A stretch of DNA of 64,000 bases. It comes from Candidatus Buchananbacteria bacterium. Its GTDB lineage: Bacteria > Patescibacteriota > Patescibacteriia > 2-01-FULL-39-33. Position numbers and translations under genes: made by a program. Position 1 is the first letter of the stretch; the number at the start of each line of letters is the position of its first letter. Positions 1 to 64,000 of the stretch are shown here, piece after piece. The notes beneath the pieces are model-generated. The model searched no databases. It had not been told where the DNA came from and saw only the letters and a program-made list of their open reading frames with translations. Where the stretch lies: NCBI GenBank assembly GCA_030650095.1, contig JAUSEE010000036.1, positions 6,490-70,489 of the forward strand, given 5' to 3'.

Positions 1-48
1 CAATCTCCTAGATTGCTTCGTCGCCTTGCGGCTTCCTCGCAATGACAA
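1..48. repeat. Partial copy (3' arm) of the palindromic GTCATTGCGAG/CTCGCAATGAC repeat family, cut by the window edge
   Basis: Sequence gattgcttcgtcgccttgcggcttcctcgcaatgac matches the right arm of the repeats at 34832, 49693 and 51553. It lies inside the tgt reading frame. Confidence 0.6.
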
Positions 49-891
49 CGACACATAAAGCCGGCCATGTCTGGCTTCTCGAGTGGGAATGACGCAGTCA
101 AACATATCCACTCCGCGCCTGACAGCTTCCACGATATTTTCCGGCGTGCCCACACCCATAAGATATCTTGGTTTGTTTTCCGGCATTTGCGGAGCCAAAT
201 AATCCAAAACGGCATACATTTCCTTGTGGCTCTCCCCCACTGCCAAACCGCCAATGGCATAACCGTTGAAATCCAGCTTAATTAATTCTTTCAAACTTTC
301 CTCCCTTAAATCGCGATGCAAGCCGCCTTGGACAATGCCAAACATCAATTGAGAGCTAGTTAAAACTTTTTTATACTTTTTAGCTTCCTGGGCCCAAAGA
401 GTTGTTAAATCAACTGCTTCTTTTATTTTGGCTTTAGTGTCCTTGGAACTGGGGCAAACATCCAAAATCATGGCAATATCGCTGCCGATTATCTTTTGTA
501 TTTCCAAAACTTTCTTAGGCGTCAAAGTATGCTTGCTGCCATCCAAATGAGAATTGAATTCCACGCCCTGGGGCATTATTTTTCTTATCTTAGACAAAGA
601 AAAAACCTGAAAGCCTCCGCTGTCGGTTAAAATCGGGCCGGGCCAATTCATCATCTTATGCAACCCGCCCAATTTTTTTAAAACTTCCAAACCCGGCTGC
701 AAATACAAATGATAGGTGTTGGAAAGTATGATTTCAGCGCCCAGCGATTTGACCTCGAGAGCTGTCAGATTCTTAACTGCCGCTTTGGTGGCAATAGGCA
801 TAAAAAACGGCGTTTGAATATCGCCGTGCGCGGTTTTTAATATTCCCAACCGAGCTTGGGATTTTTTTGATTGTTTGAGAAGTCTATACAT
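1..891 (-). CDS. tgt: Queuine tRNA-ribosyltransferase (tRNA-guanine transglycosylase), C-terminus beyond the window start
   Basis: Minus-strand translation from ATG at 891 gives MYRLLKQSKKSQARLGILKTAHGDIQTPFFMPIATKAAVK...ILSNTYHLYLQPG...GPILTDSGGFQVFSL...GYAIGGLAVGE...RYLMGVGTPE...DMFDCVIPTR. These are classic Tgt motifs. Because the ORF hits the window edge it is not in the supplied ORF track. Confidence 0.85.
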   Translation of the reverse strand, partial: MYRLLKQSKKSQARLGILKTAHGDIQTPFFMPIATKAAVKNLTALEVKSLGAEIILSNTYHLYLQPGLEVLKKLGGLHKMMNWPGPILTDSGGFQVFSLSKIRKIMPQGVEFNSHLDGSKHTLTPKKVLEIQKIIGSDIAMILDVCPSSKDTKAKIKEAVDLTTLWAQEAKKYKKVLTSSQLMFGIVQGGLHRDLREESLKELIKLDFNGYAIGGLAVGESHKEMYAVLDYLAPQMPENKPRYLMGVGTPENIVEAVRRGVDMFDCVIPTREARHGRLYVSLSLRGSRKATKQSRRL

Positions 892-983
892 TATTTGATT
901 TTTTGCTGTTTTTAATCGACCAGCCCATCATAACACTGATAATTAAAATAGCCAAGTATCCCAAGCCTAAGATGTTGTTCATC

Positions 984-1778
984 TCACTCAGCTTGCTTTT
1001 TAAATACCAGGTCCTTGCTGGTGCCAAAACAAATAAAGAAACAAGGTTCCGAATATCGTTCCCGCCAATAAATATAGCCCTTTCTAAGCACCATTGTTCC
1101 AATAGAACATTCCGGACATTTTTTATCAGCGAATTCAGACCATTTGTCATTATTTATATCAAATTTGAATATTTTCGATTTTATTATCTGCGGTTGTTCG
1201 GAAAAATCATTTTCTAAAACATACAAAATGTCGTTATTTATGACAAAATCCGACCTATAAGGTCTTCTGGCAGAATCATAACCCGCGAGTTTAGCGCTGA
1301 AAATAAATTTGTCTTTAGAAAAAGATGTTTGCGTAAGTTTTCCTGTCATTTTATGGTATAAAATAAAATCTACTTGCAAACTATTTTCTGAATTGCATTC
1401 GAAGAACGGTATGTCGTCAAATTGGCTTGCTGACCCATAATCGCAGAAATAATAGACGATTATATAATTATTATCTTCAAATATCTTCGAAAATCTTTCA
1501 TTTATCGATCCCGGCGCGCTAAATAACGCGTATCTGCCATTTTGATCGAAAAAATCTACACCGCCAGAGAAGTTTGGCACGTAATAATAATTATCACTTA
1601 AGCCGAAGATCGGATTTTCATTATCAGCCGTCTGGATATCACTAAAAAAATTATTTCTTTCAATCTCCGTCATATTAACCTGTCCCGGATAACGAATATA
1701 ATCAGCAATCAGATGAAAAATGATAAATAATACAATTAGAATTAATATTAAAATTCCGAACAGACGAATAACTTTCAT
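984..1778 (-). CDS. Hypothetical membrane-anchored protein (N-terminal TM helix)
   Basis: The ORF runs 984-1829. The likely start is MKVIRLFGILILILIVLFIIF at 1778, a single hydrophobic N-terminal helix. I recognise no family. Confidence 0.5.
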   Translation of the reverse strand: MKVIRLFGILILILIVLFIIFHLIADYIRYPGQVNMTEIERNNFFSDIQTADNENPIFGLSDNYYYVPNFSGGVDFFDQNGRYALFSAPGSINERFSKIFEDNNYIIVYYFCDYGSASQFDDIPFFECNSENSLQVDFILYHKMTGKLTQTSFSKDKFIFSAKLAGYDSARRPYRSDFVINNDILYVLENDFSEQPQIIKSKIFKFDINNDKWSEFADKKCPECSIGTMVLRKGYIYWRERYSEPCFFICFGTSKDLVFKKQAE

Positions 1779-1788
1779 ATTTTTAAGA

Positions 1789-3828
1789 TTATTGAACGAT
1801 GCCCTTGGTCTGGCCCAAAATCGGGTCATCGAAAGCGGTGGTAATAGCCTTAACGCTGCTGTTTATCGTCGTACCGGTATTGGAATCTTTGGCTGACATA
1901 TTTATACTGGGAATAAGTATGAGTATCCTGCCCCTGTCACTAGTCGCCGGCTTTATACTGATATTAAAAGAAGCTAAAATCGGCTCGGAAGATTTCTTGA
2001 GCTTAGAAATATTCCAAATAGCTTCGCTCGTAGCGGCATTGTAAGAGAAATCACCGATATCATGGTTTTCTTTATTGGACCAAGAAACATTACTGGGCAA
2101 TTTAGCCACCACTTGTACATTTTCCACATCATGCAAATTGTTGGATAATTCTAAATAAATATTATAGGTTGACGATTCGCCCACTCTAGGCTCTATCGGG
2201 CCAAGACCTAGTGGAATATTGTCTTCATTGTAATATCTGGCGGCGACAGTAAGGCCCAGATCAGAATTGATAGAATTAACTATTGGCTTAGTCGTTACCG
2301 AAGATTCGCCGTTTAGCTCGCCCCCCTGGCTGGCTGTGGCGGAAGTGGAACTTTCAACGCTAAATTTGCCTATACTGGGGTCATTAACAGCCGAGGCGTC
2401 TTTAACTCTTATCTGCCAAGAAATATCACCTTCTTCACCGGCTCCCAATTTTAATAATTTGGATATGTGCCGTCCGGTCCAAATTATGGAATTACTACTG
2501 ATAACGCCATTGTTGTCATCTTGAAGCGTATTCCAGTCTAATATTTTTGAATCTAATTTAGCTTTGATTTGTATATTTTCTAAATTGTCCTCGCCGGTAT
2601 TTTTATAATGAATGGTATAAACCAACAAGTCGCCAAAATTAATGGATTGATCTTCAGCCGAGCCGTTAATGATGAGCTGCAAGCTTAATTGATCTTTGAT
2701 AACTTCGGTGATGAAAGTCTCTTCGCTTTGAGGATAATAATCATCTTTATATTTAAGAAGTATTCTGGCCACAAAATTGCGATTGCCACCTGTTTCAGCG
2801 GTGAGATAATTGCCTTTTATTTTTATCTCGCCTTTTTCACCAGCCTTTAACTCTTTTAAATCCCAAGTGTTATTGGTTTCATTGCTGGCTTTGCCTTCGG
2901 CTGATTCAAAAACAAATGACTCCGGATAATCAACAACCACTTGCAGATCGCTATAATCTTCATCTGATAGATTTTCATAATTCAAGGTATATTCAGCTTC
3001 CTGATTAGCCAAGATTTTTTCCGGGCCATTTACGGTTAAACTTAAGACAGAAGACGCCACCACCACATCAACGATTGTTTCCTGTTTGAAATTGGCATTT
3101 AGGTTTGAGGGCTTAAAATTTAAAACACCCCGAAAAGTTTGAGTGGAATTAATAGCAGCAATCATTTTGCCTTTTAATTCTATTTTTTGCGATTCGCCAA
3201 CCTTAAGCCCGCTAAAGCTCCATTTATTATTTTTATCGCCGCTGGCTTTTGGCAAAGAATCAATATGCTCAAAATTATCAGGGTAAAAAAGCTCCAATTC
3301 TAAATTATAAAGATCCACTTTTTCCTTGTTGGTTATGGTTAAGCTATAAATGCCTTCTTGTCCGGAAACTACAGTAATGGGAGTTTCCAATTTTAAAGTA
3401 ATGCGCTCATTGGTGAAATTATTTGTTTCTAATTTTGAAAAAACAAAAAAGCCCAAAATGGCCACAACCAGAAGAACAGAAAAAACGCCAATCAAAGAAT
3501 AAATAATGGTTTTCCAAAGAGGCCTTTCATTTTTTTCCAGTCTAGTCAAATCGGGAATCTCACCATCGCCATCAGTGTAAACTTCCGTCAGCTTCCTTCT
3601 CATATCCGTATCACTTTTGGAATTACCTGAGCTTTTCTTAAAATCAACCTGTTTGCCAAAACTACGATTCTTTTTGGAAATCAAACCAGCCAAATCATCT
3701 TGCATGGTGACAACCGGCTTTTTGGCTTTAGGCTTATTTTTTAATGAAACAACTTTTCCTTTTGAAGTTTGTGGCGATGAATTTAAAATTTCATCACCAG
3801 TTTCTGCTGGGTAATTTTGGACAGGCAT
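1789..3828 (-). CDS. Large membrane-anchored surface protein with repeated beta-rich extracellular domains
   Basis: 679-aa ORF with a charged N-terminal region, one TM helix (WKTIIYSLIGVFSVLLVVAILGFFVF), then repeated segments (…LELELFYPDNFEHIDSLPKAS / …LQVVVDYPESFVFESAEGKAS…) typical of CPR surface proteins. Confidence 0.55.
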   Translation of the reverse strand: MPVQNYPAETGDEILNSSPQTSKGKVVSLKNKPKAKKPVVTMQDDLAGLISKKNRSFGKQVDFKKSSGNSKSDTDMRRKLTEVYTDGDGEIPDLTRLEKNERPLWKTIIYSLIGVFSVLLVVAILGFFVFSKLETNNFTNERITLKLETPITVVSGQEGIYSLTITNKEKVDLYNLELELFYPDNFEHIDSLPKASGDKNNKWSFSGLKVGESQKIELKGKMIAAINSTQTFRGVLNFKPSNLNANFKQETIVDVVVASSVLSLTVNGPEKILANQEAEYTLNYENLSDEDYSDLQVVVDYPESFVFESAEGKASNETNNTWDLKELKAGEKGEIKIKGNYLTAETGGNRNFVARILLKYKDDYYPQSEETFITEVIKDQLSLQLIINGSAEDQSINFGDLLVYTIHYKNTGEDNLENIQIKAKLDSKILDWNTLQDDNNGVISSNSIIWTGRHISKLLKLGAGEEGDISWQIRVKDASAVNDPSIGKFSVESSTSATASQGGELNGESSVTTKPIVNSINSDLGLTVAARYYNEDNIPLGLGPIEPRVGESSTYNIYLELSNNLHDVENVQVVAKLPSNVSWSNKENHDIGDFSYNAATSEAIWNISKLKKSSEPILASFNISIKPATSDRGRILILIPSINMSAKDSNTGTTINSSVKAITTAFDDPILGQTKGIVQ

Positions 3829-3853
3829 GGTAATTATATATTAATAGTGTAAT

Positions 3854-6646
3854 TTAATTTTTAAGACCGATAAAATAAAATAAATCCTGCAATAAATCAT
3901 CTTTATAAACGCTTTCGCCGTTATTATTTTCAATTTTACTGGGATAAGAAACATTGGGAGAAACGCCATTTGGATATTCAACTTGGCCAAAGAACTTGTC
4001 ATTGTTGCTGCCGGCTTGTTTTTGAACCAGTAGGCTATAAGAGTCATAAGAATATTTAGGATAAAAAACGGCTTTTATCTTGCCTAAAATTCCCTTGGCT
4101 TCCACCTCTTTTTTGGTTAGATCAATTTTAAAAGGCAACTTATAAACCAATAAAATATCCTTATCTTCGCCCGGCTTAAGCGTCAGCCAATTGGCAAAAA
4201 CCGTTTTGTTGTTTTCGGTGTAAATTTTAGTTGAGCTGTCTGGATCAATTGTAGCCAGCTTTTCATTCAATAACCTTTCATCTTCTTCTAAATATTCATC
4301 AGGAGTTGTAAATTCGCTATCTTTGGGCCCCTTAAAACCTTCAGCCGAAATTAGCTGACTGCCTAACGGCACATAAACCCTAATAAAGCTTCTGTTGGGA
4401 GTGTCAGTAAAGATATTATCAATGGGGCCAAAATCACTTCTATGGATAACTAAACTATCCACCACCGAACCATCGGGAGAAATGGAGGCTTGATGATAAA
4501 TCTCCTGGTTGACCACCTCATCAGTTTTACCGCCGCCAATGTTGGTGGCTACCACGCTTAAATAATCCTTTTGAGCATTTTTCATCCGGCCGTCCCAATT
4601 ATTTTGAGCCACGAATGTCTGCTCGTTTTCATCTGTCATATAAATTTGAATGTCTTTTTCTTTCAAACCTTGGCTAAAAACAGAAACCAAGCCCAGCATC
4701 TTATCCGGAGTGACATCAAAAATATTTTCAATCAATTTAGGAGCCAAATCGCTTAATATTTTCTTGGGCTGTGTTTTATCATCCGCTTCCAATTCTATGC
4801 TTTTTTGGAGTTCCATTTCAAAATTGGCCGAGCTTATTGTTTTATTATAATCCGGCATTTCAATCGAGCCGATAACATCCAAGAGATTTCCCAGCCAATC
4901 AGAATTAATGGCAATTACCCCGTCGATAGTAGCGCCATCGCTTTTATTATAAAAATAAGTTATATTCTGCGCCGAGGTCGGCCAATTAGGCCACCAATTC
5001 GCATCTTGGAATTCCCAACGAGGATTGATTAGGGTTAGAGGCTCTGGCGCTTTGAGCAGTTTTGTAAAACCGGCTCTTAAATCGTAAGTTCCGCCGGCCG
5101 GCATGGTTACGCCTTCTAAATTGCCGTTTTTAAAATCAGCTACGGCCAAACTGCCCATAAATCCGCCGGTGGCCCTAAGCTCGTTATCATTTTGAAAAAC
5201 TATAAGATATTTTTTTAAACCATTATCACCCAAAAAATTTATGGCAAATTGCATCACTTCGTCGGACTTCTTTAGACTCTCTGTAAATTTTGGCAGATTC
5301 TCTTTTAACTTCAAGAATTTTTCCTGATTCTCTTGGGGCAAATGCTTGATATTTATTTTATCCAAATTTTCCTGAGCCGAAGTTATTTGAACTAAGGCTT
5401 CATGGCTACTGGCTTTAAAATTCTTGATTCTGGAAGACAGTGAAAAATCAGAATCAGCTGAAAATTCATTTAAGCCGGCAATTAAATATTCTCCGGCCTT
5501 AGTTAATTTTTCGCCTAAATCAAGCAAATTAGTTCCGCTTCTAAAAGTATTGTTTAAAGGGATAGTACCGGCCAAAACTGTTAAAAAAGATTTTATTTCT
5601 CCCAGCTGATCCTGGGCGGAAACAAAATTCTTATTGGCAGCAGCCAGATATTCTTCCGCTTCGCCCAGCTTAAAGTCGCTCAAAGCAGTCTGGGCTGATT
5701 CTAAGCTGGTTAAGGCTTCTTCGGCCGTGCCCAAAACCTGGCCTTTGGTTTCTTTGGCGCTTTCCAGATAAAAATAAGACCTAATCGGTATGGCTATCGC
5801 CAAGGCTATGGCCAAAAAAGCCAAAAGCGGCTTTAAAGACATTTTATCTATAGACCAAGCCGAAAATATTCGTTTAAAATCTAATTTCTTTTTTTCAGCC
5901 TTATATTTTACCGGCATTTCCTTAAGCGAAACTTTTTTTGGCGGAGGCGCAACCGGAATTTCTTTGGAGGTAAAATGAACAATTTCATCGCGCTTGGTGT
6001 ACCGACTTAACAAATTTAAGTAAGCGTAGCTGATCACTTGGCCAACAACCCAAAACATATTGCCCACCTTGGAGGCGAGAAAAACAACCAAATTTATAAC
6101 TGATATTTCTTGCCATAAATCAAGTTGGTTTATTTTATGCCCTTTTTTGGCTAACGGTATTTTAGGGGATAAATCAATTTTGTAAAAAGGCTTCTTAAGC
6201 CAGCGCATGGCTATGAGCCATGATTGTTTAAGAAAATTAAGTATCTCGCTTTCTTCCAAAGACAATAATTCAAAAACATGGATTTTCTCCAAAAACTCAC
6301 CCGCCGGCAAATCTTGATAGCTAAGATTAGAATTATTATCCAAAACCGGCTTAACCCGTTCTATATAACGCCTGGTTGATAGATTGAGCAAATGAGGAGA
6401 GGAATATTGATCCAGCGGGTGGCTGACTATGTTTATGCTGACAGAATTGCCCGAAGATAAGCTTATCGGAACATCAAAAAAATCATTTGATTTGGCATGA
6501 TCAAACATAACAACGCCTAGCGATTCATCGGGGCTGTTAAAAATCTTTTTAACTCGCTTTGATAATACCGCTTTTTTCTTCGCTAGCCTTTTCTTGACCT
6601 TGGTTTTTATGGTCTTTTTGGCTGCACTTTGTCTTTTGTGAGGCAT
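3854..6646 (-). CDS. Large membrane-anchored protein, possibly a DUF4012-like family member associated with polysaccharide loci
   Basis: 930-aa ORF with a Lys-rich N-terminus, a TM helix (LKPLLAFLAIALAIAIPI) and a large extracytoplasmic part containing ATGGFMGSLAVADFKNGNL. The DUF4012 assignment is from memory of the family and is uncertain. Confidence 0.5.
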   Translation of the reverse strand: MPHKRQSAAKKTIKTKVKKRLAKKKAVLSKRVKKIFNSPDESLGVVMFDHAKSNDFFDVPISLSSGNSVSINIVSHPLDQYSSPHLLNLSTRRYIERVKPVLDNNSNLSYQDLPAGEFLEKIHVFELLSLEESEILNFLKQSWLIAMRWLKKPFYKIDLSPKIPLAKKGHKINQLDLWQEISVINLVVFLASKVGNMFWVVGQVISYAYLNLLSRYTKRDEIVHFTSKEIPVAPPPKKVSLKEMPVKYKAEKKKLDFKRIFSAWSIDKMSLKPLLAFLAIALAIAIPIRSYFYLESAKETKGQVLGTAEEALTSLESAQTALSDFKLGEAEEYLAAANKNFVSAQDQLGEIKSFLTVLAGTIPLNNTFRSGTNLLDLGEKLTKAGEYLIAGLNEFSADSDFSLSSRIKNFKASSHEALVQITSAQENLDKINIKHLPQENQEKFLKLKENLPKFTESLKKSDEVMQFAINFLGDNGLKKYLIVFQNDNELRATGGFMGSLAVADFKNGNLEGVTMPAGGTYDLRAGFTKLLKAPEPLTLINPRWEFQDANWWPNWPTSAQNITYFYNKSDGATIDGVIAINSDWLGNLLDVIGSIEMPDYNKTISSANFEMELQKSIELEADDKTQPKKILSDLAPKLIENIFDVTPDKMLGLVSVFSQGLKEKDIQIYMTDENEQTFVAQNNWDGRMKNAQKDYLSVVATNIGGGKTDEVVNQEIYHQASISPDGSVVDSLVIHRSDFGPIDNIFTDTPNRSFIRVYVPLGSQLISAEGFKGPKDSEFTTPDEYLEEDERLLNEKLATIDPDSSTKIYTENNKTVFANWLTLKPGEDKDILLVYKLPFKIDLTKKEVEAKGILGKIKAVFYPKYSYDSYSLLVQKQAGSNNDKFFGQVEYPNGVSPNVSYPSKIENNNGESVYKDDLLQDLFYFIGLKN

Positions 6647-6752
6647 TACAAAATTGTTCTTCTGATTTAAGAAATTTTTCTCTTTAGATAAGTATTATTA
6701 TAACATAAACCGGCAAGTTGGAACAACTTAATTAAATATATCTGGGGATAAA

Positions 6753-6790
6753 AAAATAAACAGGCTTGTACCGCCTGTTTATGCTTTAAT
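6753..6790 (-). terminator. Rho-independent terminator downstream of the glycosyltransferase at 6799-7905
   Basis: Minus-strand hairpin aaacaggcggtacaagcctgttt followed by a T-run. Confidence 0.5.
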
Positions 6791-6798
6791 CTAAAAGG

Positions 6799-7905
6799 TT
6801 AAGATTCGTATTGCCCCAGGGTTTCTAAGGCGCATTTTTCCCAAGAATACTTTTTTAAATTGGCTTGGCCCTTAATTTTCAATGCTTGAAGAAGTTCTTG
6901 ATTATCTAAGGTATTAGAAATAGACTTAGCTATTTCAGTTTCATTTTCCGGATTAAAATAAACAACGCTATCGCCCAATATCTCCGGCAGGCAAGAGGCC
7001 GATGAGCTTAAAACCGGCAAGCCGTAGCTCTGGGCTTCCAACGGCGGCAAGCCAAAGCCTTCAATTAAACTTGGGAAAACATATAAAGCGGCAGTTTTAT
7101 AAAGACATGATAATTTTTCATCATCCAAATAACCGGTAAAGATAACTCGGCCGCTTAAACTTAGCGTTTGGGCGGTTTGTTCCAACCTCTCATAAAAATA
7201 ATTTTTCTGGCCCACCAAAACCAACTGGATGTCCCTATTCAGACTTTTAAACGCCTGGAGCAACTTTTCTAAATTCTTATGCGGATAAGCCGAGCCGACA
7301 TAAAGCAAGAAATCTTTTTTAATGCCCAAATCAGACTTTAGCCGGGCGCAATCAGCCTGGCCATCTTGGGGCAAACCAACCCCTTCATAGGTAACGCTTA
7401 TTTTTGAGGGATTTATTTTTAATAATTTTATAATGTCTTTTTTACTGCAGTCGGAAACAGTAATTATTTTCTTAGCTCTTTTGGCCGTATTGTTTACCAC
7501 TAAGCGATAAAAAAATAATTTTATCTTATACATTATCGGATTCAAGGTGGTGGCTCGGCTATGGGGATAATGGGAAATTATCAGATCATGAATGGTAACA
7601 ATAAACGGGCGCCGATAAAAAACAGGCGCATTAAAATGAGTAAAATGCATTAAATCAAGTTGGTATTTTTTCAACAGCCGCGGAAAAAATATTTGTTCTC
7701 CTAAGCTGTAAGCCCTGAAATCAGCCAAAACCTTTTTAAAATTTTTGCTTTGCGGCTGATAATCATTAAAATTATTTTGGGCCAAAAAAATAAAATACTG
7801 ATTTTTAGAATCAATTTTTTCCAATTGTTTGATTAGGTTTTCGCTGTAGCGTCCCAGACCGCCGTGTCTGGCGCCGTATAAGCGGGCGTCAATTCCTATG
7901 CGCAT
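6799..7905 (-). CDS. Glycosyltransferase family 4 (GT-B fold)
   Basis: 368 aa with the C-terminal GT4 signature EGFGLPPLEAQSYGLPVLSS. Confidence 0.8.
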   Translation of the reverse strand: MRIGIDARLYGARHGGLGRYSENLIKQLEKIDSKNQYFIFLAQNNFNDYQPQSKNFKKVLADFRAYSLGEQIFFPRLLKKYQLDLMHFTHFNAPVFYRRPFIVTIHDLIISHYPHSRATTLNPIMYKIKLFFYRLVVNNTAKRAKKIITVSDCSKKDIIKLLKINPSKISVTYEGVGLPQDGQADCARLKSDLGIKKDFLLYVGSAYPHKNLEKLLQAFKSLNRDIQLVLVGQKNYFYERLEQTAQTLSLSGRVIFTGYLDDEKLSCLYKTAALYVFPSLIEGFGLPPLEAQSYGLPVLSSSASCLPEILGDSVVYFNPENETEIAKSISNTLDNQELLQALKIKGQANLKKYSWEKCALETLGQYES

Positions 7906-8015
7906 ACCTTGATTTTAAACCTTGACAAAAAAGTTATTTTATGATAAGTTACATTATCAGTATATAGTTTAATCAGAACTTTAACAACATTTACAACCAG
8001 AAAGAGGAAAATAAC

Positions 8016-8207
8016 ATGGGTGTCATTAATATGATATTTTCCGTTATTTGTGTATTTTTGGCTTTAATGTCATATTCAAAACTTACTCCAGACGAATCAT
8101 TAGTCCAGAACAAGATGTATTTTTTAATACTAGCATCTATTTTGTTTTCACTTTGGGCTATATCTCATAAAATTGATTATCTTATTAAAGAAATCAGAAA
8201 GAAATAG
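8016..8207 (+). CDS. Small hydrophobic membrane peptide (63 aa)
   Basis: Shine-Dalgarno sequence agaggaaaataac precedes the ATG. One or two predicted TM helices. Confidence 0.4.
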   Translation: MGVINMIFSVICVFLALMSYSKLTPDESLVQNKMYFLILASILFSLWAISHKIDYLIKEIRKK

Positions 8208-8352
8208 AAACAAATAGTCATGACTGTAAAATATACGCCCAAACAACTTGGTGTTATTATAATCACAGTGATAATAGTAGTTTATTTCACCTTTCTCTGC
8301 GGCAATCTGCTGGGAGCAATATTTTAGAAACCAACAAGGAGATCAGTAATTT

Positions 8353-8595
8353 ATGAAAACAGTAAGTCTGCTAGCGATTATTATTTGCATCTGCGGCCTG
8401 TTTATCGGCTCTGCTCTGCTCCTGGATAGGTCGTCAGGAATCGGCCAGATTTTAAACGATCAAGAAGTTAGTTCTACAACAGCCGTTTTCCACTACATCT
8501 TCTGGTTTTTAAGCGGGGGCGTATCTTTCTCGGCAACTATTTGGCTCTTAGCCAGTAGCGAGGGCCGGCAAAAAAAAGAGAGGGAGAGAAAATGA
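8353..8595 (+). CDS. Small membrane protein (80 aa)
   Basis: Shine-Dalgarno sequence aaggagatcagtaattt precedes the ATG. Two hydrophobic helices. Confidence 0.45.
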   Translation: MKTVSLLAIIICICGLFIGSALLLDRSSGIGQILNDQEVSSTTAVFHYIFWFLSGGVSFSATIWLLASSEGRQKKERERK

Positions 8596-8828
8596 TGTTT
8601 AATAACTCAACCTCTTTTTTAATTATGCCGCTGATTTTTTCAGGTGTTTTATCTGTTATAATCCTAATGATCTTTTGCAGTGTTGCCATATCACCAGCAC
8701 GTAAAATGATAATGAACCTCGTTGAACATTACGGAGTGTTAAAAACTGGCCTATACCATGCTTTGATTTCACTCACAGCGATTACTTTTTGGGAATTCTT
8801 AAAGTATCTTATTTCTTCTTTTTTATAA
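8592..8828 (+). CDS. Small membrane protein (78 aa), start overlaps the previous stop
   Basis: Shine-Dalgarno sequence gagggagagaaa, 4-nt overlap with the upstream ORF, hydrophobic helices. Confidence 0.45.
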   Translation: MMFNNSTSFLIMPLIFSGVLSVIILMIFCSVAISPARKMIMNLVEHYGVLKTGLYHALISLTAITFWEFLKYLISSFL

Positions 8829-8877
8829 AAATTATATTCTACACTCTTTAACACAATCTCACTTCGGTGAGATTTTT

Positions 8878-9987
8878 TTATTGTCCCAAAAATAACTCCA
8901 GGGTTTCTTTGGCCGTCTGCTGCCAGTTATATTTTTTGATATTATCCAATCCGCTCCTTACTAACTTTTCTCTTAAAACTTGATCTCCTAAAATAAACTC
9001 CATGGCCTTAACAATATCGTTTATATTGTAGGGATCCACCAATAAGCCGGCGCCGGAAACCACTTCCACTTGCGAAGAATTAGAGCCGCCAATCACCGGC
9101 ACGCCACAAGCCATAGCCTCAACCAGTGGCAAGCCGAAACCTTCGTAATAAGACGGGTAAACAAACAAATCAGCCAAATTGTATAATCCCCTTTTGTCTA
9201 TTTCGTCCACATAACCGATTATCTTAATCTTATTACTGGCTTTGGCTAATTTTATAATCCTCTTTGCTTTCCAACCAACTCCTCCGCCAATCACCAAATA
9301 ATGATCTGTTTTTAATTTACTGAAAGCTTCAATGAGGCTTTCTATATTTTTCCTGGGCTCCAAAGTGCCCAAATACAAAATGAATTTGCCGGGCAATTTA
9401 TATTTTTTTTGCACCCTGTCCAGTTCAACTTGATTTGTAATAATTTGAAATTTTTGATCAACGCCTTCATAAATCACTTTTATTTTTTCTGGATTTATAC
9501 TTAACAGATCAATTAAATCCTGTTTGGTATTTTCCGAAACGGCTATAACGGCATCGGCCTCTTGGATTATTCTTTTAGCCGTAAGCACCTGATGCCAAAA
9601 GCGGGATTTTAAAGTCCAAAACTGGGGGTATCTTAAATAAGACAAATCATGGACAGTGATTATTTTCCGGCAATCATTCGAGAGGGCAGAGAAGTTGATA
9701 TTGGGCATAAAAAAAACATCAACGCCACCGATTATTTTATCTATCTTCGGCTTGTCGGCTAAAAGAAGCGATAAATTAAAAATTTTATTGGAATGGCTAA
9801 AACCAGCCGAGCGCACATTCTGATGATCAAACCGGGGCAGATTAACTTTCCGGGAACTGTTATAAAAAAGAATGTATTCATTTTCCTTATCTAATTCAAA
9901 AATTGATTTAAGCAAATTAAAGGCATACCAGGAAATGCCGGAATAATTATCAACCATTAGACATCTGACGTCAATCCCTATTTTCAT
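8878..9987 (-). CDS. Glycosyltransferase family 4
   Basis: 369 aa with signature EGFGLPLVEAMACGVPVIGG. Confidence 0.8.
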   Translation of the reverse strand: MKIGIDVRCLMVDNYSGISWYAFNLLKSIFELDKENEYILFYNSSRKVNLPRFDHQNVRSAGFSHSNKIFNLSLLLADKPKIDKIIGGVDVFFMPNINFSALSNDCRKIITVHDLSYLRYPQFWTLKSRFWHQVLTAKRIIQEADAVIAVSENTKQDLIDLLSINPEKIKVIYEGVDQKFQIITNQVELDRVQKKYKLPGKFILYLGTLEPRKNIESLIEAFSKLKTDHYLVIGGGVGWKAKRIIKLAKASNKIKIIGYVDEIDKRGLYNLADLFVYPSYYEGFGLPLVEAMACGVPVIGGSNSSQVEVVSGAGLLVDPYNINDIVKAMEFILGDQVLREKLVRSGLDNIKKYNWQQTAKETLELFLGQ

Positions 9988-11074
9988 AATTTTCTGTCAT
10001 TTTTGATAAGAGGCTGTTAACCTTATTTTTAAAATTATCAACGCTGAATTTTTCGGCTTGCGATCTTATAAAATAAGGATCGTATTTTTGGCTGTTGAAT
10101 CTGATGACTTTATCGGCCAATTCCTCCCACCATTGTTCCTCAAAAAATTCGCCTGTCTGGCCTTCGATTATAGTTTCGGTGGCGCCGCCCGATTTATAAG
10201 CTATCACCGGCCGGCCGGCCGCCATAGCCTCTACAGCCGTAATGCCGAAATCCTCTTCTTGCGGATTCAAATAAGCCAGGCAATTGGCATAAAGGCTTTT
10301 TTTCTGCTCGTCTGACACTTTGCCCAAAAATTTTATATTTGATTTGGCCAAGTTTTTTAAATATTTCATTTCCGGACCAACGCCAAAAATCTTCAGCGGT
10401 ATGCCCAGCCGGGAAAAAGCTTTGACGGCCAAATCTATTTTTTTATAAGGCACCAGCCGGCCACCGGCCAAATAATATTTCTTCGGCCTGGACGAAATAT
10501 AAAAACTGCTAACATCAACCGGCGGATAAATAATCTCGCTCTCCCGATTATAATATTTTTTAATCCTGCTTTGAACAGTTTTAGAATTAGCCACAAAAAA
10601 ATCAACCCGATCAGAGGCTAATTTGTCCCACTGCCTCAGCTTTCTTAAAGTAAAAGGCAAAATCATTTTAACCAAAGGATTCACTTTTAAACCCTCAACA
10701 TAAGAATAAGTATCGGTCCAAAGAAACCTGGTGGGAGTATGGCAATAACAAATATGCAAACTGCCCGGCTTGGTTATTACTCCTTTGGAAAAAGACGAGG
10801 CGCTGGAGATGATCAAATCATAATCTTCTAGATTATGGCTCTCGGTTGCTAGCGGCATCAGAGCCAGCCACCATTGGTATCTTTTAACCCCCAACGGAAT
10901 CTTCTGTAAAAAAGAAGTTTTTATTTCCTTGTCCCTAAAGAAAGCATTGGTATTGTTTCTATCAATCAGCAACGTAAAAATAGGCGCTTCCGGGAACATT
11001 TCCTTGAGCGCTATTAAAACCCTCTCTGCTCCGCCATCTTGGGCCAGATGATCGTGGACTAAAGCAATTTTCAT
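9971..11074 (-). CDS. Glycosyltransferase family 4
   Basis: 367 aa with signature EDFGITAVEAMAAGRPVIAYKSGGATETI. Overlaps the downstream glycosyltransferase by 17 bp, which suggests translational coupling. Confidence 0.8.
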   Translation of the reverse strand: MKIALVHDHLAQDGGAERVLIALKEMFPEAPIFTLLIDRNNTNAFFRDKEIKTSFLQKIPLGVKRYQWWLALMPLATESHNLEDYDLIISSASSFSKGVITKPGSLHICYCHTPTRFLWTDTYSYVEGLKVNPLVKMILPFTLRKLRQWDKLASDRVDFFVANSKTVQSRIKKYYNRESEIIYPPVDVSSFYISSRPKKYYLAGGRLVPYKKIDLAVKAFSRLGIPLKIFGVGPEMKYLKNLAKSNIKFLGKVSDEQKKSLYANCLAYLNPQEEDFGITAVEAMAAGRPVIAYKSGGATETIIEGQTGEFFEEQWWEELADKVIRFNSQKYDPYFIRSQAEKFSVDNFKNKVNSLLSKMTENYENRD

Positions 11075-11107
11075 GGCTTAATATTAACAAAATTAAGCCT
11101 TTTTTGG

Positions 11108-11150
11108 CAAATAAAAAGCCGCTCAAATTATTAAGCGGCTTTATTTTTTT
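11108..11150. terminator. Bidirectional intrinsic terminator hairpin
   Basis: aaaagccgctcaaattattaagcggcttt flanked by an A-run and a T-run. Preceded by the conserved motif ttttggcaaataaaaagc. Confidence 0.5.
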
Positions 11151-11409
11151 CAGTCTGCTCTTTTATAATATCTTCCAGATTTTTTTCCAATTTAATCGGA
11201 TTAATGAGATTAAAAAACTGAAGCAAAAAAGCAACTGGAATATAAATAGGCCAAGTGAGGGCGACAATTTTTCCAGAAATCACCAGAGTGGAGTTATTTT
11301 CCATATGGATACTCTGCCTGTACCTCTTAAAATGTGTCAGGAGCGTATTAGATACGGCAATATACAAAATGACAAAATACAAAAGCAGCCAGAAACTCAT
11401 CATTGTCAT
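11131..11409 (-). CDS. Small membrane protein (92 aa)
   Basis: Two hydrophobic helices (FWLLLYFVILYIAVS and LTWPIYIPVAFLLQFF). Confidence 0.45.
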   Translation of the reverse strand: MTMMSFWLLLYFVILYIAVSNTLLTHFKRYRQSIHMENNSTLVISGKIVALTWPIYIPVAFLLQFFNLINPIKLEKNLEDIIKEQTEKNKAA

Positions 11410-11515
11410 CCTTGGATGTTAAGGTGCGATAAATAACTTAGCATACAAAACAATCTTTTGGCAAATAAAAAGCAGGTTTATTAGCCTGCTGTTTTGAATA
11501 ATAAATTATTCATTA

Positions 11516-11938
11516 TTACTTAGTGTCAAATTTGCTTGGTTCTTTTTCACCTTCTTTCCAGCCTTTGACAAATTCCTTAACTTTTTTGGCACTATAGCGG
11601 CCAACCATTTTTGATTTATTCAAATCAATCACGGATTTTTCCAAGTCATCACTGGTGCCACTGATTTCATCTTTGCCTGGAGAAATAGACGTATAAATAA
11701 AAGCCATGCCGTCTTCGGTTGAACCACAACTTATTTTAATTGGCTGTCCCCACCAATCTGTGATATCAGTGAAAACATACCCATCTTCTACTTCCCGAAT
11801 TTTAGCCAAATCAGAAGCTAATTCCAAACTACCGTTGGTAATAAGAGTTGGTATGATTAAATTGAACAAGAAAACGCACAAAAGTAATGCCGCAATAAAT
11901 GCCAGAAATATCAACATAATCTTGGTATTCTTTTTCAT
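11516..11938 (-). CDS. Hypothetical secreted or membrane-anchored protein (140 aa)
   Basis: N-terminal signal or anchor MKKNTKIMLIFLAFIAALLLCVFLF. Followed at 11470-11500 by a terminator hairpin plus T-run. Confidence 0.5.
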   Translation of the reverse strand: MKKNTKIMLIFLAFIAALLLCVFLFNLIIPTLITNGSLELASDLAKIREVEDGYVFTDITDWWGQPIKISCGSTEDGMAFIYTSISPGKDEISGTSDDLEKSVIDLNKSKMVGRYSAKKVKEFVKGWKEGEKEPSKFDTK

Positions 11939-12039
11939 TCTTATCTCCTTTTGTCTTTATGGATCCAAGCGTGATTGGCCTACAAGGTACAACATAACAG
12001 TATACAATGGATTTCTAAAAATGTCAAGGTTTTAACAAG

Positions 12040-13443
12040 TTATTCCGTCTTTCTTCTTTTTAAAACAGCAAAGGGCGTCTTAAGCAGAATTAGAAAATCC
12101 AACTTAGGACTCCAATTTTCCATGTACCAAATATCCAATCTTATTTCTTCATCAAAATCCAAATCAGATCGGCCGGAAACTTGAGCCATGCCGGTCATGC
12201 CCGGTTTAACAGTTAAAACGCGCTTCTGATGGCTATTATATTCGGCCACCTCTTCAACCTCATGCGGACGAGGTCCAACCAAGCTCATCTTGCCGATAAA
12301 AACATTAAACAGCTCCGGCAACTCGTCTACGGAAAATCTTCTGATAATTTTCCCCACCCTGGTTATGCGCGGATCATTTTTAAACTTAATCATGGGCGTG
12401 CCTTGGCGCAAATTTTCATGCTCTTTTACAAAATCATCATCAAATCTCTTTTGGTGCGCGTCTTTTATCATGGAACGGAATTTGAAATATCTAAAAGGCC
12501 GGCCTAATTGGCCGATGCGCTGGTAAGAAAAAAATATCCCTCCCTTAGAATCAACTATTATAAACAAGGCAGTTACAAGCAAGATGGGCGAAGCGATGAT
12601 TATAAAAACAGAAGAAATCAATATATCAAAAAATCTTTTATAGATTTTGCCCCAGCCGTCTAACTTGGTTTTCTTAACTTCTATTATCGGCAGGCTGGCA
12701 ATGGTATTGAATTCAAAATTAGTTATGGGGGTATCAAAAATGCCAGCCACAAATTTTAAGGTAATGTGGTTTAAATAAGAAAAATCATTAAGCTGATTTA
12801 CTTCCTCATCTAAAATATTTGAATCGGCCACCAAAACTTCATCTATCTTGTCGGATTTGATCATTTGCAGTATTTCTTTTTCCGTCAAAGAACTAAAGTC
12901 AGAAAATCGGCCAACAACTTTAAAGCCGGCTTTAACATCGCTTTTAAAACTTTCTGCCACTTCCTGAGCTAACTTACCTTTGCCGATTATAACAACGCGG
13001 TGCACGCCCAAACCGTATTTATAAAGATAATGCTGAATGAAACGAATTATGCCCCGAGCGATAATGACAAAAACAGTAGAAAAAATCCAACCGACAATTA
13101 TGATAAAACGGGAATCGAATAAATTTCGGCTGAAGAAAAATATAAACATCAAAATCGCCACCGCCGTGGAAGATCCAAGTATGATTTTATAAACCTCATC
13201 AATCGGCCGCCTGGTACCGCGCATGGAATAAAGGCCGGCCAGAGTAAAGCCGATTGTCCAGATAAAAGCTATACCCCACAAGAGAGCCAGATAAGATTCA
13301 AAAGACAAAGCAAAAACAGCCGGTCTAATTTCCTGAATCGGCTGCCAAAAACGGATAAAATAAGAAGCAATTCCAGCCAAGACAACAGTTAGATAATCAA
13401 TTGGTACCAAACTGGCTGAAATAGCTATTTCTGATCTTTTCAT
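12040..13443 (-). CDS. Polyprenyl (undecaprenyl)-phosphate glycosylphosphotransferase, WbaP/CpsE-like (bacterial sugar transferase family)
   Basis: N-terminal TM helices, then KRFFDILISSVFIIIASPILLVTALFIIVDSKGGIFFSYQRIG…KFRSM…DELPELFNVFIGKMSLVGPRP…PGMTGMAQVSGR. These are the hallmark motifs of the sugar-transferase family. Confidence 0.85.
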   Translation of the reverse strand: MKRSEIAISASLVPIDYLTVVLAGIASYFIRFWQPIQEIRPAVFALSFESYLALLWGIAFIWTIGFTLAGLYSMRGTRRPIDEVYKIILGSSTAVAILMFIFFFSRNLFDSRFIIIVGWIFSTVFVIIARGIIRFIQHYLYKYGLGVHRVVIIGKGKLAQEVAESFKSDVKAGFKVVGRFSDFSSLTEKEILQMIKSDKIDEVLVADSNILDEEVNQLNDFSYLNHITLKFVAGIFDTPITNFEFNTIASLPIIEVKKTKLDGWGKIYKRFFDILISSVFIIIASPILLVTALFIIVDSKGGIFFSYQRIGQLGRPFRYFKFRSMIKDAHQKRFDDDFVKEHENLRQGTPMIKFKNDPRITRVGKIIRRFSVDELPELFNVFIGKMSLVGPRPHEVEEVAEYNSHQKRVLTVKPGMTGMAQVSGRSDLDFDEEIRLDIWYMENWSPKLDFLILLKTPFAVLKRRKTE

Positions 13444-13462
13444 ATAAATATATTAACATATA

Positions 13463-13491
13463 ATACTACCATATAAAACAAAAATTGTCAA
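13463..13491 (-). promoter_or_regulatory. Sigma70-like promoter (TTGACA-N17-TAGTAT) upstream of the glycosylphosphotransferase gene
   Basis: Minus strand reads ttgacaatttttgttttatatggtagtat, about 20 nt upstream of the ATG at 13443. Confidence 0.4.
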
Positions 13492-13492
13492 T

Positions 13493-13522
13493 AAAAAAAG
13501 AGCCGCCAGCAGCTCTTTTCTT
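13493..13522. terminator. Hairpin plus U-run (gagccgccagcagctc flanked by an A-run and a T-run)
   Basis: Perfect stem gagc…gctc with flanking A7/T4. Lies between rnpB and the sugar-transferase promoter. Confidence 0.4.
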
Positions 13523-13705
13523 CGGTAATACCTACTTGTTTGCCTGAGCAAACTAGCTGGAGAATTTGGCTAGGTTCTATAACCTATTGGCCAAACTCAA
13601 CTGGCGGCTGGGCCTAGACCTACTGGGAAGCGCTTTTAGCCCAATTACGCTTCAGGTAATTTGATTATGGCAACAAAAAAACAACCCGTCAATAGAGTTG
13701 TTCTT

Positions 13706-14197
13706 TTTTGTCCAGATAAGCCTATAAGCCGAATTCTGTTCCCCACATGGGAGATGGCAATCTATCTTGACTGGTCATTGCTGGCCAGTTCTAGCCCCCT
13801 ACTGTATTTGGGGTTGCACCAGGTAGAGTTTACCGCAAACTGCCGGTCGCCGACAGCCGAGTCGTGTAGCTTTAGATTAAGGGGATATCCCATTCTTAGC
13901 CTAAAACACCATGACACTTTTCACCTTTCACCATAGCTTTGCTCTATAAATTCCAAATTGTAAATTACAAATATCAAATAAATTACAAATTAATTTGGAG
14001 CTTGATATTTTGGATTTGTAATTTACAAAGCGAAGCTATGGCTAGTATTGTCTCTGTGGCACTTGTCCTTACTATGCCTTGCGACATAGCAGGTGGGCGT
14101 TACCCACTACCATGACTTTAATCTTAACGATCAAAGAGTGTTCGGACTTTCCTCCCCGATTTAAAAATCGGGGTAGCCATCCAACTTATCTGGACAA
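13706..14197 (-). ncRNA. rnpB: RNase P RNA, bacterial type A, with an AT-rich insertion (about 100 nt, likely a P12 extension)
   Basis: The minus strand contains GGAGGAAAGUCCGAACAC (P4), GGUAACGCC, AAGUGCCACAGAGA, GGUGAAAGGUG, GGUAAACUCUACC and ACAGAAUUCGGCUUAUAGG, all in canonical order. P1 pairs UUGUCCAGAUAAG (5') with CUUAUCUGGACAA (3'). A consensus promoter ends about 5 nt upstream. Confidence 0.85.
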
Positions 14198-14201
14198 AAG
14201 G

Positions 14202-14230
14202 ATTGTATCATAAAAATATGTTAATGTCAA
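14202..14230 (-). promoter_or_regulatory. Consensus sigma70 promoter TTGACA-N17-TACAAT driving rnpB
   Basis: Minus strand reads ttgacattaacatatttttatgatacaat immediately 5' of the RNase P P1 helix. Confidence 0.6.
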
Positions 14231-14310
14231 GTTCTGATAAAAATAAAAGGTTAAATAAATAAAAAACCCCAGCCAAGCAATGCTCAACTGGGGGCTAAAT
14301 TAATGTGCAA

Positions 14311-16173
14311 TTATTTTTCTAATTTTTTTTCAAACTGTTGCAGTTCTTCGGGCGTCATATCTTCCACCTGATCCTTAATTTTTTCTTGAATCGTCGGCGC
14401 AAGATTACGAGCCTTTTCCTGGTCACGGCGCTCATCAGCTTGCTCTTTGACAGCTTGTTCATTTGTTGTGCCATCAAGAAGCGGGATGGCCAGATTGCTG
14501 AATCCGATGACAGGCATGACTTTCTCGCCACTGTTCTCGTACTCCAGATGTACATCATCACCAGGCTGTGTCAATGGCAATTCAGGATGCTCTGTCGCAT
14601 CAAGCGTAAACAGATGCCCGAGGCTTTCTTCCAGCATCAGATAATAGACGCCAGAACCGAAATCATAACCAATACGGACAACTTTGCCATCCAGCGACTC
14701 AACCGCTCGGGAATTGTCCAAAGCGATCTGTTGGCCGTTTTTATCCAACAACCGTTGGTACTGCCGCAGCGCCTGCTCCTGATTATCTCCAACAGCCATC
14801 TTCTGTGGATTCATCATATCCACAATAGCAACGCCTTGAAAAATATGGCTGCCATTAAGGAGCGGGACAACTGAAGCCATAGTACCGTAGCAATTGTATA
14901 ATTGCGGATTAACCCCATGCAATTGCCGAAACTTGATTTTCTCATTATTATTAACAGCACCCAAAATCGCGTCTTCAGTTAATCCGCCGGAAGCTTTGTA
15001 AATCACCGGCTTGCCAGTTCTAGCATCAGTGTAAGCCAGGGCTACCAAGGAATTGTCATTGTTATTGTTTGATGTAATGCCGGTCACCCAATATGGTTCA
15101 CTGTCGGCGCCATAAATCAGTATAGGACTTTGAGCTATAGTCAGTTCATTTTTACCCCACCAGCTGTTGAGCCAGCCTTGGCTATACATGCCATGCCAGG
15201 TAAGATATTTCTGAGCCAGTTCACCAGGAAAAACTCTGTCCATCCACGCCGGTATTTCCTCTAGCGGCACTTCCGTTATTTCTCCGGTCGCTGGATTGAC
15301 TTGAGCCACCATGGTGAGTTTTTCACCCCACCAACCGAACTCCGGCTTGAAAATCGGCACCACCCACCACGGATTGCCTTCCTCGTCAATTTCAAACAGA
15401 TATTCGTACATATCAGAATCCAGAAATCCGTTATAGCGCATGTGGCGTTTGAGGTAGGTGCCAAAATATGAGCTGGGCGCGTATTTCATTTTTTCTTTCA
15501 ATTCCACCAGTTGCGCTTGACGATTAGGATCTTCCGCTGAAACCTGGATATAAGCCGGAATGCCATCATCGACCGAGCAATAGACGGAAAAACTGCGATA
15601 CTCAAGTGGCACAACATAAAACCATTGGTCATGTATCTTTTGCAATGTCACATGTCCAACATCCACTTGAAACTGCGAACCAATAGCACCAGCTTGGCCT
15701 AGTGCCTTATCCGCCTGATACAAAGCATTTTCTCTAGAACCCATCAGCATATGCTTCGGGTCTTTTGGTTGGATATCTTGAGTCCAAATATGTTCTTCCG
15801 GCTGACCGATAAGCGACGCATAGCCACTGGCCTTAAAAACACCACTATTGAAAATAACTGCTCCGATGTAAGTAATAAAAGCAAGCACTACCAAAACCCA
15901 GACCAGAGGCGGAGTACTGCGTCCAGTCCTATAATCGCGAGTATCAGACGATACCAAATCGACTATAGCTGAACATATCCACCAGACAAATATTAATAAT
16001 CCTGGACCGCCAAATAACGGATAAACAGTCGATGGCGCTCCCAGATAAATTATTAGCCAACCAATTATGAAATAAATCACGGCCATAACCGCCGTAATAA
16101 CAAATTCAGCGCCGATCAGTAACGGAGCTGCTCCGACAACGGCGCAAATCAAAGCCACTAATCCACTACTCAT
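14311..16173 (-). CDS. Trp-rich polytopic membrane protein with a large extracytoplasmic domain, unknown family, with higher GC than its neighbours
   Basis: 620 aa with four N-terminal TM helices, a Trp-rich domain (…FGWWGEK…SQGWLNSWWGK…) and a charged C-terminal tail. Terminator hairpin at 14262-14300. Confidence 0.55.
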   Translation of the reverse strand: MSSGLVALICAVVGAAPLLIGAEFVITAVMAVIYFIIGWLIIYLGAPSTVYPLFGGPGLLIFVWWICSAIVDLVSSDTRDYRTGRSTPPLVWVLVVLAFITYIGAVIFNSGVFKASGYASLIGQPEEHIWTQDIQPKDPKHMLMGSRENALYQADKALGQAGAIGSQFQVDVGHVTLQKIHDQWFYVVPLEYRSFSVYCSVDDGIPAYIQVSAEDPNRQAQLVELKEKMKYAPSSYFGTYLKRHMRYNGFLDSDMYEYLFEIDEEGNPWWVVPIFKPEFGWWGEKLTMVAQVNPATGEITEVPLEEIPAWMDRVFPGELAQKYLTWHGMYSQGWLNSWWGKNELTIAQSPILIYGADSEPYWVTGITSNNNNDNSLVALAYTDARTGKPVIYKASGGLTEDAILGAVNNNEKIKFRQLHGVNPQLYNCYGTMASVVPLLNGSHIFQGVAIVDMMNPQKMAVGDNQEQALRQYQRLLDKNGQQIALDNSRAVESLDGKVVRIGYDFGSGVYYLMLEESLGHLFTLDATEHPELPLTQPGDDVHLEYENSGEKVMPVIGFSNLAIPLLDGTTNEQAVKEQADERRDQEKARNLAPTIQEKIKDQVEDMTPEELQQFEKKLEK

Positions 16174-16371
16174 AACTTTCTCCTTGTTGCTTCCGGAATA
16201 ATTCCGGCTAGCAGTTGAAAATGTAACGTGCTCATCAAGCCATTACCTAATGGTAACAGCTTAAATTAGCTAATTGAGCTAACAAATTATATTAGCACTA
16301 AATACCGAATTTGTCAAACTATAAAAACTAAAAAATCTGCCAACCAGGCAGACTTATTAAAAGATAAAAAT

Positions 16372-16770
16372 TTAAACAGCCTTATCGATGGCTTCATTAA
16401 CCAGCTTGTCAGCCTCCTTGTTGTCTTCCCTAAAAACATGGATGAATTTTACTTTTTTAAACTGCTGGGTTAAATTCCAAACCTTTATAAAAAGCGGGGC
16501 TATACCCTCATTTTTAACTTTATATTCGCGATTTAATTGCTTCACCACCAGTTCTGAATCCAGATAACAATCAACTTCTGCCACTCCCCTTTCTTGAGCT
16601 TTGGTTAAACCTAAAATAAGCGCTTGATATTCCGCTTGATTATTAGTAGCTTCGCCAATATATTTTTTAAAAAACAGTTTGTCATCACCCATTTCTAAAA
16701 CCGCGCCTAGGCCGGCCGGGCCGGGATTGCCTCTGGCTCCTCCATCGGTGTGTAAAATCGCTTTGATCAT
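16372..16770 (-). CDS. rnhA: Ribonuclease HI (RNase H type 1)
   Basis: MIKAILHTDGGARGNPGPAGLG…EATNNQAEYQALILGL…DSELVVKQL…FREDNKEAD. The in-frame Met at 16806 is probably not the start, because a plus-strand promoter occupies 16775-16802. Confidence 0.8.
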   Translation of the reverse strand: MIKAILHTDGGARGNPGPAGLGAVLEMGDDKLFFKKYIGEATNNQAEYQALILGLTKAQERGVAEVDCYLDSELVVKQLNREYKVKNEGIAPLFIKVWNLTQQFKKVKFIHVFREDNKEADKLVNEAIDKAV

Positions 16771-16774
16771 GATA

Positions 16775-16802
16775 TTGACATTAATATTATTAAGAGTATA
16801 CT
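16775..16802 (+). promoter_or_regulatory. Sigma70-like promoter TTGACA-N16-TATACT for the small GC-rich gene at 16858
   Basis: ttgacattaatattattaagagtatact, 55 nt upstream of a strong Shine-Dalgarno sequence (aggagatcaatATG). Confidence 0.45.
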
Positions 16803-16857
16803 TCATTTACCGCTCTTTATTATGTTTTCTTGGCCAACAATCAGAAAGGAGATCAAT

Positions 16858-17043
16858 ATGCCACAGGAACAAAAATACGGACCACATTTTTTCGGAAAGG
16901 CAACATTTGTATCAGACTGCGCTATCGCTGAGTGCGCTTGCGGTGCTTCAGAAGGGGCAGTTTCGGGTTGCGGACCGACGCTCAGTCCTGCGCCAGATCC
17001 TTTGCCCGACCCGAGCCAATGCCGACTCAATCCCCTATCTTAA
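16858..17043 (+). CDS. Small Cys/Gly/Ala/Pro-rich peptide (61 aa) in a locally GC-rich segment, function unknown
   Basis: Strong Shine-Dalgarno sequence aggaga 5 nt from the ATG. Product MPQEQKYGPHFFGKATFVSDCAIAECACGASEGAVSGCGPTLSPAPDPLPDPSQCRLNPLS. Intrinsic terminator directly downstream. The supplied ORF starts at an earlier Met (16822) that lacks a Shine-Dalgarno sequence. Confidence 0.5.
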   Translation: MPQEQKYGPHFFGKATFVSDCAIAECACGASEGAVSGCGPTLSPAPDPLPDPSQCRLNPLS

Positions 17044-17057
17044 CCATCGCTCTTTCC

Positions 17058-17090
17058 CGCCTCACTCTCGTAGTGAGGTTTTTATTTTTT
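17058..17090 (+). terminator. Intrinsic terminator (cctcactctcgtagtgagg plus T-run)
   Basis: 8-bp stem followed by tttttatttttt. Confidence 0.6.
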
Positions 17091-17208
17091 TAATTTACCT
17101 TTACTTAAAACAAATAATAATTTATTTAATTATAACAGAAATAACTGGCCTTGTTAAATAAAAAACTCCAGAATAAATATCCCGGAGTTATTAATTGATG
17201 AAGAAAAA

Positions 17209-17676
17209 CTATTTACTTACTACCGCTAAAAAGCCTCTGTAGGCATCCCAAACCATATTGGAATAATCCAATCTCAAACAACGAAAATTTGTTTGAAAAA
17301 CATCCAAGCTGGCTACCGAAGAAAGGCTTCTGGAAAATTGCCAAACAGAACCTAAAGCGGAAATGGGCAGCTGTTTTTGAACTTCCGGATATTTAGCGCC
17401 AAAAAATAAAAGGTGTTCTATTTTGGCTAGCTGGCAATTGGCTTGTTTAATTTCAGCTATGACTTCAGCCGACTCAACAGAATGGTCAAAAGGAAAAACT
17501 CTTAAATCCGCTTCCATTTGCCCGCTGCCGATTATCGGAAAAGTTATTTTAGAAATATCATGATCAATTTCATAGTAACCACCCAAAGAAATCATTTGAT
17601 CGATAGTTAAATCATAATTAATCCTGATGGTAAATAATCTTTGCCTAATCCTATCACTAACAGCGTTGGAAAACAT
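17209..17676 (-). CDS. Hypothetical protein (155 aa)
   Basis: Intact ORF with a terminator hairpin plus T-run downstream at 17160-17205. No recognisable motif. Confidence 0.45.
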   Translation of the reverse strand: MFSNAVSDRIRQRLFTIRINYDLTIDQMISLGGYYEIDHDISKITFPIIGSGQMEADLRVFPFDHSVESAEVIAEIKQANCQLAKIEHLLFFGAKYPEVQKQLPISALGSVWQFSRSLSSVASLDVFQTNFRCLRLDYSNMVWDAYRGFLAVVSK

Positions 17677-17772
17677 GATTATTCCTCCTTGTGCCTATTG
17701 ATCTTTTTATGTAATGTGCTATCTCCTTCTAACTACCAAAGTTATAGCATATCCAAACGGATTGTCAACAAC

Positions 17773-19524
17773 TTATGATTCGCTCATCCTTAAGTCAATC
17801 ACTTTTAATTGCAATTCCTTGTGGCCATTCCACTCGTTTACGCCTATTTCAAAAACCACATCTATTTTGTCGCCGACATTCAATTTGGCGCACCAATCAC
17901 CAAAGGAAAAGCCGATTATCTTATGAATGACGGGATGATTAACTTGGCTAACCATGGCTCGCAAATGCTGGCCGTCGCCGCCCACTGTTTGGACCTGCTC
18001 GATATTCAAATTTTTAACCAAAAAAAGAGGGTTATTATTGCCTTCGCCAAAGGGTTCAAATTTTTCTAATTTATGGTAAAAATACCAATTGATGTCGGCT
18101 AACTCTATTTCTGCCTCGATTTTTAAAACCTTTCTTAAATCCAAATCTTTCAGGGCGCGGCTAGCAATCGCGCTTATTTTTTCCTTAAAGCCAAGCAAAT
18201 TGTCTTGGCCCAAAATAGTAAAACCGCAAGCTTGAGGATGTCCGCCGAATTTGTCCAAATATTCTTCACACTCATTAAGCGCGCTAGTGATGTCAAAACC
18301 TTCCACGCTTCGGCCCGAACCGATATATTTTATCGCCCCAGCTGAAACATCTTGATCACTGCTTTGGGAAATCACTATGGCCGGCAAATTGTATTTATCA
18401 CTTATTCGCCCGGCTACCAAGCCCACAACTCCGGGATGCCAATTCTGGCCGATCGCCATTAACAATTTCTTTTCCTTTACCTCGCCTATTTCATTTTCCA
18501 CTTCCTTAAGCATGCTGGCGGTTATGGATTGGCGTTTGGTATTCTCATCTTCTAATTGTTTCACTAGTCGATCTGATTCTTCAGCGTTTTCGGAAATTAA
18601 AAGTTCAAAAGCCAAGGAAGCGTGATTAATACGGCCAGCCGCATTGATCCTGGGCACTAAGCGCCAACCGATATATTGGGTATCCAGCTTGCCGCTGTAA
18701 TGATTAACTTTCTCAACTATTTTCATAATGCCGGCTCTTCTGGTTTTATCTAAAACTATCAAGCCGTATTTAACAAAAATCCTGTTTTCTCCAATAAGGG
18801 GCATAATATCGCCCACTGTGGCAATAGCCAAGAGATCTAAGAGCCATTTGTCAAAGCCAATGGGAATTTTATTAGCTAAGGCAAATTCAGCCTGTTTTTT
18901 AATCAGCCCTTGGACAACTTTAAAAGCTACGCCCGCCCCGCACAGCTTCTTAAAAGGATAATTAGAATCTTTAAGAGAAGGATTTATTATGGCCAGAGCG
19001 CCAAGGGGCAATTCGTCCGGCTCCTTATGGTGATCGGTCACAATCACCTCAACCTTATTGTCTTTAAAAAAGGCCACTTCATCTTTGTTGGATATGCCGC
19101 AATCAACCGTTATCACTAATTTATAACCGCCATCAATTATTTCCTTGGCCGCCGTCATATTAAGGCCGTAGCCCTCACCTTCCCTGAAGGGTATCCTGAT
19201 ACTGACTTGCGCTCCTAATTTTTTAAGCGCGCTGTATAAAATGGCGGTGGAACAAACGCCATCGGCGTCATAATCGCCATAAATCATTATCAGCTCATTA
19301 TTTTTAACCGCTTGCAAAATCCTCTCTACCGCCTTGGCCATATCATTAAATAAGAAAGGATCCAAAATCTGACTGTCATAATCGGGGTTTAAAAAATCAT
19401 TGATTGATTTGGCATCGTCAAATCCCCGGTTATGCAGCAATTGTAAAATTATCCTATTTTCTTCCGGCACACCTTTGATGGCACCGCTCTCTATAGGACT
19501 GGTAACCTGCCATTTTTTAGGCAT
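17773..19524 (-). CDS. recJ: Single-stranded-DNA-specific exonuclease RecJ (DHH/DHHA1)
   Basis: DHH motifs (…IMIYGDYDADGVCSTAIL…, ITVDCGISN, VIVTDHH) and DHHA1 (GGHPQACGF). Confidence 0.85.
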   Translation of the reverse strand: MPKKWQVTSPIESGAIKGVPEENRIILQLLHNRGFDDAKSINDFLNPDYDSQILDPFLFNDMAKAVERILQAVKNNELIMIYGDYDADGVCSTAILYSALKKLGAQVSIRIPFREGEGYGLNMTAAKEIIDGGYKLVITVDCGISNKDEVAFFKDNKVEVIVTDHHKEPDELPLGALAIINPSLKDSNYPFKKLCGAGVAFKVVQGLIKKQAEFALANKIPIGFDKWLLDLLAIATVGDIMPLIGENRIFVKYGLIVLDKTRRAGIMKIVEKVNHYSGKLDTQYIGWRLVPRINAAGRINHASLAFELLISENAEESDRLVKQLEDENTKRQSITASMLKEVENEIGEVKEKKLLMAIGQNWHPGVVGLVAGRISDKYNLPAIVISQSSDQDVSAGAIKYIGSGRSVEGFDITSALNECEEYLDKFGGHPQACGFTILGQDNLLGFKEKISAIASRALKDLDLRKVLKIEAEIELADINWYFYHKLEKFEPFGEGNNNPLFLVKNLNIEQVQTVGGDGQHLRAMVSQVNHPVIHKIIGFSFGDWCAKLNVGDKIDVVFEIGVNEWNGHKELQLKVIDLRMSES

Positions 19525-19589
19525 TTATATAAACTAAATAATTAATAATGCGTTAAATACAGATTGTATTTTACCAAAAACCGGCTTGA

Positions 19590-19618
19590 TTGACAATTGC
19601 CGATATTTTTATTACTAT
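19590..19618 (+). promoter_or_regulatory. Sigma70-like promoter TTGACA-N17-TACTAT
   Basis: ttgacaattgccgatatttttattactat. The predicted transcription start is a few nt before the ATG at 19630, so the small ORF would be nearly leaderless. Confidence 0.35.
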
Positions 19619-19629
19619 TGATAGTGTTA

Positions 19630-19725
19630 TGAAGAAACAAAAATTGCAAAAACTTATTTGGACAATCATAGTTATTATCATGATTTTATCAATGGTAATA
19701 TTCACTTTCGTTCCTTTATTTTAAA
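19630..19725 (+). CDS. Possible 31-aa hydrophobic peptide (MKKQKLQKLIWTIIVIIMILSMVIFTFVPLF)
   Basis: Immediately downstream of the predicted promoter. No Shine-Dalgarno sequence, so it may be leaderless. Single TM helix. Confidence 0.25.
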
Positions 19726-19749
19726 CGCCATCATAAAAGGAGCTAGGCC

Positions 19750-20082
19750 ATGGAAAATGACAAAAGGCAAAAACTGGAAATTGCCACGCTTAAAAGGCAA
19801 CTAAAGCGCGCCCAGCGGCACATTAAGAAATTAGAAAACATAGCCCGAATCAGGAAACAGGCTTATATAGATATCCGCGATGATGTTTCTCATGTTTGTG
19901 GGGAGTGGCTGGAATGTTTGTCTATTTTAGGCAAAAATTGGCGATCAAGATTCTTGGCTCAAAAGGCCTGGTTTGATTACAGTATGGATATTTTTCCAGT
20001 ATCACCAGAAGATCTAATGGACAAAATGAAGCAAAGCCGGCTCTTTGAAAACGGCGAAATACCCAAAATAAAAAACCTCTAG
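19750..20082 (+). CDS. Hypothetical basic protein (110 aa)
   Basis: Shine-Dalgarno sequence aaaggagctaggccATG. Product has no known motif (MENDKRQKLEIATLKRQLKRAQRHIKK…). Confidence 0.5.
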   Translation: MENDKRQKLEIATLKRQLKRAQRHIKKLENIARIRKQAYIDIRDDVSHVCGEWLECLSILGKNWRSRFLAQKAWFDYSMDIFPVSPEDLMDKMKQSRLFENGEIPKIKNL

Positions 20083-20115
20083 ATGATATCTGGGGGTTTT
20101 ATATTTTACTTATAT

Positions 20116-21903
20116 TTATTTTTTTAAGACCGCCAAGAAAGCATCTGAGGGTATATCCACTTTGCCAATATTCATCATTTTCTTTTTGCCTTTTTTCTGT
20201 TTCTCCAACAGTTTTTGCCTTCGGCTCCAATCTCCGCCATAAAGCTTGGCTGTAACATCTTTCTTTAAAGCCGATATCCTCTCGGCCGCAATTATCTTGC
20301 CATTTATGGCTGCCTGTATTTTAATCACAAACTGCTGTTTGTTTAATTCGTTCTTTAAAATATTCACTATCCTCTTGCCCACTTCGTTAGCGGAGTCCCT
20401 GTAGGTTATAAGGGAAAGCGCTTCTATTTTTTCTTCGGCTACCAGTATGTCCATTTTTACCACCTCGGCTTTTTGATAGCCGTAAAAATCATAATTCAAG
20501 CTGGCATAACCGGAAGAAACCGATTTTAACTTATCATAGAAGTCAACTATCAATTGGGTTAGGGGCACGTAGTAATGCAAAATGGCCACCTCCTGATCCA
20601 AGTATTCGGTATTGATGTAGGTCCCTCTTTTTTCCGTGGTCATTTGCATAATGCCGCCTAAATAATTTTTGGGCGTAAAAATATCAACCTGCATAATCGG
20701 CTCTTCCACATAATCTATGAAAGTCGGATCCGGAAATTCAACCGGATTATAAATAATTTTATGACTGCCGTCCTTATAAAAAACATTATAAGCCACACTG
20801 GGCGTGGTCACGATTAAATCCAGGTCGAACTCGCGGTTTAATCTTTCTTGGAAAATTTCCAAATGGAGCAGACCCAAGAAACCGCATCTAAAACCAAAAC
20901 CCAAGGCCTGGGAATTTTCCGGCTCGTACATGAGGGAGGCGTCGTTGAGTTTTAATTTTTCTATCGCCTCACGCAACTTGGAATAATCGCTGCCATCCTT
21001 ACAAAAAACCCCCGCAAAAACCATCGGCTTCACTTCTTGAAAACCAGGCAAAAGCTCTACCTGAGAACCTGATAAAGTAATGGTGTCGCCCACCTTCACT
21101 TGAGATACATCCCTTAGGCCTGTCACCACATAGCCTATTTCCCCTGTTTCCAATTTACCGCTCTTAACATACTGGGGCGAAAAATAACCGACTTCAATCA
21201 CATTGGCTAATTTTTTATTGGAAACAAATTTTATCTCCTGGCCGGTTTTAATCTCGCCTTCGAAAACCCGGATATAAGCGATCACACCTTTGTACTCATC
21301 ATAAGTGGAATCAAAAATAAGCGCCCGCAGATCTTTCCTCTCGGGCCACAAGTGCGGAGCCGGAACCTTTAAAATAACCGCCTTCAAAACTTCGGCCACG
21401 CCTTCGCCGGTTTTGGCTGAAACTTTATAAATTTCATCCTCCTTGCAACCCAAGATGCCCACGATTTCCCGGGCTACTTTTTCCACCTGCGAATTGGGCA
21501 AGTCTATCTTGTTGATTACCGGTATGATTTCTAAATTTTGATCCAAAGCCAAATACAAGTTAGCCAAGGTTTGCGCTTGTATGCCTTGAGTGGCATCAAC
21601 GAGTAGTATGGCCCCTTCCACCGACATCAAACTGCGCGAAACTTCATAGGTAAAATCAACATGGCCGGGAGTGTCGATTAAGTTTAATTCATAACCTTCA
21701 TAATTCATCTTAACCGGCTGCAATTTTATAGTGATGCCTCTTTCCTGCTCGATATCCATTTGATCCAAAATCTGGGCTTTCATATGCCTCTTATCAACTG
21801 TTCCGGTTATTTCCAACATGCGATCGGCTAAAGTGGATTTGCCATGATCAATGTGGGCAATAATGCAGAAATTTCTTATTTTTTCCTTATTTAATGCTGG
21901 CAT
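20116..21903 (-). CDS. lepA: Elongation factor 4 (LepA)
   Basis: N-terminus IRNFCIIAHIDHGKSTLADRMLE, GTPase motifs (DTPGHVDF, NKID) and the LepA-specific C-terminal domain. Confidence 0.9.
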   Translation of the reverse strand: MPALNKEKIRNFCIIAHIDHGKSTLADRMLEITGTVDKRHMKAQILDQMDIEQERGITIKLQPVKMNYEGYELNLIDTPGHVDFTYEVSRSLMSVEGAILLVDATQGIQAQTLANLYLALDQNLEIIPVINKIDLPNSQVEKVAREIVGILGCKEDEIYKVSAKTGEGVAEVLKAVILKVPAPHLWPERKDLRALIFDSTYDEYKGVIAYIRVFEGEIKTGQEIKFVSNKKLANVIEVGYFSPQYVKSGKLETGEIGYVVTGLRDVSQVKVGDTITLSGSQVELLPGFQEVKPMVFAGVFCKDGSDYSKLREAIEKLKLNDASLMYEPENSQALGFGFRCGFLGLLHLEIFQERLNREFDLDLIVTTPSVAYNVFYKDGSHKIIYNPVEFPDPTFIDYVEEPIMQVDIFTPKNYLGGIMQMTTEKRGTYINTEYLDQEVAILHYYVPLTQLIVDFYDKLKSVSSGYASLNYDFYGYQKAEVVKMDILVAEEKIEALSLITYRDSANEVGKRIVNILKNELNKQQFVIKIQAAINGKIIAAERISALKKDVTAKLYGGDWSRRQKLLEKQKKGKKKMMNIGKVDIPSDAFLAVLKK

Positions 21904-22014
21904 AAAATTAAATCGTTAGGCTACATCATAACAGGAAAAACTTTTAAAATCAAGGAGTTAGGCTATGCTTTTTAAGCTGATAAATAAACACTTCCTTTAA
22001 TCAGAAACATTTAA

Positions 22015-23715
22015 TTAAGCTCCAGTTCCCTCTTGACTGGTGTCCTCGATAACTTTGACATTCTTAAATAATTTACGTTGCAAAGAAGCCATAAATATAG
22101 CCATCTCTTCCATATGAAGCAGATAACCCAAAAGCCAATAACCCAAGAGGCCGACGCTGCCAGCCACAAATCCTTGCAAGAAAATGCCTAAAAAAGTTTC
22201 TGTCATCACAAATAGATCCAGGAGTTGCAAACAGTAGTAGGCGAAAAGCCCGGCGCCCAGAGACGAAAAGATTATCCTAATAGATGAATCCAGCATTTTA
22301 CGCCCGTCCAACCGGCCGATTTTTTTTCTAAGAGCCAGCATTAAAATAAACAAATTGAAAACAGCCGAAACAGAAATAGCCAGTGGCATAGCCAGCACTC
22401 GCAAATCAGTGGCATGCCAGAGATCGGGCACTTTTAAAATGGCGACCGTAAAAAAAGAAAACCAATTATCAAAACTAAAAACCCAGGCAAAGAAAAACAG
22501 GCAGCCCAAATTAACCAGCAAATCAATCAAACCGATGAAAAATGGCGTTTTGGTATTATGCAAAGCATAAAAGCCTCTGATAATAAGAGGCAAGGCGCCT
22601 TGAGCGAACAGGCTCAAAGCGAAGATAGCCAAAACAGCCGCTGTTAACCTGGTATCAATCCAACTAAACTCGCCGCTGCCCAAAATAACACGCACCACTT
22701 GGGCCCGCAAAACATAAAGCAGAATAGAAATCGGCACGGTAAAAAATAATATCTGCCTGAAGGTGGAAGAAAGAGTGGCCACAAAATCATCAATTTTTTT
22801 GCCGGCCGCCAAAGACGACAAAACCGGTAGAGCAGCTACGGCAAAAGAAACGCCAAAAATTCCCAAAGGAAAACTTTGCAAATTATTAGCCAAATTGTAG
22901 ATGGCCAAAGAACCGGCCATCAAGGTGGAAGCGAAAATAGTGGTAATCAAAAAATTAACCTGATTGATAACCAAGGTTAGGGTTCTAGGGATCATTAACT
23001 TTCCCACCTTTCTGACATTTTTATTTCTAAAGCCGAAAACTAATTTATATCTGTAACCGGTAAAGAAAGTGGCTGGCAACTGGATAATCATATGCATAAA
23101 AGAACCCAAAACCACGCCCCAGGCCAAACCGTAAATGCCAAAATAAGGCACCAGATACAAAGCGCCAACGATTATGCCAACATTGTAGAATACCGGCGCC
23201 AATGAATAAATAAAAAATCTTTTATACGATTGCAGAATTGAACTTAAAATAGCCGATAGTCCCAAGAAAATCGGAGACAAAAACATTATTTTGGACAATT
23301 TTATCACCACGGCCATTTTTTCCGGAGAAAAGCCGGGAGTTATCAGGGGCATCAGATAAGGAGCGCTAAAAAATAAAATAACGCAAACTGTTATGATAGC
23401 TACAAAAGCAATGTTTAAAATGCTATTGATAAAATGCCAGGCTTCTTTTTTATGGTCGAATTTTTTATCCAAAAGAGCCGTAAAAACCGGAATGACGCCG
23501 GCCGAAATCGCTCCTAAAATCAAAAGGTTGTAAACCAAATCAGGCAAACGAAAAGCGGCATAGTAAGCGTCCAGCACATCGCCGGCGCCGAATTGGGAAG
23601 CTAAAACCCTGTCCCTGAACACTCCCAAAAACCGGCTAACCAAAGACAAGGCACCGATAATAATGGCCGCTGAAGTGATTGTTTTAGCTTGTGAATTTAT
23701 TAATTTTTTAAACAC
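22015..23715 (-). CDS. murJ: Lipid II flippase MurJ (MviN)
   Basis: 566 aa, polytopic. N-terminus …RFLGVFRDRVLASQFGAGDVLDAYYAAFRLPDLVYNLL… is the canonical MurJ motif. Confidence 0.85.
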   Translation of the reverse strand: MFKKLINSQAKTITSAAIIIGALSLVSRFLGVFRDRVLASQFGAGDVLDAYYAAFRLPDLVYNLLILGAISAGVIPVFTALLDKKFDHKKEAWHFINSILNIAFVAIITVCVILFFSAPYLMPLITPGFSPEKMAVVIKLSKIMFLSPIFLGLSAILSSILQSYKRFFIYSLAPVFYNVGIIVGALYLVPYFGIYGLAWGVVLGSFMHMIIQLPATFFTGYRYKLVFGFRNKNVRKVGKLMIPRTLTLVINQVNFLITTIFASTLMAGSLAIYNLANNLQSFPLGIFGVSFAVAALPVLSSLAAGKKIDDFVATLSSTFRQILFFTVPISILLYVLRAQVVRVILGSGEFSWIDTRLTAAVLAIFALSLFAQGALPLIIRGFYALHNTKTPFFIGLIDLLVNLGCLFFFAWVFSFDNWFSFFTVAILKVPDLWHATDLRVLAMPLAISVSAVFNLFILMLALRKKIGRLDGRKMLDSSIRIIFSSLGAGLFAYYCLQLLDLFVMTETFLGIFLQGFVAGSVGLLGYWLLGYLLHMEEMAIFMASLQRKLFKNVKVIEDTSQEGTGA

Positions 23716-23784
23716 TTGACAAATTAGTTTATTTATTGTAGCATCTTGATATCAGCATTGAACATTCAACAAGAGGAGAAAATA

Positions 23785-24003
23785 ATGAAACGCGATTACT
23801 TTACTGATATCATATTATTATTTTTTATATCTACAACATCTTTGATATTATGCGGCATATCTGGCTCACCATTTTGGGGTGTGATAAGTATTGGTTTTTT
23901 GATTATCGGCATTAAATATGATGAGCTATATAAAAATAAAGAGTTACTTAAAAAGCTGGAAGAACTCAAAGCTATATTAGAAAAGAATCAGACACCACAA
24001 TAA
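23785..24003 (+). CDS. Small membrane protein (72 aa) with a C-terminal coiled tail
   Basis: Shine-Dalgarno sequence agaggagaaaataATG. Two TM helices. The supplied ORF begins at the earlier Met at 23746. Confidence 0.45.
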   Translation: MKRDYFTDIILLFFISTTSLILCGISGSPFWGVISIGFLIIGIKYDELYKNKELLKKLEELKAILEKNQTPQ

Positions 24004-24021
24004 CTCCAGTTGGAGTTATTT

Positions 24022-25164
24022 TTATTTTCCGCTGATTTCACTGGCGATCATCAGCTCTTCATTAGCTTCCACCACCACTGATTTAAAAGAACCTAAAAAT
24101 TTAATTTGCTTTAGAATCATTTCCCTGACAACCGGGCTCCTCTCCCCTATGCCGCCACTGAAAGTAATCAAATCAACTCCGCCCAAAGAAGCAGACAATC
24201 GGCCGATCTGGCCAACGATGCTATAAATAAACATAGCCAGCGCCAATTTAGAATCGGCTTTTTGCTTAGCAGTAAAATTTTTAGGCGCCTTGTAGCCTAA
24301 AACCTTTTTACCGCTGGCTGATAAAATCTCGCGCATATCGGTGGTGCCGGCCAGTCCCAAAAGGCCTGATTTTTTATTGAGCAAATCGTTTATTTCACTG
24401 CTTTTCATTTTGAGTTCATCAATCATATAAAGCGGTATGTAGGCATCCAAATCACCGGCCCTGGTGGACATGATCAAACCGCTTAGCGGCGTAAAGCCCA
24501 TAGTGGTATCAATGGCCTCTCCATTTTTGGTAGCCGTCAGGCTGGAGCCGCTGCCTAAATGGCAAGTGATTATTTTAGCTTGGCTTATTTTTAGCTTGGC
24601 TTTTTTAGCGCCAAGAATAGCTGAATATTTGTGCGACAAGCCGTGGAAGCCGTATCTTCTGATGCCTAAATTATAAAATTTTTCCGGCAGGGCGTAACGC
24701 TTGGCATAATCAGGCAAGGTGTAGTAATAAGCCGTATCAAAAACGGCCCAGTGTTTGGCTTGGGGCAAAAGCTTTAAAGCAGCCGAAGCGCAAGACAGGT
24801 TGATCGGATTGTGCAGGGGCGCCAATTTATTATACTGCTCTAATTTATTAATGGTATTTTTATCCAACTTAAGCGGCTTTTGAAAAACACCACCGCCATG
24901 CACCACCCGATGACCGACTAATTTTATCTCCGGCAAAATAGCGCTAAGATTATCAGTAACCTCTTTGAGAGCCAAGCTGTGATTTTTAATACCTCTTGGA
25001 TATTTTTTAATAGCTTCTCCTTGGACTGATTTAACCACTAAGAAAGAATCCCTCAAACCGATGCGTTCCACAATGCCGTTTATTTCTTGAGATAAATCCA
25101 AAGCCGAAAAAACCTTGAACTTCAAGGTGGCGCTGCCGGAGTTGATAATCAATATTTTGTCCAT
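24022..25164 (-). CDS. ackA: Acetate (short-chain acyl) kinase
   Basis: Acetokinase family motifs: LIINSGSATLKFKVF, VVHGGGVF, and the C-terminal sugar-kinase/Hsp70/actin-type fold motifs. Confidence 0.85.
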   Translation of the reverse strand: MDKILIINSGSATLKFKVFSALDLSQEINGIVERIGLRDSFLVVKSVQGEAIKKYPRGIKNHSLALKEVTDNLSAILPEIKLVGHRVVHGGGVFQKPLKLDKNTINKLEQYNKLAPLHNPINLSCASAALKLLPQAKHWAVFDTAYYYTLPDYAKRYALPEKFYNLGIRRYGFHGLSHKYSAILGAKKAKLKISQAKIITCHLGSGSSLTATKNGEAIDTTMGFTPLSGLIMSTRAGDLDAYIPLYMIDELKMKSSEINDLLNKKSGLLGLAGTTDMREILSASGKKVLGYKAPKNFTAKQKADSKLALAMFIYSIVGQIGRLSASLGGVDLITFSGGIGERSPVVREMILKQIKFLGSFKSVVVEANEELMIASEISGK

Positions 25165-25252
25165 TTTTTCAGTTTAGCTTAATTTAGACTGAACGATTAA
25201 AACTATAATAACAGCTACGACGATTACCGCCACGAAAAAATAAAGCATATTT

Positions 25253-25828
25253 TTATTTATTAATTAAATCGCCAAAGCCGCAAACTCCGCCCAAGAGTGA
25301 AGCGTTGCCTTCATCTGTGTCCAAATGAAGCGACAAATCAAAATTATCATCTATCCTCACGGCGATATTATGGAAAGTCAGGCTTCTTTCGCCAATAGTT
25401 TTAACTGATAGCAATTGGCCGTTTTTTAGATTTAACTTCTTGGCCTGCTTGGGGTTGCAATGCAGATGGCGCTGGGCGATAATTATGCCTTCTTTGATTT
25501 TTATTTCGCCTTTCGGACCGATAAGCGTTCCAGAGATAGAACCAGCCACATTACCGGAGAGCCGGACCGGCGGATTTATTTTTAATTTTCTGGCATCGGT
25601 TACAGAAATTTCCACCTGGGTTTTTTCCCTTAACGGACCGATTACCCTAATTTTATCTATCTGCCCGCCTTTAGTTTTAACGGTAACCGTGTCGCTGGAA
25701 GCGAATTCGCCGTGCTGGGACAGATTTTTTAAGGGTTTAAGTTTGTAACCCAATCCAAAAAGGCTCTCTAAATCTTTTAAAGAGAGATGAAGATGGCGAG
25801 CTGAAACTTCTATTCTTACTTTGGACAT
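25253..25828 (-). CDS. pduL: PduL-type phosphotransacylase (phosphate acyltransferase)
   Basis: Two repeated PduL half-domains with a SARHLHLS-type motif and a second His-containing repeat (IAQRHLHCN). Adjacent to ackA. Confidence 0.7.
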   Translation of the reverse strand: MSKVRIEVSARHLHLSLKDLESLFGLGYKLKPLKNLSQHGEFASSDTVTVKTKGGQIDKIRVIGPLREKTQVEISVTDARKLKINPPVRLSGNVAGSISGTLIGPKGEIKIKEGIIIAQRHLHCNPKQAKKLNLKNGQLLSVKTIGERSLTFHNIAVRIDDNFDLSLHLDTDEGNASLLGGVCGFGDLINK

Positions 25829-25835
25829 AAATAAA

Positions 25836-25872
25836 GGGATCCCTCCAGGCGCTCTCGCTTAGTCGGGATGAC
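25836..25872. repeat. Half-copy of the GTCATCCCGAG/CTCGGGATGAC palindromic repeat
   Basis: gggatccctccaggcgctctcgcttagtcgggatgac. Compare the copies at 44181, 44664 and 55928. Confidence 0.55.
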
Positions 25873-25959
25873 AATATAAAATTATGTTGTCATTTTATCA
25901 TTTTTAAAGAAATAAAAAAAGCCCTACTTGCGCAGGGCTGGTTGTTTTTGGTTTAATGT

Positions 25960-26730
25960 TTAATATTCAAAACCAATGTTTATATCGACGACGCCGCCGG
26001 CAAACGGTATGGGAAACAAGCCGTCGACAGCATCGAAAATATCAAAGTTCAAATCAGTGGAATAAGTTACTCCATCCAGATCGGTTAGATCCATATAGGA
26101 GGTAAAGCCGTCAAAATTTATAGGCAGCCAAGCGGAGAAATTAAGCGCTACCCCGGATTTCACATAGGAAATAAAATAGTTTGATCCATCACCAGTTACG
26201 ATAACCGCATCGCCGGTGTTTCCCCAATTGCCGGGAAAATCGGAAATTTGGAATTCAAACAGGTAGAGATCAACCAACCCAAACAGGATGTTCAAATCGG
26301 TTGTCTGGCCGGATAAAACTACCAACAGAAGCTGGTCCACAAACAATCTCTTATCCCCGCTGTCATAAGCTTCTGTATAGATGCTGTAGTGGGCCGGAAT
26401 AATAGAGAGCTGGCTATAGTAGTTGCCGGCGCTATCAATCTCTACCACAAACGGATCGGGGTAACTATTGGTCTGACTGGGCGGCACGGATGTGTCTTCG
26501 CCAAACCAGATCTTGATGTAATCAATTTTGGTCTTAAGCAAATCACCGATTTGCGTCTGAGTGAGAAGTTTGGAAGAATCAAAAATGTTTCCAGAGATAA
26601 CAACTTGGCCGAGTGTCTGCGGATTTGGTGGTTCGCCTTCCGGCGGACTACTTATATCCGCCGGAGGACAACCCACTGTAATTAAAGCCACGAAAATAGC
26701 CAAAATTAAGTAAGTCATCCTCTTTTTCAT
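25960..26730 (-). CDS. Lipoprotein (signal peptide plus lipobox VGC), paralog of 28009-28890
   Basis: MKKRMTYLILAIFVALITVGCPP… Shares blocks (FSAWLPINFDGF / FSAYLPIDFSGS; C-terminal …DINIGFEY / …DVDIDFQVY) with the ORF at 28009. Confidence 0.6.
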   Translation of the reverse strand: MKKRMTYLILAIFVALITVGCPPADISSPPEGEPPNPQTLGQVVISGNIFDSSKLLTQTQIGDLLKTKIDYIKIWFGEDTSVPPSQTNSYPDPFVVEIDSAGNYYSQLSIIPAHYSIYTEAYDSGDKRLFVDQLLLVVLSGQTTDLNILFGLVDLYLFEFQISDFPGNWGNTGDAVIVTGDGSNYFISYVKSGVALNFSAWLPINFDGFTSYMDLTDLDGVTYSTDLNFDIFDAVDGLFPIPFAGGVVDINIGFEY

Positions 26731-26748
26731 CTGTCTTCTCCTTTTTCT

Positions 26749-26964
26749 TTAAGGTTTCTGAACTGGTTTCTTGCTTTTTGATTTACTTCTAATAGCCAAG
26801 TAAGCGATGATAGCGCCAAAAGCGATATAACTAGTCTTATGAACCAATTGAGCTAAAAAGCTAGTACCATTATAAATATTAATGCCAATGGCCACATCGA
26901 TAATCTCCAAGAATAGTGAGCCAGCTAATACTCCAAATATACAGACAAAATAGCTTTTCATCAT
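26749..26964 (-). CDS. Small membrane protein (71 aa), paralog of 29173-29370
   Basis: …SLFLEIIDVAIGINIYNGTSFLAQLVHKTSYIAFGAIIAYL… aligns with …SLVTIDLLLGVDFNGTSGFAQCFHNLGFFLWGALASSLLL…. Confidence 0.55.
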   Translation of the reverse strand: MMKSYFVCIFGVLAGSLFLEIIDVAIGINIYNGTSFLAQLVHKTSYIAFGAIIAYLAIRSKSKSKKPVQKP

Positions 26965-27112
26965 TTCCTCCTTATTCTTTCTCCTCTGATTTTAAGTTGT
27001 AAACGAACAACTCAACACTTGATAATATCACACTTTACTAGTATTGTCAATAGGTAAATTTTAAGTAAACTAAGGAATAAAAAAGCCTGAATTTTTTAGA
27101 TTCAAGCCGAGT

Positions 27113-27658
27113 TTAATGAGCTAAACCAAGAAATGCCCTAACTAGTGTTTTCATTTTATCCGGCGGTGGCAAAACTGCCCTTTCGATTTCCATACAATAG
27201 CCGTATTCTATAATCTGGAAAAAAACAGCCACGATTTTGCCAGCCAGTTCATCAATATTTGAGCCGTAGTATTCAATGATGGAATTGCAAATCCTAAGCA
27301 TGGCATTAACCTTGCCATCCTCGCAAGACCGAAAATCGGTGCGCACGCCCACGACAATCTTGCGCCTATTTTTTCCCTTGCGATAACCTATTTCTATGCA
27401 AGTTCCAGAATCAACATCAGCGCCGTCTAAAATAGCCAGGGCTAAATCATGTTTTTCGGCATTAACCAAATTGTGGCGATACAAAGCTTCAAAATCAAGC
27501 CCAGTCTTAGCTTTAAACTTTTCACCCTCTTCTTGGGGTAAAATAACTCTTAGAAATCCCTGGCTTTTTTTCCTGATGGCCTCGGCTAAATTTAAATTAA
27601 ATTGCCTTTCCGCCAAAGAAAAAAGCGGGCCAAATATTATCACCGACAAAGAATACAT
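27113..27658 (-). CDS. Nucleoside 2-deoxyribosyltransferase-like protein
   Basis: The motif LAILDGADVDSGTCIEIGY matches the NDT family (DxxDsGTafEiGY). Confidence 0.55.
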   Translation of the reverse strand: MYSLSVIIFGPLFSLAERQFNLNLAEAIRKKSQGFLRVILPQEEGEKFKAKTGLDFEALYRHNLVNAEKHDLALAILDGADVDSGTCIEIGYRKGKNRRKIVVGVRTDFRSCEDGKVNAMLRICNSIIEYYGSNIDELAGKIVAVFFQIIEYGYCMEIERAVLPPPDKMKTLVRAFLGLAH

Positions 27659-27755
27659 AAGTCTTCTCCTTTTGGTTGTTTTCTAAAGTGCTAGCTTATA
27701 TTTATACCAGTGGAGCAAATTTGTCAATTGGATTAAATAAACCATTATACCATTA

Positions 27756-27990
27756 TGTCATTGCAATCCGCCCTGGGCCGCAATGACAAATTACTCCTCC
27801 CCTTGGAAAGGGGAGGCCGGGGAGGGGTTTTTGAGGCATCAGTATAAACCTCCCCCTAACCCCTCCCTGCCTACCGGTAGCACGCCGCCAGAGGCTATGG
27901 CCGACGGAGCGCAGGCAGGCTTGACCAGGAGGGGAAAATAAAAAATAAAAAAACCCGCAAGTGCATCTCTGCAATTGCGGGGGGTAATTT
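27756..27990. other. GC-rich structured non-coding segment (hairpins gtcattgcaatccgccctgggccgcaatgac, ctcctccccttggaaaggggagg and cccgcaagtgcatctctgcaattgcggg)
   Basis: No convincing ORF. The local GC is much higher than the flanks. Begins with a GTCATTGC…GCAATGAC hairpin related to the repeat family. Confidence 0.35.
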
Positions 27991-28008
27991 AATCAAAAAG
28001 AACTAATT

Positions 28009-28890
28009 TTAATAAACCTGGAAATCGATATCAACATCGATTTCCCCCAGCCAGTTAACTGGCGCGTAGGGAATGTGCATCGGCCCATCGCCTGTGACGT
28101 CAAAGACGCTGAAGGCGAGACCGGAAGCGTAGTACTTGTCATTTGCGTCTTGCGCGATGACAGCCGATTCATCCAGCGAGCCGGAGAAATCAATCGGCAA
28201 ATAAGCCGAGAAGACGATAGACGAGTTACCGTACCAGTCATACCAGCGATAATAGTCGGCGTAATAATCGTTATCGCCGTCGATAATCGAGGCTTGGCCG
28301 AAATCGCCATACTCGCCGGGCAGGCCGTCGACAACAAACCGAAACTGCAAGTAATTAGTCAACTGAAAAACCACCTGCAAAGTCGATGACATGCCAAGTC
28401 CCACTTCTATGTAAGAGTTGGCGTAAAAGTACAGGATCCCGTCCTGACCGTAGGCGCTGACATAAACATCATACGCTCCCGGCCTAATCAGGAAACTGCC
28501 CTGGAAGACGCCGTCAACCACATCGATAACAAAATCCTGTCCTCCCATGCCGCCTCCGCCGCCTCCGCCGCCGCTGTCGCCACCTTTGTTGGTGCTATCT
28601 TCGGTGGGAATGGGAACAGGAACATTCGCCGGCCAAAACGAGAACTGCATGGTGGTGATCTGAGGTTTCAGATGATCCACTATGGAGTTCCAGTTGATTG
28701 CCGTACCGGTATCCGCCTTGTCAGCCGAAACCTGGATCAACGACTTTGTCGCATTGAGATCGCCCTGGACAGTCACCTGTCCAAAGCCGGCCGGGATACT
28801 GCTATCCGGAACTTGGTTAACTGGCGCCGTCGGGCAACCAGCCAAAGCCAAGACCGCTATCAACACCAGACATACAATCTGCTTTCTCAT
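28009..28890 (-). CDS. Lipoprotein paralog with a poly-Gly tract, GC-richer than the copy at 25960
   Basis: Shine-Dalgarno sequence aaggagaaagacgATG at 28890. MRKQIVCLVLIAVLALAGCP… lipobox. GGDSGGGGGGGGMGGQD tract. C-terminal blocks shared with 25960-26730. Confidence 0.6.
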   Translation of the reverse strand: MRKQIVCLVLIAVLALAGCPTAPVNQVPDSSIPAGFGQVTVQGDLNATKSLIQVSADKADTGTAINWNSIVDHLKPQITTMQFSFWPANVPVPIPTEDSTNKGGDSGGGGGGGGMGGQDFVIDVVDGVFQGSFLIRPGAYDVYVSAYGQDGILYFYANSYIEVGLGMSSTLQVVFQLTNYLQFRFVVDGLPGEYGDFGQASIIDGDNDYYADYYRWYDWYGNSSIVFSAYLPIDFSGSLDESAVIAQDANDKYYASGLAFSVFDVTGDGPMHIPYAPVNWLGEIDVDIDFQVY

Positions 28891-28943
28891 CGTCTTTCTC
28901 CTTGTTTCTTTGTTTTTCTTTTCTCTCTTCCGCTTCAACAACT

Positions 28944-29042
28944 AGAAAATCCATGATTTGATCATGGACATCAAACCCATCCAAGCAAACACCCCCACCG
29001 CCAAAAAAACACGATTAATCAACCATATTTTGTTTTTCATAA
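28944..29042 (-). CDS. Possible 32-aa TM peptide (MKNKIWLINRVFLAVGVFAWMGLMSMIKSWIF)
   Basis: Short hydrophobic ORF directly downstream of the lipoprotein gene. Speculative. Confidence 0.25.
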
Positions 29043-29062
29043 TCCTTTCCTTTTTTAAACTA

Positions 29063-29172
29063 GAACCAAAATACCGCCACTAAAAGACATGCACCGACAA
29101 TGGTACCAACCGCCACGATTAATGTGGCCGTCCCAATGCCGACAAAATCACATTGATCACGGTAACTCATTT
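29063..29172 (-). CDS. Possible 36-aa TM peptide (MSYRDQCDFVGIGTATLIVAVGTIVGACLLVAVFWF)
   Basis: Short hydrophobic ORF inside a small-peptide cluster. Speculative. Confidence 0.25.
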
Positions 29173-29370
29173 TTAATTCTCCTTCTTTTCCCGTTTAAAC
29201 GACAATAATAGACTGGATGCCAAAGCACCCCATAAGAAAAAACCTAAATTGTGAAAACATTGAGCAAACCCGCTCGTGCCATTGAAATCAACTCCCAAGA
29301 GTAGATCTATGGTTACAAGTGAGATTACACCCAAAACAACCAATAGCAATAAACAAACTATCTTTTTCAT
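29173..29370 (-). CDS. Small membrane protein (65 aa), paralog of 26749-26964
   Basis: Start MKKIVCLLLLVVLG at 29370. Aligns with the ORF at 26749. Confidence 0.5.
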   Translation of the reverse strand: MKKIVCLLLLVVLGVISLVTIDLLLGVDFNGTSGFAQCFHNLGFFLWGALASSLLLSFKREKKEN

Positions 29371-29444
29371 GGTTACACTCCGGTTTGTTGCTGTTTTGTT
29401 ATTCGTTAAACTACGGGCTGGAACAATTATCATCTCTCTTCTCC

Positions 29445-29579
29445 TTAAAGTTTTCCGGAAACTGCTAAAAAGACAAACATTAGAACAAGCATGATGCCAG
29501 CTAACATTAAGCCGCACCCGCACCTCTCCCTTCGTTTATCGATTTTGTCAATTTCCTCCGGTGTTAGATGTTTGACCAT
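29445..29579 (-). CDS. Possible 44-aa membrane peptide (MVKHLTPEEIDKIDKRRERCGCGLMLAGIMLVLMFVFLAVSGKL)
   Basis: Shine-Dalgarno-like aaaggaaaaaag upstream. C-terminal TM helix. Confidence 0.3.
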   Translation of the reverse strand: MVKHLTPEEIDKIDKRRERCGCGLMLAGIMLVLMFVFLAVSGKL

Positions 29580-29693
29580 CTTTTTTCCTTTTCTATTGTC
29601 AACGTTCGACTAACCTATAATAATAGCATACTTTAGCTATTTTGTCAATCTATTTACCCACTTATCAACATAATTTTACCTAAAATAAGACAA

Positions 29694-29728
29694 AAAAGAG
29701 TTGGCATTTAAGCCAACTCTTTTAACAT
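29694..29728. terminator. Bidirectional intrinsic terminator downstream of ppdK
   Basis: agagttggcatttaagccaactct flanked by A6 and T4. Confidence 0.55.
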
Positions 29729-29741
29729 ATCCAATATATAG

Positions 29742-32402
29742 CTATTTTTTCTTTCTGTCTTTAATCACCGCTTGAGCAGCTGCTAATTTAGCAATTGGCA
29801 CTCTAAATGGCGAGCAAGACACATAGTTAAAATCCTGCCTATGGCAAAATTCCACACTGCTTGGTTCGCCGCCATGTTCACCGCAAATGCCAATCTTCAA
29901 ATCGCTTCTGACGCTTCGGCCCTTTTCTACCGCAATCTTAATCAGTTCGCCCACGCCTTCCTGATCCAAAACTTCAAAAGGATCTTGTTCGTAAATGCCT
30001 TTGGCCACATACTCTTTCAAGAATTTGCCGGCATCATCACGGCTGAAACCGCAACCCATCTGGGTAAGATCGTTGGTGCCGAAAGAAAAGAATTCGGCTT
30101 CCTGCGCAATCTTGTCGGCGGTCACAGCCGCTCTGGGGACTTCAATCATGGTACCAACTTTATAATTCATCTCCAGGCCAGCGCTTTTTATAATAGCGTC
30201 GGCAACTTCAACTGTTCTTTTCTTCAAGAGAGAAAATTCTTTGCTGTTGCCCACCAGTGGAATCATTATTTCCGGAATGACCTGATTAGACCGGCCGCAG
30301 GTCGGACACTCTCTAGAAACTTCCAAAGCCGCTTCAATAATAGCTTGGACTTGCATATCATAAATTTCCGGATAAGTTATAGCCAAACGGCAACCGCGAT
30401 GGCCCAGCATGGGATTGAATTCATGCAAATCAGAAATCTTGGCTTTCAAAGTGCCGGCATCAACTTCCATTTCCCTGGCCAACTCGTAAATATCTTTTTC
30501 GGTTGTCGGCAAAAATTCGTGAAGTGGCGGATCCAGCAATCTAACAGTGACCGGATAGCCTTCCATGGCCTGGAACAAACCGATGAAATCCTGCTTTTGA
30601 TAAGGCAATAATTTAGCCAAGGCTTTCTTTCGTCCTTCTTCATCAGCTGCTAAAATCATTTCTCTCACCGCTTTAATCCTATCGCCTTCAAAAAACATGT
30701 GTTCGGTTCGGCATAAGCCGATGCCTTCCGCGCCGAATTTTCTGGCGACTTTGGCATCATGAGGAGTATCGGCATTGGTTCTGATTTTTAACCGCCTAAC
30801 TTCATCCGACCAAGCCATGATAATTCCAAAATCACCGCTTAACTCCGGATCCTGAGTATTTAATTTTCCTAAATAAACCTGGCCGTCACCGCCATCTAAA
30901 GTTATAAAATCACCTTCTTTAACCACTACGCCAGTGGCTTTGATTATAAAATTCCTGGCCTTTTCATCAATTTGTATATCGGCGCAACCGGCCACGCAAC
31001 AAGTGCCCATGCCTCTGGCGACAACAGCAGCGTGTGAAGTCATACCGCCTCTGGCGGTTAAGATGCCTTTGGCGCTGTGCATGCCGTCGATATCTTCGGG
31101 AGAAGTTTCAATTCTAACCAAAACAACATCCAAGCCCTGCCCCGCTTTCTCATATGCTTCGGCCGCAGTAAAGACGACTTGTCCGACAGCCGCTCCCGGT
31201 GAAGCCGGCAAACCGCTGGCAATTGGCTCGGCGGCGGCTTTGGCTAAAGGATCAAGTTGCTTGTGCAGCAGTTGATCCAATTGTTCCGGCTGAACTTTCA
31301 TCAAAGCTTCTTCTTTGCTTAAAACTCCTTCGCTGACAAGTTCTACCGCAATCCTCACAGCCGCGGCAGCGGTTCTTTTGCCGTTTCTGGCTTGCAAGAT
31401 GAAAAGCTTGCCTTCTTGAATGGTAAATTCCATATCCTGCATATCGCGGTAATGCTTTTCCACTTGATCGCAAGTGGCAACCAGCTCGTCATAAATAGCC
31501 TTGTTCTGATCTTCTAAAGCCGAAACTGGCTTGGGCGTTCTAATGCCGGCGACCACGTCTTCGCCCTGGGCATTCATTAAATATTCGCCGTAGAATTTAT
31601 TTTCACCGGTGCTGGGGTTTCTGGTAAAGCAAACACCGGTGCCGGAGTTCTCGCTTAAGTTGCCGAAAACCATAGCTTGGATATTAACCGCTGTGCCGAT
31701 TAATCCTCTGATGTTGTTTATTTCTCGATATCTGATAGCCCGATAATTATTCCAAGAATTAAAAACAGCATCAATGGATAATTGCAATTGCTCCCTGGGG
31801 TCCTGCGGAAAATCACGGCCTTTTAATTCAACTATTTTAGCTCGGTATCTTTTAACTATTTCTTCCAAGTGGCCGGCGGTCAAATCGGTATCATATTCGG
31901 CGCCCACCGTATCTTTGACATTTTCTAAAATCTCTTCAAATTCGCTGCTATCCACTTCCATCACCACATCGCCGAACATCTGGATAAATCGTCTGTAAGA
32001 ATCCCAGGCAAATCTGGGATTGTTTGATTTCTGAGCCAAACCTTCCACTGATTGATCATTAAGCCCTAAGTTTAAAATAGTATCCATCATGCCGGGCATG
32101 GAAGCGGCTGCTCCCGATCTGACAGAAACTAAAAGTGGGTCATTGGCATCGCCTAATTTCTTACCCATTTTATTTTCCAGTTCCTGCAATTTTTGGCTGA
32201 TCTGATCCCTTACCTCCTGTGGATAATTCTTGTTATTTTTGTGATAAGTATCACAAACCTCCGTGGTAACAGTAAACCCCGGCGGAACTTTGATGCCCAA
32301 ACCGCTCATTTCGGCCAAGTTGGCGCCCTTGCCTCCTAAGATTTCTTTTAAATCCCTGTTTCCTTCTTCAAAGGAATAAACATACTTTTTCGCATCTGGC
32401 AT
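29742..32402 (-). CDS. ppdK: Pyruvate phosphate dikinase
   Basis: 886 aa. N-terminus MPDAKKYVYSFEEGNRDLKEILGGKGANLAEM…, a central phospho-His domain (GGMTSHAAVVARGMG) and a C-terminal PEP-utilising TIM barrel. Confidence 0.9.
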   Translation of the reverse strand: MPDAKKYVYSFEEGNRDLKEILGGKGANLAEMSGLGIKVPPGFTVTTEVCDTYHKNNKNYPQEVRDQISQKLQELENKMGKKLGDANDPLLVSVRSGAAASMPGMMDTILNLGLNDQSVEGLAQKSNNPRFAWDSYRRFIQMFGDVVMEVDSSEFEEILENVKDTVGAEYDTDLTAGHLEEIVKRYRAKIVELKGRDFPQDPREQLQLSIDAVFNSWNNYRAIRYREINNIRGLIGTAVNIQAMVFGNLSENSGTGVCFTRNPSTGENKFYGEYLMNAQGEDVVAGIRTPKPVSALEDQNKAIYDELVATCDQVEKHYRDMQDMEFTIQEGKLFILQARNGKRTAAAAVRIAVELVSEGVLSKEEALMKVQPEQLDQLLHKQLDPLAKAAAEPIASGLPASPGAAVGQVVFTAAEAYEKAGQGLDVVLVRIETSPEDIDGMHSAKGILTARGGMTSHAAVVARGMGTCCVAGCADIQIDEKARNFIIKATGVVVKEGDFITLDGGDGQVYLGKLNTQDPELSGDFGIIMAWSDEVRRLKIRTNADTPHDAKVARKFGAEGIGLCRTEHMFFEGDRIKAVREMILAADEEGRKKALAKLLPYQKQDFIGLFQAMEGYPVTVRLLDPPLHEFLPTTEKDIYELAREMEVDAGTLKAKISDLHEFNPMLGHRGCRLAITYPEIYDMQVQAIIEAALEVSRECPTCGRSNQVIPEIMIPLVGNSKEFSLLKKRTVEVADAIIKSAGLEMNYKVGTMIEVPRAAVTADKIAQEAEFFSFGTNDLTQMGCGFSRDDAGKFLKEYVAKGIYEQDPFEVLDQEGVGELIKIAVEKGRSVRSDLKIGICGEHGGEPSSVEFCHRQDFNYVSCSPFRVPIAKLAAAQAVIKDRKKK

Positions 32403-32508
32403 AGTTTATGTTGATTATTTATTTTATTTTAATAAATTTAATAGTTTTAAAAAGGGAGGGTTGATTCTCCCGAAATCAAATCAAACAACAAATATTAAAA
32501 TGTAATTT

Positions 32509-33024
32509 TTATTGGTCATATCGGCCGTCGTCAGCGATCATAATCGCTTCCTCAGAAAGCAAGTTGACGAATATCAGCAAGTCCAACTCATCCGAAACAG
32601 ACAACCGCTTTGACAAGTATTCGATTACTTCCCGATATTCAAAACGCGATATGGGATTTTCCGCCGTATCGAGTTCTTCTTCCGCCGCATCAAAATCAAT
32701 CCGCGCCTTGAAGCAAATAATGCAGCTTCTAGAAACGCCGACCGGCTCAACCCCCAATATACTTATATACCTGCTCCAAAATTCATTCGGGCTATAAAGC
32801 AAATGGATAGTCAGATACCTAGGACTGGAATTAATTGCTGAAAGATCAAATGGAAAACAATGATAATTCCGATTCGTGCACATGAGTCCATGCCTCGACT
32901 TCTTCAATTTTATCCACGACGCCTTTATCAGTTTCATGAACCTGCTCCTTTTCTTTTCTTCTTTATTGTTTGTTTTGATTGTAATGTGCAATAAAAAAAG
33001 ACAGGCCAAACCTTGGTCTATCAC
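32509..33024 (-). CDS. Hypothetical protein (171 aa or less, start uncertain)
   Basis: Intact ORF between ppdK and the PfkB kinase. No recognised motif. Confidence 0.35.
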   Translation of the reverse strand: MIDQGLACLFLLHITIKTNNKEEKKRSRFMKLIKASWIKLKKSRHGLMCTNRNYHCFPFDLSAINSSPRYLTIHLLYSPNEFWSRYISILGVEPVGVSRSCIICFKARIDFDAAEEELDTAENPISRFEYREVIEYLSKRLSVSDELDLLIFVNLLSEEAIMIADDGRYDQ

Positions 33025-33050
33025 CTTCCCAATTGAAGCGGCTCCTGTTA

Positions 33051-34043
33051 TCAGCCAATTTGCCTTTTGGAAAGCAAACCGTTTTGAGCTCCAATTTTTC
33101 CGACCACCGAAGCGGAATTATTTACCCCCCACTTCAAGGCTGTCTTAATATTATTACCATAAATCAAAGCGGCTGTAAAGGCTGAAGAAAAAGCATCGCC
33201 CACGCCCACCGTGTCTGCGCTTTTAACCTTTAAAGCCTTCATAAAATAATACTTTTTGCCGTCATAAGCATAAGCGCCAACCGAGCCATCGGTAATCACG
33301 ATTATTTCCGGTCCCAGGCTGTGGATATATTTCATTAGTCCTCTGATGTCTTTTAATTTTTTGAATTCCCAAGCCTCATCTTTGTTTAAAAACAGAACTT
33401 TCACTTTAGGCAGATACTTTTGCATTCGAACTATCCTCTTGAGTTGGGCGCTACCTGGGTTCCAAGCCACTTTGGCCTTGGTTGTTAAAACCGCTTCAAT
33501 AATCCCCTCCCAGCCTATCTTGGGCAGAGAGGAAACATAAAACCAATCGCTTTTTATTTTAGATAAGGATAAATCTTTGGCCGACAAGGTGTCGCTGGCT
33601 CCGCGGTAAGCAAAAACTATATGTTCATTTTCCACCCCTCTGACTGTTAAAATCATGGAGAAGGCGGTGGCATTATGCTTGTCCGATTTTATTAAGCCGG
33701 TATCAACGCCTTGGCGCTTTAAATTATCAATTACTCTTTTGCCCTCCTCATCCAAACCGACTTTGGATATTACAGCCGTCTTCAAGCCCAAGTGGGCAAA
33801 GGCCACAGCAGTGTTGGCTGATCCCCCGCCATAAGTCCGATAGACTTTGTCGGCTATTATTTTGGAACCGTATTCAAAAGCCAAGAGTTTTTGTTTGGTT
33901 AGATTGCTGGTGGAAATAAGTTCTCCTTCCCTGGAATAAAACATAAAATCAGTGGTAGCGCCACCAACGGAGATCACGTCGAATTTTTTGTTTTTGGTTA
34001 TTATCATGCTTAAATTATAGCAAATAAATATTATATTTGACAA
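33051..34043 (-). CDS. PfkB-family carbohydrate/nucleoside kinase (ribokinase-like)
   Basis: …FDVISVGGATTDF… N-terminal GG motif and C-terminal DTVGVGDAFSSAF (the DTxGAGD anion-hole motif). Confidence 0.75.
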   Translation of the reverse strand: MSNIIFICYNLSMIITKNKKFDVISVGGATTDFMFYSREGELISTSNLTKQKLLAFEYGSKIIADKVYRTYGGGSANTAVAFAHLGLKTAVISKVGLDEEGKRVIDNLKRQGVDTGLIKSDKHNATAFSMILTVRGVENEHIVFAYRGASDTLSAKDLSLSKIKSDWFYVSSLPKIGWEGIIEAVLTTKAKVAWNPGSAQLKRIVRMQKYLPKVKVLFLNKDEAWEFKKLKDIRGLMKYIHSLGPEIIVITDGSVGAYAYDGKKYYFMKALKVKSADTVGVGDAFSSAFTAALIYGNNIKTALKWGVNNSASVVGKIGAQNGLLSKRQIG

Positions 34044-34097
34044 TTGACTTTTAAAAACTGTAAGATTGATAACAGCACTTTAAAAGGAGACCAAACC

Positions 34098-34772
34098 ATG
34101 AGATTTCTAACTCTTATTTTTGGCACCGTCGGTTCTGGTAAGACCGCTGAACTGCTCAAGATTATAAGTAAAATCCAAGAACACAACAGCCGCTCTCATG
34201 CCAATGGTAAATTAAAATTTAAAGTCTTCAAGCCGGAAATGGAAACCAGAAGCGAATCAGAGATAATTGCTTCCAGAAACGGCCAAACTTTCAAAGAGGC
34301 CACTCCTGTCAAAACCGTAAGGGATTTATCCCGGCAGTTAGTTGAAAATCCGGATATTGTTATTATAGATGAATGCCAATTTTTTGAAACCGGCCCAGGC
34401 AACAGCCCTCGCGCTTTTACTGCTTTGGTAAGTGAATTACTGGTGACTGACAAAAAAGTTATTATATGCGGTTTGATTCAAAATTGCTATGGTGGAAAAT
34501 TTGAGATCTTAAGCTCTCTCTGCCCTTTGGCCGATGAGATTATCAACCCCCACACTACCTGCGCTTGCGGACAAGTTGCTTCCCGCAGCCAAAGATTGCA
34601 AATCGGCTACCCCACGCCCTTGTCTGATCCGATCTTTGTGGTTGATAATTCAGCCAACCATGATTTGGGTTACAGTTATGAGCCCAGATGCAATGATTGT
34701 TTTGAATTGCCAGAACAAGCCCATCCTAATTTACTACTCTTTAGAAAAGCCATTGGCCAAATTAAGGAGTGA
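34098..34772 (+). CDS. tdk: Thymidine kinase
   Basis: Shine-Dalgarno sequence aaaggagaccaaaccATG. P-loop LIFGTVGSGKTAELL. C-terminal zinc ribbon CACG…CNDC. The supplied ORF begins at the earlier Met at 34044. Confidence 0.85.
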   Translation: MRFLTLIFGTVGSGKTAELLKIISKIQEHNSRSHANGKLKFKVFKPEMETRSESEIIASRNGQTFKEATPVKTVRDLSRQLVENPDIVIIDECQFFETGPGNSPRAFTALVSELLVTDKKVIICGLIQNCYGGKFEILSSLCPLADEIINPHTTCACGQVASRSQRLQIGYPTPLSDPIFVVDNSANHDLGYSYEPRCNDCFELPEQAHPNLLLFRKAIGQIKE

Positions 34773-34781
34773 GCACAAAAA

Positions 34782-34815
34782 CAAAACCGCCTACCATAAT
34801 AGGCGGTTATTTTAT
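34782..34815 (+). terminator. Intrinsic terminator after tdk (aaccgcctaccataataggcggtt plus T-run)
   Basis: 9-bp stem followed by attttatttc. Confidence 0.6.
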
Positions 34816-34831
34816 TTCACTGTCTTCATTT

Positions 34832-34900
34832 GTCATTGCGAACGAAGTGAAGCAATCTCATGTTTATATCAACTGGGATTGCTTCGTACCTCGCAATGAC
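34832..34900. repeat. Palindromic repeat element (GTCATTGCGAAcgaagtgaagcaatc … gattgcttcgtacCTCGCAATGAC)
   Basis: Near-perfect 69-bp inverted repeat. Same family as 49693 and 51553. The flanking modules (tttatttcac / aatgacataaaagacaatgg) are also shared with the copy at 55874. Confidence 0.65.
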
Positions 34901-34923
34901 ATAAAAGACAATGGTGTAGTAGT

Positions 34924-36129
34924 TTATTTCATATTTAAAGCTCCGGGGCGCAAAACAGTTATCCGGCCTGATACCACTTTAATCAAAGCTGATAGCTGGC
35001 TTACTACTTTCCCCTGGTCAATATAAAAATCAACATTATTGCTAAAATATCTTTTGGCTTGCTTGATGGTTAGGGCTGGCTCCTGGCCTTCAGGATTAGC
35101 GCTGGGCGCTACCAAGGGACCGGTTTTTTTAAGCAGCGCCATAAGCCAACTATTATTGGGCCATCTGAAAGCCAGCGAATCGGTGCCCCGATGAAGATAG
35201 GATAATTTTTTGTCGCAATTTAAAATAATGCTCACCGGCCCCGGCCAGTATTTTTTTATGATTTTTTCGGTCGGCTGATCGATTTTTACGCCGAATTTTT
35301 TTAAGTCAGCCAAAGAACTGATTAAAATTATAAAAGGCTTATCCGGATTTCTCTTTCTAATCTTATAAATCCTTCCTACCGCCTTTTTATCCCAAGCTCG
35401 CCCGACTAAGCCGTAAATGGTATCGGTGGGAATAATGCCAACACCGCCTTTTTTTAGAATATCAATTCTTTGAGCCAAATATTTTTTAGCCAAGGCTTCC
35501 AAACTTATAGCTTGGTTAATCTTAAAATTTCCAACTCTGGTTCTTTTTAAACTGGACATATAAGCACCCGTTGATAAGCTTGTACCTATATCCCTAGCCA
35601 ATGATCTGATGTAAACTCCCGGGCCGGTAACAACTTTTATTTTAAGATCGGGCCATTTGTATTTTAAAATTTTAAGGCTCTTAATTTCCACCGGCCGAGA
35701 TTTTAATTCCACCGGCCGGCCGGACCGGGCTAATTTGTAAGCCCGCTCCCCGCCAAGCCTAATGGCGCTGTAAGCCGGCGGAACCTGGCTAATTGTACCG
35801 ATAAAATTTTTAACAACACTATTAATCTCCTTAAGAGTTATAGGCCGTACATTAGGCGTTTTATTCTTTCGGCCTTCGCTGTCATCAGTGCTGCTGGATA
35901 AGCCCAGTTTGATGCCCGCAATATATTCTTTTTCTTTTTCAACTATTTGGCTTAATTTTTTAGTGGCTTCCCGGCCCAAACCGACCACTAAAACGCCCTC
36001 GGCCAAAGGATCCAAAGTGCCGGCATGGCCCACACTCGGCTCGCCGGTGGATTTTTTTATTTTATTTATAATACCAAAAGAACTTATTCTTTTAGGCTTA
36101 CTGATGGTAAAAATATTGACTGCTTTCAT
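34924..36129 (-). CDS. Fusion protein: TruB-like tRNA pseudouridine(55) synthase catalytic domain (N-terminal) joined to a TsaC/YrdC/Sua5-like L-threonylcarbamoyladenylate synthase domain (C-terminal)
   Basis: N-terminal half: GHAGTLDPLAEGVLVVGLG, YIAGIKLGLSSSTDDSEG and ISQVPPAYSAIRLGGERAY, which are TruB motifs. C-terminal half: KKGGVGIIPTDTIYGLVGRAWDKKAVGRIYKIRKRNPDKPFIILISS, the YrdC signature. No PUA domain. Confidence 0.7.
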   Translation of the reverse strand: MKAVNIFTISKPKRISSFGIINKIKKSTGEPSVGHAGTLDPLAEGVLVVGLGREATKKLSQIVEKEKEYIAGIKLGLSSSTDDSEGRKNKTPNVRPITLKEINSVVKNFIGTISQVPPAYSAIRLGGERAYKLARSGRPVELKSRPVEIKSLKILKYKWPDLKIKVVTGPGVYIRSLARDIGTSLSTGAYMSSLKRTRVGNFKINQAISLEALAKKYLAQRIDILKKGGVGIIPTDTIYGLVGRAWDKKAVGRIYKIRKRNPDKPFIILISSLADLKKFGVKIDQPTEKIIKKYWPGPVSIILNCDKKLSYLHRGTDSLAFRWPNNSWLMALLKKTGPLVAPSANPEGQEPALTIKQAKRYFSNNVDFYIDQGKVVSQLSALIKVVSGRITVLRPGALNMK

Positions 36130-36178
36130 AGGCTAATTATTATTATGTCTGCTAATTGTGTCCTAATCTAATATAATC

Positions 36179-36207
36179 TTGACTTTAGTGTTTAATTGTG
36201 GTATTCT
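36179..36207 (+). promoter_or_regulatory. Sigma70-like promoter TTGACT-N17-TATTCT upstream of the Cys-rich small-protein pair
   Basis: ttgactttagtgtttaattgtggtattct, about 65 nt upstream of the GTG at 36275. Confidence 0.35.
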
Positions 36208-36274
36208 ACTGTCAGTATTTATTTAAAATAAATTAAATTCATCCGACGACATTACTAGGGAGGAGGAACTACAG

Positions 36275-36453
36275 TGGCAGAGCCAAACAACATCATTAGA
36301 ATTGATATTTGCCCCTGCCAATACAAGCCTTCTCGCCAAGAGGAAAAGAAAGAACCTTGTTGCGGCACATGTCCATTTTGCAATGAACATATCAGGTTAA
36401 GATTTTTTGTCCGCCATGTTAAAATATGCCACGATAAAAAATCCCAGAAATGA
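36275..36453 (+). CDS. Cys-rich small protein (59 aa, GTG start) with one copy of a CxC…PCCxxCPxC…H…C module
   Basis: Strong Shine-Dalgarno sequence gggaggagg 7 nt before the GTG. Product VAEPNNIIRIDICPCQYKPSRQEEKKEPCCGTCPFCNEHIRLRFFVRHVKICHDKKSQK. Not in the supplied ORF track because of the non-ATG start. Confidence 0.5.
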
Positions 36454-36518
36454 TTTAAATTATTTTATAAAATCATAGTAGCACATTGGTTTAATTTAAA
36501 ACAGAAAAGAGGTCTAAG

Positions 36519-36953
36519 ATGAGAGACGACTGCTGTCCCGATTTGGATGTTTGCGATTGCGATTGCCATAGATTTCCAGGTATGATGCATTGCATGCCTT
36601 GTTGCAATACTTGCCCCAAGTGCGGCAAGAATATCAGGGTTTTCTCCTATGATGAGCATGTTAAAAAATGCGAAGCCGTAGCCAATGATTTTAGTCTAGA
36701 ATTATTTAAGAAGTTTGAAAAGGAGTTGGAAATTTGCCATTGCCCTTGCCACTCCGGGCCAAGTGTTAAGCACATTATGCCTTGTTGCCTTAAATGCCCC
36801 CATTGCGGTAAAAATATCAAGACTTTGTATTACAGCGAACACATTGAACAATGCCGGCCGGATGATTGTTTGACTGGACTAAAAGAAGAAGAACTGGAAG
36901 CCAGAGAAAAACAATTAGAAGCCTGGGGAAAAATTATATCAGACGAAAAATAA
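36519..36953 (+). CDS. Cys-rich protein (144 aa) with two copies of the same module (MPCCNTCPKCGKNIRVFSYDEHVKKC and MPCCLKCPHCGKNIKTLYYSEHIEQC)
   Basis: Shine-Dalgarno sequence aaaagagg. 22 Cys/His residues in the N-terminal 100 aa. Acidic coiled C-terminal tail. Terminator hairpin at 36955-36990. Confidence 0.6.
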   Translation: MRDDCCPDLDVCDCDCHRFPGMMHCMPCCNTCPKCGKNIRVFSYDEHVKKCEAVANDFSLELFKKFEKELEICHCPCHSGPSVKHIMPCCLKCPHCGKNIKTLYYSEHIEQCRPDDCLTGLKEEELEAREKQLEAWGKIISDEK

Positions 36954-36980
36954 AAAGCTTTGAATAATTCAGAGCTTTTT

Positions 36981-38234
36981 TTAATTTGTTTTAGCCGAGT
37001 TAATTCCGCCGACATAAAATCTTTTTCTTCTTTGGCGCCGGCTAGCCGCATTGCCAAAGCGGTGAGCTTCATCACGCGCCTTGGTTAATACTCCCCTCTG
37101 TGACTCGGCTAATTCCCTTATGGCGCGACTGGCCTTAGCCGGGAACACCATTCTGTCTCCGGCTAATTTGGATAAGCCGATAATGGGGATGTTGATATTT
37201 ATCTTTTTTAAAATATTATTAATGTAATCAATTTGAGGGCGTCCGCCATCAATCAAAATAAGATTGGGGAAGGGCCATTCCACATGCTTGAATCTTCTGA
37301 TAACCATTTCAGCCAAGGCTCTTAAATCATCGCTGGCCGGCGCCTCTTTGATATTAAACAAACGGTATTGATCTTTGGCCAACTGGCCATCTAAGACAAC
37401 CGACATAGCTCCGACAGTTTCTTTGCCGGTAAAGTGCGATATGTCATAACCCTCAACTCTGTTTTTAAAGGCGGTATCATTAAATTCGTCTTTGGTGATT
37501 AAAGTCACGTCCTGAATATTTTTTAAAACGCTGGCCAGCGGCGGATTTTCTTTTTTTAATTTATTCAATAGTCTTTTCTTTTCACCTTTAAAGAGTAAAA
37601 TTATGTTTTTGATATTTTTGCTGTAATCGTTTTTGGCTATCTTGCCCACGCAAGTTCCCGGGCACAAGCCCACCTGATAATCAAAGCAAGGCTGGCCGGA
37701 ATTGGGAGTACAAGTGCTGTAAGGAAAAATTCGCCTGATAAGCCTTAGGGCGTTTTTAAGCAAAGTCGCGTTTTGATAGGGCCCGAAAACATGGGCCGAG
37801 GAAGTGGGAAATTTTTTAAGTTCCCTTTCACGCGCGATAATCGGATAAGCGTAATCCTTTTTGGGAATAACCACAAAAACAAAAGACCGGTGGTCTTTAT
37901 CTTTGACATTATACTTGGGCCAATGTTTTTTAATCAGGTTGGCTTCCAAAATTATGGCTTCCAAAACCGTATCGGTTTTTTGGTGTTTGATGTTCTTGGC
38001 CAAAGAAACCATTTCCGCAATGCGCGGATCAATATCTTGACGGAAATATTGGGCAACGCGCCGGCGCAGGCTGGTAGCACGGCCAATATAAAGAATCTCG
38101 CCCTTTGGGCCGATAAACATGTAAACTCCGGAAGAGAGCGGTAAATTACTTGCCCTATTAAATAAATTTGTCTTCGACAAATTTCCCGCCAAGCGGGTTT
38201 TAATAGGGTGAACTTTTTCTTTTAAGCTTTTCAT
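36981..38234 (-). CDS. uvrC: Excinuclease ABC subunit C homolog (short form lacking the C-terminal HhH domain)
   Basis: N-terminal GIY-YIG (SGVYMFIGPKGEILYIGRATSLRRRVAQYF), the UvrC Cys motif (CFDYQVGLCPGTC), the UvrBC-interaction region and an RNase H-like endonuclease domain. Only 417 aa. Confidence 0.75.
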   Translation of the reverse strand: MKSLKEKVHPIKTRLAGNLSKTNLFNRASNLPLSSGVYMFIGPKGEILYIGRATSLRRRVAQYFRQDIDPRIAEMVSLAKNIKHQKTDTVLEAIILEANLIKKHWPKYNVKDKDHRSFVFVVIPKKDYAYPIIARERELKKFPTSSAHVFGPYQNATLLKNALRLIRRIFPYSTCTPNSGQPCFDYQVGLCPGTCVGKIAKNDYSKNIKNIILLFKGEKKRLLNKLKKENPPLASVLKNIQDVTLITKDEFNDTAFKNRVEGYDISHFTGKETVGAMSVVLDGQLAKDQYRLFNIKEAPASDDLRALAEMVIRRFKHVEWPFPNLILIDGGRPQIDYINNILKKININIPIIGLSKLAGDRMVFPAKASRAIRELAESQRGVLTKARDEAHRFGNAASRRQRRKRFYVGGINSAKTN

Positions 38235-38249
38235 TAGTTCTTCTTACTA

Positions 38250-38278
38250 TTGACAAAAGATGTTAAATGTGATATAAT
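38250..38278 (+). promoter_or_regulatory. Perfect consensus sigma70 promoter TTGACA-N17-TATAAT
   Basis: ttgacaaaagatgttaaatgtgatataat, about 55 nt upstream of the ATG at 38336. Confidence 0.6.
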
Positions 38279-38335
38279 TAAAAGTTGAGTGAAGCACCTT
38301 GTGGTAATTTAACTTAAAAAATGGAGGGAAGAAAA

Positions 38336-38536
38336 ATGTTTCTCTGGGTTATTTTGACCGAACTGCACAGTGGCCTTGTCAGCGAAATGAAAGCGGCTGT
38401 GGACATTATGCAAGAGACCTATCAGGCCCATGGCCGCGGTCTGGCGCCTCGTCCCCTCCGCGGGCTGGTCTTTGCCACCGACTCCCCCATCCCAGAAGAC
38501 TATCACCAGCTTCTGGGAATCCTGCCCTTTAACTAG
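38336..38536 (+). CDS. Small GC-rich gene encoding a 66-aa hypothetical protein
   Basis: Shine-Dalgarno sequence ggaggg. Consensus promoter upstream and an intrinsic terminator downstream. Product MFLWVILTELHSGLVSEMKAAVDIMQETYQAHGRGLAPRPLRGLVFATDSPIPEDYHQLLGILPFN. GC is far above the flanks. Confidence 0.5.
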   Translation: MFLWVILTELHSGLVSEMKAAVDIMQETYQAHGRGLAPRPLRGLVFATDSPIPEDYHQLLGILPFN

Positions 38537-38555
38537 GCAGACAAAGTATTTTTTG

Positions 38556-38590
38556 GCTCTTGTGGATAATACCACAGGAGCCTCTTTTAT
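38556..38590 (+). terminator. Intrinsic terminator (ggctcttgtggataataccacaggagcc plus T-run)
   Basis: 9-bp stem followed by tcttttattt. Confidence 0.6.
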
Positions 38591-38633
38591 TTATTGCAAA
38601 ATTGTTATACTCTAAGGAGATGGAGGACTAATC

Positions 38634-38825
38634 ATGAATATAGCGCACGACTTGTTTTGGTGCCTGGGTTTGGCCCTGATTATAATGGGCATCACCTATA
38701 CCGTCAGATTGTACCGGGAAAGTTTTGAGAATAATTTGTTTAGAATTCCCTGGGATGCAATCGTAGTTTTGACTATAGGAATTATTATGTACATTATCAG
38801 TTTCTTTATCCCTATTATACATTAA
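38634..38825 (+). CDS. Small membrane protein (63 aa)
   Basis: Strong Shine-Dalgarno sequence aaggagatggagg. Two TM helices. Confidence 0.5.
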   Translation: MNIAHDLFWCLGLALIIMGITYTVRLYRESFENNLFRIPWDAIVVLTIGIIMYIISFFIPIIH

Positions 38826-38838
38826 AATAGGGATTTTT

Positions 38839-41451
38839 TTATCTCAAATATTCTTTCAAATATTTTCCGGTAATGCTTTTTTCATTTTTCATTATTTCTT
38901 CCGGCGTGCCCTTGGCTACCACATACCCCCCTTTGTCTCCGCCTTCCGGCCCCAGATCAATCACATAATCGGCAGCATGGATAATGTGCATATTATGTTC
39001 TATAACCGCAATGCTGTTTTGCCTGTCTATTAATTTATTCAAAACCTGAAGCAATAGTTCTATATCGTGATAATGTAGCCCAACCGTCGGCTCATCCAAC
39101 AGATACAAAGTTTTACGTCCCAAAGTATGGGTTAATTCCCGGGCTAATTTTATCCTCTGGGCTTCACCGCCGGAAAGAGTGGTAGCGCTTTGTCCCAGTT
39201 TCAAATAACCCAGTCCCACTTCTTGCAAAACTTTTAATTTATCAGTTATCTGATAATGGCTGTCAAAATAGCCAATGGCTTCATCAATGGTCAAAGCCAG
39301 AACTTCGGCAATATTTTTACCTTTATACTTAACTTGCAGAGTTTCTCGATTGAATCTTTTGCCATGACAAACTTCGCATTCAACCGTAACAGCCGGCAAG
39401 AAATGCATTTCAATAAGATTAGAACCGGCGCCATCACAAGCCTCGCAACGTCCGCCCGGACGATTAAAAGAAAACCTGGATAAGGTATAGCCTTTCTCCC
39501 GCGACTCTGGCAAGAGGGCAAAAAATTCCCTGACAGGAGTAAAAATACCGGTGTAAGTGGCCGGATTGGAACGAGGCGTTCGGCCAATGGGCGATTGATC
39601 AACTATAACCACCCTACTTATATAATCCGTGCCCATAATTTTGGACACATTTTCCAATTCATTTTTTTTAACGCTGCTGGCCAAGCGCGGATTAGCTTTT
39701 ATTTTCTGGACATTGCGGTACAGCACATCATAAAGCAAAGATGATTTGCCACTGCCGGAAACGCCAGTTAGACAGACCATTTTCCTTAATGGAATATCCA
39801 CCTGGATATTTTTTAAATTATTAGCTCGGGCGCCGATTATTTTAATCGCTTCGCTGGTAGAAGTCCGCCTGTTTGAAGCTGTCTCGATAAATCTGTCACC
39901 GCGCAAATAATCCAAAGTCATGGATTTTTGAGAGTTGCCTTTCTTAAGCAGTTCTTTGGTTTCGCCTATGGCTACCACCTCTCCCCCGTGGCTGCCGGCC
40001 AGCGGCCCCAAATCCACTAGAAAATCAGAAGCCCTGATGGTTTTTTCATCATGTTCAACTATAATAACCGAATTGCCTTGGTCTTTTAACGATTTTAAAG
40101 TTTTAATCAATTTGTCGGTGTCTCTTTCATGCAAGCCGATTGTCGGCTCATCCAAAACATACAATGTCTTTGACAGATGCGAGCCGATTTGCGAACCCAG
40201 CCTTATTCTTTGCGCTTCACCGCCCGAAAGAGTTTCAGCTTCCCGGCTAAGCGACAAATAATTCAAGCCGACTTGCAAAAGAAAATCCAAGCGATCGGCA
40301 ATTTCAATTACCACATTCTCGGCGATTTCCTTCTGCCGAGCACTCATCTTACTATGATAGGCCACAAAAAAATCATAAGCTTGTAAAATAGACATGGCGC
40401 TAACCTCGGCTATATTCTTGCCGCCTATTCTAACCGACAAAGACTCGGCTCTCAACCTCTGGCCATGACAAACAGGGCAGGGCTCAACCTCTTTTTCATA
40501 CTGGTTTTGGTATTCGCCCACCTCTTTGCCTTCTTCGTCTAATTTCTTTTTATTTTCCCATAATTCCAATTTGCCCAGACCGTGGCATTTTTCACAAGCG
40601 CCGTGCGGACTGTTGAAAGAAAACAATCTAGGCTCCACTTCCGGAAAAGCAAAGCTGTCATTGGGACAAGTCCAATTAGCAGATAATAAAAATTCTGGGC
40701 TGTCTCCTACCTTGGCAGACAAGTTTTTCTTCTCCCTAAATAAAGCCACAGCCAAACCGCTGGCATAATTGACAGCATTTTCTACCGCTTCCGACAAACG
40801 GCCTTCATCGTTAATCATCACTTTATCAATAATAATATCAATGCTGTGCTTACTGTGCCTGGCCAATTTTATTTTCTCATGCAGAGAATGGAACCGGCCG
40901 TCTATCCTGGCTTCGCCAAAACCTAAACTAAGATAATCATAAAGCAGTTGGTAGTATTCGCCTTTTCTATCTATAACCACCGGGGCTAAAATGGTAACGT
41001 ACTCTTCGTCCAGTTCCTTGGCTCGAGATTTTATGATATCAATCATTTCATCCAAAGCCAGCTTGTCGATTTTATGATCGCATTTTGGGCAATAGACTTC
41101 GCCTAACCTGGCATACAAAACGCGCAAATAATCGTAGATCTCGGTGAGAGTGCCTACAGTAGAACGAGGATTATGCGACAAGGCTTTTTGATCTATGGAA
41201 ATCGACGGCGCCAAGCCGATTATTTCATCAACATCAGCCGGTTTCATCTGGCCCAAAAATTGCCGAGCATAGGGAGACAATGATTCAATATAACGCCTCT
41301 GGCCTTCGGCAAAAATAGTATCAAAAGCCAAGGAAGATTTGCCGCTTCCCGACACACCCGTAAAAACCACCAGCTTATTATGCGGTATTTCCAGACTTAT
41401 ATTTTTTAAATTGTGCACCCGCGCCCCGCGGATGATTATGCTATCTTTCAT
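38839..41451 (-). CDS. uvrA: Excinuclease ABC subunit A
   Basis: [54 protein letters not shown]…. Two ABC ATPase modules with Zn-finger insertions. Confidence 0.9.
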
Positions 41452-41454
41452 AGA

Positions 41455-41483
41455 TTGACATTTTATGATAATTGAAGTACGAT
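41455..41483 (+). promoter_or_regulatory. Sigma70-like promoter TTGACA-N17-TACGAT
   Basis: ttgacattttatgataattgaagtacgat, about 100 nt upstream of the ATG at 41587. Confidence 0.4.
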
Positions 41484-41586
41484 TTAACTTAATTTGGAAC
41501 TTTATAACTTAATATTTATATTGCCAAGCGAACAAGTATTGTATCACCAAGTCCACCAACGGTCAACATTAAGGAGGAAACTGACA

Positions 41587-42033
41587 ATGAACTCGAAAAT
41601 ATTCAAAAGGCCTTATTCCAAAGTGGAAATAACCGATCACAGCATCTCCGGTAATATGCTTTTCCGCAAAATAGAATCATGGCTGGAAGCGGAACCATCG
41701 GTGCTGATCTGGGAGACCAGTTACTACGAACCCCCGGCAATGCAGGGATTCGACAGCCAGAAACGGGAGATCGCTGTGCCAAGATACGGCTGGACGATTG
41801 AATTCCAATTTGATCGAGCCAATGCCGCTGCCAAAGACGGATACTATGATGGCGTCGCCATTATCGCCGGAACCATCACGCACAGTCTGGAAATAGCCGG
41901 TGAAAAATCCCGGGAAGCTTACAAATTATCCTGTAGCTCGCGTAACTTTCGGGGAGAAGCGACTTTCACATCAGCCGTTGAACTCTGGAAAACATTCACC
42001 AATTTGGGACTAAGAAAAACCACCACACCCTAA
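41587..42033 (+). CDS. GC-rich (about 50%) gene encoding a 148-aa hypothetical protein
   Basis: Shine-Dalgarno sequence aaggaggaaactgacaATG. Intrinsic terminator (accgcggtaaattatcgcggt plus T-run) at 42034-42060. No recognised motif. The supplied ORF begins at the earlier Met at 41494. Confidence 0.55.
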   Translation: MNSKIFKRPYSKVEITDHSISGNMLFRKIESWLEAEPSVLIWETSYYEPPAMQGFDSQKREIAVPRYGWTIEFQFDRANAAAKDGYYDGVAIIAGTITHSLEIAGEKSREAYKLSCSSRNFRGEATFTSAVELWKTFTNLGLRKTTTP

Positions 42034-42056
42034 CCGCGGTAAATTATCGCGGTTTT

Positions 42057-43895
42057 TTATTTCTCCACCACATCCAGCATGTTTTCAATGTCTTTTATAA
42101 TCGTCTGAGGAGTAATTTTATGTTTCTTATTATAAGCCAACTGTAATTTTCTTCTTCTGGCCACCTCTTCAATCGCCCGTTTCATGGAGCCGGTTTTCTT
42201 ATCGGCATACAAAATAACCTGGCCCAAAACATTTCTGGCCGCCCGCCCCATGGTTTGAATAAGTGCTTCCTCGCTGCGCAAAAATCCTTCCCGGTCGGCA
42301 TCCATAATCGCCACGAGCGTTACTTCCGGCAAATCCAAACCTTCACGCAAAAGATTGACACCCACCAAAATATCAAACTGGCCTTCCCTGAATTCTTTAA
42401 GTATTTCTGTTCGGCGGAATGTTTTAATATCCGAATGAAGATAACTGGCCTTGAAGCCGTTTTTTTGCAAATAAGAATCAAGGTCTTCGGCCATTTTTTT
42501 GGTGAGGGTGTTAACAATCGCTCTTTCGCCTTTTTTCACAACCCTTTTCAACTCCTCGATTAAATCATCCACCTGGCTCTTATTCTTCTGCCTATCATAA
42601 ACCGATCTGATTTCAATGGGCGGATCCACTAAGCCGGTTGGACGGATAACTTGCTCAACTGTCTTTTTGGAATTGCTTATTTCCCATTTGCCCGGCGTAG
42701 CCGAGGTAAAAATAGTCGGGCCGATACGCTGTAAAAATTCATTGAATTTCAGCGGCCGGTTATCCAAAGCGCTGGGCAGGCGCCAGCCGTATTTAATCAG
42801 GTTTTCTTTTCGAGCGTGATCGCCTTCATACATGCCTCTCACCTGCGGCAAGCCGATGTGTGATTCGTCCATAATCAAAGTAAAATCGGGCCGGCCGTTT
42901 TTATCTTTGGGAAAATAAGACAAAAGAGAATCAGGCGCTTCTCCGGCCAGCTTGCCGGTTAGGTGGCGCGAATAATTTTCAATGCCATGGCAGTAGCCCA
43001 AGCTTCTTAACATTTCCATGTCATATTTTGTCCGCCTCTCCAATCTTTCGGCTTCCAAATATAAATTATTCTTTTGAAAATATTTCAATCTGTCTTTTAA
43101 TTCGTTCTTAATGTCTCCGATAGCCCTGGCAATTTCCGGTTTGGTGGAAATAAAATGCTTAGGCGGAAAAATAATTATATCCTGCAAGCCTTCTATAATA
43201 TGCCTGGAAACTTTATCAACGATGCCGATGTCAACAACTTTTTGCTCGGCCAACTCTATCCGATAAATCACATCTTCGGCCGCCGGCCTGATTTCAAAAA
43301 CATCGCCCCGCACCCTGAAAGATCCCCTTTTTAATTCTCCCATCGTCCTGGCAAATTGGATTTTAATCAATTGGGCGATTAAATCCCGCCTCACAATATT
43401 ATGCCCGACTTCCAAATGAAGCGATGACTGGGTATAACTCACCGGCAAACCTAAATTATAAATACAAGAAACAGACGCCACAATAATGACATCGCGCCTG
43501 GTGGCAAGAGCCGCAGTAGCTTGGTGCCTTAAGCGGTCGATTTCTTCGTTGATCATGGCTTCTTTTTCTATATAGGTATCACTGGAGGGCATATAGGCTT
43601 CCGGCTGATAATAATCATAATAAGAAACGAAATAATTAACGCTATTTTTGGGAAAGAAATTTTTATATTCGCGATAAAGCTGAGCCGCCAAAGATTTGTT
43701 AGGCGCCATTACCAAAACAGGCCGATTGAAATTGGCTATAACACTGGCTGAAGTGAAAGTCTTGCCTGATCCAGTTACTCCCAAAAGAGTTTGAAAATCA
43801 TGGCCGCTTTTTAAGCCGCTGATCAATTCTTTTATAGCCTTGGGCTGATCGCCGGCCGGCTTATACTTAGATTTTAACTTGAATATTTTTTCCAT
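42057..43895 (-). CDS. uvrB: Excinuclease ABC subunit B
   Basis: MEKIFKLKSKYKPAGDQPKAIKELISGLKSGHDFQTLLGVTGSGKTF… aligns from residue 1 with UvrB. Helicase motifs are present. The start codon lies 2 nt after the tRNA-Val 3' end. Confidence 0.9.
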   Translation of the reverse strand: MEKIFKLKSKYKPAGDQPKAIKELISGLKSGHDFQTLLGVTGSGKTFTSASVIANFNRPVLVMAPNKSLAAQLYREYKNFFPKNSVNYFVSYYDYYQPEAYMPSSDTYIEKEAMINEEIDRLRHQATAALATRRDVIIVASVSCIYNLGLPVSYTQSSLHLEVGHNIVRRDLIAQLIKIQFARTMGELKRGSFRVRGDVFEIRPAAEDVIYRIELAEQKVVDIGIVDKVSRHIIEGLQDIIIFPPKHFISTKPEIARAIGDIKNELKDRLKYFQKNNLYLEAERLERRTKYDMEMLRSLGYCHGIENYSRHLTGKLAGEAPDSLLSYFPKDKNGRPDFTLIMDESHIGLPQVRGMYEGDHARKENLIKYGWRLPSALDNRPLKFNEFLQRIGPTIFTSATPGKWEISNSKKTVEQVIRPTGLVDPPIEIRSVYDRQKNKSQVDDLIEELKRVVKKGERAIVNTLTKKMAEDLDSYLQKNGFKASYLHSDIKTFRRTEILKEFREGQFDILVGVNLLREGLDLPEVTLVAIMDADREGFLRSEEALIQTMGRAARNVLGQVILYADKKTGSMKRAIEEVARRRKLQLAYNKKHKITPQTIIKDIENMLDVVEK

Positions 43896-43897
43896 AG

Positions 43898-43971
43898 TGG
43901 ATGATACTGGATTCGAACCAGTGACCTTTCGGACGTGAACCGAACGCTCTAACCAACTGAGCTAAACATCC
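43898..43971 (-). tRNA. tRNA-Val (anticodon CAC)
   Basis: Minus strand reads GGATGTTTAGCTCAGTTGGTTAGAGCGTTCGGTTCACGTCCGAAAGGTCACTGGTTCGAATCCAGTATCATCCA. The cloverleaf folds with one T:T mismatch in the acceptor stem. Anticodon loop is TTCACGT. Confidence 0.8.
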
Positions 43972-43989
43972 TTGATGTGCTTAAAAAAC

Positions 43990-44170
43990 AATCCTCTTTT
44001 TATTATCAATACACATCAGACCTTACGGTCTGAACGCTCTATCCTGGGTTGGCGTAAAATCCTGCGCCAGCTCGGATTTTTCGACGCTCAACTGCACCTC
44101 GCTTTAGCTCGGCTTGTTTTGCTTCCAACCCGTCGCTAAAAAGCGACCCAACTGAGCTAAACATCCTTGA
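43990..44170 (-). pseudogene. Degenerate partial duplication of tRNA-Val (5' 20 nt identical, D and anticodon region diverged, about 90-nt insertion, no T-arm)
   Basis: The 23-mer ccaactgagctaaacatccttga is directly repeated at 43953-43975 and 44148-44170. The upstream copy continues as …CGCCAACCCAGGATAGAGCGTTCAGACCGTAAGGTCTGA but cannot form a full cloverleaf. Confidence 0.5.
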
Positions 44171-44180
44171 TTTATATATT

Positions 44181-44216
44181 GTCATCCCGACCAAGCAAAG
44201 CGCGTGGAGGGATCCC
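44181..44216. repeat. Half-copy of the GTCATCCCGA… palindromic repeat abutting the GIY-YIG stop codon
   Basis: gtcatcccgaccaagcaaagcgcgtggagggatccc. Confidence 0.55.
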
Positions 44217-44217
44217 T

Positions 44218-44651
44218 TAAAAATTAAACATTTCATCACTCAAATCCCTCCACGTAGGATTTAAAGTTTTAATTAAATTTTGCTTCTTTTCTCTTCGCCA
44301 TTTTTTGAGTTGTTTCTCCCTAGCCAGTGCTTCACCAATATCCGTATTGTATTCATAAATGAACCCGACCTCGCTCTAAAGAGCGAGGTATCTGGGCGGT
44401 TTCAAATGGAAGGTGTCGGCTCCGCCGACATATTTCTCCTCACACTGCCCTTCATCCCCTGGCTTAAAAGCCAGGGGTATTCGGGCAGCAACATTATAAA
44501 CTAATTTTTTACAATCATATTTTTTAGTAAAACCATCAATCAATTTTTGTTTATGCTCCCAAATCCTCTTTTCTAAATTATTAGTAATACCTATGTACAA
44601 AGTGCCACTCTCACTAGCCATGATGTAAATATAATAATATTTATTATTCAT
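44218..44651 (-). pseudogene. Small GIY-YIG nuclease-family gene interrupted by an in-frame insertion of about 141 bp carrying a TAG stop
   Basis: N-terminal GIY-YIG (YYYIYIMASESGTLYIGITNNLEKRIWEHKQ…GFTKKYDCKKLVY). Then an insert containing the hairpins cccctggcttttaagccagggg and acctcgctctttagagcgaggt and an in-frame TAG. Then the frame resumes with the canonical C-terminus EYNTDIGEALAREKQLKKWRREKKQNLIKTLNPTWRDLSDEMFNF. The supplied ORF (44376-44651) stops inside the insert. Confidence 0.6.
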
Positions 44652-44663
44652 AAATTAGTTTTT

Positions 44664-44745
44664 AAGGGATCCCTCGACTTCGCTCGGGATGACAATAAGT
44701 GTGACTCGGGATGACAATCAATAGAACTCGGGATAGCCTAATTTA
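44664..44745. repeat. Tandem partial copies of the GGGATCCCTCGAC…CTCGGGATGAC repeat
   Basis: gggatccctcgacttcgctcgggatgacaataagtgtgactcgggatgacaatcaatagaactcgggatagcc. Confidence 0.55.
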
Positions 44746-44821
44746 AAAAATCTTCCATGCGCAAAAACGGCCGAGTTTCACGGCTTATAGGGGTATACTA
44801 TAATAAAACATGCCTTTTGGC

Positions 44822-44862
44822 AAATAAAAAAGCGGGCACTTGGTGTACCCGCAAAAATCTAA
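44822..44862 (-). terminator. Intrinsic terminator downstream of the Ubl gene, preceded by the conserved ttttggcaaataaaaaagc motif
   Basis: Minus-strand hairpin gcgggtacaccaagtgcccgc plus ttttttatttgcc. Confidence 0.5.
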
Positions 44863-44891
44863 ATGTTGTTTTTAAAAAGGTGCTGTTTGAA

Positions 44892-45461
44892 TTAAAGTGC
44901 CAAAATTTCAGCGATGGCAGCGAGCTTGCCGGCTTCATCAACTGGGAAAGCGATGCCATTAACCAAAATCGCCAGCAATTCATCCTGATCGGTAGAAAGC
45001 TCTACATCAATTTCGTCTCCGTTGCCGACCAAATCCTGCAAATTGGCGTCCTCTTCGTCAACCGTGACAGAAATTACGCTATCCGGATCAATGCCGACAA
45101 CATCGCGAAGAATGTTGGCAATGGTATCTGGAGTTTCCAAAGCATAATCTTGGCCATTGACCGTGCAAGTAAGCACACCGGAGCCATCATTACCCTTGAT
45201 CTTGGTGATAATCAAAATGACATCTCCATTACAAAGTGGCGTGGTCTTGATGCTGCCGACATAGCCCTTGTCCGGATCAATTTCTGCAACATTGGAAAAC
45301 ATCTTTTTATTCACGCGGACTTCTCGGCCGCCAGTCAATGCAACCCACTCAACTTCTGGCTTAATTTCTTCGGCCTTGACAGCCACATCCATAACCGTGC
45401 CACCATCAGGAACGGTAACGTCAAGAATTGGACCTGGAACAACCATAATCTGCACGTTCAT
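44892..45461 (-). CDS. Ubiquitin-like protein with two ThiS/MoaD-type beta-grasp domains and a C-terminal tail of about 20 aa after a conserved Gly (candidate BilA-like Ubl)
   Basis: Shine-Dalgarno sequence acaggagaagcagaaATG. Domain 2 (LTCTVNGQDYALETPDTIANILRDVVGIDPDSVISVTV…LVGNGDEIDVE…LLAILVNG) fits the ThiS/MoaD/Ub beta-grasp pattern. Domain 1 (VQIMVVPG…TVMDVAV…LCNGDVILIITKIKG) is similar. The tail IAFPVDEAGKLAAIAEILAL follows the putative terminal Gly. Confidence 0.55.
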   Translation of the reverse strand: MNVQIMVVPGPILDVTVPDGGTVMDVAVKAEEIKPEVEWVALTGGREVRVNKKMFSNVAEIDPDKGYVGSIKTTPLCNGDVILIITKIKGNDGSGVLTCTVNGQDYALETPDTIANILRDVVGIDPDSVISVTVDEEDANLQDLVGNGDEIDVELSTDQDELLAILVNGIAFPVDEAGKLAAIAEILAL

Positions 45462-45517
45462 TTCTGCTTCTCCTGTTTGTTTAAAAATGTTCTAAATAGA
45501 AAGTTAAAAATCGGTAG

Positions 45518-46213
45518 CTAATCTGAGGCAACTCCGTCACCGATAATCACCATCGGACGAGCGCAGACAATCAACTCCTTTTGATAATCCTCGCCATTAA
45601 ACCATTTAATCAGCTTCCAAACTGCTACGGAAGCAATATAGGAAACAGTGGGTGAAATAGACCTGTTAGTGCAAGGCGATTCCTCCGCTTCTTCGTCGCT
45701 ATAAAGTGTACTTTCCCACATCCGAATATCGGAGAGGTTCGATGGTAGAATAGCATAAACCCGGCCGTTGTCAATGGCCATTCTGGTTTCTACCATAAAT
45801 TTAACCGGCAACTTGAATTTTAGAGCGCCGTCCCAAATATCACGGCGTATATCCATGGAATCAACCATTAAGAAAATTACGCCTTTTAATTTGGAATTGG
45901 CGGTTACCGCTTCATTATGAGCGGTAATTCCTATGCCGGTAGCTTCCAAGATTATTTCCTGCAAAGCCTCAACCTTGGGCCGGCCGACATCTTTCAGGCG
46001 ATAAACCTGGTTAGGCAAATTATGATCTTCAACTTCGTCAAAGTCATAAACATGGATATCTTGGACGCCCATCTTAGCCAGGAGATAAGCCACATAACTG
46101 CCGGTGGCTCCGACTCCGATAACATGGACTTCATCTTGGAATTTACCTGGGTCAAACAAATCCAATTGCCGCCAATAATCAACCCTGACAATTTCTTGTT
46201 CTTGATTTGCCAT
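45518..46213 (-). CDS. E1-like adenylyltransferase (ThiF/MoeB/UBA family)
   Basis: Nucleotide-binding motif VHVIGVGATGSYVAYLLAKMGVQDIHVYDFDEVEDHNLPNQ, the E1/ThiF Rossmann signature. Cys-containing catalytic region (…EESPCTN…). Start at MANQEQE (46213) or at an upstream Met (46246) that overlaps the JAB gene. Confidence 0.7.
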   Translation of the reverse strand: MANQEQEIVRVDYWRQLDLFDPGKFQDEVHVIGVGATGSYVAYLLAKMGVQDIHVYDFDEVEDHNLPNQVYRLKDVGRPKVEALQEIILEATGIGITAHNEAVTANSKLKGVIFLMVDSMDIRRDIWDGALKFKLPVKFMVETRMAIDNGRVYAILPSNLSDIRMWESTLYSDEEAEESPCTNRSISPTVSYIASVAVWKLIKWFNGEDYQKELIVCARPMVIIGDGVASD

Positions 46214-46220
46214 ATCTTCA

Positions 46221-47126
46221 TTATTCCAAGGAAGCCCAGATGCCATCCCATTCTCGAACAATATCAAATTCAGCTGGCGGAGAGAAATTGCCATTACTGT
46301 CCTCTGCCGGAACAAGATCGCCTTCGGTTAAGGCCTCTTCTTGTCCCTCTGAATTACCTTCATGAAAAACATGTCTGCCCTTCCGGCGAGTGTAGACTGG
46401 AGACTCTTGTCCCTTTCTATGCCAACGATACATCGGTTGTCCGGGAGCTGGCCCAGAAGACAGACTCTTAATAACTGCCTGTTGATATTGATAATTAGGA
46501 ACTGTCTGAATAAAAACCTCTCTGGAAACTTTTTCCGCCACTTGAGCTTGCCAATATTCCTGCCTTTGAGCGTCAACAGGAGTGTAAATCTGCCAAGGAA
46601 TATCATGCCAAACAACCCCGCGCTTATAATCAAACAAGGAAAATTCAGCCCGGCCACCGCGTCCGAAAATGCCGCGCAGAAACCACTCATTGTGGCTGAA
46701 GAGCTTCATTTGATCATTATCTTGCGATGACGCATCAGTGGAATTGCTCGGATGGACATGGCCCCAAAACAAAATACTGGAGCAAAGTTCCGGATTTTCC
46801 CTGGCTAAATCAGTAAACAAATCAGCCAAGCCGTCTTCGGTCATTTCCGTGGTAGCACCGTGGACTGTCTGATTGATCAAGAAAATCTGTTCTATTAAAA
46901 ACTCATACTCGGCCAAAATCCTGACACTGCCCAGCCAGCCGATTTCATCACTGCCGCTTAATTGGGCGATAGCGAGCATATCGCTGTAGGCTTCGGGTTT
47001 GATAAGAACTTTGGGAATTGATTTTTGGGAAATAGTTGTTTGTCTGGGCTCGAATGGATGGGGAGAGAATGCCTCCGCTCCCGAAGATTTATATTGAGTT
47101 GACGCAACATAAGGATGTTGATGCAT
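46221..47126 (-). CDS. JAB/JAMM (MPN+) metalloprotease, candidate deubiquitinase-like peptidase
   Basis: Exact JAMM motif E-x(n)-HVHPSNSTDASSQD, that is H-x-H-x7-S-x2-D. The start codon overlaps the upstream stop (TGATG). Shine-Dalgarno sequence aaggag 9 nt upstream. Confidence 0.75.
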   Translation of the reverse strand: MHQHPYVASTQYKSSGAEAFSPHPFEPRQTTISQKSIPKVLIKPEAYSDMLAIAQLSGSDEIGWLGSVRILAEYEFLIEQIFLINQTVHGATTEMTEDGLADLFTDLARENPELCSSILFWGHVHPSNSTDASSQDNDQMKLFSHNEWFLRGIFGRGGRAEFSLFDYKRGVVWHDIPWQIYTPVDAQRQEYWQAQVAEKVSREVFIQTVPNYQYQQAVIKSLSSGPAPGQPMYRWHRKGQESPVYTRRKGRHVFHEGNSEGQEEALTEGDLVPAEDSNGNFSPPAEFDIVREWDGIWASLE

Positions 47127-49483
47127 CACTGGGCTAACTCCTTTTTGGTTTTTTCTACCGCCGTCCAATACTTAAATATTTCACTGCCAGCCAGATCATC
47201 CAAATTGACAGTTTCCAAATATTGAATCGCTAGTGAAGTTATGGCCGCAAACTGATATTCGGCGATAAGCTGGGCAATCATTTCTTGAATATTGCCCAAA
47301 CACGGCTCGCCCCTAGAATTAACATGGGGATGGTTAATGTTATAACCATTATAACCGCCGGCGGCCTGCCTGGTGGTATTGAAAAAAAGAAGGCCGCCAT
47401 TAGCACCATCCAAAAATATTTCTATGCGGAATTTGCCGATATCAAAAGTGAATTCTTTACCGGCTTTGTCCTTGCAAGTAATGTAAATATTGTAAGTGTG
47501 CACAATCAGCTTGCCATCCTTGGCCGTAACATTTTCCACTCCTTCAATATCAAAAAGACGATTATACTCGGTCTCAAAACCGGTTTTATCACTGGCTGTA
47601 ATATTTTTCAAAATCTTCAATTTCTGCTGCGCCTCTTTTTCTTGGCGTATTTTATTGACTAATTCTTTCTGTAAAGCGGCAACCGCCTTAGTCCATTCAG
47701 TAATAGACCTACTTAGATCGAGGCTGGCCCTTTCCTGCCTATCTTGGCAGAGGTTAACATAGCCGTCCATCGCCCTTCGGCGACGAATTTCTTTAATCGC
47801 CTTATCGCGCTCAATTTTTTCTGCCGGTGTCTTATTCAGCTCTATTACCGTTAATTCCAAAATACGACGATAAATATCAATCCCACCACTCATTTCCCTA
47901 TAGCCCAAGGGGATATAAATATACAAATTATGGTCCAATAACTCCGCTACGGTAAAAAGCGATTCGCTATCTATAATTTCCACACCCATGTCGATTGGTT
48001 TAAAATACTGCCAACCATAACGACTATTATTAGTACTAAAGCCGAAAATTTTGTCCGGCATATCAACTTTGTCCGATAAAGTATTATTAGCTGGTGCGGC
48101 ATGTAGCCAAATATGGAATAAATTATCATTAATAGGCTGAAACATTTTTCTAAGTCCTTGACAATTATGACAAATAATTTTCTTATTTAAAACCGGCAAA
48201 AGAATGTTCTCGGTCTCGGTTTTCATTTTAGCCATATTACCGACACGGTTAGAATTATTGAAAATAACCACCTGAGGAGCATTAATCAAAGCCAATCTTT
48301 CCTCGGAGCTCAATTTAAATATATTAGCTGTTTCCTCTAGTACCTTTTCCAAAATGGCATAATCATCTGATCTGTCCTTATGGACAGCATCATGGAAAAT
48401 ATAAAGATTATTGCCAATAACCTCGGCTACCGCATAACCCTCTGTTTCTGCTATAACTATGCCCAAACCAGAGGGCAAATAAGACCCATCGGCACAACCA
48501 ATCCTATGACCCCACATTATTGGCGGAGTTTCAACTTCACAATTGCCAGAGGGAGCCGACCAGATATTAATATGCAGAAATCTGCCAGCTTTGTCATCGG
48601 GGATAGGCTCAAAAAGATGTTGGTGAGGCACCCTAACTATGGCGCCATGAAAAATTTCTCTCGGCAATATTCGCTCAATAATGTCTTTCAATTTATCTTG
48701 CACCATTTCGCCATCCCAACTTTTAAAGATAATATCCATCGGCAAAAGCTTTCGCGCTTCTTCAACACTAGCAGCCAAAAGAACAGGCAAATATTTTTTG
48801 ATCTGCTGACTTATTGCCCGGCCATAAACTTCATCCGGACAATTAGGAATTTTTCTAAAACAAATCAGGCGTTTGGTTGGGTAATATTCAATATCAAGCA
48901 ACAAATCACAATCAGTTGTTAATTCGGCTTCAGCCATATTCAAAAATCTGCCCAAAACTATATTGAGCTGATCTGTAACTGGGCTAATACTTAATGTATC
49001 GTCTACAAGACCTTCATGGAAAACAATTTTTTTAACACCGCTGGCCTCAGTTAAAATATCCCTGTATAAATCAGGATAATACTGGGGCGAGAAATGTCTC
49101 ATAACATTGTTTAATAATTGCGCCCAATGATCGCATCTGGTGCCCTTGGGTTTGGAAACTGTCAGATCGGGGTATTGTATTTTTACTTCCTCCACGGGAG
49201 TTTCTTCTGCTATTTCATCAGCCACTTCTTCATCTTCAAATACTGAGAAATCAAAATTAACAGTATTGGAAGGTGCCACTGCCAATTTTACTATACCGGG
49301 AATACTGGTTTCGCTATGTTCAAAAACATCAAAGCCCAAAATACCCAAAGCGTTAACAATATTATTTTGCTCAAAAACCAAACCATTCCAGCCATCAATT
49401 TCCATTTTTACAAAAGATATTTGAGCCACTATGAGTTTTTTTTGCTTTTTATTAGAGACATCTGCAATAAAGAAATTACGCAT
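47126..49483 (-). CDS. Large protein (785 aa) with a C-terminal E2/UBC-like domain, plus about 600 aa of unassigned N-terminal sequence and a coiled-coil
   Basis: Shine-Dalgarno sequence aaaggagaaaactATG. The C-terminus …GYNGYNINHPHVNSRGEPCLGNIQEMIAQL… matches the E2 catalytic signature HPN-x3/4-G-x-[IP]-C-L. First gene of a four-gene operon with translational coupling. Confidence 0.65.
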   Translation of the reverse strand: MRNFFIADVSNKKQKKLIVAQISFVKMEIDGWNGLVFEQNNIVNALGILGFDVFEHSETSIPGIVKLAVAPSNTVNFDFSVFEDEEVADEIAEETPVEEVKIQYPDLTVSKPKGTRCDHWAQLLNNVMRHFSPQYYPDLYRDILTEASGVKKIVFHEGLVDDTLSISPVTDQLNIVLGRFLNMAEAELTTDCDLLLDIEYYPTKRLICFRKIPNCPDEVYGRAISQQIKKYLPVLLAASVEEARKLLPMDIIFKSWDGEMVQDKLKDIIERILPREIFHGAIVRVPHQHLFEPIPDDKAGRFLHINIWSAPSGNCEVETPPIMWGHRIGCADGSYLPSGLGIVIAETEGYAVAEVIGNNLYIFHDAVHKDRSDDYAILEKVLEETANIFKLSSEERLALINAPQVVIFNNSNRVGNMAKMKTETENILLPVLNKKIICHNCQGLRKMFQPINDNLFHIWLHAAPANNTLSDKVDMPDKIFGFSTNNSRYGWQYFKPIDMGVEIIDSESLFTVAELLDHNLYIYIPLGYREMSGGIDIYRRILELTVIELNKTPAEKIERDKAIKEIRRRRAMDGYVNLCQDRQERASLDLSRSITEWTKAVAALQKELVNKIRQEKEAQQKLKILKNITASDKTGFETEYNRLFDIEGVENVTAKDGKLIVHTYNIYITCKDKAGKEFTFDIGKFRIEIFLDGANGGLLFFNTTRQAAGGYNGYNINHPHVNSRGEPCLGNIQEMIAQLIAEYQFAAITSLAIQYLETVNLDDLAGSEIFKYWTAVEKTKKELAQ

Positions 49484-49692
49484 GAGTTTTCTCCTTTTGG
49501 CTGTTTTTATGCCCTAGAACCATTGTTCTAAAACTTTTTTGGTTGTCAATGATCTATCTCCTCTTAAACAAAAAGAGGAAAGGCTAAAAAGACAAAATTT
49601 GCCTGTTTAGCTTTTCCTCCTGATTTGAAATTATGTAACTCTTTACTCTAACAAAATAGGTGATTTATGTCAACCAAAAAATATGTTTTTCT

Positions 49693-49771
49693 GTCATTGC
49701 GAGCATAGCGAAGCAATCCCATTTAATCAAATACGGGATTGCTTCAGTCGCTTAAGCTCCTTCGCAATGAC
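49693..49771. repeat. Palindromic repeat element (GTCATTGCGAGcatagcgaagcaatccc …spacer… gggattgcttcag…CTTCGCAATGAC)
   Basis: 79-bp composite inverted repeat at the upstream boundary of the Ubl/E1/JAB/E2 island. Confidence 0.65.
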
Positions 49772-49802
49772 AATTATTGTTATATTTTATCTAATTTAAA
49801 AC

Positions 49803-49832
49803 AAAATACCCGCTACTGCGGGTATTTTTTAA
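49803..49832 (-). terminator. Intrinsic terminator downstream of the cupredoxin gene
   Basis: acccgcagtagcgggt hairpin followed by attttgtttt on the minus strand. Confidence 0.5.
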
Positions 49833-49856
49833 AACTGTCAATTTTGGCTAAAATGG

Positions 49857-50330
49857 CTATTCTACAATCAGCTGGCCAAACATGCCATTGGCTCGATGCT
49901 GGCCGACACTGCAATAATACTCAAATGTTCCGGCCTGGTCGGCTATAAACTCCACCGTCTTAGATTCTCCGGCTTTTATTTGTCCGGTATTAACGCTAAA
50001 CTCATCTATTAAAAAGTCGTGAAAACCTTCTTGATTGATGAAAACAATTTTCACCTTGTCGCCCTTTTTAACTTTCATTTCTTTCAAAGAGAAAGAATAA
50101 TTGGCGCCCGAAACCGTAAACTCCTTAACCGCCGGTGCTGTCTGGCTGCTATTTAAATTGGTGTCCGGAGTTTCATTATTTGTATTATTATTTTCATTAA
50201 TTATGTTTTGGGACATTGCTTGAGAACCACCTTCAATCGGGCCATTATATGGTCGTTTGTAGAAATAAAAAGCACCAGCCAAGATTATAATAATTACAAT
50301 GATCATTAACAATATTTTGTTTTTTGACAT
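49857..50330 (-). CDS. Membrane-anchored cupredoxin (type-1 copper protein, plastocyanin/azurin-like)
   Basis: N-terminal TM helix. Copper ligands are in the typical arrangement: H (GFHDF), C (YYCSVGQH), H and M (NGMFG). Confidence 0.75.
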   Translation of the reverse strand: MSKNKILLMIIVIIIILAGAFYFYKRPYNGPIEGGSQAMSQNIINENNNTNNETPDTNLNSSQTAPAVKEFTVSGANYSFSLKEMKVKKGDKVKIVFINQEGFHDFLIDEFSVNTGQIKAGESKTVEFIADQAGTFEYYCSVGQHRANGMFGQLIVE

Positions 50331-50348
50331 ATTTTTGAATTTTAAAAA

Positions 50349-50951
50349 CTATTTTATATTTTTATAATACTCATTAACCTGCTCCCAATTGATAACCTTA
50401 AAAAAGGCTTCAATGTATTCCGGTCGGCGGTTTTGATATTTTAAATAATAAGCGTGTTCCCAAATATCCAAACATAAAATAGGACTCTGGCCGCTACTTA
50501 TGGGAGTGTCTTGATTGGGGGTGGTTATTATTTCCAAATCGCCGCCACTTTTAACCAGCCAAGACCAGCCGCTGCCGAATAATTTTAAAGAGGCATCCGT
50601 AAATTGTTTTTTAAATTCTTCAAAACTGCCGAACTTGTCATTGATGCCTTGGGCTATTTCTCCCGCGCAAGGAACATCTTTTTTTAGCACTTGCCAAAAC
50701 ATAGCGTGATTTAGAGCTCCGCCGCCACTGTTTCTAACAGCGGTTCTTATTTCTTCTGGAATGTCACTAAGATTTTTTAGCAGATCTTCCAACGGCTTGT
50801 TTTGCAGATCTTCATATTTTTCCAAAGCCGTATTCAATTTGTCTACGTAGCCGACATAATGTTTGCCGTGGTGTATTTCCATGGTTTTTTGATCAATAAA
50901 CGGCTCCAAGGCATCATAAGAATAGGGCAATTCTTCCGGTGTGTATTTCAT
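50349..50951 (-). CDS. sodA: Fe/Mn superoxide dismutase
   Basis: …YSYDALEPFIDQKTMEIHHGKHY… plus the C-terminal DxWEHAYY motif. Confidence 0.9.
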   Translation of the reverse strand: MKYTPEELPYSYDALEPFIDQKTMEIHHGKHYVGYVDKLNTALEKYEDLQNKPLEDLLKNLSDIPEEIRTAVRNSGGGALNHAMFWQVLKKDVPCAGEIAQGINDKFGSFEEFKKQFTDASLKLFGSGWSWLVKSGGDLEIITTPNQDTPISSGQSPILCLDIWEHAYYLKYQNRRPEYIEAFFKVINWEQVNEYYKNIK

Positions 50952-51038
50952 ATTTTAGAGTTATTAATTATTTTATATTATTTAATCCAAGCGCTGGGTA
51001 GAGATTAAATATTAATTTTTAAAGTTATAATAAAAAGA

Positions 51039-51392
51039 TTAAGAAGCTTTTCTAAACCTTACGCTGAAAACCGGCTCGTAATTATTATCATATTCATCAG
51101 TGATTTTAACCGTCTCCCCTTTCATCAGCTGGCTTAAAGCCATATCGCCCAAAAGTTCGTTATCGGTTTTGATAGCCAATTTTAAGCCATCCAATTGATC
51201 AAGTTCGCTTTTAAATTGTGATTTTATGTCCTGCTCTATTTTCTTTTTCTTTTCTTTTAAAACATTCAGTTCGCCTGTAACATCCTGGTATTCTTTAGAT
51301 GTGGCCAAGGCATCTTTGTAGACCAACTTTATTTCGCGCTGTTCTTTTTTAGCTTCCCTGATACGATTGAAAACTTCTTCTAAATCAGCCAT
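51039..51392 (-). CDS. Hypothetical coiled-coil protein (117 aa)
   Basis: Intact ORF whose product is charged and helical. No motif recognised. Confidence 0.45.
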   Translation of the reverse strand: MADLEEVFNRIREAKKEQREIKLVYKDALATSKEYQDVTGELNVLKEKKKKIEQDIKSQFKSELDQLDGLKLAIKTDNELLGDMALSQLMKGETVKITDEYDNNYEPVFSVRFRKAS

Positions 51393-51514
51393 AAAAATGG
51401 ATTTAATTTAATTTATTAGTAATTTAAGCGACTGGCAGTAAAATACATTTTATCATAAATCAAGGAAGTAAACTACTACGCCCTTACGGACGTAATAGTT
51501 TACAATTCAAGCTT

Positions 51515-51675
51515 CGCTTGTCCGCTGTCTTCTTGGTTAATATTTTGTTTCTGTCATTGCGAGGCACGAAGCAATCCCAGTTGATATAAACATGAGATTG
51601 CTTCACTTCGTTCGCAATGACAAATGAAGACAGCGGAAAAGACTTCATCTATGGGCTAACGCCCATAGTATTTCG
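51515..51675. repeat. Composite repeat: outer inverted repeat (ccgctgtcttc…gaagacagcgg) enclosing a GTCATTGCGAG…CTCGCAATGAC palindrome (51553-51631), followed by the module cttcatctatgggctaacgcccatagtatttcg
   Basis: Nested palindromes. The 3' module is about 90% identical to the reverse complement of 55874-55906. Confidence 0.65.
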
Positions 51676-51706
51676 TGGATAAAATAAAAAAATCCCCAAT
51701 AATCTA

Positions 51707-52162
51707 TTAGGGATTGCGGCCGTTTCTGGCCTTAATGCTTTTCTCTAACTCTTCAATAACATTCTCTATAGCCTTTTTATCGGTCATTTTCCAGCTATCT
51801 TCAATACGCTGTTTCTCTCTTAAAACCGACAATTTTTCACTGCGATTTGAAACCATGGATTTAAGCGATTGATTTAAAATATTACGGGTAAAAGGAGAAA
51901 ACATTTCAAATCTGGCTGCCAAAACAGCCACGATAGCCACTAGTAGGAGCAGGCAGCCCAAAATTTTTATTTCGGGCATGGTATTCTTAACGGTCAAACG
52001 GTAAGTTTCCAGAGGAGTCATATCCAAAAGATCCGGCTGGCCGTTATTTGAACTAATAGTTGCCAAATCAGTTTTGGCTGAAGAAGAATTATAATAACTG
52101 ACAGCCAAAATAAAAAAAACTAAAATCAAAAAGAATAAGCCGGCTAATGTTTTAAAACTCAT
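51707..52162 (-). CDS. Hypothetical membrane protein (151 aa)
   Basis: Two hydrophobic helices. No motif recognised. Confidence 0.45.
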   Translation of the reverse strand: MSFKTLAGLFFLILVFFILAVSYYNSSSAKTDLATISSNNGQPDLLDMTPLETYRLTVKNTMPEIKILGCLLLLVAIVAVLAARFEMFSPFTRNILNQSLKSMVSNRSEKLSVLREKQRIEDSWKMTDKKAIENVIEELEKSIKARNGRNP

Positions 52163-52166
52163 GGGT

Positions 52167-52424
52167 TTAACCGCCCATTATGGTTCTGCTTTTATAAAAC
52201 CACTTGTAAATGCCAAGCAGCCAAACACCGGTATAGACTATGCTCATGACAAATAAAGTCCACTGATGATGATAAAGAGTGGTAAAATACCAGAAAGGCT
52301 GGTGCGCTAAGCCAATAACATTGCCCCACTTGTTCTTAAGGCAAGAGAGCATAAAAACAGCGCCTAGCCCAAAGATAAAAATGCCAACCTGGGAAATTAA
52401 ATCAACTATCTGCCAAATGTCCAT
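52167..52424 (-). CDS. Small polytopic membrane protein (85 aa)
   Basis: Three hydrophobic segments. No confident family call. Confidence 0.45.
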   Translation of the reverse strand: MDIWQIVDLISQVGIFIFGLGAVFMLSCLKNKWGNVIGLAHQPFWYFTTLYHHQWTLFVMSIVYTGVWLLGIYKWFYKSRTIMGG

Positions 52425-52450
52425 AATTCTTCTCCTGGTGGTAGATTATT

Positions 52451-53110
52451 TTAATCATTGTTAAGTATCACCAGATCGGCTTGTTCCATCTGCGGAGCAA
52501 CATATTTTTCATAATAAGGCTCAACCCTTTCAACAATAAACAACAGAGTATCTTCCGGGGAATCATGAAGAACACCAGTATCTCTTTTTATCCGACGGGC
52601 AATTCTAACCTCATCATCGGCGGTGATAAATATCTTAATCGCCTCACTGATATCACCCATAGCACTGATAACAAAAAGCCCCTCGGTTATTACTACCGGC
52701 CGAGCTATCACCGGGCGCGTGGCGCCCGACAGCCGCTTATTGGTTTTTTTATCGTAAACCGGGCTGGCTATTGATTCGCCGGAAAGCAAGCGCTTAACAT
52801 CGCGGTTAAACTCATCCAAGAGATAAGACTGGGGCAGATCAAAAATGGCTCTGCTATGATCATCAAAAGGGAAAGCGGGATAATCAATGTCTTTATAATA
52901 ATCATCAAAATTAAGCACCGATGTCTCAATGCTAAGCCTGGCCATAATTTCCGCCAGTTTTTGAGCCAACAAGCTTTTTCCAGAACAACTGCCGCCGGCT
53001 ATAGCCAAAAGAACCGGGCTTGTTCTGTTTAATTGATGCAAATGAACGTCAATTACATCAACAACCACATGCAAACCTTGATCAAAACCGTCAATAGACG
53101 AGCGTCCCAT
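52451..53110 (-). CDS. P-loop kinase of the uridine kinase / phosphoribulokinase family
   Basis: Walker A motif LLAIAGGSCSGKSLLA, followed by DDYY and other family blocks. Confidence 0.65.
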   Translation of the reverse strand: MGRSSIDGFDQGLHVVVDVIDVHLHQLNRTSPVLLAIAGGSCSGKSLLAQKLAEIMARLSIETSVLNFDDYYKDIDYPAFPFDDHSRAIFDLPQSYLLDEFNRDVKRLLSGESIASPVYDKKTNKRLSGATRPVIARPVVITEGLFVISAMGDISEAIKIFITADDEVRIARRIKRDTGVLHDSPEDTLLFIVERVEPYYEKYVAPQMEQADLVILNND

Positions 53111-53277
53111 ATCTTTAAGCCTCCTTGGTTTTTTATAATTTTTTCAATGTGCGAATATTGAATAATAACACTTTTTACAGAAAAGTCAAAATAAGACAAC
53201 TCTTAACGCCCAATTTATTTTTATTTTGTTAAGGCATATGTGTTATAATTAACTTTATCATAAGGTTTGATAAAAAT

Positions 53278-55815
53278 ATGGAGACATTTAAATACACTGC
53301 CAAAAGTTCAAAAGAAATTGTCAAAGAATTTAACTCTGACTCTTCTAGAGGACTATCATCAAAAAAAGCCAAAGAACTGCTCCTTAAATACGGCCATAAT
53401 ATTTTAAGCAAATCGGAGCTCCAATGGTGGAAAATACTGGCCAGGCAATTCAAATCGGCTTTTATTTATCTTCTTATTATAGCTTCTGTCATAAGCATTG
53501 GTTTGAGGGAATTTATAGAAGGGGCCATGATTATAATTTTCTTGCTCATCAACGCCGGTTTGGGGTTTTTTCAAGAATACAGATCGGAAAAAACAGTTAA
53601 ACTCCTAAAAAAATATATCATCTCCTACGTACGGGTCTGGCGTGATAATAAAAAAATTATCATAAAATCAGAGGAACTAGTACCTGGAGATATTATTTTT
53701 TTAGAGACGGGCGATAAAATACCGGCCGATGTGCGTTTTCTGGAAACAGAAAATTTAATAGTTGATGAATCAGTTCTCACTGGTGAATCAATGCCAGTTA
53801 ATAAAATAAGCGATACTCTAAAAAACGAGGCCGGCGCCCATTATCAGGCTCTTAATTTGGGGTTTTCCGGCACAGCCGTCTTAAAAGGCGAGGCCAAGGC
53901 GATTGTCATAGCCAGCGGTTTTAAAACAGCCATGGGGAAAATTGCCAAATTATCAACTGAAACCAAAAGAACCAGCGATTTTGAAAAAGGCATTGCCAAG
54001 TTTTCCAGCTTTATCCTTAAACTGATAATTGTCACTCTTATAATAGTTTTTTTGGCTAATATCCTAATCAAAGGCCACGGTCTAAACATTATTGAACTGA
54101 TAATTTTTTCCATCGCCTTAACCGTTAGTGTTATACCGGAAGCTCTGCCGGTGGTAACCACTTTCGCTCTCTCCAGCGGAGCCATGGCCTTAGCTAAGAA
54201 AAAAATAATCGTTAAAAGATTATCAGCGGTCGAGGATTTGGGCGGAATTGAAGTCTTATGCACCGATAAAACCGGCACATTAACCCAAAATAAATTAGCC
54301 GTTACGGATATTTATGCTCCAAATGGAAAATCTGATGATGTTTTATTTTTTGCCAATCTGGCCTCATCTTTTGACCAAACTAAAAAATTAGAACCATTTG
54401 ATATAGCTTTGTGTGATAAACTGGATAAAGCCAGCCAAAAGGAAGTTTGCAGCTATACTATTTCTAAGGAATGCCCTTTTGATCCTAATATCAGAAGGAA
54501 TATAACTTTGGTTTCCAAAAAGAGCAATCAAACCTTAATCACTCGAGGCGCCACAGAATCAATCTTGCCGCTTTGTAAAAACATCCCAGCCCAAGAAATA
54601 AAAAACATTAAAAATTGGCTGATAAAAGAGGGTGAATTAGGGCACAGAACCATGGCCGTGGCCTATAAAACAGGCGCCAAAATAAAAAATAATTTAGAAC
54701 AAGAAAATGATTTTGATTTCTTAGGCATAGTATCATTTTCCGACAGCATTAAACAAAGCGCCTACCAAATAGCCAAGCAAGCCAAACTGCTGGGAGTTAA
54801 GATAAAAATAATAACCGGCGACAGCCCGGAAGTGGCCGGAGCAGTGGCTTACAAGATAGGCTTGATTAGTTCCCCGCAGGAAGTCATAACAGCCGAGCAA
54901 TGGGAAAAGTTAAAACCGCAGAAAAAAAGAGAGGCCTTGGAAAAATATTCAGTTTTTGCCCGAGTTTCGCCGGAACAAAAATATGCCGTCATAGAAGCAT
55001 TGCAAGTTGATCATACTGTGGGATTTTTAGGTGAAGGCATAAACGACGCTCCGGTTTTAAAAATTGCCGGCGTTTCGCTGGTAGTGGATAGCGCTTCTGA
55101 TATTGCCAAAGAATCAGCCGATATCTTGCTCCTGCAGAAGGACTTGAAAGTCATATTGGACGGCATAGAAGAGGGCCGGAAAATATTTGCCAATACCGCC
55201 AAATATATCAAAGCGACTTTAATATCAAATTTTGGCAATTTTTTTGCCATATCCGTCGCTTCACTCTTGATAGATTTTTTACCTATGTTCCCCTTACAAA
55301 TACTTTTGGTAAATCTTTTATCCGATTTTCCGATGATTGCCATAGCTACCGATTCTGTTGATAAAAACGAATTAAAGTCGCCTAAAAAATATGAAATCAA
55401 AGACATTGTCATCTTATCAATTACTCTGGGTTTTTTAAGCACGGTTTTTGATTTTATATTTTTTGCCCTATTTTATAAAATATCGCCTGGGGTTTTGCAA
55501 ACCAATTGGTTTATCGGCAGCATCCTGACAGAACTGGTTTTAATTTTTTCCATACGCACAAAATTTTCCTTCCTCAAAGCCAAGAGGCCTTCGGCTGTTC
55601 TTTCCATCCTATCAATAGTAGCCATTTTGGCCACGGTGATTATTCCTTTCACTTATTTAGGACAGCACCTGTTTATGTTTATTAGACCGTCACTTAACCA
55701 TTTAGTGATAATATTCGGACTGGTGATTGCTTATTTCATCAGTACAGAAGCTTTAAAATTAATCTTCTTTAAAAAATTAAACGGCAATCTCCTGGAAAAA
55801 ACATCACCGGCTTAA
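53278..55815 (+). CDS. Cation-transporting P-type ATPase (P2/P3-type, Mg2+/Ca2+-like)
   Basis: Phosphorylation motif CTDKTGTLTQN, TGES loop (LTGESMPV), hinge GEGINDAPVLK, and ten predicted TM helices. Confidence 0.85.
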   Translation: METFKYTAKSSKEIVKEFNSDSSRGLSSKKAKELLLKYGHNILSKSELQWWKILARQFKSAFIYLLIIASVISIGLREFIEGAMIIIFLLINAGLGFFQEYRSEKTVKLLKKYIISYVRVWRDNKKIIIKSEELVPGDIIFLETGDKIPADVRFLETENLIVDESVLTGESMPVNKISDTLKNEAGAHYQALNLGFSGTAVLKGEAKAIVIASGFKTAMGKIAKLSTETKRTSDFEKGIAKFSSFILKLIIVTLIIVFLANILIKGHGLNIIELIIFSIALTVSVIPEALPVVTTFALSSGAMALAKKKIIVKRLSAVEDLGGIEVLCTDKTGTLTQNKLAVTDIYAPNGKSDDVLFFANLASSFDQTKKLEPFDIALCDKLDKASQKEVCSYTISKECPFDPNIRRNITLVSKKSNQTLITRGATESILPLCKNIPAQEIKNIKNWLIKEGELGHRTMAVAYKTGAKIKNNLEQENDFDFLGIVSFSDSIKQSAYQIAKQAKLLGVKIKIITGDSPEVAGAVAYKIGLISSPQEVITAEQWEKLKPQKKREALEKYSVFARVSPEQKYAVIEALQVDHTVGFLGEGINDAPVLKIAGVSLVVDSASDIAKESADILLLQKDLKVILDGIEEGRKIFANTAKYIKATLISNFGNFFAISVASLLIDFLPMFPLQILLVNLLSDFPMIAIATDSVDKNELKSPKKYEIKDIVILSITLGFLSTVFDFIFFALFYKISPGVLQTNWFIGSILTELVLIFSIRTKFSFLKAKRPSAVLSILSIVAILATVIIPFTYLGQHLFMFIRPSLNHLVIIFGLVIAYFISTEALKLIFFKKLNGNLLEKTSPA

Positions 55816-55829
55816 TAATATTTTAACTG

Positions 55830-55865
55830 TAAAAAAATAACACCCTTTTGGGGTGTTATTTTTAT
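55830..55865 (+). terminator. Intrinsic terminator after the P-type ATPase (aacacccttttggggtgtt plus T-run)
   Basis: 8-bp stem followed by atttttatttc. Confidence 0.6.
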
Positions 55866-55873
55866 TTCACCTA

Positions 55874-55984
55874 CGAAATATTATGGGTGTTAGCCCATAG
55901 ATGAAGCATTTTCCATTGTCTTTATGTGTCATCCCGAGCGCAGTCGAGGGATCCCTCCATTTCGCTACGCTTCAGTCGGGATGA
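55874..55984. repeat. Composite repeat: the tatgggtgttagcccata module plus a GTCATCCCGAGcgcagtcgagGGATCCC…CTTCAGTCGGGATGAC palindrome
   Basis: Shares a block of about 75 bp (in reverse complement) with 51621-51690, and the aatgacataaaagacaatgg module with 34896-34915. Confidence 0.6.
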
Positions 55985-56034
55985 CAAAAACAAAATATTA
56001 ATCAAGATGGTTAGTAGCTTCGCCAATATATTTT

Positions 56035-58587
56035 TTAACAGACAAACATTTTAAGCAAAGAAAACATTAAGAGTAAGTATAAAGTTATGATAATGCTTAA
56101 GCGCCAATAATTGCTGGAATATAAATCAGCAATATAAGCTATCAAAACTATAATATAAGCAACGGCGATCAAGGGCCAAGCCCACCAAGCAAAACCGGAG
56201 CTGGATAAATAAACTACTGCTGGCAATATAATAAGTAATAATGCAAATAATCTGCTGGAACGCTTTTTAAAATTAGTTAATTCTTTATTAAACCTGTCCA
56301 CATAATTCAAAGCCATTAAAATCAAATAAATAATTAGCATAATAGCCGTGATCCACCAAGGCCAATAATTGCAGGCCTCCTGTTCACCAGCCACCTGGCC
56401 GCCGGCTACTTGGCCAGTTTGTTCTTGATTGTTACTTGGTTGATCTTCTAATTGGCTGCCTTCTCCGCTACTGTTGTTATTACTGTTTAAATTATTTTGT
56501 ATTGATCCGCCAGGAATATTTCCATTATTGTTTAAAGTTAAAACTTGATCCGGATTTGGTTCTGTTTTATTTTCCGTCTCATTTTCCTTGGGTTCTTCCG
56601 GCTTGACTGCTGGAGTAACAAAAGTATAACTCAAACCGACCGTATCGGGAGAAGCGTGCGAAATAACCCTGTAATAATATAAAGTGCTGGGAATTAAATC
56701 GGTTAATTCCACTTGATGCGCTGTAACCATATTTAAATCGTCAATCGTAGAATGAGCATAGCCGTAATTAGGCGGATTGCTATAATCAAAACTGTGTGGC
56801 TCGTTTTCTGTTGCATAAATCACCCGGCTGGTTGAATAATAGTTTGTTTGCCAGGTAATTATAGCCGAGGTTCCGCTAACTTCAACATTTGATGATTCAT
56901 TATAAATAGTCAAACCTGGCGGTATGCCACCCCCGCCACCGCCGCCAGAAAGAATAATCGTCTGCCCGTCACAGGTCAAATTACAATGACCCCCTGTGCC
57001 ATTTAAGTCTCCGTCATCACAAACTTCATCTTCTTCAATTTCCCCGTTGCCACAAACTGCCGGCTCTTCACTGTTGTAATAATTAACAAAATTATTATTA
57101 GACGAAACAGTGGAAGTGCCGATTAAATTAACCGCGCTGGGAGCAGAAAGTTGAACCCAATCAGCTACCAAATCTTCTGTCAGCTGATAATCACCCGCAG
57201 TTAAATTGTTAAATTCAAAGTAGCCCAAACTATCGGTAGTGGTAGAATATAGCGAAGTGCTAGTGTTTTGACTGATAAAAAGATTAATAATCCAACCACT
57301 TACTCCAAGCCAATCATCAGTCGTGCTGGCCACACCGTCATTATCTTGGTATTTGTAGCCGGAAATAATATTATTAGCTGCTGGTTCTTCAAGAGGCAAA
57401 TAATTAGCAAAATCAAAATTAGTTAAATTTTCCCCTTCGGCTAAACTGACTTGATGCAGATTGCCCACAGGCCAAACTTGTGTATATGGTTGTTTTTCTA
57501 TATTGGCACCTTCGGCTAACGTATAATTGCCAACCGACAAACCGGCAAAAGAATAACAACCGTTTTCATCGGTAATTTGAGTGTCGCTGAAATCGCCAGC
57601 CAAAACTATGCCCCAACCGCTAAGTTTGGGCTCGTCTTCATCAATTAAACCATTGTTATTTACATCGCTGTATTTACAGCCGGAAATTGAACCATATTGA
57701 TTACAGACGGTAAAAGCTATTTGATCGTAAATACCAGAAAGGTCATCGCCGTTATCAGTGTGGTAATATTGGGCGCCGGTAGTGTTGGCGATATTTTGCA
57801 ACATAGTTTCATTAATCTCGCCGGCCGTACCTAAACCGATAGTAAATATTTTATAACCCAAGGCGGCCGCTTCAACAGCTTTAGCTTCGGCATAAGCCAC
57901 ATCAGCTGGATTCTCACCCGTGCCATCGCCATTAGGCTTATTGGCTTTGCCGTCGGTCAAAAGGATCATGGCTTTAACCGCTTGAGGGTTGGTTCTGTCA
58001 GAACCAAGTTCAGCGCTGGAAAATTCAATCGCCTCACCGATATTGGTCGCGCCACCCGTAGTCAAGCCATCAATAGCCGATTTGGTGTCAAGATGATTGC
58101 TGGAAAGTTGTTTGACCAAGCTGGCTGAGTCATTGAAAGCAAGCAAGGCTGACTGGTCGTTTGGCCCTGTATAATTGAGAAAATCTTTAGCCGCAACTTT
58201 GGCGGATTCTATTTTACTAAGAGTGGCTGGCGTATAAACCGGAGGAGCTTGGCAAAATTCATCAGAACTTAGGCACCGGCTATTGCACGCGCTTTGAGTC
58301 AAACCCAACTCAGTGTGATCCACCCATTGATAGGAATCACCCACGAAGTCCAGATAAGTCCACTCACAAATACTCCCATTGCCACCGTCAGTCATACTGC
58401 CAGAAGTATCAAGCACCATAACCACATCAACTGGCACTTGGCATAAATCTTGGGCGCTGACTAGAGGCACATTTTCTAAAAAAGAAAAATTAGTAAAGAA
58501 AATATTAAAAACCAAGCCGACAATACTAATTACCGAAAAGAACTTATTTATTTTTTTTAAATCCTTCTTGCTTAATAAATTTCTCAT
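56035..58587 (-). CDS. Large surface protein with a von Willebrand factor A domain, Ig-like/fibronectin-III-like repeats and a C-terminal membrane anchor
   Basis: MIDAS motif VDVVMVLDTSGSMTD. Repeated beta-rich segments. A Gly run. C-terminal TM helices. Confidence 0.65.
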   Translation of the reverse strand: MRNLLSKKDLKKINKFFSVISIVGLVFNIFFTNFSFLENVPLVSAQDLCQVPVDVVMVLDTSGSMTDGGNGSICEWTYLDFVGDSYQWVDHTELGLTQSACNSRCLSSDEFCQAPPVYTPATLSKIESAKVAAKDFLNYTGPNDQSALLAFNDSASLVKQLSSNHLDTKSAIDGLTTGGATNIGEAIEFSSAELGSDRTNPQAVKAMILLTDGKANKPNGDGTGENPADVAYAEAKAVEAAALGYKIFTIGLGTAGEINETMLQNIANTTGAQYYHTDNGDDLSGIYDQIAFTVCNQYGSISGCKYSDVNNNGLIDEDEPKLSGWGIVLAGDFSDTQITDENGCYSFAGLSVGNYTLAEGANIEKQPYTQVWPVGNLHQVSLAEGENLTNFDFANYLPLEEPAANNIISGYKYQDNDGVASTTDDWLGVSGWIINLFISQNTSTSLYSTTTDSLGYFEFNNLTAGDYQLTEDLVADWVQLSAPSAVNLIGTSTVSSNNNFVNYYNSEEPAVCGNGEIEEDEVCDDGDLNGTGGHCNLTCDGQTIILSGGGGGGGIPPGLTIYNESSNVEVSGTSAIITWQTNYYSTSRVIYATENEPHSFDYSNPPNYGYAHSTIDDLNMVTAHQVELTDLIPSTLYYYRVISHASPDTVGLSYTFVTPAVKPEEPKENETENKTEPNPDQVLTLNNNGNIPGGSIQNNLNSNNNSSGEGSQLEDQPSNNQEQTGQVAGGQVAGEQEACNYWPWWITAIMLIIYLILMALNYVDRFNKELTNFKKRSSRLFALLLIILPAVVYLSSSGFAWWAWPLIAVAYIIVLIAYIADLYSSNYWRLSIIITLYLLLMFSLLKMFVC

Positions 58588-58601
58588 ATTTTTTCTAAAA
58601 A

Positions 58602-59564
58602 TTATACCGCTTGGCCACCTATTTTATTTTTTCTTTTATGGCCAATAATTAAAAAGATTACTACTAGAATAGCAACTATAACCAAACCTAAAGGCACAGA
58701 AACCCAATAATTGGTTAAATTAATGTCATAGGCGCCCAAAACCGAGCCGGAAACAATTGAGAATTTGAAATTTTGGGAAAGAATGGCTTGGCCATTATGC
58801 AAGAATTCTATTTCCGCCAAATATTTGCCATCAGCTAAACCAGTGGTAGGAATTTTTAAGGCCGAAATTTCGTGTTGAGCCAAAGACCGAACCGGATCGT
58901 CACCATCTGGATAAGGGAAGATGGCATTATAGACCGTCTGATCAGCTTTTCTGATACGGAATTGGATTTGGGGCTTCAGAGCCACATTGCTTTGATTGTC
59001 ATAGATAAAACGCACGGACAGATTTTCCCCGCTCTTGACATCAAAAGTTTCCGGAATAACCGAGACGAGCAATTTGATTGTTTCTTTGTCCGTCACTTTA
59101 ATCTTCACTTCACGGTTTATTTTCTGCTCCACTGAAACAGAAGATTCATTTTTATTTTCACTTGGCGTACCAACTTTTTTTCCCGCGCCAACAAAGCCAA
59201 TGTAGTCGCCGTTAGCCGTATCTTGAGGCACGCTAAAAACCACCACGATATTGGCTTGACCATCTTTTTCCAATGAAAAACTTTCTATCGGATTTTTCAA
59301 ATCGCCGGGCAGATAAAATTTCGTCCAGCTGGCAGTCTGACCTTCAACTGAAAGCTTTACTTCCACATTCTCGCCATCATTGTTGATAATAATCAAAGTC
59401 TCTTGAAACTCACCACCCCTAAGAGCATTATCAATGATAATCGGATTGGTAGTTTGGCCGATAGCCAACACAATCATAGGCAAAGCCAAAAAAAGTCCGA
59501 TAACTCCAAAAATAAGAGTTCTTTTCATAAATTTTAAAGTTATTTTTATATTAAGTGAATACAA
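58602..59564 (-). CDS. Secreted protein with a C-terminal TM anchor (320 aa)
   Basis: Signal peptide. C-terminal YWVSVPLGLVIVAILVVIFLIIGHKRKNK. Confidence 0.5.
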   Translation of the reverse strand: MYSLNIKITLKFMKRTLIFGVIGLFLALPMIVLAIGQTTNPIIIDNALRGGEFQETLIIINNDGENVEVKLSVEGQTASWTKFYLPGDLKNPIESFSLEKDGQANIVVVFSVPQDTANGDYIGFVGAGKKVGTPSENKNESSVSVEQKINREVKIKVTDKETIKLLVSVIPETFDVKSGENLSVRFIYDNQSNVALKPQIQFRIRKADQTVYNAIFPYPDGDDPVRSLAQHEISALKIPTTGLADGKYLAEIEFLHNGQAILSQNFKFSIVSGSVLGAYDINLTNYWVSVPLGLVIVAILVVIFLIIGHKRKNKIGGQAV

Positions 59565-59671
59565 TAATTATCACCACTCTAATCCTGTTGATTGGTTTTG
59601 TCAAGAATAATTGAAGATTTTTGTCAAGAGCATAAAAAAGACCGCAATTTATACTATTTAAATTTTCTTTT

Positions 59672-61096
59672 TCACTGATTACAAGTTAAATGCGGAGCTT
59701 TTTCCGCGCTAAGAATCACAGAGCCAAAATAACCACTGCCTTCGTGAATAGATGGGAACTTGAAAATATTAATAGAAAAATCAATTTTATTAGTCTCGGA
59801 CAAATTCAATGGATTATCTAAAATCGTTGCGATTTCCGGCCAATAATTTTTATAACCAACCAAATCGCCTAAACGAGCCCCATAACTGACATTCCAAACG
59901 GAGTCAGTCTGGCCTAGCCCCATATCGTCTTGTTTTATTTTTATAAACAAGCGGGTATTGCCAATATTTCTAATTGAAGCCAAACTATTGCCCCAAACAA
60001 GATCGCCGTTGATAATCTTAGTATTATTTAATCTGACACTGCCATATAAAATATTGGCGAAATCTGTTTCGAAAGCAGTCAGAGTCAAATATTCAAATTT
60101 ATTTTCCAAAATGCCGACCAGACCGCTGGTGTCTTGAGTTGTTATCAGAGCGCGATAATCACCTGACGGGTCTTCATAAGATAAGGTTTTTTCACCGCAA
60201 TAAACATCAGCGGTTTCTTGTTTGAGCTCGCCATCTTGCGCGCAAATTTCTTCATAGGTATAAGGCACTAGTACGGAATTGAAAGTGACCAAATTATTGT
60301 TGCTATTTTTTATAGTATTACAAAAAAGTTCATAGCCAGCATTTTGAGACAGCTTTTGCAAGTTAAACTTATCACCCGCCAATTGACCACAACCCTGTCG
60401 ATCAGCTTCATGATTTAGGCCTAGAGCAATATCTGGGGGATAAAAAACCTCACCATAAACACTGTTTATATCATTAGCGCCGTCTGGATCACTGACAATA
60501 GCGCAGACTTTAATGGTTTTACCGACCTGATATTGTCCGGAAGGCAAAAATTGAGCGCCAGCATCTAGCGCCTCATCAAGACCGTCATCAATCATCTCCC
60601 ATTTAGCTTTAACTATCGGTTTAGAGCTGTCACTATCTTGTCCGCCGCTTAGAAAGCCGATATTTAAGGTAAAATTCATGGTCTTGCCTTGATACTGATT
60701 ACCAGCGGCATTATCAAAAGAGATAGTAAAATCATATTGCTTGGTGGCGCCAAACGCCAAATCAGACAAATAAGTTTCTTCAGCGTTAAAAAATTTGGCT
60801 AAAGTGCCGGCATACAGCGTAGCGCCATTTTCTTTGACCGTTAAATTTATGACATTAGCCAAATGGTTTAAATCAATTTCAGCCGAGGCGCCGATAATTA
60901 CTTTTTGAGTCATAACACTGTTATTGGTCACTTTTATCCAGCGTGTCTCTAAATTCCCCGGCACAAAATTAAGATTGGAAAAAAGCGGAGTCATTTGAAA
61001 CTCAACTGCTAAATCACCAGTAGCCTTCGCCGGAAAAACCGCAACCGAAGATACGGCTAGAACTACAACTAAAATGACTAATAATTTTTTCAACAT
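59672..61096 (-). CDS. Secreted protein (474 aa), paralog of 62776-63867
   Basis: Signal peptide MLKKLLVILVVVLAVSSVAVFPAKA. Shares long blocks (PIVKAKWE…DAGAQFLPSG…ELFCN…NSNNNL…EICA…YCGEK.LSYEDP.GDY…PLTAFETDF…YGSVRLN…RN.GNTRL…SAEKAPHLTC) with the ORF at 62776. Confidence 0.6.
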   Translation of the reverse strand: MLKKLLVILVVVLAVSSVAVFPAKATGDLAVEFQMTPLFSNLNFVPGNLETRWIKVTNNSVMTQKVIIGASAEIDLNHLANVINLTVKENGATLYAGTLAKFFNAEETYLSDLAFGATKQYDFTISFDNAAGNQYQGKTMNFTLNIGFLSGGQDSDSSKPIVKAKWEMIDDGLDEALDAGAQFLPSGQYQVGKTIKVCAIVSDPDGANDINSVYGEVFYPPDIALGLNHEADRQGCGQLAGDKFNLQKLSQNAGYELFCNTIKNSNNNLVTFNSVLVPYTYEEICAQDGELKQETADVYCGEKTLSYEDPSGDYRALITTQDTSGLVGILENKFEYLTLTAFETDFANILYGSVRLNNTKIINGDLVWGNSLASIRNIGNTRLFIKIKQDDMGLGQTDSVWNVSYGARLGDLVGYKNYWPEIATILDNPLNLSETNKIDFSINIFKFPSIHEGSGYFGSVILSAEKAPHLTCNQ

Positions 61097-61126
61097 ATTT
61101 TTGGCTTTTGTTTATTTAACACTGCC

Positions 61127-62680
61127 TCAATCACTGCCATCACCATCAGGCACAGGCGTAACCGGTGCCACTTCCGCTGATTTATTGGTAATAGCCAGTA
61201 GCGATTCGTCAACTAGCTCTGCCGGCGCTTGATCATCTGAAGATTCTGAAACTGACGGATTTTCTGCTTCGTTTTCGGACAAGTCGGATTCTTCGCTAGT
61301 AGGCGAATCAGGATTATCAATAACCACCTCTGTATCCAGCGGATTATTTTCGTCAGCAGTTTCTTCTACTGGCTCATTCTCCTGAATTATTTCTTCGGTG
61401 GTAGTTGCAGTTTCATCTATTAATGGTTCTTCAATTATTATGGGCTCTTCAATTATAAGTCCATCTTCCTCGGCAAAATTGGAAGCGCCCGGAGTGCCTC
61501 TTTCTGTTCTTCCTACATCCCAATACAAAACAGTTGATGAAGCTTCAATATAAGTATGCCAATTAGCGGCTAAAACACCGTCACGGGGAAAATTATTTCT
61601 GGCCATAGAATAGAAATTCGTTGAACTGCCGTTAAGCGTCGCGCCACTGCCGTCACCAGCCGTGTCTATCAAATTAGCGCTAGCCAGCCAACTATCTTTA
61701 TAAAGCCTTATCTTTAAATCGGTATCTCTTAAAACTAAATCGCTATTTACCAAATCCGGAATCACGCTGATACTGGAGGACGCTTCAGAATAATTGCTGA
61801 TTAGAAAAAAGCTATTAGCCGGAATGACTTTTCCGTTGGGTATGGTAATCATTAAATTTTCGGTATTACTAGCGCCAATAAGATTAGTTAATTGCCAGCC
61901 GCTGATATCAATATTATAGTTGGTCGTATTGCGAAGCTCAAGCCATTCGTCAGCCAAATCGCCATTTGAGCCCATCCACATCAATTCATTGATAATCACA
62001 TCGTCAGCGACCACGGTGGGAGAAAAAGACGGGTCTTCCAGCCACTCACCAGCCGTAATAATTACCGAAACGGTTTTAGTGTCAGAAAAACCCAAAGTAG
62101 CATCAACAAAATCAGTTTGCCAGCCAGTAAAAACCAAGTCAAATTGGCAAGACTTACCAATTAATAATTGATCGCTGTAAACAAGACGAACTTCCAAAGA
62201 AACAGCCGGTAAAATAGAAAAAGAACTGGTGGCAGACACATAAGAAGAGAGGGGCATAAAAACGCCTGAAATATTGTCTTTTAATTCAAGAGCACCGCAA
62301 AAAGTACTAGTTGCCACATTAGCTATTTGGACTTGGTAGATAAAATCCAAAGTACCGGTATTTTGCATAGTAACAGTTGAGATGGAATTTTCGATTGGGG
62401 TGATGTTGGCAGAAAAATCACTGCCGGTTGCTACAAAAGAAAGAGTACCGGCCGTAAAGGCAATGCTAGCAGGTTCAAATCCATCATTAAAATAAGCTTG
62501 AGCTACTCCAGCTTTTAAAAGAGTCAAATTAGCAACGAGGACAACCAAAACAAAAGAAAGAAATTTTAATCCGTAATTGACCGCCACGCCAGCCAAAGAA
62601 AAATGTTTATTTTTCTTTTTTTTGCTCTTTGATTTATTTTTCTTGGCGCAATATTTTTCTGATTTCATTAAAAATGTCAA
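61127..62680 (-). CDS. Membrane-anchored protein with a lamin-tail-like domain (LTD) and an acidic C-terminal tail
   Basis: …DDVIINELMWMGSNGDLADEWLELRNTTNYNIDISGWQLTN… matches the LTD pattern (INE.M…DEWIEL.N…L.GW.L). Confidence 0.5.
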   Translation of the reverse strand: MTFLMKSEKYCAKKNKSKSKKKKNKHFSLAGVAVNYGLKFLSFVLVVLVANLTLLKAGVAQAYFNDGFEPASIAFTAGTLSFVATGSDFSANITPIENSISTVTMQNTGTLDFIYQVQIANVATSTFCGALELKDNISGVFMPLSSYVSATSSFSILPAVSLEVRLVYSDQLLIGKSCQFDLVFTGWQTDFVDATLGFSDTKTVSVIITAGEWLEDPSFSPTVVADDVIINELMWMGSNGDLADEWLELRNTTNYNIDISGWQLTNLIGASNTENLMITIPNGKVIPANSFFLISNYSEASSSISVIPDLVNSDLVLRDTDLKIRLYKDSWLASANLIDTAGDGSGATLNGSSTNFYSMARNNFPRDGVLAANWHTYIEASSTVLYWDVGRTERGTPGASNFAEEDGLIIEEPIIIEEPLIDETATTTEEIIQENEPVEETADENNPLDTEVVIDNPDSPTSEESDLSENEAENPSVSESSDDQAPAELVDESLLAITNKSAEVAPVTPVPDGDGSD

Positions 62681-62775
62681 CTTTATTTAGAGAGGTTTTG
62701 AGCCAAAACATTATTAGCTTCAAGCTTCTCCGAGGCGGAAAAAATCCGCCTCTGACTGTTGCTATATCATTACTA

Positions 62776-63867
62776 CTATTCTACGCAAGTCAAATGAGGT
62801 GCAGAAACTGCGCTCAAAGTCATCGTGCCAGTGTAACCGACATCTGGGTGAGTCGGTGGGAATTTGGAGATATCAATGGAAAAATCCATTTCATCTAATT
62901 CTGACAAATTCAATTCATCACCCAAGGCGGTGGTTACTTCCGGAAAATAAACGGCATAGGTAGAAAAACTGCCAACTCTGGCATCATACTTCACATTCCA
63001 TAAGCCGTCAGTTTTGCCTAGTCCCATATCATTTTGCCAAACCTGCATGGTCAATCTGGTATTACCCACATTTCTGACTGTGGCTCTGCCCTGATTTAAA
63101 GCATCCCAAGTCAAATCACCAGCAATAATCTTATGGGTGTTCAATCTGACACTGCCATAAGAAACTTGAGTGAAGTCGGTCTCAAAAGCGGTTAATGGCA
63201 AATAGGTAAGATTGTTTATTAATTTACCCTGCTTACCATTTTGATCTTGAGCAATGGCCCAGATTTCATAATCACCGGCTGGGTCTTCATAAGACAGATT
63301 TTTCTGTCCGCAATAAACAGCAGCTGTGTCTTTTTGTAATTCGCCGGTTTCGCCGCAAATCTCATCATAGTTATAACCGGTATTAAAGGTTGGTAAATTA
63401 TTGTTTGAATTCCTGACCTTATTACAAAAGAGTTCTATGCCGGCAGTCTTAGTTAATTTAGCTAAGCTGTCTTCTTGCATAAATAGGCCGCAACCTTGGC
63501 CTGATTGATCGGGCAGAGGTGTATGATCAGGTCCTAAAGCGATATTTTTTGGATAAAAGACATCAGCATAGACATTTAAAACATCAGCCAAACCATCTGG
63601 ATCTGTTACCACGGCGCAGATAGAAACAACTTTGCTTACATCCTTTACGCCTGAAGGCAAGAGCTGGGCGCCAGCGTCAGAGGAAGCATCGGTGTATCTG
63701 TTAGTACTACTAATATAATTGGCTTCCCATTTGGCTTTGACAATTGGGTTGGCGCCTCCGCTGGTGTCGGCAGTAAGACCAGTGTTAACATTAACAGCAG
63801 CCAAAACTGGGGCAATTGAAAGCGTGAAAAGAGCTATAATTGCTACAATATAAATTGTTTTTCTCAT
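62776..63867 (-). CDS. Secreted protein (363 aa), paralog of 59672-61096
   Basis: Signal peptide MRKTIYIVAIIALFTLSIAPVLAA. Conserved blocks as listed for the ORF at 59672. Confidence 0.6.
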   Translation of the reverse strand: MRKTIYIVAIIALFTLSIAPVLAAVNVNTGLTADTSGGANPIVKAKWEANYISSTNRYTDASSDAGAQLLPSGVKDVSKVVSICAVVTDPDGLADVLNVYADVFYPKNIALGPDHTPLPDQSGQGCGLFMQEDSLAKLTKTAGIELFCNKVRNSNNNLPTFNTGYNYDEICGETGELQKDTAAVYCGQKNLSYEDPAGDYEIWAIAQDQNGKQGKLINNLTYLPLTAFETDFTQVSYGSVRLNTHKIIAGDLTWDALNQGRATVRNVGNTRLTMQVWQNDMGLGKTDGLWNVKYDARVGSFSTYAVYFPEVTTALGDELNLSELDEMDFSIDISKFPPTHPDVGYTGTMTLSAVSAPHLTCVE

Positions 63868-64000
63868 ATTCTTTTTAATTTTAATTAATAATAAAAAATT
63901 TTCAAGTAATTGGACTTTTCGGTCCAGCTACCACCGACCTTTGTTGTAAAATGGTTACAAAACCATCTTTTTCTATAAAAAACACCCCAAAAAACAAAAT

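Follow-up and report, generated by a model that had tools for sequence, protein, structure and literature searches.

Palindromic repeats recur throughout a 64-kb stretch of Patescibacteria DNA (Candidatus Buchananbacteria; hereafter, the window), which raises the question of what kind of element they are and why two of them bracket a gene for a small GIY-YIG nuclease. A first-pass annotation had proposed a single dispersed family, and all of the coordinates that it gave hold. The motif GTCATYSCGA was found 13 times in the window (both strands), compared with 0.22 expected (mean over 100 dinucleotide shuffles; maximum, 2). An unfiltered search with a covariance model, trained on 48 units of which 4 come from the window, revealed 12 hairpin units at 8 loci, with scores of 21-52 bits (E ≤ 0.004) and a next-best match of 14.5 bits. 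These units form one dispersed palindromic family with shared flanking modules and two stem types in the window, A (ATTGC/GCAAT) and B (ATCCC/GGGAT). Local tandem duplication does not account for the family: its copies are spread over 56 kb, assembled contigs end inside them, and the same motifs turn up in other organisms, on hundreds of contigs. The repeats have no Rfam family (a window scan at gathering thresholds matched RNase P RNA and one tRNA only), and searching the literature for the literal motif returned chance primer matches only.

The repeating and functional unit of this family is the half-copy hairpin and not the full palindrome. Each unit is a hairpin of 24-36 nt in which (T)GTC leads into the first arm of a 5-bp stem (AT-NN-C) and GA; next comes a 2-bp inner stem that encloses a tetraloop or a longer insert, and a second GA, the complementary arm and a C complete the unit. 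GTC, AT, GA, A, AT and C are invariant in 48 aligned units. Two units set tail-to-tail make up a palindrome of 58-79 bp. Full copies had been described as near-perfect inverted repeats of 70-80 bp, but their two halves have different loops, so the palindrome is only partial. The arrangement is tail-to-tail in 4/4 pairs in the window, and elsewhere we found 59 tail-to-tail versus 10 head-to-head pairs. Left arms of the form GTCAT-NNN are followed by their own complement and not by those of other types (TTC, 68/76; TCC, 71/90; TGC, 16/19). Furthermore, the inner pair 15-22, which played no part in unit selection, covaries (GC in 29 sequences, CG in 11 and AU in 5). Covariation of the stems next to an unchanging GTC and C points to the hairpin as the feature that is recognized. 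The evidence for structure rests on covariation because folding of single units with nearest-neighbour DNA parameters yields weak hairpins (-2 to -7 kcal/mol, z not significant). Full pairs fold strongly as DNA (-17 to -26 kcal/mol, z = -5 to -7), and the resulting single long hairpin would compete with the unit structure.

The units lie mostly between genes: 11 of the 12 are in non-coding DNA, which accounts for 12% of the window. Three A pairs and one B pair are complete within it. The first A pair (34828-34861 (+) and 34873-34904 (-); 40.8 and 22.1 bits) is located between the convergent tdk and truB-sua5 genes, downstream of the tdk terminator, a terminator-like hairpin at 34784-34810. The second (49689-49722 (+) and 49733-49775 (-); 34.9 and 23.4 bits) lies downstream of the terminator of a cupredoxin gene (49828-49803). 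The third (51549-51580 (+) and 51592-51625 (-); 23.5 and 40.8 bits) sits in a composite element at 51518-51700, next to the terminator of the upstream gene (51715-51691). Here, the pair is nested in an outer 11-nt inverted repeat (CCGCTGTCTTC/GAAGACAGCGG at 51518-51528 and 51626-51636) and is joined by a side module that carries the hairpin CTATGGGCTAACGCCCATAG. The B pair (55924-55957 (+) and 55946-55989 (-); 46.7 and 34.5 bits), whose units overlap at GGGATCCC, belongs to a composite element at 55852-56007 that is an inverted homologue of 51531-51697. Nesting and shared side modules, both reported in the first-pass annotation, are therefore real: the side-module segments 51596-51697 and 55852-55953 are 78% complementary, and 51531-51562 and 55976-56007 are 88% complementary. 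In addition, 34815-34905 and 51548-51638 have 96% reverse-complement identity and represent two near-identical copies. A solitary B unit (25834-25876 (-); 33.2 bits) precedes the start codon of a PTAC-family gene (25253-25828 (-); Pfam) by 8 nt. Finally, the "variant" noted at 27756-27786 is real in the form of a collapsed, degenerate palindrome at 27753-27792 (TGTCATTGC-N15-GCAATGACA; 9.7 bits) that has kept the outer 9 nt of each arm of two A units (DNA fold, -9 kcal/mol; z = -3.1).

One further pair, of A type, is embedded in frame in tgt. Its right half, an A unit at 7-50 (-) (element 1-50; 21.1 bits, E = 0.004), is the copy that had been recognized inside the tgt frame at the window start. 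Its left half lies just outside the window, and the full pair is visible in Logan contig L001 (13782-13848). The annotated Tgt protein P0121 (376 aa, 100% identical) reads through the repeat as SLSLRGSRKATKQSRRLLRFARNDS, and Tgt relatives at 80-86% identity have a loop of ~10 aa in its place. Similar pairs are embedded in frame in uvrB of other Patescibacteria, and the segments that these repeats add to Tgt and UvrB measure 20-45 aa. Rickettsia palindromic elements (RPEs), which Ogata and colleagues are said to have described in 2000, reportedly insert in frame into conserved protein-coding genes and keep the frame. The in-frame palindromic insertions in tgt and uvrB are reminiscent of such elements. 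RPEs, at about 100-150 bp, are longer than the repeats described here, and we know of no GTCAT hairpin motif that the two share. RPEs are mentioned in PMC1458961 and PMC10969869.

Strong folding of the full pairs, together with their location at gene 3' ends or between genes, would suit transcription terminators or 3' stabilizing hairpins like some REP sequences, a role that the first-pass annotation had suggested and that would make any link to a nuclease gene secondary. However, a separate canonical T-tract terminator lies between gene and pair at four sites (34784-34810, 49828-49803, 51715-51691 and 55840-55868), the pairs themselves have no T tract, and the terminator scan lists none of them. 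The tgt pair, moreover, is translated. A terminator has no use for a conserved unpaired GTC and C or for the strict orientation of the units around the nuclease gene (see below), and RNA is not bound by SsnA, the Neisseria homologue of that nuclease (PMC11893778). We thus consider it extremely unlikely that the repeats function at the RNA level.

The two remaining units flank the GIY-YIG gene, here called ssnA (44217-44651 (-); putative, and a pseudogene in the window). This gene lies exactly between two inverted B units, in the arrangement TGTCATCCCGA..GGGATCCCTTAAAAA-ssnA-TTTTTAAGGGATCCC..TCGGGATGACA. Upstream of ssnA, a unit in sense orientation at 44664-44697 (-) (element 44664-44745) lies 13 nt before the ATG and has the top score in the window (51.7 bits); behind it are the 5' fragments TGTCATCCCGAG (44706-44716) and ATCCCGAG (44727-44734), and the same tandem fragments are carried by a relative, L203. 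Directly 3' of ssnA, a unit at 44177-44218 (+) (36.1 bits) has the antisense orientation and extends into the stop codon. Flanking of the GIY-YIG gene had been noted correctly, but the gene's precise position between inverted units and its probable link to the repeats, as the gene for the cognate Ssn nuclease of this family, were missed; the flanking is not incidental. The repeats were also said to flank a Ubl island, which looks coincidental: genes 44789-47449 are syntenic in L203 and a second relative, L213, with or without repeats.

The window copy of ssnA is interrupted. Its only Pfam match is to GIY-YIG (profile positions 1-51 of 78), and an unrelated, GC-rich structured insert of 138 nt at 44358-44495 (-) introduces an in-frame stop. 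This insert (fold energy -67 kcal/mol, z = -6.5) is outside the repeat family; no further copy of it was found, and it has no Rfam match. Permissive Rfam searches around ssnA and the tRNA (43880-44760) likewise yielded no match for the repeats. Its boundary is taken from blastn coordinates, as a MAFFT alignment was uninformative. Both halves of ssnA around the insert share one frame, and the reconstructed protein of 98 aa has full-length homologues at 76-78% identity. The L203 orthologue (98 aa) is intact and lacks the insert. Because the window ssnA is broken, current activity would require another copy of the gene in this genome.

In Neisseria, the nuclease SsnA is specific for ssDNA and binds the hairpin repeats known as NTS/SRM (Chenal et al., Nat Commun 2025, PMC11893778). 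The reconstructed protein is 49% identical over 85 aa to the N. gonorrhoeae SsnA orthologue (BLASTP, pairwise E = 1e-29), and the gonococcal residues Y6, Y17 and E64, which were mutated in the Neisseria study (PMC11893778), have Y9, Y19 and E66 of the reconstructed protein as their aligned counterparts. A tblastn search found a single site in one N. gonorrhoeae chromosome (E = 4e-20; the published homology criterion for Ssn is E < 1e-10), and the ORF at this site encodes 94 aa, carries Y6/Y17/E64 and lies amid canonical NTS repeats. The PDB holds no Ssn structure, with distant UPF0213 proteins only, and NCBIfam has no model specific to Ssn. These results indicate that the window contains a new example, in a Patescibacteria genome, of the Ssn/SRM system described in 2025.

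The repeats agree with this assignment. Cutting by SsnA requires GTC upstream of the palindrome and binding requires a C after it (PMC11893778); the window units likewise are oriented hairpins with GTC(AT) just 5' of the palindrome and C just 3'. In both systems the copies are mostly intergenic (in N. meningitidis, 2% of NTS fall within genes; PMC11893778), with 12 units at 8 loci in the 64 kb examined here, and in both a single-domain GIY-YIG gene of ~95 aa with conserved catalytic residues is bracketed by repeats, an NTS-ssnA-NTS architecture that has already been described (PMC11893778). In contrast to the perfect 8-9-bp stem of NTS, the stem here is 5 bp followed by tandem GA and 2 bp. The window units also differ in being mostly tail-to-tail palindromes, one of them in frame in tgt, in having a pseudogene as the local ssnA, and in their host, a Patescibacteria MAG; the Ssn survey covered the NCBI reference/representative genome set, and Patescibacteria are unmentioned there (PMC11893778). 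The published SRM pattern, HGTCWYN(0-2)YYVSBRHN(0-5)WNVSBRGN(0-2)RNCYNB, which is a search heuristic derived from 29 genomes and not a definition, had 0 matches in the window and 9 in 80 related loci. It found 7 NTS matches in the N. gonorrhoeae locus used as a positive control, so the absence of window matches is not an implementation error. The window hairpins, a class known from their sequence, thus differ from those that the pattern describes. Taken together, we conclude that the repeats are very probably SRM (generalized NTS) hairpins, which an Ssn-family GIY-YIG nuclease recognizes when they are single-stranded.

The analysis also covered 80 homologous loci from Patescibacteria, Acidobacteriota, Proteobacteria, Chloroflexota, Planctomycetota, Clostridia and others. 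In 50/76 of them the 200 nt upstream of ssnA contain a sense unit, and in 52/75 the 200 nt downstream contain an antisense unit, against a background of 0.015 units per 200-nt flank and orientation; 39/71 loci have the unit-ssnA-inverted unit arrangement on both flanks. The stem types of the two units around one gene differ in 28/45 loci, and such mixing is unlike strict transposon ends. We saw no ssnA flanked by A-type units. Activity is abolished when the Neisseria palindrome is altered with its structure kept (PMC11893778), so a single enzyme probably does not act on A as well as B units. A Saccharibacteria MAG has two copies of ssnA (L002 and L005), but these share only 71% identity and so do not delimit a recently moved unit.

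Classical MITEs, that is, IS deletion derivatives mobilized in trans by a DDE (or Y1) transposase with specificity for TGTCAT...ATGACA ends, could also account for palindromic pairs with defined ends, for two copies that are near-identical, for assemblies that break at pairs and for presence/absence among relatives; the GIY-YIG gene would then be a passenger. Yet the gene that is consistently bracketed, in about 50 of 76 genomes and in many phyla, encodes a GIY-YIG protein and not a transposase. Covarying stems next to a fixed GTC and C also argue for recognition of the hairpin, and target-site duplications are absent at every pair. The MITE reading is further weakened by 80 loci from a viral catalogue (711 kb), which hold more than 130 A-type units and, in a search for Ssn homologues, no such homologue. 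We therefore regard it as very improbable.

Comparison of positions between relatives revealed turnover. In L203 (UvrB 87% identical), this site is likewise occupied by the cassette, there with an intact gene, and L213 (UvrB 80% identical) has neither cassette nor pair at the orthologous site; one extra pair in L203 is missing from both the window genome and L213. Two independent short-read contigs of the window genome end inside repeats; one of them, Logan contig L283, ends within the element at 55852-56007. No target-site duplication was found at any pair in the window, where the first-pass annotation had proposed to look for them, nor did we find an excision footprint or, in the window, an "empty" copy of a shared flank module. 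Mobility by the Ssn enzyme is thus not demonstrated, as neither target-site duplication nor excision footprint was found.

These comparisons also bear on whether the pairs are homing targets, with ssnA as a selfish gene that copies itself into pre-existing palindromes via nicking and repair from a gene-containing copy. The position of ssnA at the exact centre of a B-type pair, the abutting units at GGGATCCC in the gene-less B pair, and flanking types that often differ, as expected if flanks belong to the target, are consistent with homing. However, the empty orthologous site in L213 is without any pair, and no site was found that is a bare pair in one genome and gene-filled in another. We strongly doubt that homing explains the family.

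Returning to recognition by an Ssn-family enzyme, analogy to Neisseria SsnA suggests how the system may operate. The nuclease, a single-domain GIY-YIG enzyme of ~95 aa, would bind the hairpin together with the C on its 3' side and place a nick in the single strand a few nucleotides before GTC, with no action on dsDNA, RNA or the complementary strand. The ssnA gene between a sense and an antisense unit constitutes an IS-like cassette. The palindromes of 58-79 bp have the same tail-to-tail layout without the gene and therefore behave like gene-less, REP/BIME- or MITE-like derivatives that have reached positions behind terminators and, now and then, in-frame positions within genes. The enzyme may cut the variant hairpins and drive their spread, and it could have a host role, for example in restricting incoming ssDNA.

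Two known systems offer parallels. As in REP/BIME sequences with their RAYT proteins (REP-associated tyrosine transposases), the hairpin repeats of the window are short, have a conserved motif that stays unpaired on the 5' side, and cluster in inverted pairs with accessory modules; a single-copy nuclease gene between inverted repeats and presumed recognition on single-stranded DNA are further common features. Unlike RAYT, which is an HUH/Y1 transposase, the nuclease here is GIY-YIG, and the motif is GTCAT as opposed to GTAG in REP. IS200/IS605 elements (TnpA), single-strand "peel and paste" transposons, similarly have subterminal hairpins that are recognized as ssDNA and cleaved a few nucleotides outside the hairpin, and they generate no target-site duplications. 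There, however, an HUH transposase acts and the hairpins of the two ends share one strand, whereas the two units here lie on opposite strands, which leaves a single recognizable unit per strand. It is possible, although we hold it only tentatively, that the cassette and the gene-less pairs form a true transposon family whose "transposase" is a GIY-YIG single-strand nickase of 95 aa and which in Patescibacteria has repeatedly entered tgt and uvrB in frame. Because the recognition hairpins are on opposite strands, such a family would be a class without a described mechanism.

Together, these data extend the Ssn/SRM system to the Candidate Phyla Radiation and reveal that a large branch of the family, spread over many phyla, uses a class of hairpin that goes undetected by the published pattern; surveys that use this pattern undercount the system because they miss this class. 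Each pair of Ssn and hairpin is also a candidate molecular tool, as a nuclease that would cut ssDNA in a sequence-specific manner. The 2025 study left open whether the repeats owe their spread to Ssn itself (PMC11893778), and the filled, intact and empty sites described here, together with the insertions in tgt and uvrB, provide material to address this question. If the transposon reading is true, the protein loops of essential genes (tgt and uvrB) would be remodelled by these elements, as RPEs do in Rickettsia.

The repeats that the first-pass annotation had described as a dispersed family are indeed one, spread over eight loci of the window (1-55989), and they belong to a nuclease-repeat system published in 2025. 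All of the earlier coordinates hold on re-inspection of the window sequence, but the 70-80-bp palindrome proved not to be the repeating unit, which is instead the half-copy, an oriented DNA hairpin. The core GTCATYSCGA has 13 matches across both strands of the window versus 0.22 from dinucleotide shuffles. A covariance model trained on 48 units (four of them from the window) and run without filters found 12 units at 21-52 bits, with the next match at only 14.5 bits. These units carry one of two stem types, A (GTC-ATTGC...GCAAT-C) or B (GTC-ATCCC...GGGAT-C), and 11 of the 12 lie in non-coding DNA in a window that is ~88% coding.

When 48 distinct 26-nt units drawn from many genomes were aligned, the invariant pattern was T-GTC-AT..C-GA....GA-G..AT-C. 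Covariation is seen at the variable positions of the stem: after a left arm GTCAT-NNN comes its own complement and then C (for example, 68/76 for TTC, 71/90 for TCC, 24/32 for CTC and 16/19 for TGC), not the complement of other types. The inner pair, which had no role in sequence selection, also covaries (GC in 29, CG in 11 and AU in 5 sequences), and two GA dinucleotides lie opposite each other, where they would form tandem G·A pairs. A full copy consists of two units arranged tail-to-tail with the GTCAT ends outward, as in all four window pairs and in 59 pairs elsewhere versus 10 head-to-head. In nearest-neighbour DNA folding, the energies of single units were weak and non-significant; a whole pair, folding into one long hairpin, reached strong values of -17 to -26 kcal/mol.

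Two window segments, 34815-34905 and 51548-51638, match each other in inverted orientation at 96% identity, and the composite elements 51531-51697 and 55852-56007 are mosaic, with flanks ~80-88% identical yet pairs of different type. In two independent short-read contigs from the window's genome, the sequence terminates within a pair. Target-site duplications, a check named by the first-pass annotation, were not seen anywhere. Separately, a 50-nt stretch at 16627-16676 is 82% identical to 55995-56044 (..TTAGTAGCTTCGCCAATATATTTTTTAA..); both copies lie at the 3' ends of minus-strand genes and may encode a shared C-terminal peptide.

A GIY-YIG gene, ssnA (44217-44651, minus strand), sits exactly between two inverted B units in the layout TGTCATCCCGA..GGGATCCCTTAAAAA [gene] TTTTTAAGGGATCCC..TCGGGATGACA. 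The Pfam match to its product stops after the first two thirds of the domain, and the gene is broken by an insert of 138 nt that is GC-rich and carries an in-frame stop (44358-44495, minus strand; ends AATG...CATT; -67 kcal/mol, z = -6.5), with the two halves sharing a frame. Once the insert is removed, the product (98 aa) can be aligned over its full length with 95-98-aa proteins, mostly from Patescibacteria, at up to 78% identity. No second copy of the insert was found in any of the DNA examined, and it has no Rfam match. A solitary B unit (25834-25876) precedes the start codon of a phosphate propanoyltransferase-family gene by 8 nt, with no obvious ribosome-binding site in between; its orientation and spacing pattern match those of the unit upstream of ssnA.

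A scan for loci encoding relatives, covering one genome per species, yielded 80 in Patescibacteria, Acidobacteriota, Gamma-, Beta- and Alphaproteobacteria, Chloroflexota, Planctomycetota, Elusimicrobia, Clostridia and others. With a detector that accepted only perfect 5-bp stems, a sense unit was found within 200 nt upstream of the gene at 50/76 loci, an antisense unit within 200 nt downstream at 52/75 and both together at 39/71, against 0.015 expected from background density per 200-nt flank and orientation. Units lie close to the gene, at a median distance of ~32 nt on its upstream side and ~22 nt on its downstream side.

Chenal et al. (Nat Commun 2025; PMC11893778) described a system of precisely this type. 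SsnA of Neisseria, a 94-aa single-domain GIY-YIG protein (CDD cd10448), binds the hairpin repeat NTS (CGTCATTCCCGCGMAVGCGGGAATCYRG) only as single-stranded DNA and cuts a few nucleotides upstream of it; it does not act on the reverse strand, dsDNA or RNA. Cutting is governed by the three nucleotides preceding the palindrome and binding by the C following it, and SsnA reduces transformation by NTS-bearing DNA. The authors generalised the repeats to 'Ssn-related motifs' (SRM) and pointed out the IS-like NTS-ssnA-NTS layout and a REP/RAYT analogy, without settling where the repeats come from. Patescibacteria are never mentioned in the paper, whose survey was based on the NCBI reference/representative genome set (PMC11893778).

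Searching a plasmid collection with the window protein (tblastn) gave a single site (E = 4e-20) in an N. gonorrhoeae chromosome wrongly filed there, a 94-aa ORF with canonical NTS all around and with Y6, Y17 and E64, the residues mutated in PMC11893778. Because the window protein is 49% identical to this gonococcal SsnA with Y6/Y17/E64 aligned (BLASTP), it falls within the Ssn family. The window repeats share the architecture of GTC, palindrome and C, and ssnA is likewise flanked by them. In contrast, the window's hairpin class (5 bp, GA/GA and a short inner stem) is unmatched by the published degenerate SRM pattern, which had 0 matches in the window and, across the 80 related loci, only 9 versus ~300 units by the stem-based detector, and recovered 7 NTS at the gonococcal locus as a positive control. 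This Ssn branch thus uses a hairpin class beyond the reach of the published pattern. Canonical NTS-type units occur in Patescibacteria too, as in the metagenome contig L248 (GTCATTCCCGCGAAAGCGGGAATCC). The window family is a variant hairpin in a host group new for the published system.

Synteny around uvrB revealed three states of one site. The unit-ssnA-unit cassette is present with a broken gene in the window; in L203 (UvrB 87% identical) its gene is intact and lacks the 138-nt insert; and L213 (80%) has no units and no gene, only a 95-nt spacer between a conserved hairpin and tRNA-Val. An additional pair in L203 is missing from the window and L213. A small hairpin with a T run (taagccgtNNactcggccgttttt) upstream of the site (window 44758-44790, L203 3280-3312, L213 3797-3829) is kept in all three despite diverged surrounding spacer. 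In the window at 43952-44171, a 24-nt direct repeat (ATCAAGGATGTTTAGCTCAGTTGG), made up of the 5' end of tRNA-Val and 4 further nt, flanks a 196-nt insert missing in L203. Part of this insert resembles the D and anticodon arms of the tRNA, so it may be what is left of a tandem tRNA copy that has decayed and acquired an insertion of its own. Elsewhere, the RNase P RNA match (13709-14192, minus strand) spans 484 nt although the model has 367 positions, which points to at least one insertion in that gene.

The copy reported inside tgt was borne out: Tgt contains the translated sequence of the pair at the window start. An annotated Tgt from a Candidatus Buchananbacteria MAG (P0121) is 100% identical to the window's; the pair contributes 26 residues in place of a ~10-aa variable loop, the C-terminal 70 residues are still conserved, and relatives at 80-86% identity are without the pair. 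Complete tail-to-tail pairs also lie in frame within uvrB at two or three different positions in four other Patescibacteria contigs (L215 4381-4498, L250 about 5294-5368, L248 1478-1535 and L226 5345-5419), adding 20-45 residues; the first L248 unit is a canonical Neisseria-type NTS. The uvrB of L213 has an in-frame insert of a different repeat type (about 5351-5519), whose CCCCTT..GGGGAGG hairpins translate as ..LPLTKGK..SPYQGE..; a similar sequence at window 27793-27830 follows a degenerate palindrome (27753-27792).

The suggestion that the repeats act as terminators is not supported, because a separate canonical terminator stands between gene and pair at four loci and the pairs are without a T tract. 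Most likely, the units are DNA-level recognition hairpins of an Ssn nuclease, and gene-less pairs behave as non-autonomous relatives of the cassette. It is also possible, and would be more novel, that the cassette is a transposon mobilised by a GIY-YIG single-strand nickase. Among the genes that a study of Patescibacteria predicts other bacteria to have received from this group is one for a GIY-YIG-domain protein (PMC12455944), which would fit mobility if that protein is a member of the Ssn family. By analogy with Neisseria, restriction of incoming single-stranded DNA is a candidate role that this Ssn could have. Patescibacteria rely on DNA uptake, so such a role could be relevant to them.

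Follow-up and report, generated by a model that had tools for sequence, protein, structure and literature searches.

Within the window, the 64-kb stretch of DNA that we analysed, which comes from the genome of an uncultured groundwater bacterium of Candidatus Buchananbacteria (Patescibacteria/CPR), three small plus-strand open reading frames lie among minus-strand genes: ORF1 (61 amino acids, 16858–17043), ORF2 (66 amino acids, 38336–38536) and ORF3 (148 amino acids, 41587–42033), each confirmed by translation as it had been given in a preliminary description of this DNA. ORF1 is found in the layout recJ–(155-aa gene + ORF1)–rnhA, and the other two belong to a layout with the order uvrB(−), ORF3(+), uvrA(−), ORF2(+), 63-aa membrane gene (+), uvrC(−). 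In line with their described placement between minus-strand genes, all three sit where many relatives have tight junctions, and their products, again as described, show no sequence relation to one another; no repeats were found that the three ORF regions have in common or share with the window's GC-rich repeat elements. The word "isolated" goes too far for two of them, as ORF2 is followed by the conserved same-strand membrane gene (38634–38825) and ORF1 shares a lineage-specific segment of about 1 kb with the 155-aa gene (17209–17676, −). All three ORFs adjoin DNA-repair genes, an observation that could mean something and that a model of plain gene turnover leaves unaccounted for.

Each ORF carries its own promoter, Shine-Dalgarno sequence and terminator, bearing out the autonomous expression signals that had been proposed. 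The promoters of ORF1 (TTGACA-16-TATACT, 16775–16802, +) and ORF2 (TTGACA-17-TATAAT with a TG extension, 38250–38278, +) match the sigma70 consensus at 11/12 and 12/12 positions, the latter being the exact TTGACA-N17-TATAAT reported before and the sole perfect match in the 64 kb; the ORF3 promoter (TTGACA-17-TACGAT, 41455–41483, +), which is divergent from uvrA, reaches just 10/12. Sites with at least 11/12 matches number nine in the window, compared to 3.1 ± 1.5 in shuffles, and on the plus strand there are only two, the promoters of ORF1 and ORF2. An AGGAG or GGAGG core lies 5–10 nt before the ATG of all three ORFs (AAGGAG, 6 nt before the ATG, in ORF1), which upholds the claim of strong Shine-Dalgarno sequences; by the same test, such a core precedes 11 of the 45 window genes and 6% of all ATGs. 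Similarly, the predicted intrinsic terminators could be verified as a hairpin and T run downstream of every stop codon: an 8-bp stem 15 nt past the stop of ORF1 (17059–17087, +), an 11-bp stem with 7 GC pairs after ORF2 (38555–38592, +), and a 10-bp stem after ORF3 (42032–42062, +) in a convergent zone shared with the end of uvrB. Each unit would be monocistronic and comprise a sigma70 promoter, a Shine-Dalgarno sequence within a short 5′ UTR, and an intrinsic terminator.

ORF3 (NCBI hypothetical protein Q7K65_03650) is flanked by uvrA (38839–41451, −; Pfam UvrA_inter, ABC_tran) and uvrB (42057–43895, −; Pfam UvrB, UvrB_inter, Helicase_C). In four genomes (the window, L001, L161 and L163), across which UvrA is just 71% identical, a member of its family lies upstream of uvrA and is encoded on the other strand; L002 and L003 lack the gene. 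Besides the query's own entry, six homologs were found at 46–55% identity, and a search of 1.84 billion proteins yielded no more than 12 representatives of the family (E ≤ 0.001). The promoter region is 77–90% identical to that of L001, and the coding region forms an identity trough (42–68%) between flanks of 77–90%; in the L161–L163 pair, dN/dS is about 0.12 for ORF3 compared to 0.04 for UvrA. At non-synonymous sites, the evolution of ORF3 is about five times faster than that of UvrA. A three-base periodicity is present (p = 0.01), five residues (G22, K28, W69, G95 and Y112) are invariant in a 14-member family alignment, and the AF2 model has a pLDDT of 82. These comparisons indicate that ORF3 is a real protein of a very rare family, weakly constrained yet under purifying selection, the product of which is modelled as a folded alpha/beta protein of about 150 residues; the gene would have been inherited beside uvrA in this clade and lost in some members.

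Searches of Pfam, the PDB and BFVD with ORF3 all came back without a match. The best Foldseek hit against the PDB had an E value of 0.16, with TM-scores below 0.3, and structural matches to the ssDNA-binding proteins PriB and Whirly were at chance level (TM-scores 0.12–0.20). In E. coli, uvrA and ssb form a divergent gene pair. The present arrangement resembles that pair in having a gene of about 150 aa divergent from uvrA and a short shared control region (a 135-bp gap with back-to-back promoter-like sites); unlike E. coli ssb, ORF3 gives no SSB or OB-fold signal in Pfam, and its assignment to these families was rejected with 14 out of 14 family members unmatched there.

ORF2 lies between uvrA and a short form of uvrC (417 aa, 36981–38234, −; Pfam GIY-YIG, UvrC_RNaseH_dom), together with the membrane gene, which is predicted to encode a two-helix protein (NCBI hypothetical protein Q7K65_03640), has positionally equivalent homologs in L001, L002 and L003, and is preceded in both the window and L002 by the extended −10 box TGTTATACT and a Shine-Dalgarno sequence. 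A syntenic ORF2 ortholog with 44% identity is present in L002, where the layout of promoter, Shine-Dalgarno sequence and equivalent terminator hairpin is repeated; L001 and L003 lack ORF2. The two orthologs differ at 27, 16 and 45 sites by codon position, all indels are whole codons, pN (0.36) is lower than pS (0.79) with synonymous divergence saturated, and ORF2 shows three-base periodicity (p = 0.003). These patterns indicate that ORF2 is a real protein-coding gene under purifying selection. Its promoter is homologous at the same site in four genomes, and what stands behind it varies: a member of the ORF2 family (window and L002), a membrane ORF of about 51 aa (L001) or an unrelated ORF of 128 aa (L039). 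ORF2 would be transcribed from this promoter, which is conserved, perfect and of the extended −10 type, with the conserved membrane gene next. As a candidate toxin-antitoxin or defence pair, ORF2 and the membrane protein were dismissed after finding no match in PADLOC, Pfam, NCBIfam or PHROGs.

At the third site, ORF1 and the 155-aa gene separate recJ (17773–19524, −; Pfam DHH, DHHA1, RecJ_OB) from an RNase HI-like rnhA (16372–16806, −; Pfam RVT_3 and RNase_H), the true start of which is probably at 16770, given that relatives align only from residue 12–13 onward. Two relatives were available for this region, L081 and L083, and in both recJ and rnhA are directly adjacent, with ORF1 and the 155-aa gene absent. 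The 155-aa gene has its own promoter (17768–17741) and terminator (17164–17189), and its product matched nothing in Pfam, PHROGs, PADLOC or NCBIfam; just beyond that terminator lies another minus-strand promoter (TTAACA-17-TATAAT with TG, 11/12, 17157–17129), which points through ORF1 in antisense toward rnhA. For the ORF1 product, rich in Cys, Gly, Ala and Pro, a search of 5.8 billion proteins returned only the query itself, and the family libraries gave no match in PADLOC, Pfam or NCBIfam and one marginal match in PHROGs (E = 0.0098). A RiPP precursor was considered and set aside, there being no modifying enzyme nearby: RNase H and recJ are encoded around ORF1, along with two proteins (155 and 620 aa) that belong to no Pfam family. 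Pairing ORF1 with the 155-aa protein as a toxin-antitoxin or defence system was likewise discarded, since no known toxin, antitoxin or defence family was matched.

The coding status of ORF1 is putative. It forms a singleton transcription unit, for which translation is suggested only by the placement of the Shine-Dalgarno sequence, ATG and terminator, and it may not be translated at all, considering that it has no homolog, no detectable codon periodicity (p = 0.16) and odd codon usage, its frame scoring no better than other frames. It could instead be a non-functional or decaying remnant, a chance ORF in GC-rich scrap between promoter-like and terminator-like sequences; we consider this unlikely. 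ORF1 is a singleton with neither periodicity nor a fold signal, and promoter-like sites are common here (10 in the surrounding 2 kb, compared to 5.4 expected). NCBI leaves ORF1 un-annotated, and both it and ORF2 are present only among Logan gene calls. However, four signals stand in the right order and spacing, namely an 11/12 promoter, a strong, ideally spaced Shine-Dalgarno sequence of a kind that few ATGs possess, an ORF taking up the whole unit, and a terminator close to its stop codon.

The preliminary description had raised structured mRNAs as a source of constraint on these genes, an idea that gained no support. Searches for structured RNA classically look for islands of high GC content that stand out in a lower-GC genome and are equipped with a promoter and a terminator, and GC-rich DNA yields long ORFs by chance, with two plus-strand frames open across the ORF1 segment, where codon periodicity and typical usage are missing. 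Yet the three regions gave only chance-level matches, below gathering score, in Rfam 15 at E ≤ 10, and in the whole window only RNase P and tRNA-Val were matched. Fold z-scores were weak for the transcripts of ORF1 (−0.17 on the plus and −0.61 on the minus strand) and ORF3 (−0.88). Folding of the whole ORF2 transcripts did surpass that of shuffled sequences (z = −3.8 and −4.3), scores that are inflated by the terminator and uneven composition; for the coding region itself, the only two ORF2 sequences were inconsistent (z = −0.59 for the window copy, −3.69 for that of L002). Further evidence against is found in the protein-type substitution patterns of ORF2 and ORF3 and the well-placed Shine-Dalgarno and ATG of all three. 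We consider it very unlikely that any of the units is a gene for a structured non-coding RNA instead of a protein, ORF1 being the likeliest candidate.

The compositional anomaly that had been described was confirmed in part. All three ORFs are in the upper GC tail of the window (0.538, 0.562 and 0.481 for ORF1, ORF2 and ORF3, compared to 0.404 for the window), but they are not unique in it: about 20 islands reach a GC content of at least 0.52 per 180-nt frame, several of them within ordinary genes, with the highest GC content in an intergenic region full of repeats (27721–28003). Nor is the background strongly AT-rich, as had been stated, at 40% GC. With z-scores computed given the amino acids of each protein, GC3 is elevated in ORF2 (0.66, z = +3.2) and mildly so in ORF3 (0.53, z = +2.5) but normal in ORF1 (0.42), where the GC excess resides in codon positions 1 and 2 and stems from the Gly/Ala/Pro/Cys content; in ORF2, the excess is in positions 1 and 3. 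All three ORFs have atypical synonymous codon usage (z = −5.0, −3.3 and −4.0 for ORF1, ORF2 and ORF3).

Recent acquisition had been suggested from this composition, and import of the GC-rich segments from a higher-GC donor, with base content not yet drifted to that of the host, would account for the atypical codon usage; on balance we find it somewhat unlikely. For ORF3, the position upstream of uvrA in genomes with such divergent UvrA proteins contradicts recent arrival, even though the window copy carries a GC excess not found in its homologs and distant family members are located on one contig that is phage-like (L167) and on another with an unrelated bacterial context (L169). For ORF2, the syntenic ortholog at saturated synonymous divergence is equally at odds with it, and this ortholog keeps the GC3 excess (z = 4.0) in a genome of 36% GC. 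Retention of the excess despite saturation argues for maintenance and not slow drift after import, so the high GC3 of ORF2 appears to be a maintained property and not the trace of a recent import; of the "unusual constraint" offered as the other explanation, this GC3 excess, recurring in the ortholog, is the part that stands, and support for it comes from ORF2 only. Recent acquisition is possible only for ORF1 plus the 155-aa gene, missing in both relatives and, in the case of ORF1, without homologs anywhere. In relatives, the uvr slots do contain a phage-type integrase, in L163, and an ORF for an IS200-like transposase, in L039, but neither an integrase nor a transposase was found at the sites in the window; flanking direct or terminal inverted repeats are limited to short ones compatible with chance, ORF1 DNA was unmatched in phage or plasmid collections, and ORF3 and the 155-aa protein were unmatched in viral contigs.

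Opposite-strand genes located within a cluster of co-oriented, functionally related genes recall the noncontiguous operon, reportedly described by Saenz-Lahoya et al. in 2019. In this concept, a polycistronic transcript spans an interspersed gene and overlaps its mRNA, resulting in reciprocal regulation (PMC7154746). Applied here, the units would be head-on antisense regulators (a noncontiguous operon or excludon) with the encoded peptide secondary, overlapping read-through or long-leader transcripts of uvrA–uvrC, uvrB–uvrA and rnhA, and the repair genes would be tuned by polymerase collision and cleavage of double-stranded RNA; we regard the regulatory role, the transcript overlap and the tuning alike as decidedly unlikely. 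The resemblance lies in the opposite-strand genes between uvrA and uvrC and in the scan that detected no minus-strand terminator from the uvrA stop to the uvrC start. Furthermore, transcription of rnhA from the near-consensus promoter beyond the 155-aa gene would yield a leader of some 350 nt that is fully antisense to ORF1, and the ORF2 promoter is shared by four genomes that have three different ORFs downstream of it. In contrast, uvrA has plausible promoters of its own, and purifying selection on ORF2 and ORF3 implies that the proteins matter. Across the phylum, uvr-slot ORFs are nearly equal by strand (51 same, 41 opposite), which means that head-on orientation is not a rule. A noncontiguous operon is defined by co-transcription across the inserted genes and by reciprocal regulation; the flanking repair genes here may simply have become separate units, and antisense interplay between them and the ORFs is speculative.

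The general concept of small, lineage-specific genes that occupy variable slots amid core genes probably applies to the three ORFs: they would be unrelated, independently transcribed, lineage-restricted small accessory genes in variable slots of DNA-repair clusters. Related loci, 80 in number, were retrieved via uvrA. Both uvr junctions are shorter than 100 bp in at least 14 Patescibacteria loci, and 57 junctions of 300–3000 bp contain varied small ORFs on either strand. Lineage-specific small genes have been reported in abundance for Patescibacteria (PMC9132574), and those studied here resemble them in being small, family-less in all libraries and of very narrow distribution, and in being patchy among close relatives at a fixed site between conserved genes. 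They differ in that their slots break DNA-repair clusters that are tight in many relatives, in that a perfect promoter persists in one slot although different ORFs follow it, and in that ORF2 holds its GC3 excess across saturated divergence. Each unit would be transcribed head-on against the repair genes, an arrangement that would leave every repair gene in need of its own promoter or of read-through. The products are, as the most likely guess, small binding or structural accessory proteins, since the ORF3 family has no conserved catalytic-type residues, and the three ORFs represent ordinary gene turnover and not one system.

Within the window, which has a GC content of 40.4% and carries nearly all of its genes on the minus strand, translation confirmed the three small plus-strand open reading frames proposed in the preliminary description, ORF1 (16858-17043, 61 aa), ORF2 (38336-38536, 66 aa) and ORF3 (41587-42033, 148 aa), and sequence comparison confirmed that their products are unrelated to one another. 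DNA-repair genes surround all three: the ORF1 segment is flanked by recJ (17773-19524) and an RNase HI-like gene (rnhA, 16372-16806), ORF3 lies between uvrB (42057-43895) and uvrA (38839-41451), and ORF2 lies between uvrA and uvrC (36981-38234). ORF1 and ORF2 are not isolated, as had been claimed, because a 63-aa two-helix membrane gene (38634-38825) follows ORF2 on the same strand and a 155-aa minus-strand gene of no assigned family (17209-17676) adjoins ORF1, both of which had been overlooked.

Every ORF has a sigma70-like promoter and a Shine-Dalgarno sequence ahead of it and a hairpin-plus-T terminator behind it. The ORF2 promoter (38250-38278, plus strand; TTGACA-17-TATAAT with a TG extension) is the sole 12/12 match to the sigma70 consensus in 64 kb, the ORF1 promoter matches at 11/12 and that of ORF3 at only 10/12, and the window holds nine sites of at least 11/12 compared to 3.1 expected from shuffles. 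Shine-Dalgarno sequences, mostly a stereotyped AAGGAG, were scored at 11 of 45 window genes and at 6% of all ATGs, and since they are a minority feature, their presence at all three ORFs is informative; judged on these motifs, autonomous expression signals for all three are plausible. Most housekeeping genes are AT-rich upstream, and many of them have a TATAAT-like box that precedes the ATG by 5-12 nt (for example 1789-3828, 38839-41451 and 56035-58587), which, together with the scarcity of Shine-Dalgarno sequences, suggests that many mRNAs in the window may be leaderless.

The reported compositional anomaly holds in that the ORFs are GC-rich (0.54, 0.56 and 0.48 for ORF1, ORF2 and ORF3), in the upper tail of the window, but it is not unique to them, as a scan with a 180-nt frame found about 20 islands of at least 0.52 GC, several within ordinary genes. 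Nor is the source of the excess common: it lies at codon positions 1 and 2 in ORF1 (owing to Gly/Ala/Pro/Cys content, with normal GC3), at positions 1 and 3 in ORF2, and is mild at all positions in ORF3. Synonymous codon usage is atypical in each (z = -5.0, -3.3 and -4.0, respectively). A link between the ORFs and the GC-rich repeat elements of the window was rejected, as there is no sequence similarity. These elements include an intergenic palindromic family (TGTCATTGCGAGC...GAAGCAATCCCA...TGGGATTGCTTC...GCAATGACA; copies at 27757-27787, 34832-34900, 49693-49771 and 51553-51621), unrelated to the three ORFs. The GC peak of the window (0.617, 180-nt frame) is intergenic, at 27721-28003, where densely packed CCCCTCC/GGAGGGG palindromes accompany one copy of this family, downstream of a lipoprotein-like gene that is itself GC-rich and contains a poly-Gly run (28009-28890).

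The suggestion that the segments might be structured RNAs found no support: Rfam returned nothing relevant, either for the whole window at gathering score or for each of the three regions at E <= 10, and folding compared to shuffles gave no consistent signal for ORF1 (on both strands), ORF2 or ORF3. Pfam, PHROGs, PADLOC and NCBIfam likewise gave nothing for any small product, alternative frames and antisense ORFs included, except a marginal PHROG match for ORF1 (E = 0.0098). Elsewhere in the window, we observed a class A RNase P RNA (13709-14192, minus strand; 160 bits) of 484 nt versus a 367-nt model. One of its hairpins is enlarged by an AT-rich insert of about 130 nt, and it has further insertions and its own promoter (TTGACA-17-TACAAT, 14230-14202). 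We also observed a 401-aa protein (34924-36129, minus strand) in which TruB (pseudouridine synthase) domains are fused to a Sua5/YciO/YrdC domain, uniting two tRNA-modification functions.

A word-indexed protein database search with ORF2 returned the query alone; tblastn of syntenic loci from other genomes revealed an ortholog in locus L002, in the same position and 44% identical. Differences between the pair fall 27/16/45 by codon position, both alignment gaps are whole codons, pN is 0.36 versus a pS of 0.79, and three-base periodicity is significant (p = 0.003). ORF2 is a real small protein gene, yet it is absent, along with ORF1, from the NCBI-sourced proteins of the genome, which contain the 63-aa membrane gene and ORF3 (as a hypothetical protein). 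A GC3 excess is also seen in the L002 copy (0.56 observed versus 0.34 expected, z = 4.0; genome 36% GC), and because it recurs although synonymous sites between the two orthologs are saturated, it is maintained rather than the legacy of a recent donor. A single-sequence AF2 prediction of ORF2 was confident only for an N-terminal helix and was uninformative.

The L002 layout is that of the window: TTGACA-17-TGATATAAT and GGAGG precede the ORF, and a terminator, a TGTTATACT box and the membrane gene come after it. The membrane gene is conserved in L001, L002 and L003. Homology of the promoter and transcript start extends from the window to L001, L002 and L039, but the ORF downstream varies: both the window and L002 have a member of the ORF2 family, L001 has a membrane ORF of about 51 aa, and L039 has an unrelated, GC-rich ORF of 128 aa. 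A further pair of small opposite-strand ORFs, visibly similar to each other (62 and 76 aa), occupy the uvrA-uvrC junction in another sub-lineage (L005 12831-13019 and L006 12828-13058, both minus strand). The UvrC of the window (minus strand) has only 417 aa, comprising GIY-YIG and RNase H-like endonuclease domains, similar to the 391-413 aa of relatives where the ORF start is clear.

The ORF3 product is identical to a hypothetical protein encoded in a metagenome-assembled genome of Candidatus Buchananbacteria, which belongs to the Patescibacteria, or Candidate Phyla Radiation (CPR). ORF3 has six homologs at 46-55% identity, and an exhaustive profile search found just 12 representatives in 1.84 billion proteins, one of them a spurious repeat protein. 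A 14-member alignment showed invariant G22, K28, W69, G95 and Y112, with no catalytic-looking motif. In close pairs, ORF3 diverges 5-6 times as much as UvrA at non-synonymous sites, with a dN/dS of about 0.12 versus 0.04, and in the alignment of the window with L001, identity is 42-68% within ORF3 and 77-90% in the flanks. ORF3 is a genuine protein and, with ORF2, one of two protein genes among the three that are under purifying selection. ORF3 identity does not track UvrA identity, which prompted consideration of allele replacement by recombination; this was rejected as unnecessary, since fast, weakly constrained sites that saturate explain the distances within standard errors.

L001, L161 and L163 each have an ORF3 homolog upstream of uvrA and on the strand opposite to it; in L161 and L163, extra genes are inserted and cysS stands instead of uvrB on the far side. 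ORF3 is absent from L002 and L003, both as near to the window as L001. This pattern marks ORF3 as a long-term resident with losses, not a recent arrival. GC enrichment is confined to the copy in the window, with homologs matching their own genomes. One distant member lies in L167, on a contig whose small genes are closely spaced and give matches to phage families, and a second in the unrelated bacterial context of L169, so that the family is rare and scattered. AlphaFold2 modelled ORF3 with confidence (pLDDT 82) as a helix, a seven-stranded antiparallel sheet and a second helix; Foldseek of this model against PDB and BFVD gave no match with E below 0.1, and sequence profiles gave nothing against Pfam and only chance antibody matches against PDB. 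Scans of viral contigs with ORF3 and the 155-aa protein gave nothing. The analysis defines a rare family of about 150 aa that is confidently modelled but lacks known relatives. Next to uvrB, tRNA-Val(CAC) (43897-43971, minus strand) ends 1-2 nt ahead of the uvrB start codon (43895), so uvrB may be co-transcribed with it.

For ORF1, searches of 5.8 billion proteins and of all fetched loci gave no homolog, and blastn of the unit against phage and plasmid collections gave no match. Codon periodicity is not significant (p = 0.16), and in codon usage the ORF1 frame does not surpass the others. Two of the plus-strand frames in the segment are open, and a 75-aa antisense ORF overlaps ORF1. Four coinciding signals make the case for translation: the 11/12 promoter, an AAGGAG placed 6 nt ahead of the ATG, an ORF that takes up the whole unit, and a terminator that follows the stop by 15 nt. 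Just past the terminator of the 155-aa gene, a near-consensus minus-strand promoter (17157-17129) would drive a transcript antisense to ORF1 into rnhA. The longest rnhA ORF starts at 16806; relatives align only from residue 12-13, which makes the ATG at 16770 its probable true start. Inside rnhA (16643-16670) lies one copy of a 28-nt exact direct repeat (GTAGCTTCGCCAATATATTTTTTAA...), the other copy being at the end region of gene 56035-58587 (56011-56038). Logan contigs were rejected as independent strain data, being 100% identical to the window and from the same sample.

The junctions holding the three ORFs are tight in many relatives. In the two relatives covered for the recJ-rnhA site, L081 (RecJ 76% identical) and L083 (47%), recJ and rnhA are only about 90 bp apart, which marks ORF1 and the 155-aa gene as a lineage-specific segment of about 1 kb. 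Among 80 Patescibacteria loci fetched using UvrA, uvrB-uvrA-uvrC is a widespread tight cluster, with both junctions below 100 bp in at least 14, and 57 uvr junctions of 300-3000 bp contain assorted small ORFs in both orientations (51 same-strand, 41 opposite-strand). Such junctions may be insertion hot spots, since an IS200-like (Y1 transposase) ORF (L039 13358-14014; 22.2 bits, Pfam cut-off 23) and a phage-type integrase (L163 3388-4203) sit there. Insertion-element boundaries at the inserts were sought, yielding only weak short repeats. In the close relative L001, UvrA (8208-10880) and UvrB (4922-6976) contain additional in-frame segments, NNPPLGEGRAGRGLPKTTATTPNPLLGKDGASS and SLRAKRSEAKQSHGNKNKIASPPSRGPAPLPYS among them, that look like translated GC-rich palindromic repeats in essential genes, comparable to Rickettsia palindromic elements.

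The observation of the preliminary description is confirmed, and its interpretation is supported in part. Syntenic homologs are indeed missing from some relatives, and no RNA backed by covariation emerged, but the saturated ortholog of ORF2 and the long residence of ORF3 beside uvrA contradict recent acquisition for these two. Each ORF would be transcribed as a monocistronic unit, head-on to the repair genes, which would now be separate units or reliant on read-through; a sequence scan found no minus-strand terminator between uvrA and uvrC. The products would be small accessory proteins. In gene order alone, this layout resembles a noncontiguous operon, whose defining feature is an overlapping polycistronic transcript (PMC7154746).

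We consider it a long shot that the uvrA-uvrC promoter module of Buchananbacteria is an antisense device controlling nucleotide-excision-repair genes in CPR and that ORF3 is a new fold tied to UvrA. Here, the conserved perfect extended -10 promoter would fire head-on into the repair transcript, the ORF behind it, small and often GC-rich, would be interchangeable, and ORF2 GC3 would reflect selection on an RNA duplex or mRNA stability, not on protein alone. Separately, ORF3 may be a new fold, functionally tied to UvrA, with phage-borne relatives. The head-on layout would be of interest if antisense transcription proved to be coupled to uvr expression in these organisms, whose genomes are very small.

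As they stand, these findings do not challenge current understanding, and the three ORFs are the product of ordinary turnover of small genes in a genome where unknown genes abound. Of modest interest are a conserved perfect promoter whose ORF varies between genomes, and an ORF2 GC3 excess kept across saturated divergence. The DNA-repair clusters, tight in many Patescibacteria, are slots for small-gene turnover.

Follow-up and report, generated by a model that had tools for sequence, protein, structure and literature searches.

What do four adjacent minus-strand genes, g1 to g4, encode in a 64,000-nt stretch of Candidatus Buchananbacteria DNA (the window)? The original prediction read their products as E2-like, JAB/JAMM, E1-like and Ubl proteins of a Bil/Bub-type conjugation system. 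The genes form one transcription unit (Table 1). As had been described, they are co-directional and coupled: the g1 stop and the g2 start overlap in TGATG, with one base common to the g2 ATG and the g1 stop, and 7 nt separate the g2 stop from the g3 ATG, where relatives show an overlap of 1-4 nt. A ribosome-binding site, aaaggag, lies 7 nt upstream of the g1 ATG. The intergenic RNA upstream of g1 has a folding z of -7.9 and carries a hairpin with a U-run between two promoter-like sites.

Table 1. Features of the operon and its surroundings, in positions of the window
Feature	Position	Strand	Description or evidence
g1, E2-like, multidomain	49483-47126	minus	ORF, 785 aa; N-terminal domain, repeat modules, coiled coil, UBC domain
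g1 N-terminal domain, residues 1-75	49259-49483	minus	family-wide conservation
g1 repeat module 1, residues 255-406	48266-48721	minus	
g1 repeat module 2, residues 407-555	47819-48265	minus	same evidence as module 1
g1 coiled-coil hairpin, residues ~553-630	47594-47827	minus	
g1 C-terminal UBC/E2-fold domain, residues 631-785	47129-47593	minus	
g1 E2 active-site motif, residues 718-731	47291-47332	minus	HPHVNSRGEPCLGN; Cys728 codon 47300-47302
g2, JAB/JAMM (MPN+) metallopeptidase	47126-46221	minus	ORF, 301 aa counted from ATG; variable C-terminal tail
g2 JAMM motif, H123-x-H125-x7-S133-x2-D136	46719-46760	minus	sequence, HVHPSNSTDASSQD
g3, minimal single-domain ThiF/E1-type adenylyltransferase	46213-45518	minus	ORF, 231 aa counted from ATG
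g3 Cys181 (S-x-C), candidate thioester Cys	45671-45673 (codon)	minus	invariant, 11 distinct operons
g4, Ubl precursor	45461-44892	minus	ORF, 189 aa
g4 residues 1-90, putative ThiS-like beta-grasp modifier, ends Gly90	45192-45461	minus	homologue alignment
g4 Gly90-Asn91, predicted JAB processing site	45189-45194	minus	invariant G-N
g4 residues 91-189, C-terminal extension, predicted cleaved	44892-45191	minus	variable among relatives
Operon 5' leader, promoter-like sites, structured	49484-49673	minus	consensus matches and RNA folding
Sigma-70-like matches	49673-49645, 49549-49522	minus	consensus matches only
Terminator of the gene upstream of the operon	49828-49803		
Operon intrinsic terminator	44852-44832	minus	GCGGGTACACCAAGTGCCCGC then TTTTTT
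tRNA-Val	43897-43971		~920 nt from operon

The C-terminal domain of g1 carries the E2-type motif HPHVNSRGEPCLGN that had been quoted for it. This segment was paired by hhalign with HPNINSNGSICL of UBE2D2, which placed Cys728 over Cys85, and by HMMER with HPNIDEKGQVCL of UBE2L3. The H-P-x-[VI]-N-S-x-G-x-x-C-L spacing of eukaryotic UBC E2s (UBE2S, UBE2D, UBE2L3 type) is identical in g1, and the N-x-x-D of g1 pairs with their 'NPDD'. Among 148 representatives of the g1 UBC family, Cys728 and Pro719 were kept in all and His720 in 146, and P-H, G-x-x-C-x-G and N-x-x-D were also kept. The residue after HP is His in the g1 family, whereas it is Asn in canonical E2s, as in the HPN of the eukaryotic enzymes, so the E2 chemistry of the family may differ. 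The same replacement would fit a non-catalytic RWD/UEV-like scaffold, with Ubl activation and processing but without an E2 step, for example in non-covalent signalling or in E1-direct, SAMP-like conjugation; archaeal SAMPylation is not known to need an E2. However, such a scaffold is very unlikely, as a Cys at the catalytic position in every representative, accompanied by the conserved motifs around it, is unexpected for one.

The N-terminal 630 residues of g1 matched no curated family, and the whole protein gave zero matches against Pfam, NCBIfam, PADLOC and PHROG. This large region had been called an unrecognised architecture, which is correct, but it is normal for a large family. Clustering of the E2-like domain family at 50% identity gives no fewer than 2,746 clusters; the family has been seen so far only in CPR bacteria and metagenomes, and Pfam, NCBIfam and PADLOC offer no match to it. 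The full-length AF2 model had a pLDDT of 66.8 for the whole protein and of 75-92 for module 2. Fold matches of the modules were weak or absent, and family members carry 1 to 5 of them. In the N-terminal domain, G34 and G63 were nearly invariant in an alignment of 21 family members, and a PDB sequence search gave no match. The ~630 residues of modules and coiled coil come in addition to what a Bil E2 carries, and the fusion to bacterial-specific modules is unlike eukaryotic E2s. E2/E3 hybrids of the UBE2O and BIRC6 type share no homology with g1 beyond the UBC domain, and an adaptor role of the N-terminal modules of g1 is one that we infer.

The JAMM site of g2 is complete, with the quoted motif HVHPSNSTDASSQD and the catalytic Glu61 upstream of it within EIGWLG, and the E, H, H, S and D residues are invariant in 11 distinct operons. 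In comparison with the eukaryotic Rpn11-type JAMM deubiquitinases, g2 aligned with the Rpn11 MPN domain over 135 columns (hhalign, E = 1.1e-3). It also matched the PADLOC JAB model (E = 0.006), and no Pfam model matched it. The quoted VIGVGATGS...DFDEVEDHNL was found in g3, which Pfam ThiF matched at 2.7e-23 (82.8 bits, where the cut-off is 28.1), with profile matches to UBA3, MccB, UBA7, ThiF, MoeB, BubCD and UBA5. The GxGAxGS, DxDxVExHNxxNQ, K and DxM elements of g3 were invariant in the 11 distinct operons, and Cys181 probably sits in the crossover loop. The reading of the four genes as E2-like, JAB/JAMM, E1-like and Ubl members of a ubiquitin-like conjugation operon is backed by predicted structures, by fold and profile searches and by the conserved gene order. 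PADLOC, NCBIfam and Pfam models of known bacterial E2 or Ubl families did not detect g1, g2 or g4.

g4 had been taken for a tandem beta-grasp protein. Two beta-grasp-like halves were found, but Gly90, the conserved Gly predicted to become the reactive C-terminus, lies between them and not at the end of the protein. All of 47 homologues carry (I/V)xG here, with N as the next residue, and the C-terminal strand of the modifier aligns with the ThiS C-terminus. Residues 91-189 appear to form a second ThiS/Ub-Mut7C-like beta-grasp without a terminal Gly, followed by a tail. The beta-grasp fold is predicted from profile matches that lie below threshold in g4 itself, which matched no curated family above threshold (weak Pfam ThiS match at residues 101-153), and above threshold in homologues: Pfam ThiS at 5e-9 for a short relative (P0021), and ThiS at 2e-6 and Ub-Mut7C at 1.4e-5 for residues 103-151 of a 50% identical one (P0019). 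Since relatives in three loci (L002, L003 and L016) terminate as GN or GNR directly before the stop, other family members have a missing or different extension after Gly-Asn, and the relative in L017 repeats the unit three times head to tail with a KGN end on each (219 nt x 2.9 copies, 90% identical), the mature modifier most likely consists of the N-terminal ~90 residues, and the second half of g4 would be a removable extension. Precursors with a C-terminal extension, or with head-to-tail repeats and a one-residue cap, resemble those of eukaryotic ubiquitin; ubiquitin-ribosomal-protein fusions and polyubiquitin genes follow the same logic. However, the modifier ends in x-G and not in the G-G of ubiquitin, to which no sequence similarity was detected, and RING, HECT and proteasome partners of the eukaryotic machinery are absent here.

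The ThiS matches of the g4 relatives, and the ThiF and MoeB-type adenylyltransferases that are the best NCBIfam/Pfam matches of g3, could also indicate a sulfur-carrier or thiocarboxylate module of the ThiS-ThiF, MoaD-MoeB, CysO-Mec+ or QbsE-QbsD type, in which the JAB protein merely trims the C-terminus. JAB trimming of residues past a C-terminal Gly is known from QbsE/QbsD and CysO/Mec+. We consider this extremely unlikely, because the other three genes are strictly inherited together with a UBC-fold domain whose Cys is invariant, g3 scores far under the curated cut-offs of the ThiF/MoeB equivalogs, and sulfurtransferase, rhodanese, ThiG, MoaE and CysM genes are absent from all loci examined. 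The x-G end also speaks against it, and tandem head-to-tail modifier units have no known parallel among sulfur carriers.

The order g1-g4 was identical in all 18 loci examined, which were gathered by searching for the operon, except that the L014 contig stops before g4. These loci cover at least four CPR lineages, the labelled ones being Buchananbacteria, Moranbacteria, Saccharibacteria and Parcubacteria. Because the same order recurs in 18 loci, the four-gene arrangement is far beyond chance. Four related contigs share an identical chromosomal slot, SOD/cupredoxin - operon - uvrB. The original prediction had placed the operon in a GC-richer island next to a tRNA and bounded by repeats, and this setting was not borne out: the operon GC of 0.37-0.46 is within the 0.35-0.51 spanned by the window as a whole, the flanks share no repeat beyond one 22-nt match with 73% identity, and a small GIY-YIG insertion, for which relatives have no room, separates the tRNA-Val from the operon. 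The window-like GC and the fixed slot do not support a mobile or GC-rich island.

We compared the operon with known bacterial systems. Bil types I and II comprise BilA (Ubl), BilB (E2), BilC (JAB) and BilD (E1). Like Bil, g1-g4 supply a Ubl, a Cys-type E2, a JAB/JAMM protein and an E1 as four separate genes, and neither encodes an E3, so the E2 is thought to choose its targets itself. In contrast, BilD is a large IAD-AAD-CYS E1, while g3 is a lone adenylation domain, minimal and ThiF-like also beside the multi-domain UBA1-type E1 of eukaryotes; extra beta-grasp domains in Bil Ubls lie before the conjugated one, whereas the extra domain of g4 follows the reactive Gly and is predicted to be removed; and sequence models of the two systems do not cross-match. 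Bub (6E/DUF6527) types I and II resemble g1-g4 in having a Ubl of beta-grasp fold, an E2 of UBC fold and a small E1 of the homodimer type, and the type I JAB cuts the precursor after a conserved Gly and exposes the Ubl C-terminus, the same logic as at Gly90-Asn91. However, in Bub either the Ubl is fused to the E2 and the JAB to the E1, or the E2 is fused to the E1, and Bub has a DUF6527 serine protease and uses Ser/Tyr oxyesters without catalytic cysteines; g1-g4 are unfused, DUF6527 is absent, and the Cys is invariant in both E2 (148/148) and E1 (11/11). Type II CBASS Cap2/Cap3 works without a Ubl, with the CD-NTase itself conjugated and E2 fused to E1, and no CD-NTase or effector gene was present in any locus examined. 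The Bil/Bub-type label was thus not upheld, and the operon is, by its sequence, an undescribed Ubl conjugation system distinct from Bil, Bub and CBASS.

All bacterial E1/E2/JAB operons characterised by experiment (type II CBASS and Bil, with Bub through its context) are tied to anti-phage immunity, and g1-g4 might likewise act in Bil- or Bub-type defence, putting the Ubl on a phage structural protein or an immune effector so that infection is blocked. The presumed specificity part of g1 diverges fastest at the syntenic locus (49-52% identity between orthologues, against 77-85% for the E1), and variable module number and Ubl precursor architecture are a pattern common in conflict systems. Defence is possible but seems unlikely, given the failed Bil/Bub membership and that PADLOC detects neither g1 nor g4, and g2 and g3 only via generic JAB and E1 models. 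Nine neighbouring proteins in three other loci gave no PADLOC matches, and relatives were not found in viral contigs or PHROGs. Moreover, among these loci, all collected by way of the operon itself, the fixed slot among housekeeping genes in diverged Buchananbacteria is unlike typical patchy defence islands, and the L016 operon lies beside recR, rplU and secY.

We propose, with a probability of roughly 0.75, that g1-g4 encode a self-contained thioester-type ubiquitin-like conjugation cascade. The g2 JAMM would cut the g4 precursor after Gly90, releasing a ~90-residue beta-grasp modifier whose C-terminal Gly is free, and the 99-residue extension would be discarded. g3 would adenylate the modifier Gly using ATP, probably form a thioester on Cys181, and hand the modifier to Cys728 in the UBC domain of g1. 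The N-terminal domain, two modules and coiled coil of g1 may provide its own substrate adaptor or a platform for oligomerisation, and g1 would work as an E2/E3 hybrid that modifies lysines on target proteins with the Ubl, a modification that g2 could also undo. For such a cascade, we slightly prefer a role within the CPR cell itself, endogenous or related to stress, over phage defence.

The operon and its surroundings are laid out in the table. The original prediction had described four coupled minus-strand ORFs with E2, JAMM, E1 and Ubl motifs, and its descriptive core is confirmed, since all four ORFs and every quoted motif were found. The product of g1, the E2-like gene, is identical to NCBI protein Q7K65_03685, which assigns the window to a Candidatus Buchananbacteria MAG, and two promoter-like sites were identified upstream of this gene. 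The 377-nt intergenic region in front of g1 (49484-49860) was predicted to form an unusually structured RNA (MFE -111.6 kcal/mol, z = -7.9). A near-perfect palindrome of ~80 nt lies at about 49695-49775, GTCATTGCGA...TCGCAATGAC, and between the two promoter-like sites is a hairpin with a U-run (about 49565-49620), which may act as an attenuator or be REP-like. The structured region matched no Rfam family, and Rfam found the tRNA alone; an opposite-strand 'Leu leader' hit was rejected as below gathering (30 against 50 bits).

Features of the operon and of the segment between it and uvrB
Feature	Position	Strand	Description
g1	49483-47126	minus	E2-like; ORF, 785 aa
g1 module copies	residues 255-406 and 407-555		~145-residue module, two copies
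g2	47126-46221	minus	JAB/JAMM peptidase; 301 aa from ATG overlapping g1 stop by one base (TGATG)
g3	46213-45518	minus	ThiF/E1-type; 231 aa; ATG 7 nt past g2 stop
g4	45461-44892	minus	Ubl precursor; 189 aa; own RBS, 56 nt downstream of g3
Terminator of upstream gene	49828-49803
Strong terminator after g4	44852-44832
GIY-YIG-like ORF	44376-44651		91 aa; on its flanks, inverted repeats of 24 nt (44204-44227 / 44655-44678) and CTCGGGATGACAAT repeats
Exact 24-nt copy of tRNA 5' end	43953-43976 = 44148-44171
tRNA-Val(CAC)	43897-43971		between operon and uvrB

We found that the C-terminal domain of g1 is detected by none of the curated E2 models (Pfam UQ_con, Prok-E2_A to Prok-E2_E), and a Pfam scan of this domain in 95 family members matched no family, giving weak hits only (E >= 1.8e-4), mainly to coiled-coil families. 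Searching with a profile built from the 155 C-terminal residues retrieved 2,746 clusters (50% identity level) at E <= 1e-3, 1,661 of which reach 1e-10, and this sets the lower bound on the size of the E2-domain family. AlphaFold2, run on a 54-sequence alignment, predicted a UBC fold with an N-terminal helix, a four-stranded antiparallel sheet, an active-site loop and C-terminal helices (pLDDT 93.3, pTM 0.87). By hhalign the active site HPHVNSRGEPCL falls on HPNINSNGSICL of UBE2D2, with H718-P-H-...-C728 aligned to H75-P-N-...-C85, so that Cys728, about 10 residues past the HPN-type motif, coincides with the catalytic Cys85; VNLDD falls on PNPDD. This comparison, like those with Rpn11 and E. 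coli ThiS, is supportive only. The sole PDB sequences touched by the E2-domain profile were nine versions of UBE2L3, from helix 1 to the catalytic Cys, at E values (0.4-0.7) that are not significant alone. Among 148 representatives of the domain, the Cys and Pro719 are invariant, and His720, Asn760 and Asp763 are kept in 146, 145 and 144, respectively; the HPN motif varies, with His at the Asn position and the first His mostly replaced by Ala across the family. The proposed E2/UBC identity of the g1 C-terminus is thus upheld by the predicted fold together with the conserved Cys.

The fusion of the E2 domain to a large N-terminal region had been taken for an unusual architecture. The region is present; it is not peculiar to this protein and is the family norm, since 117 of the 148 representatives carry the module found twice in g1 (one copy in 92, two in 22, three in 2 and five in 1). 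The g1 homologue of L002, an operon locus in another contig, has four. A coiled-coil hairpin follows the module pair of g1, and a typical family member of ~450 aa consists of an N-terminal domain, one module, a coiled coil and the E2 domain. Neither the modules nor the N-terminal domain of g1 matched Pfam or PDB sequences. Because no E3 is encoded and the N-terminal modules are the most variable part of the system, we infer that they act in substrate selection or oligomerisation. Residues ~100-245 of g1 (window 48749-49186) can be aligned to module 1 of the homologue with four modules but do not have the conserved module residues; they could represent a third module that has degenerated, in a region of low model confidence. 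When a profile of full-length g1 was run against the PDB, the repeat module weakly matched S-adenosylmethionine decarboxylase (E 0.63); this was dropped, as the fold search gave no support. A word-index homologue search with a 10-module alignment found nothing, and a count of '4 in 5.8 billion' was discarded as an artefact of candidate selection, the word-index search having given only 3 relatives of full-length g1 while more exist; a related-locus search with a 4-sequence alignment recovered 5 genome loci.

Pfam ThiF matched g3 at 2.7e-23 (82.8 bits against a cut-off of 28.1), and the PDB matches of a four-sequence g3 profile were UBA3, MccB, UBA7, UBA1, ThiF, MoeB, BubCD and UBA5. One ThiF domain covers nearly the entire protein, which is a minimal single-domain enzyme with the Rossmann-type adenylation domain, GxGxxG and the Asp/Lys/Asp motifs of the ThiF/MoeB/E1 adenylyltransferases, and the set of nucleotide-binding and catalytic motifs is invariant in 11 distinct operons. 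Cys181, in an S-x-C motif, is likewise invariant (11/11) and would lie at the end of the crossover loop. For g2, Pfam, NCBIfam and PDB sequence searches gave no match and the PADLOC JAB match was weak (E 0.006); the protein nevertheless carries a full JAMM site (E61...H123-x-H125-x7-S133-x2-D136), the five residues of which are invariant in 11 operons. An hhalign comparison with the MPN domain of Rpn11 (E 1.1e-3, 135 columns) put the catalytic residues in register, which points to a putative JAB/JAMM (MPN+) zinc site. Across Pfam, NCBIfam, PADLOC and PHROGs, the four proteins gave a ThiF/E1 hit, a weak JAB hit and nothing above threshold for the E2-like domain or the Ubl. Current Pfam, NCBIfam and PADLOC models miss the system, and pipelines therefore call all of its genes hypothetical, ThiF excepted.

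ThiF-type enzymes also serve sulfur carriers (ThiS-ThiF, MoaD-MoeB, CysO-Mec+). Such a role is unlikely here, because a Cys-type E2 is strictly co-inherited and the sulfur-transfer partners are absent: genes for ThiG, MoaE, CysM or rhodanese were not found in the neighbourhoods. Moreover, g3 scored far under the cut-offs of the NCBIfam ThiF, MoeB and PRTRC equivalogs, including 68.9 against 159 and 63.3 against 275. A PRTRC mobile-element cassette, in which PRTRC ThiF goes with ParB and the PRTRC proteins A-F, was rejected as well, given 35.2 bits for PRTRC_ThiF against a cut-off of 144.75, no ParB and a syntenic chromosomal context.

The Ubl gene g4 had been predicted to encode two beta-grasp domains. 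The ThiS match of the window protein is sub-threshold in Pfam (16.7 bits against 22.5); the homologue P0021 matches ThiS across its first-domain-type unit (5e-9, 37 bits), and P0019, which shares 50% identity with g4 of the window, scores above threshold for ThiS (28.7 bits) and Ub-Mut7C in its second domain. Both halves are therefore probably beta-grasp, as proposed, and the reactive Gly sits between them. All 47 relatives retrieved by profile search close a first domain of about 90 residues with ...(I/V)-x-Gly-Asn (Gly90-Asn91 in the window). What follows the Gly-Asn varies: only N or NR in L002, L003, L016, P0040 and P0051, an extension of ~100 residues in the window protein and of 160-210 residues in other relatives, and a further copy of the unit in P0021, P0049 and P0050. 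The most economical reading is that g4 is a precursor cut after Gly90 by the JAMM peptidase, and Gly90 would then supply the C-terminal Gly of a Ubl modifier. This is the logic of BubAB in type I Bub. Eukaryotic ubiquitin-fusion and polyubiquitin genes follow a similar precursor-processing logic.

In a distant family member, L017, the Ubl gene (9690-10418) is a true 'poly-Ubl' of three head-to-tail 73-residue units, each ending in VKGN; its DNA is a 219-nt repeat in 2.9 copies with 90% identity. The g1 homologue there (6001-7932) has two E2-like domains, and a 770-aa gene with no assigned function lies directly upstream. The short-form Ubls ending in GN* or GNR* (L002 6673-6975, L003 3762-4163, L016 6747-7040) bear long basic N-terminal tails rich in Pro/Ala/Lys/Arg, probably disordered, which the long forms, that of the window included, lack. 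A 'TAL effector' match of g4 in the PDB sequence search (E 1.3e-9) was rejected as an artefact, because it sums many repeats that each score <5 bits against one 35-residue stretch.

With the components, catalytic residues, gene coupling and Gly-Asn site established here, the chemistry and targets of a conjugation cascade can be proposed. The JAMM peptidase would cleave g4 after Gly90, and the ThiF-type E1 would adenylate the modifier, probably followed by a thioester on Cys181. The modifier would be transferred to Cys728 of the UBC domain and then to target lysines picked by the N-terminal array of g1, and the JAMM peptidase would undo the modification. As the modifier ends in ...K-G, modified lysines would be expected to retain one Gly (+57 Da) after trypsin digestion.

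In the literature consulted, three bacterial ubiquitin-like conjugation operon families have been characterised, type II CBASS, Bil and Bub, all tied to phage defence. Judged from gene content and protein motifs, the operon differs in architecture from all three. It resembles Bil in its four separate genes for Ubl, E2, JAB and E1, its Cys-type E2 and its lack of an E3; however, Bil is defined by a multi-domain E1, whereas g3 has one ThiF domain in 231 aa. The proposed precursor processing is a feature in common with type I Bub, but Bub is built from fusions (Ubl-E2 and JAB-E1 in type I, E2-E1 in type II), while in 18 loci each of the four functions has a polypeptide of its own. Further, Bub uses an oxyester chemistry with an E2 Ser and an E1 Tyr, in contrast to the Cys conserved here in 148/148 E2 domains and 11/11 E1 proteins, and the DUF6527 (BubE) serine protease was not found by Pfam in the four proteins, nor among the called neighbours of the loci with gene tables. 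The label 'Bil/Bub-type' given in the original prediction was accordingly abandoned. Type II CBASS combines a CD-NTase and an effector with Cap2, an E2-E1 fusion, and Cap3; here E1 and E2 are unfused, and no CD-NTase or effector gene was present in any locus examined. Neither the scheme of prokaryotic E1/E2/JAB operons published in 2006 (classes 6a-6e) nor the Bil and Bub papers describe an operon of this architecture, and a literature search, which covered few subscription-journal papers, found no link of Patescibacteria/CPR to a ubiquitin-like system.

The E2-JAB-E1-Ubl order was kept in all 18 loci examined, of which the L014 contig ends before g4. Labelled loci belong to Buchananbacteria, Moranbacteria, Saccharibacteria and Parcubacteria, and the system was seen here in CPR bacteria and unlabelled metagenome contigs only. 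In the window, L001, L006 and L011 the operon lies between SOD/cupredoxin and uvrB; the contigs of L005 and L010 begin at g1 and keep the uvrB-uvrA side. L005, L006 and L011 come from groundwater datasets such as those of Hainich and Rifle. In the syntenic loci, identity to the window protein was 80-88% for UvrB, 77-85% for E1, 72-80% for SOD, 59-72% for JAB, 55-59% for Ubl and 43-52% for g1. L010 (CAYIBK010000017.1) is labelled 'uncultured Gammaproteobacteria bacterium'; this is probably a binning error, because its operon proteins score the same as those of L005, whose uvrB/uvrA products are 84-89% identical to those of the window, and it is syntenic with the Buchananbacteria loci. On the evidence of gene order, the operon is inherited vertically at a fixed locus in Buchananbacteria. 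The earlier picture of a GC-richer island beside a tRNA and bounded by repeats was thus rejected on synteny; operon GC (0.37-0.46) lies within the window range (0.35-0.51), and the flanking match is 22 nt at 73% identity. In the ~0.9-kb segment at 43897-44891, a small GIY-YIG element seems to have been inserted at the tRNA in this lineage, because the g4-uvrB gap is only about 140-190 nt in L001 and L006.

Elsewhere, the L016 operon stands beside recR, rplU and secY, and that of L017 adjoins a ClpB-like ATPase. A divergent gene for a TrmB-family transcriptional regulator occurs 0.9-2.9 kb upstream of the operon in three loci outside Buchananbacteria, L004 (507-1412), L007 (2181-2987) and L009 (2515-3258), and its product could serve as a dedicated regulator; the window has no such gene. 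In a Moranbacteria contig, a 2.3-kb stretch (L004 1992-4288, identical in L012 35-2307) without a called gene or an ORF >143 aa separates the g1 homologue from a 23S_rRNA_IVP-family gene, and showed no Rfam family at gathering and no similarity to the regions upstream of other loci.

These surroundings bear on the role of the pathway. Every characterised bacterial relative acts against phage, and a conflict system would fit both the g1 array, which evolves fast and varies in copy number, and the varied Ubl precursors. Nevertheless, nine neighbouring proteins (L004, L007, L009) had no PADLOC matches, no relatives appeared in viral contigs, and PHROGs gave nothing for g1, g2 and g4. The position is fixed and syntenic in diverged Buchananbacteria, the neighbourhoods are housekeeping ones and there is no defence-island signal, which fits an endogenous function. 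We regard defence as rather unlikely and an endogenous or stress role as a serious, if tentative, possibility; neither argument is strong, because CPR genomes are compact and the loci came from searches for the operon itself.

We propose, with a probability of roughly 0.4, that the operon represents a widespread ubiquitination-like pathway of CPR bacteria whose logic is closer to the eukaryotic one than that of Bil, Bub or CBASS, and that it would be an endogenous means of tagging proteins in ultra-small cells devoid of most known regulatory machinery rather than a phage-defence island. Its eukaryote-like traits, put forward just as tentatively, would be a Cys-type E2 (HPx...C-L, N-x-x-D), modifier genes that are C-terminal fusion precursors or head-to-tail 'poly-Ubl' arrays with a one-residue cap, and a JAMM maturase/deconjugase. 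Metagenomes are rich in the E2 domain, with no fewer than 2,746 clusters at the 50% identity level. The system is set apart by its minimal E1, by the module arrays built into its E2 and by its Ubl precursors, which are cleavable or polymeric, with residues of the thioester type. A fourth family of different architecture would broaden the known diversity of prokaryotic ubiquitination and offer a tractable test of the origin of polyubiquitin-style precursor genes and E2/E3-hybrid enzymes. For the Patescibacteria, whose cell biology is little known, it would be a first candidate protein-tagging pathway.
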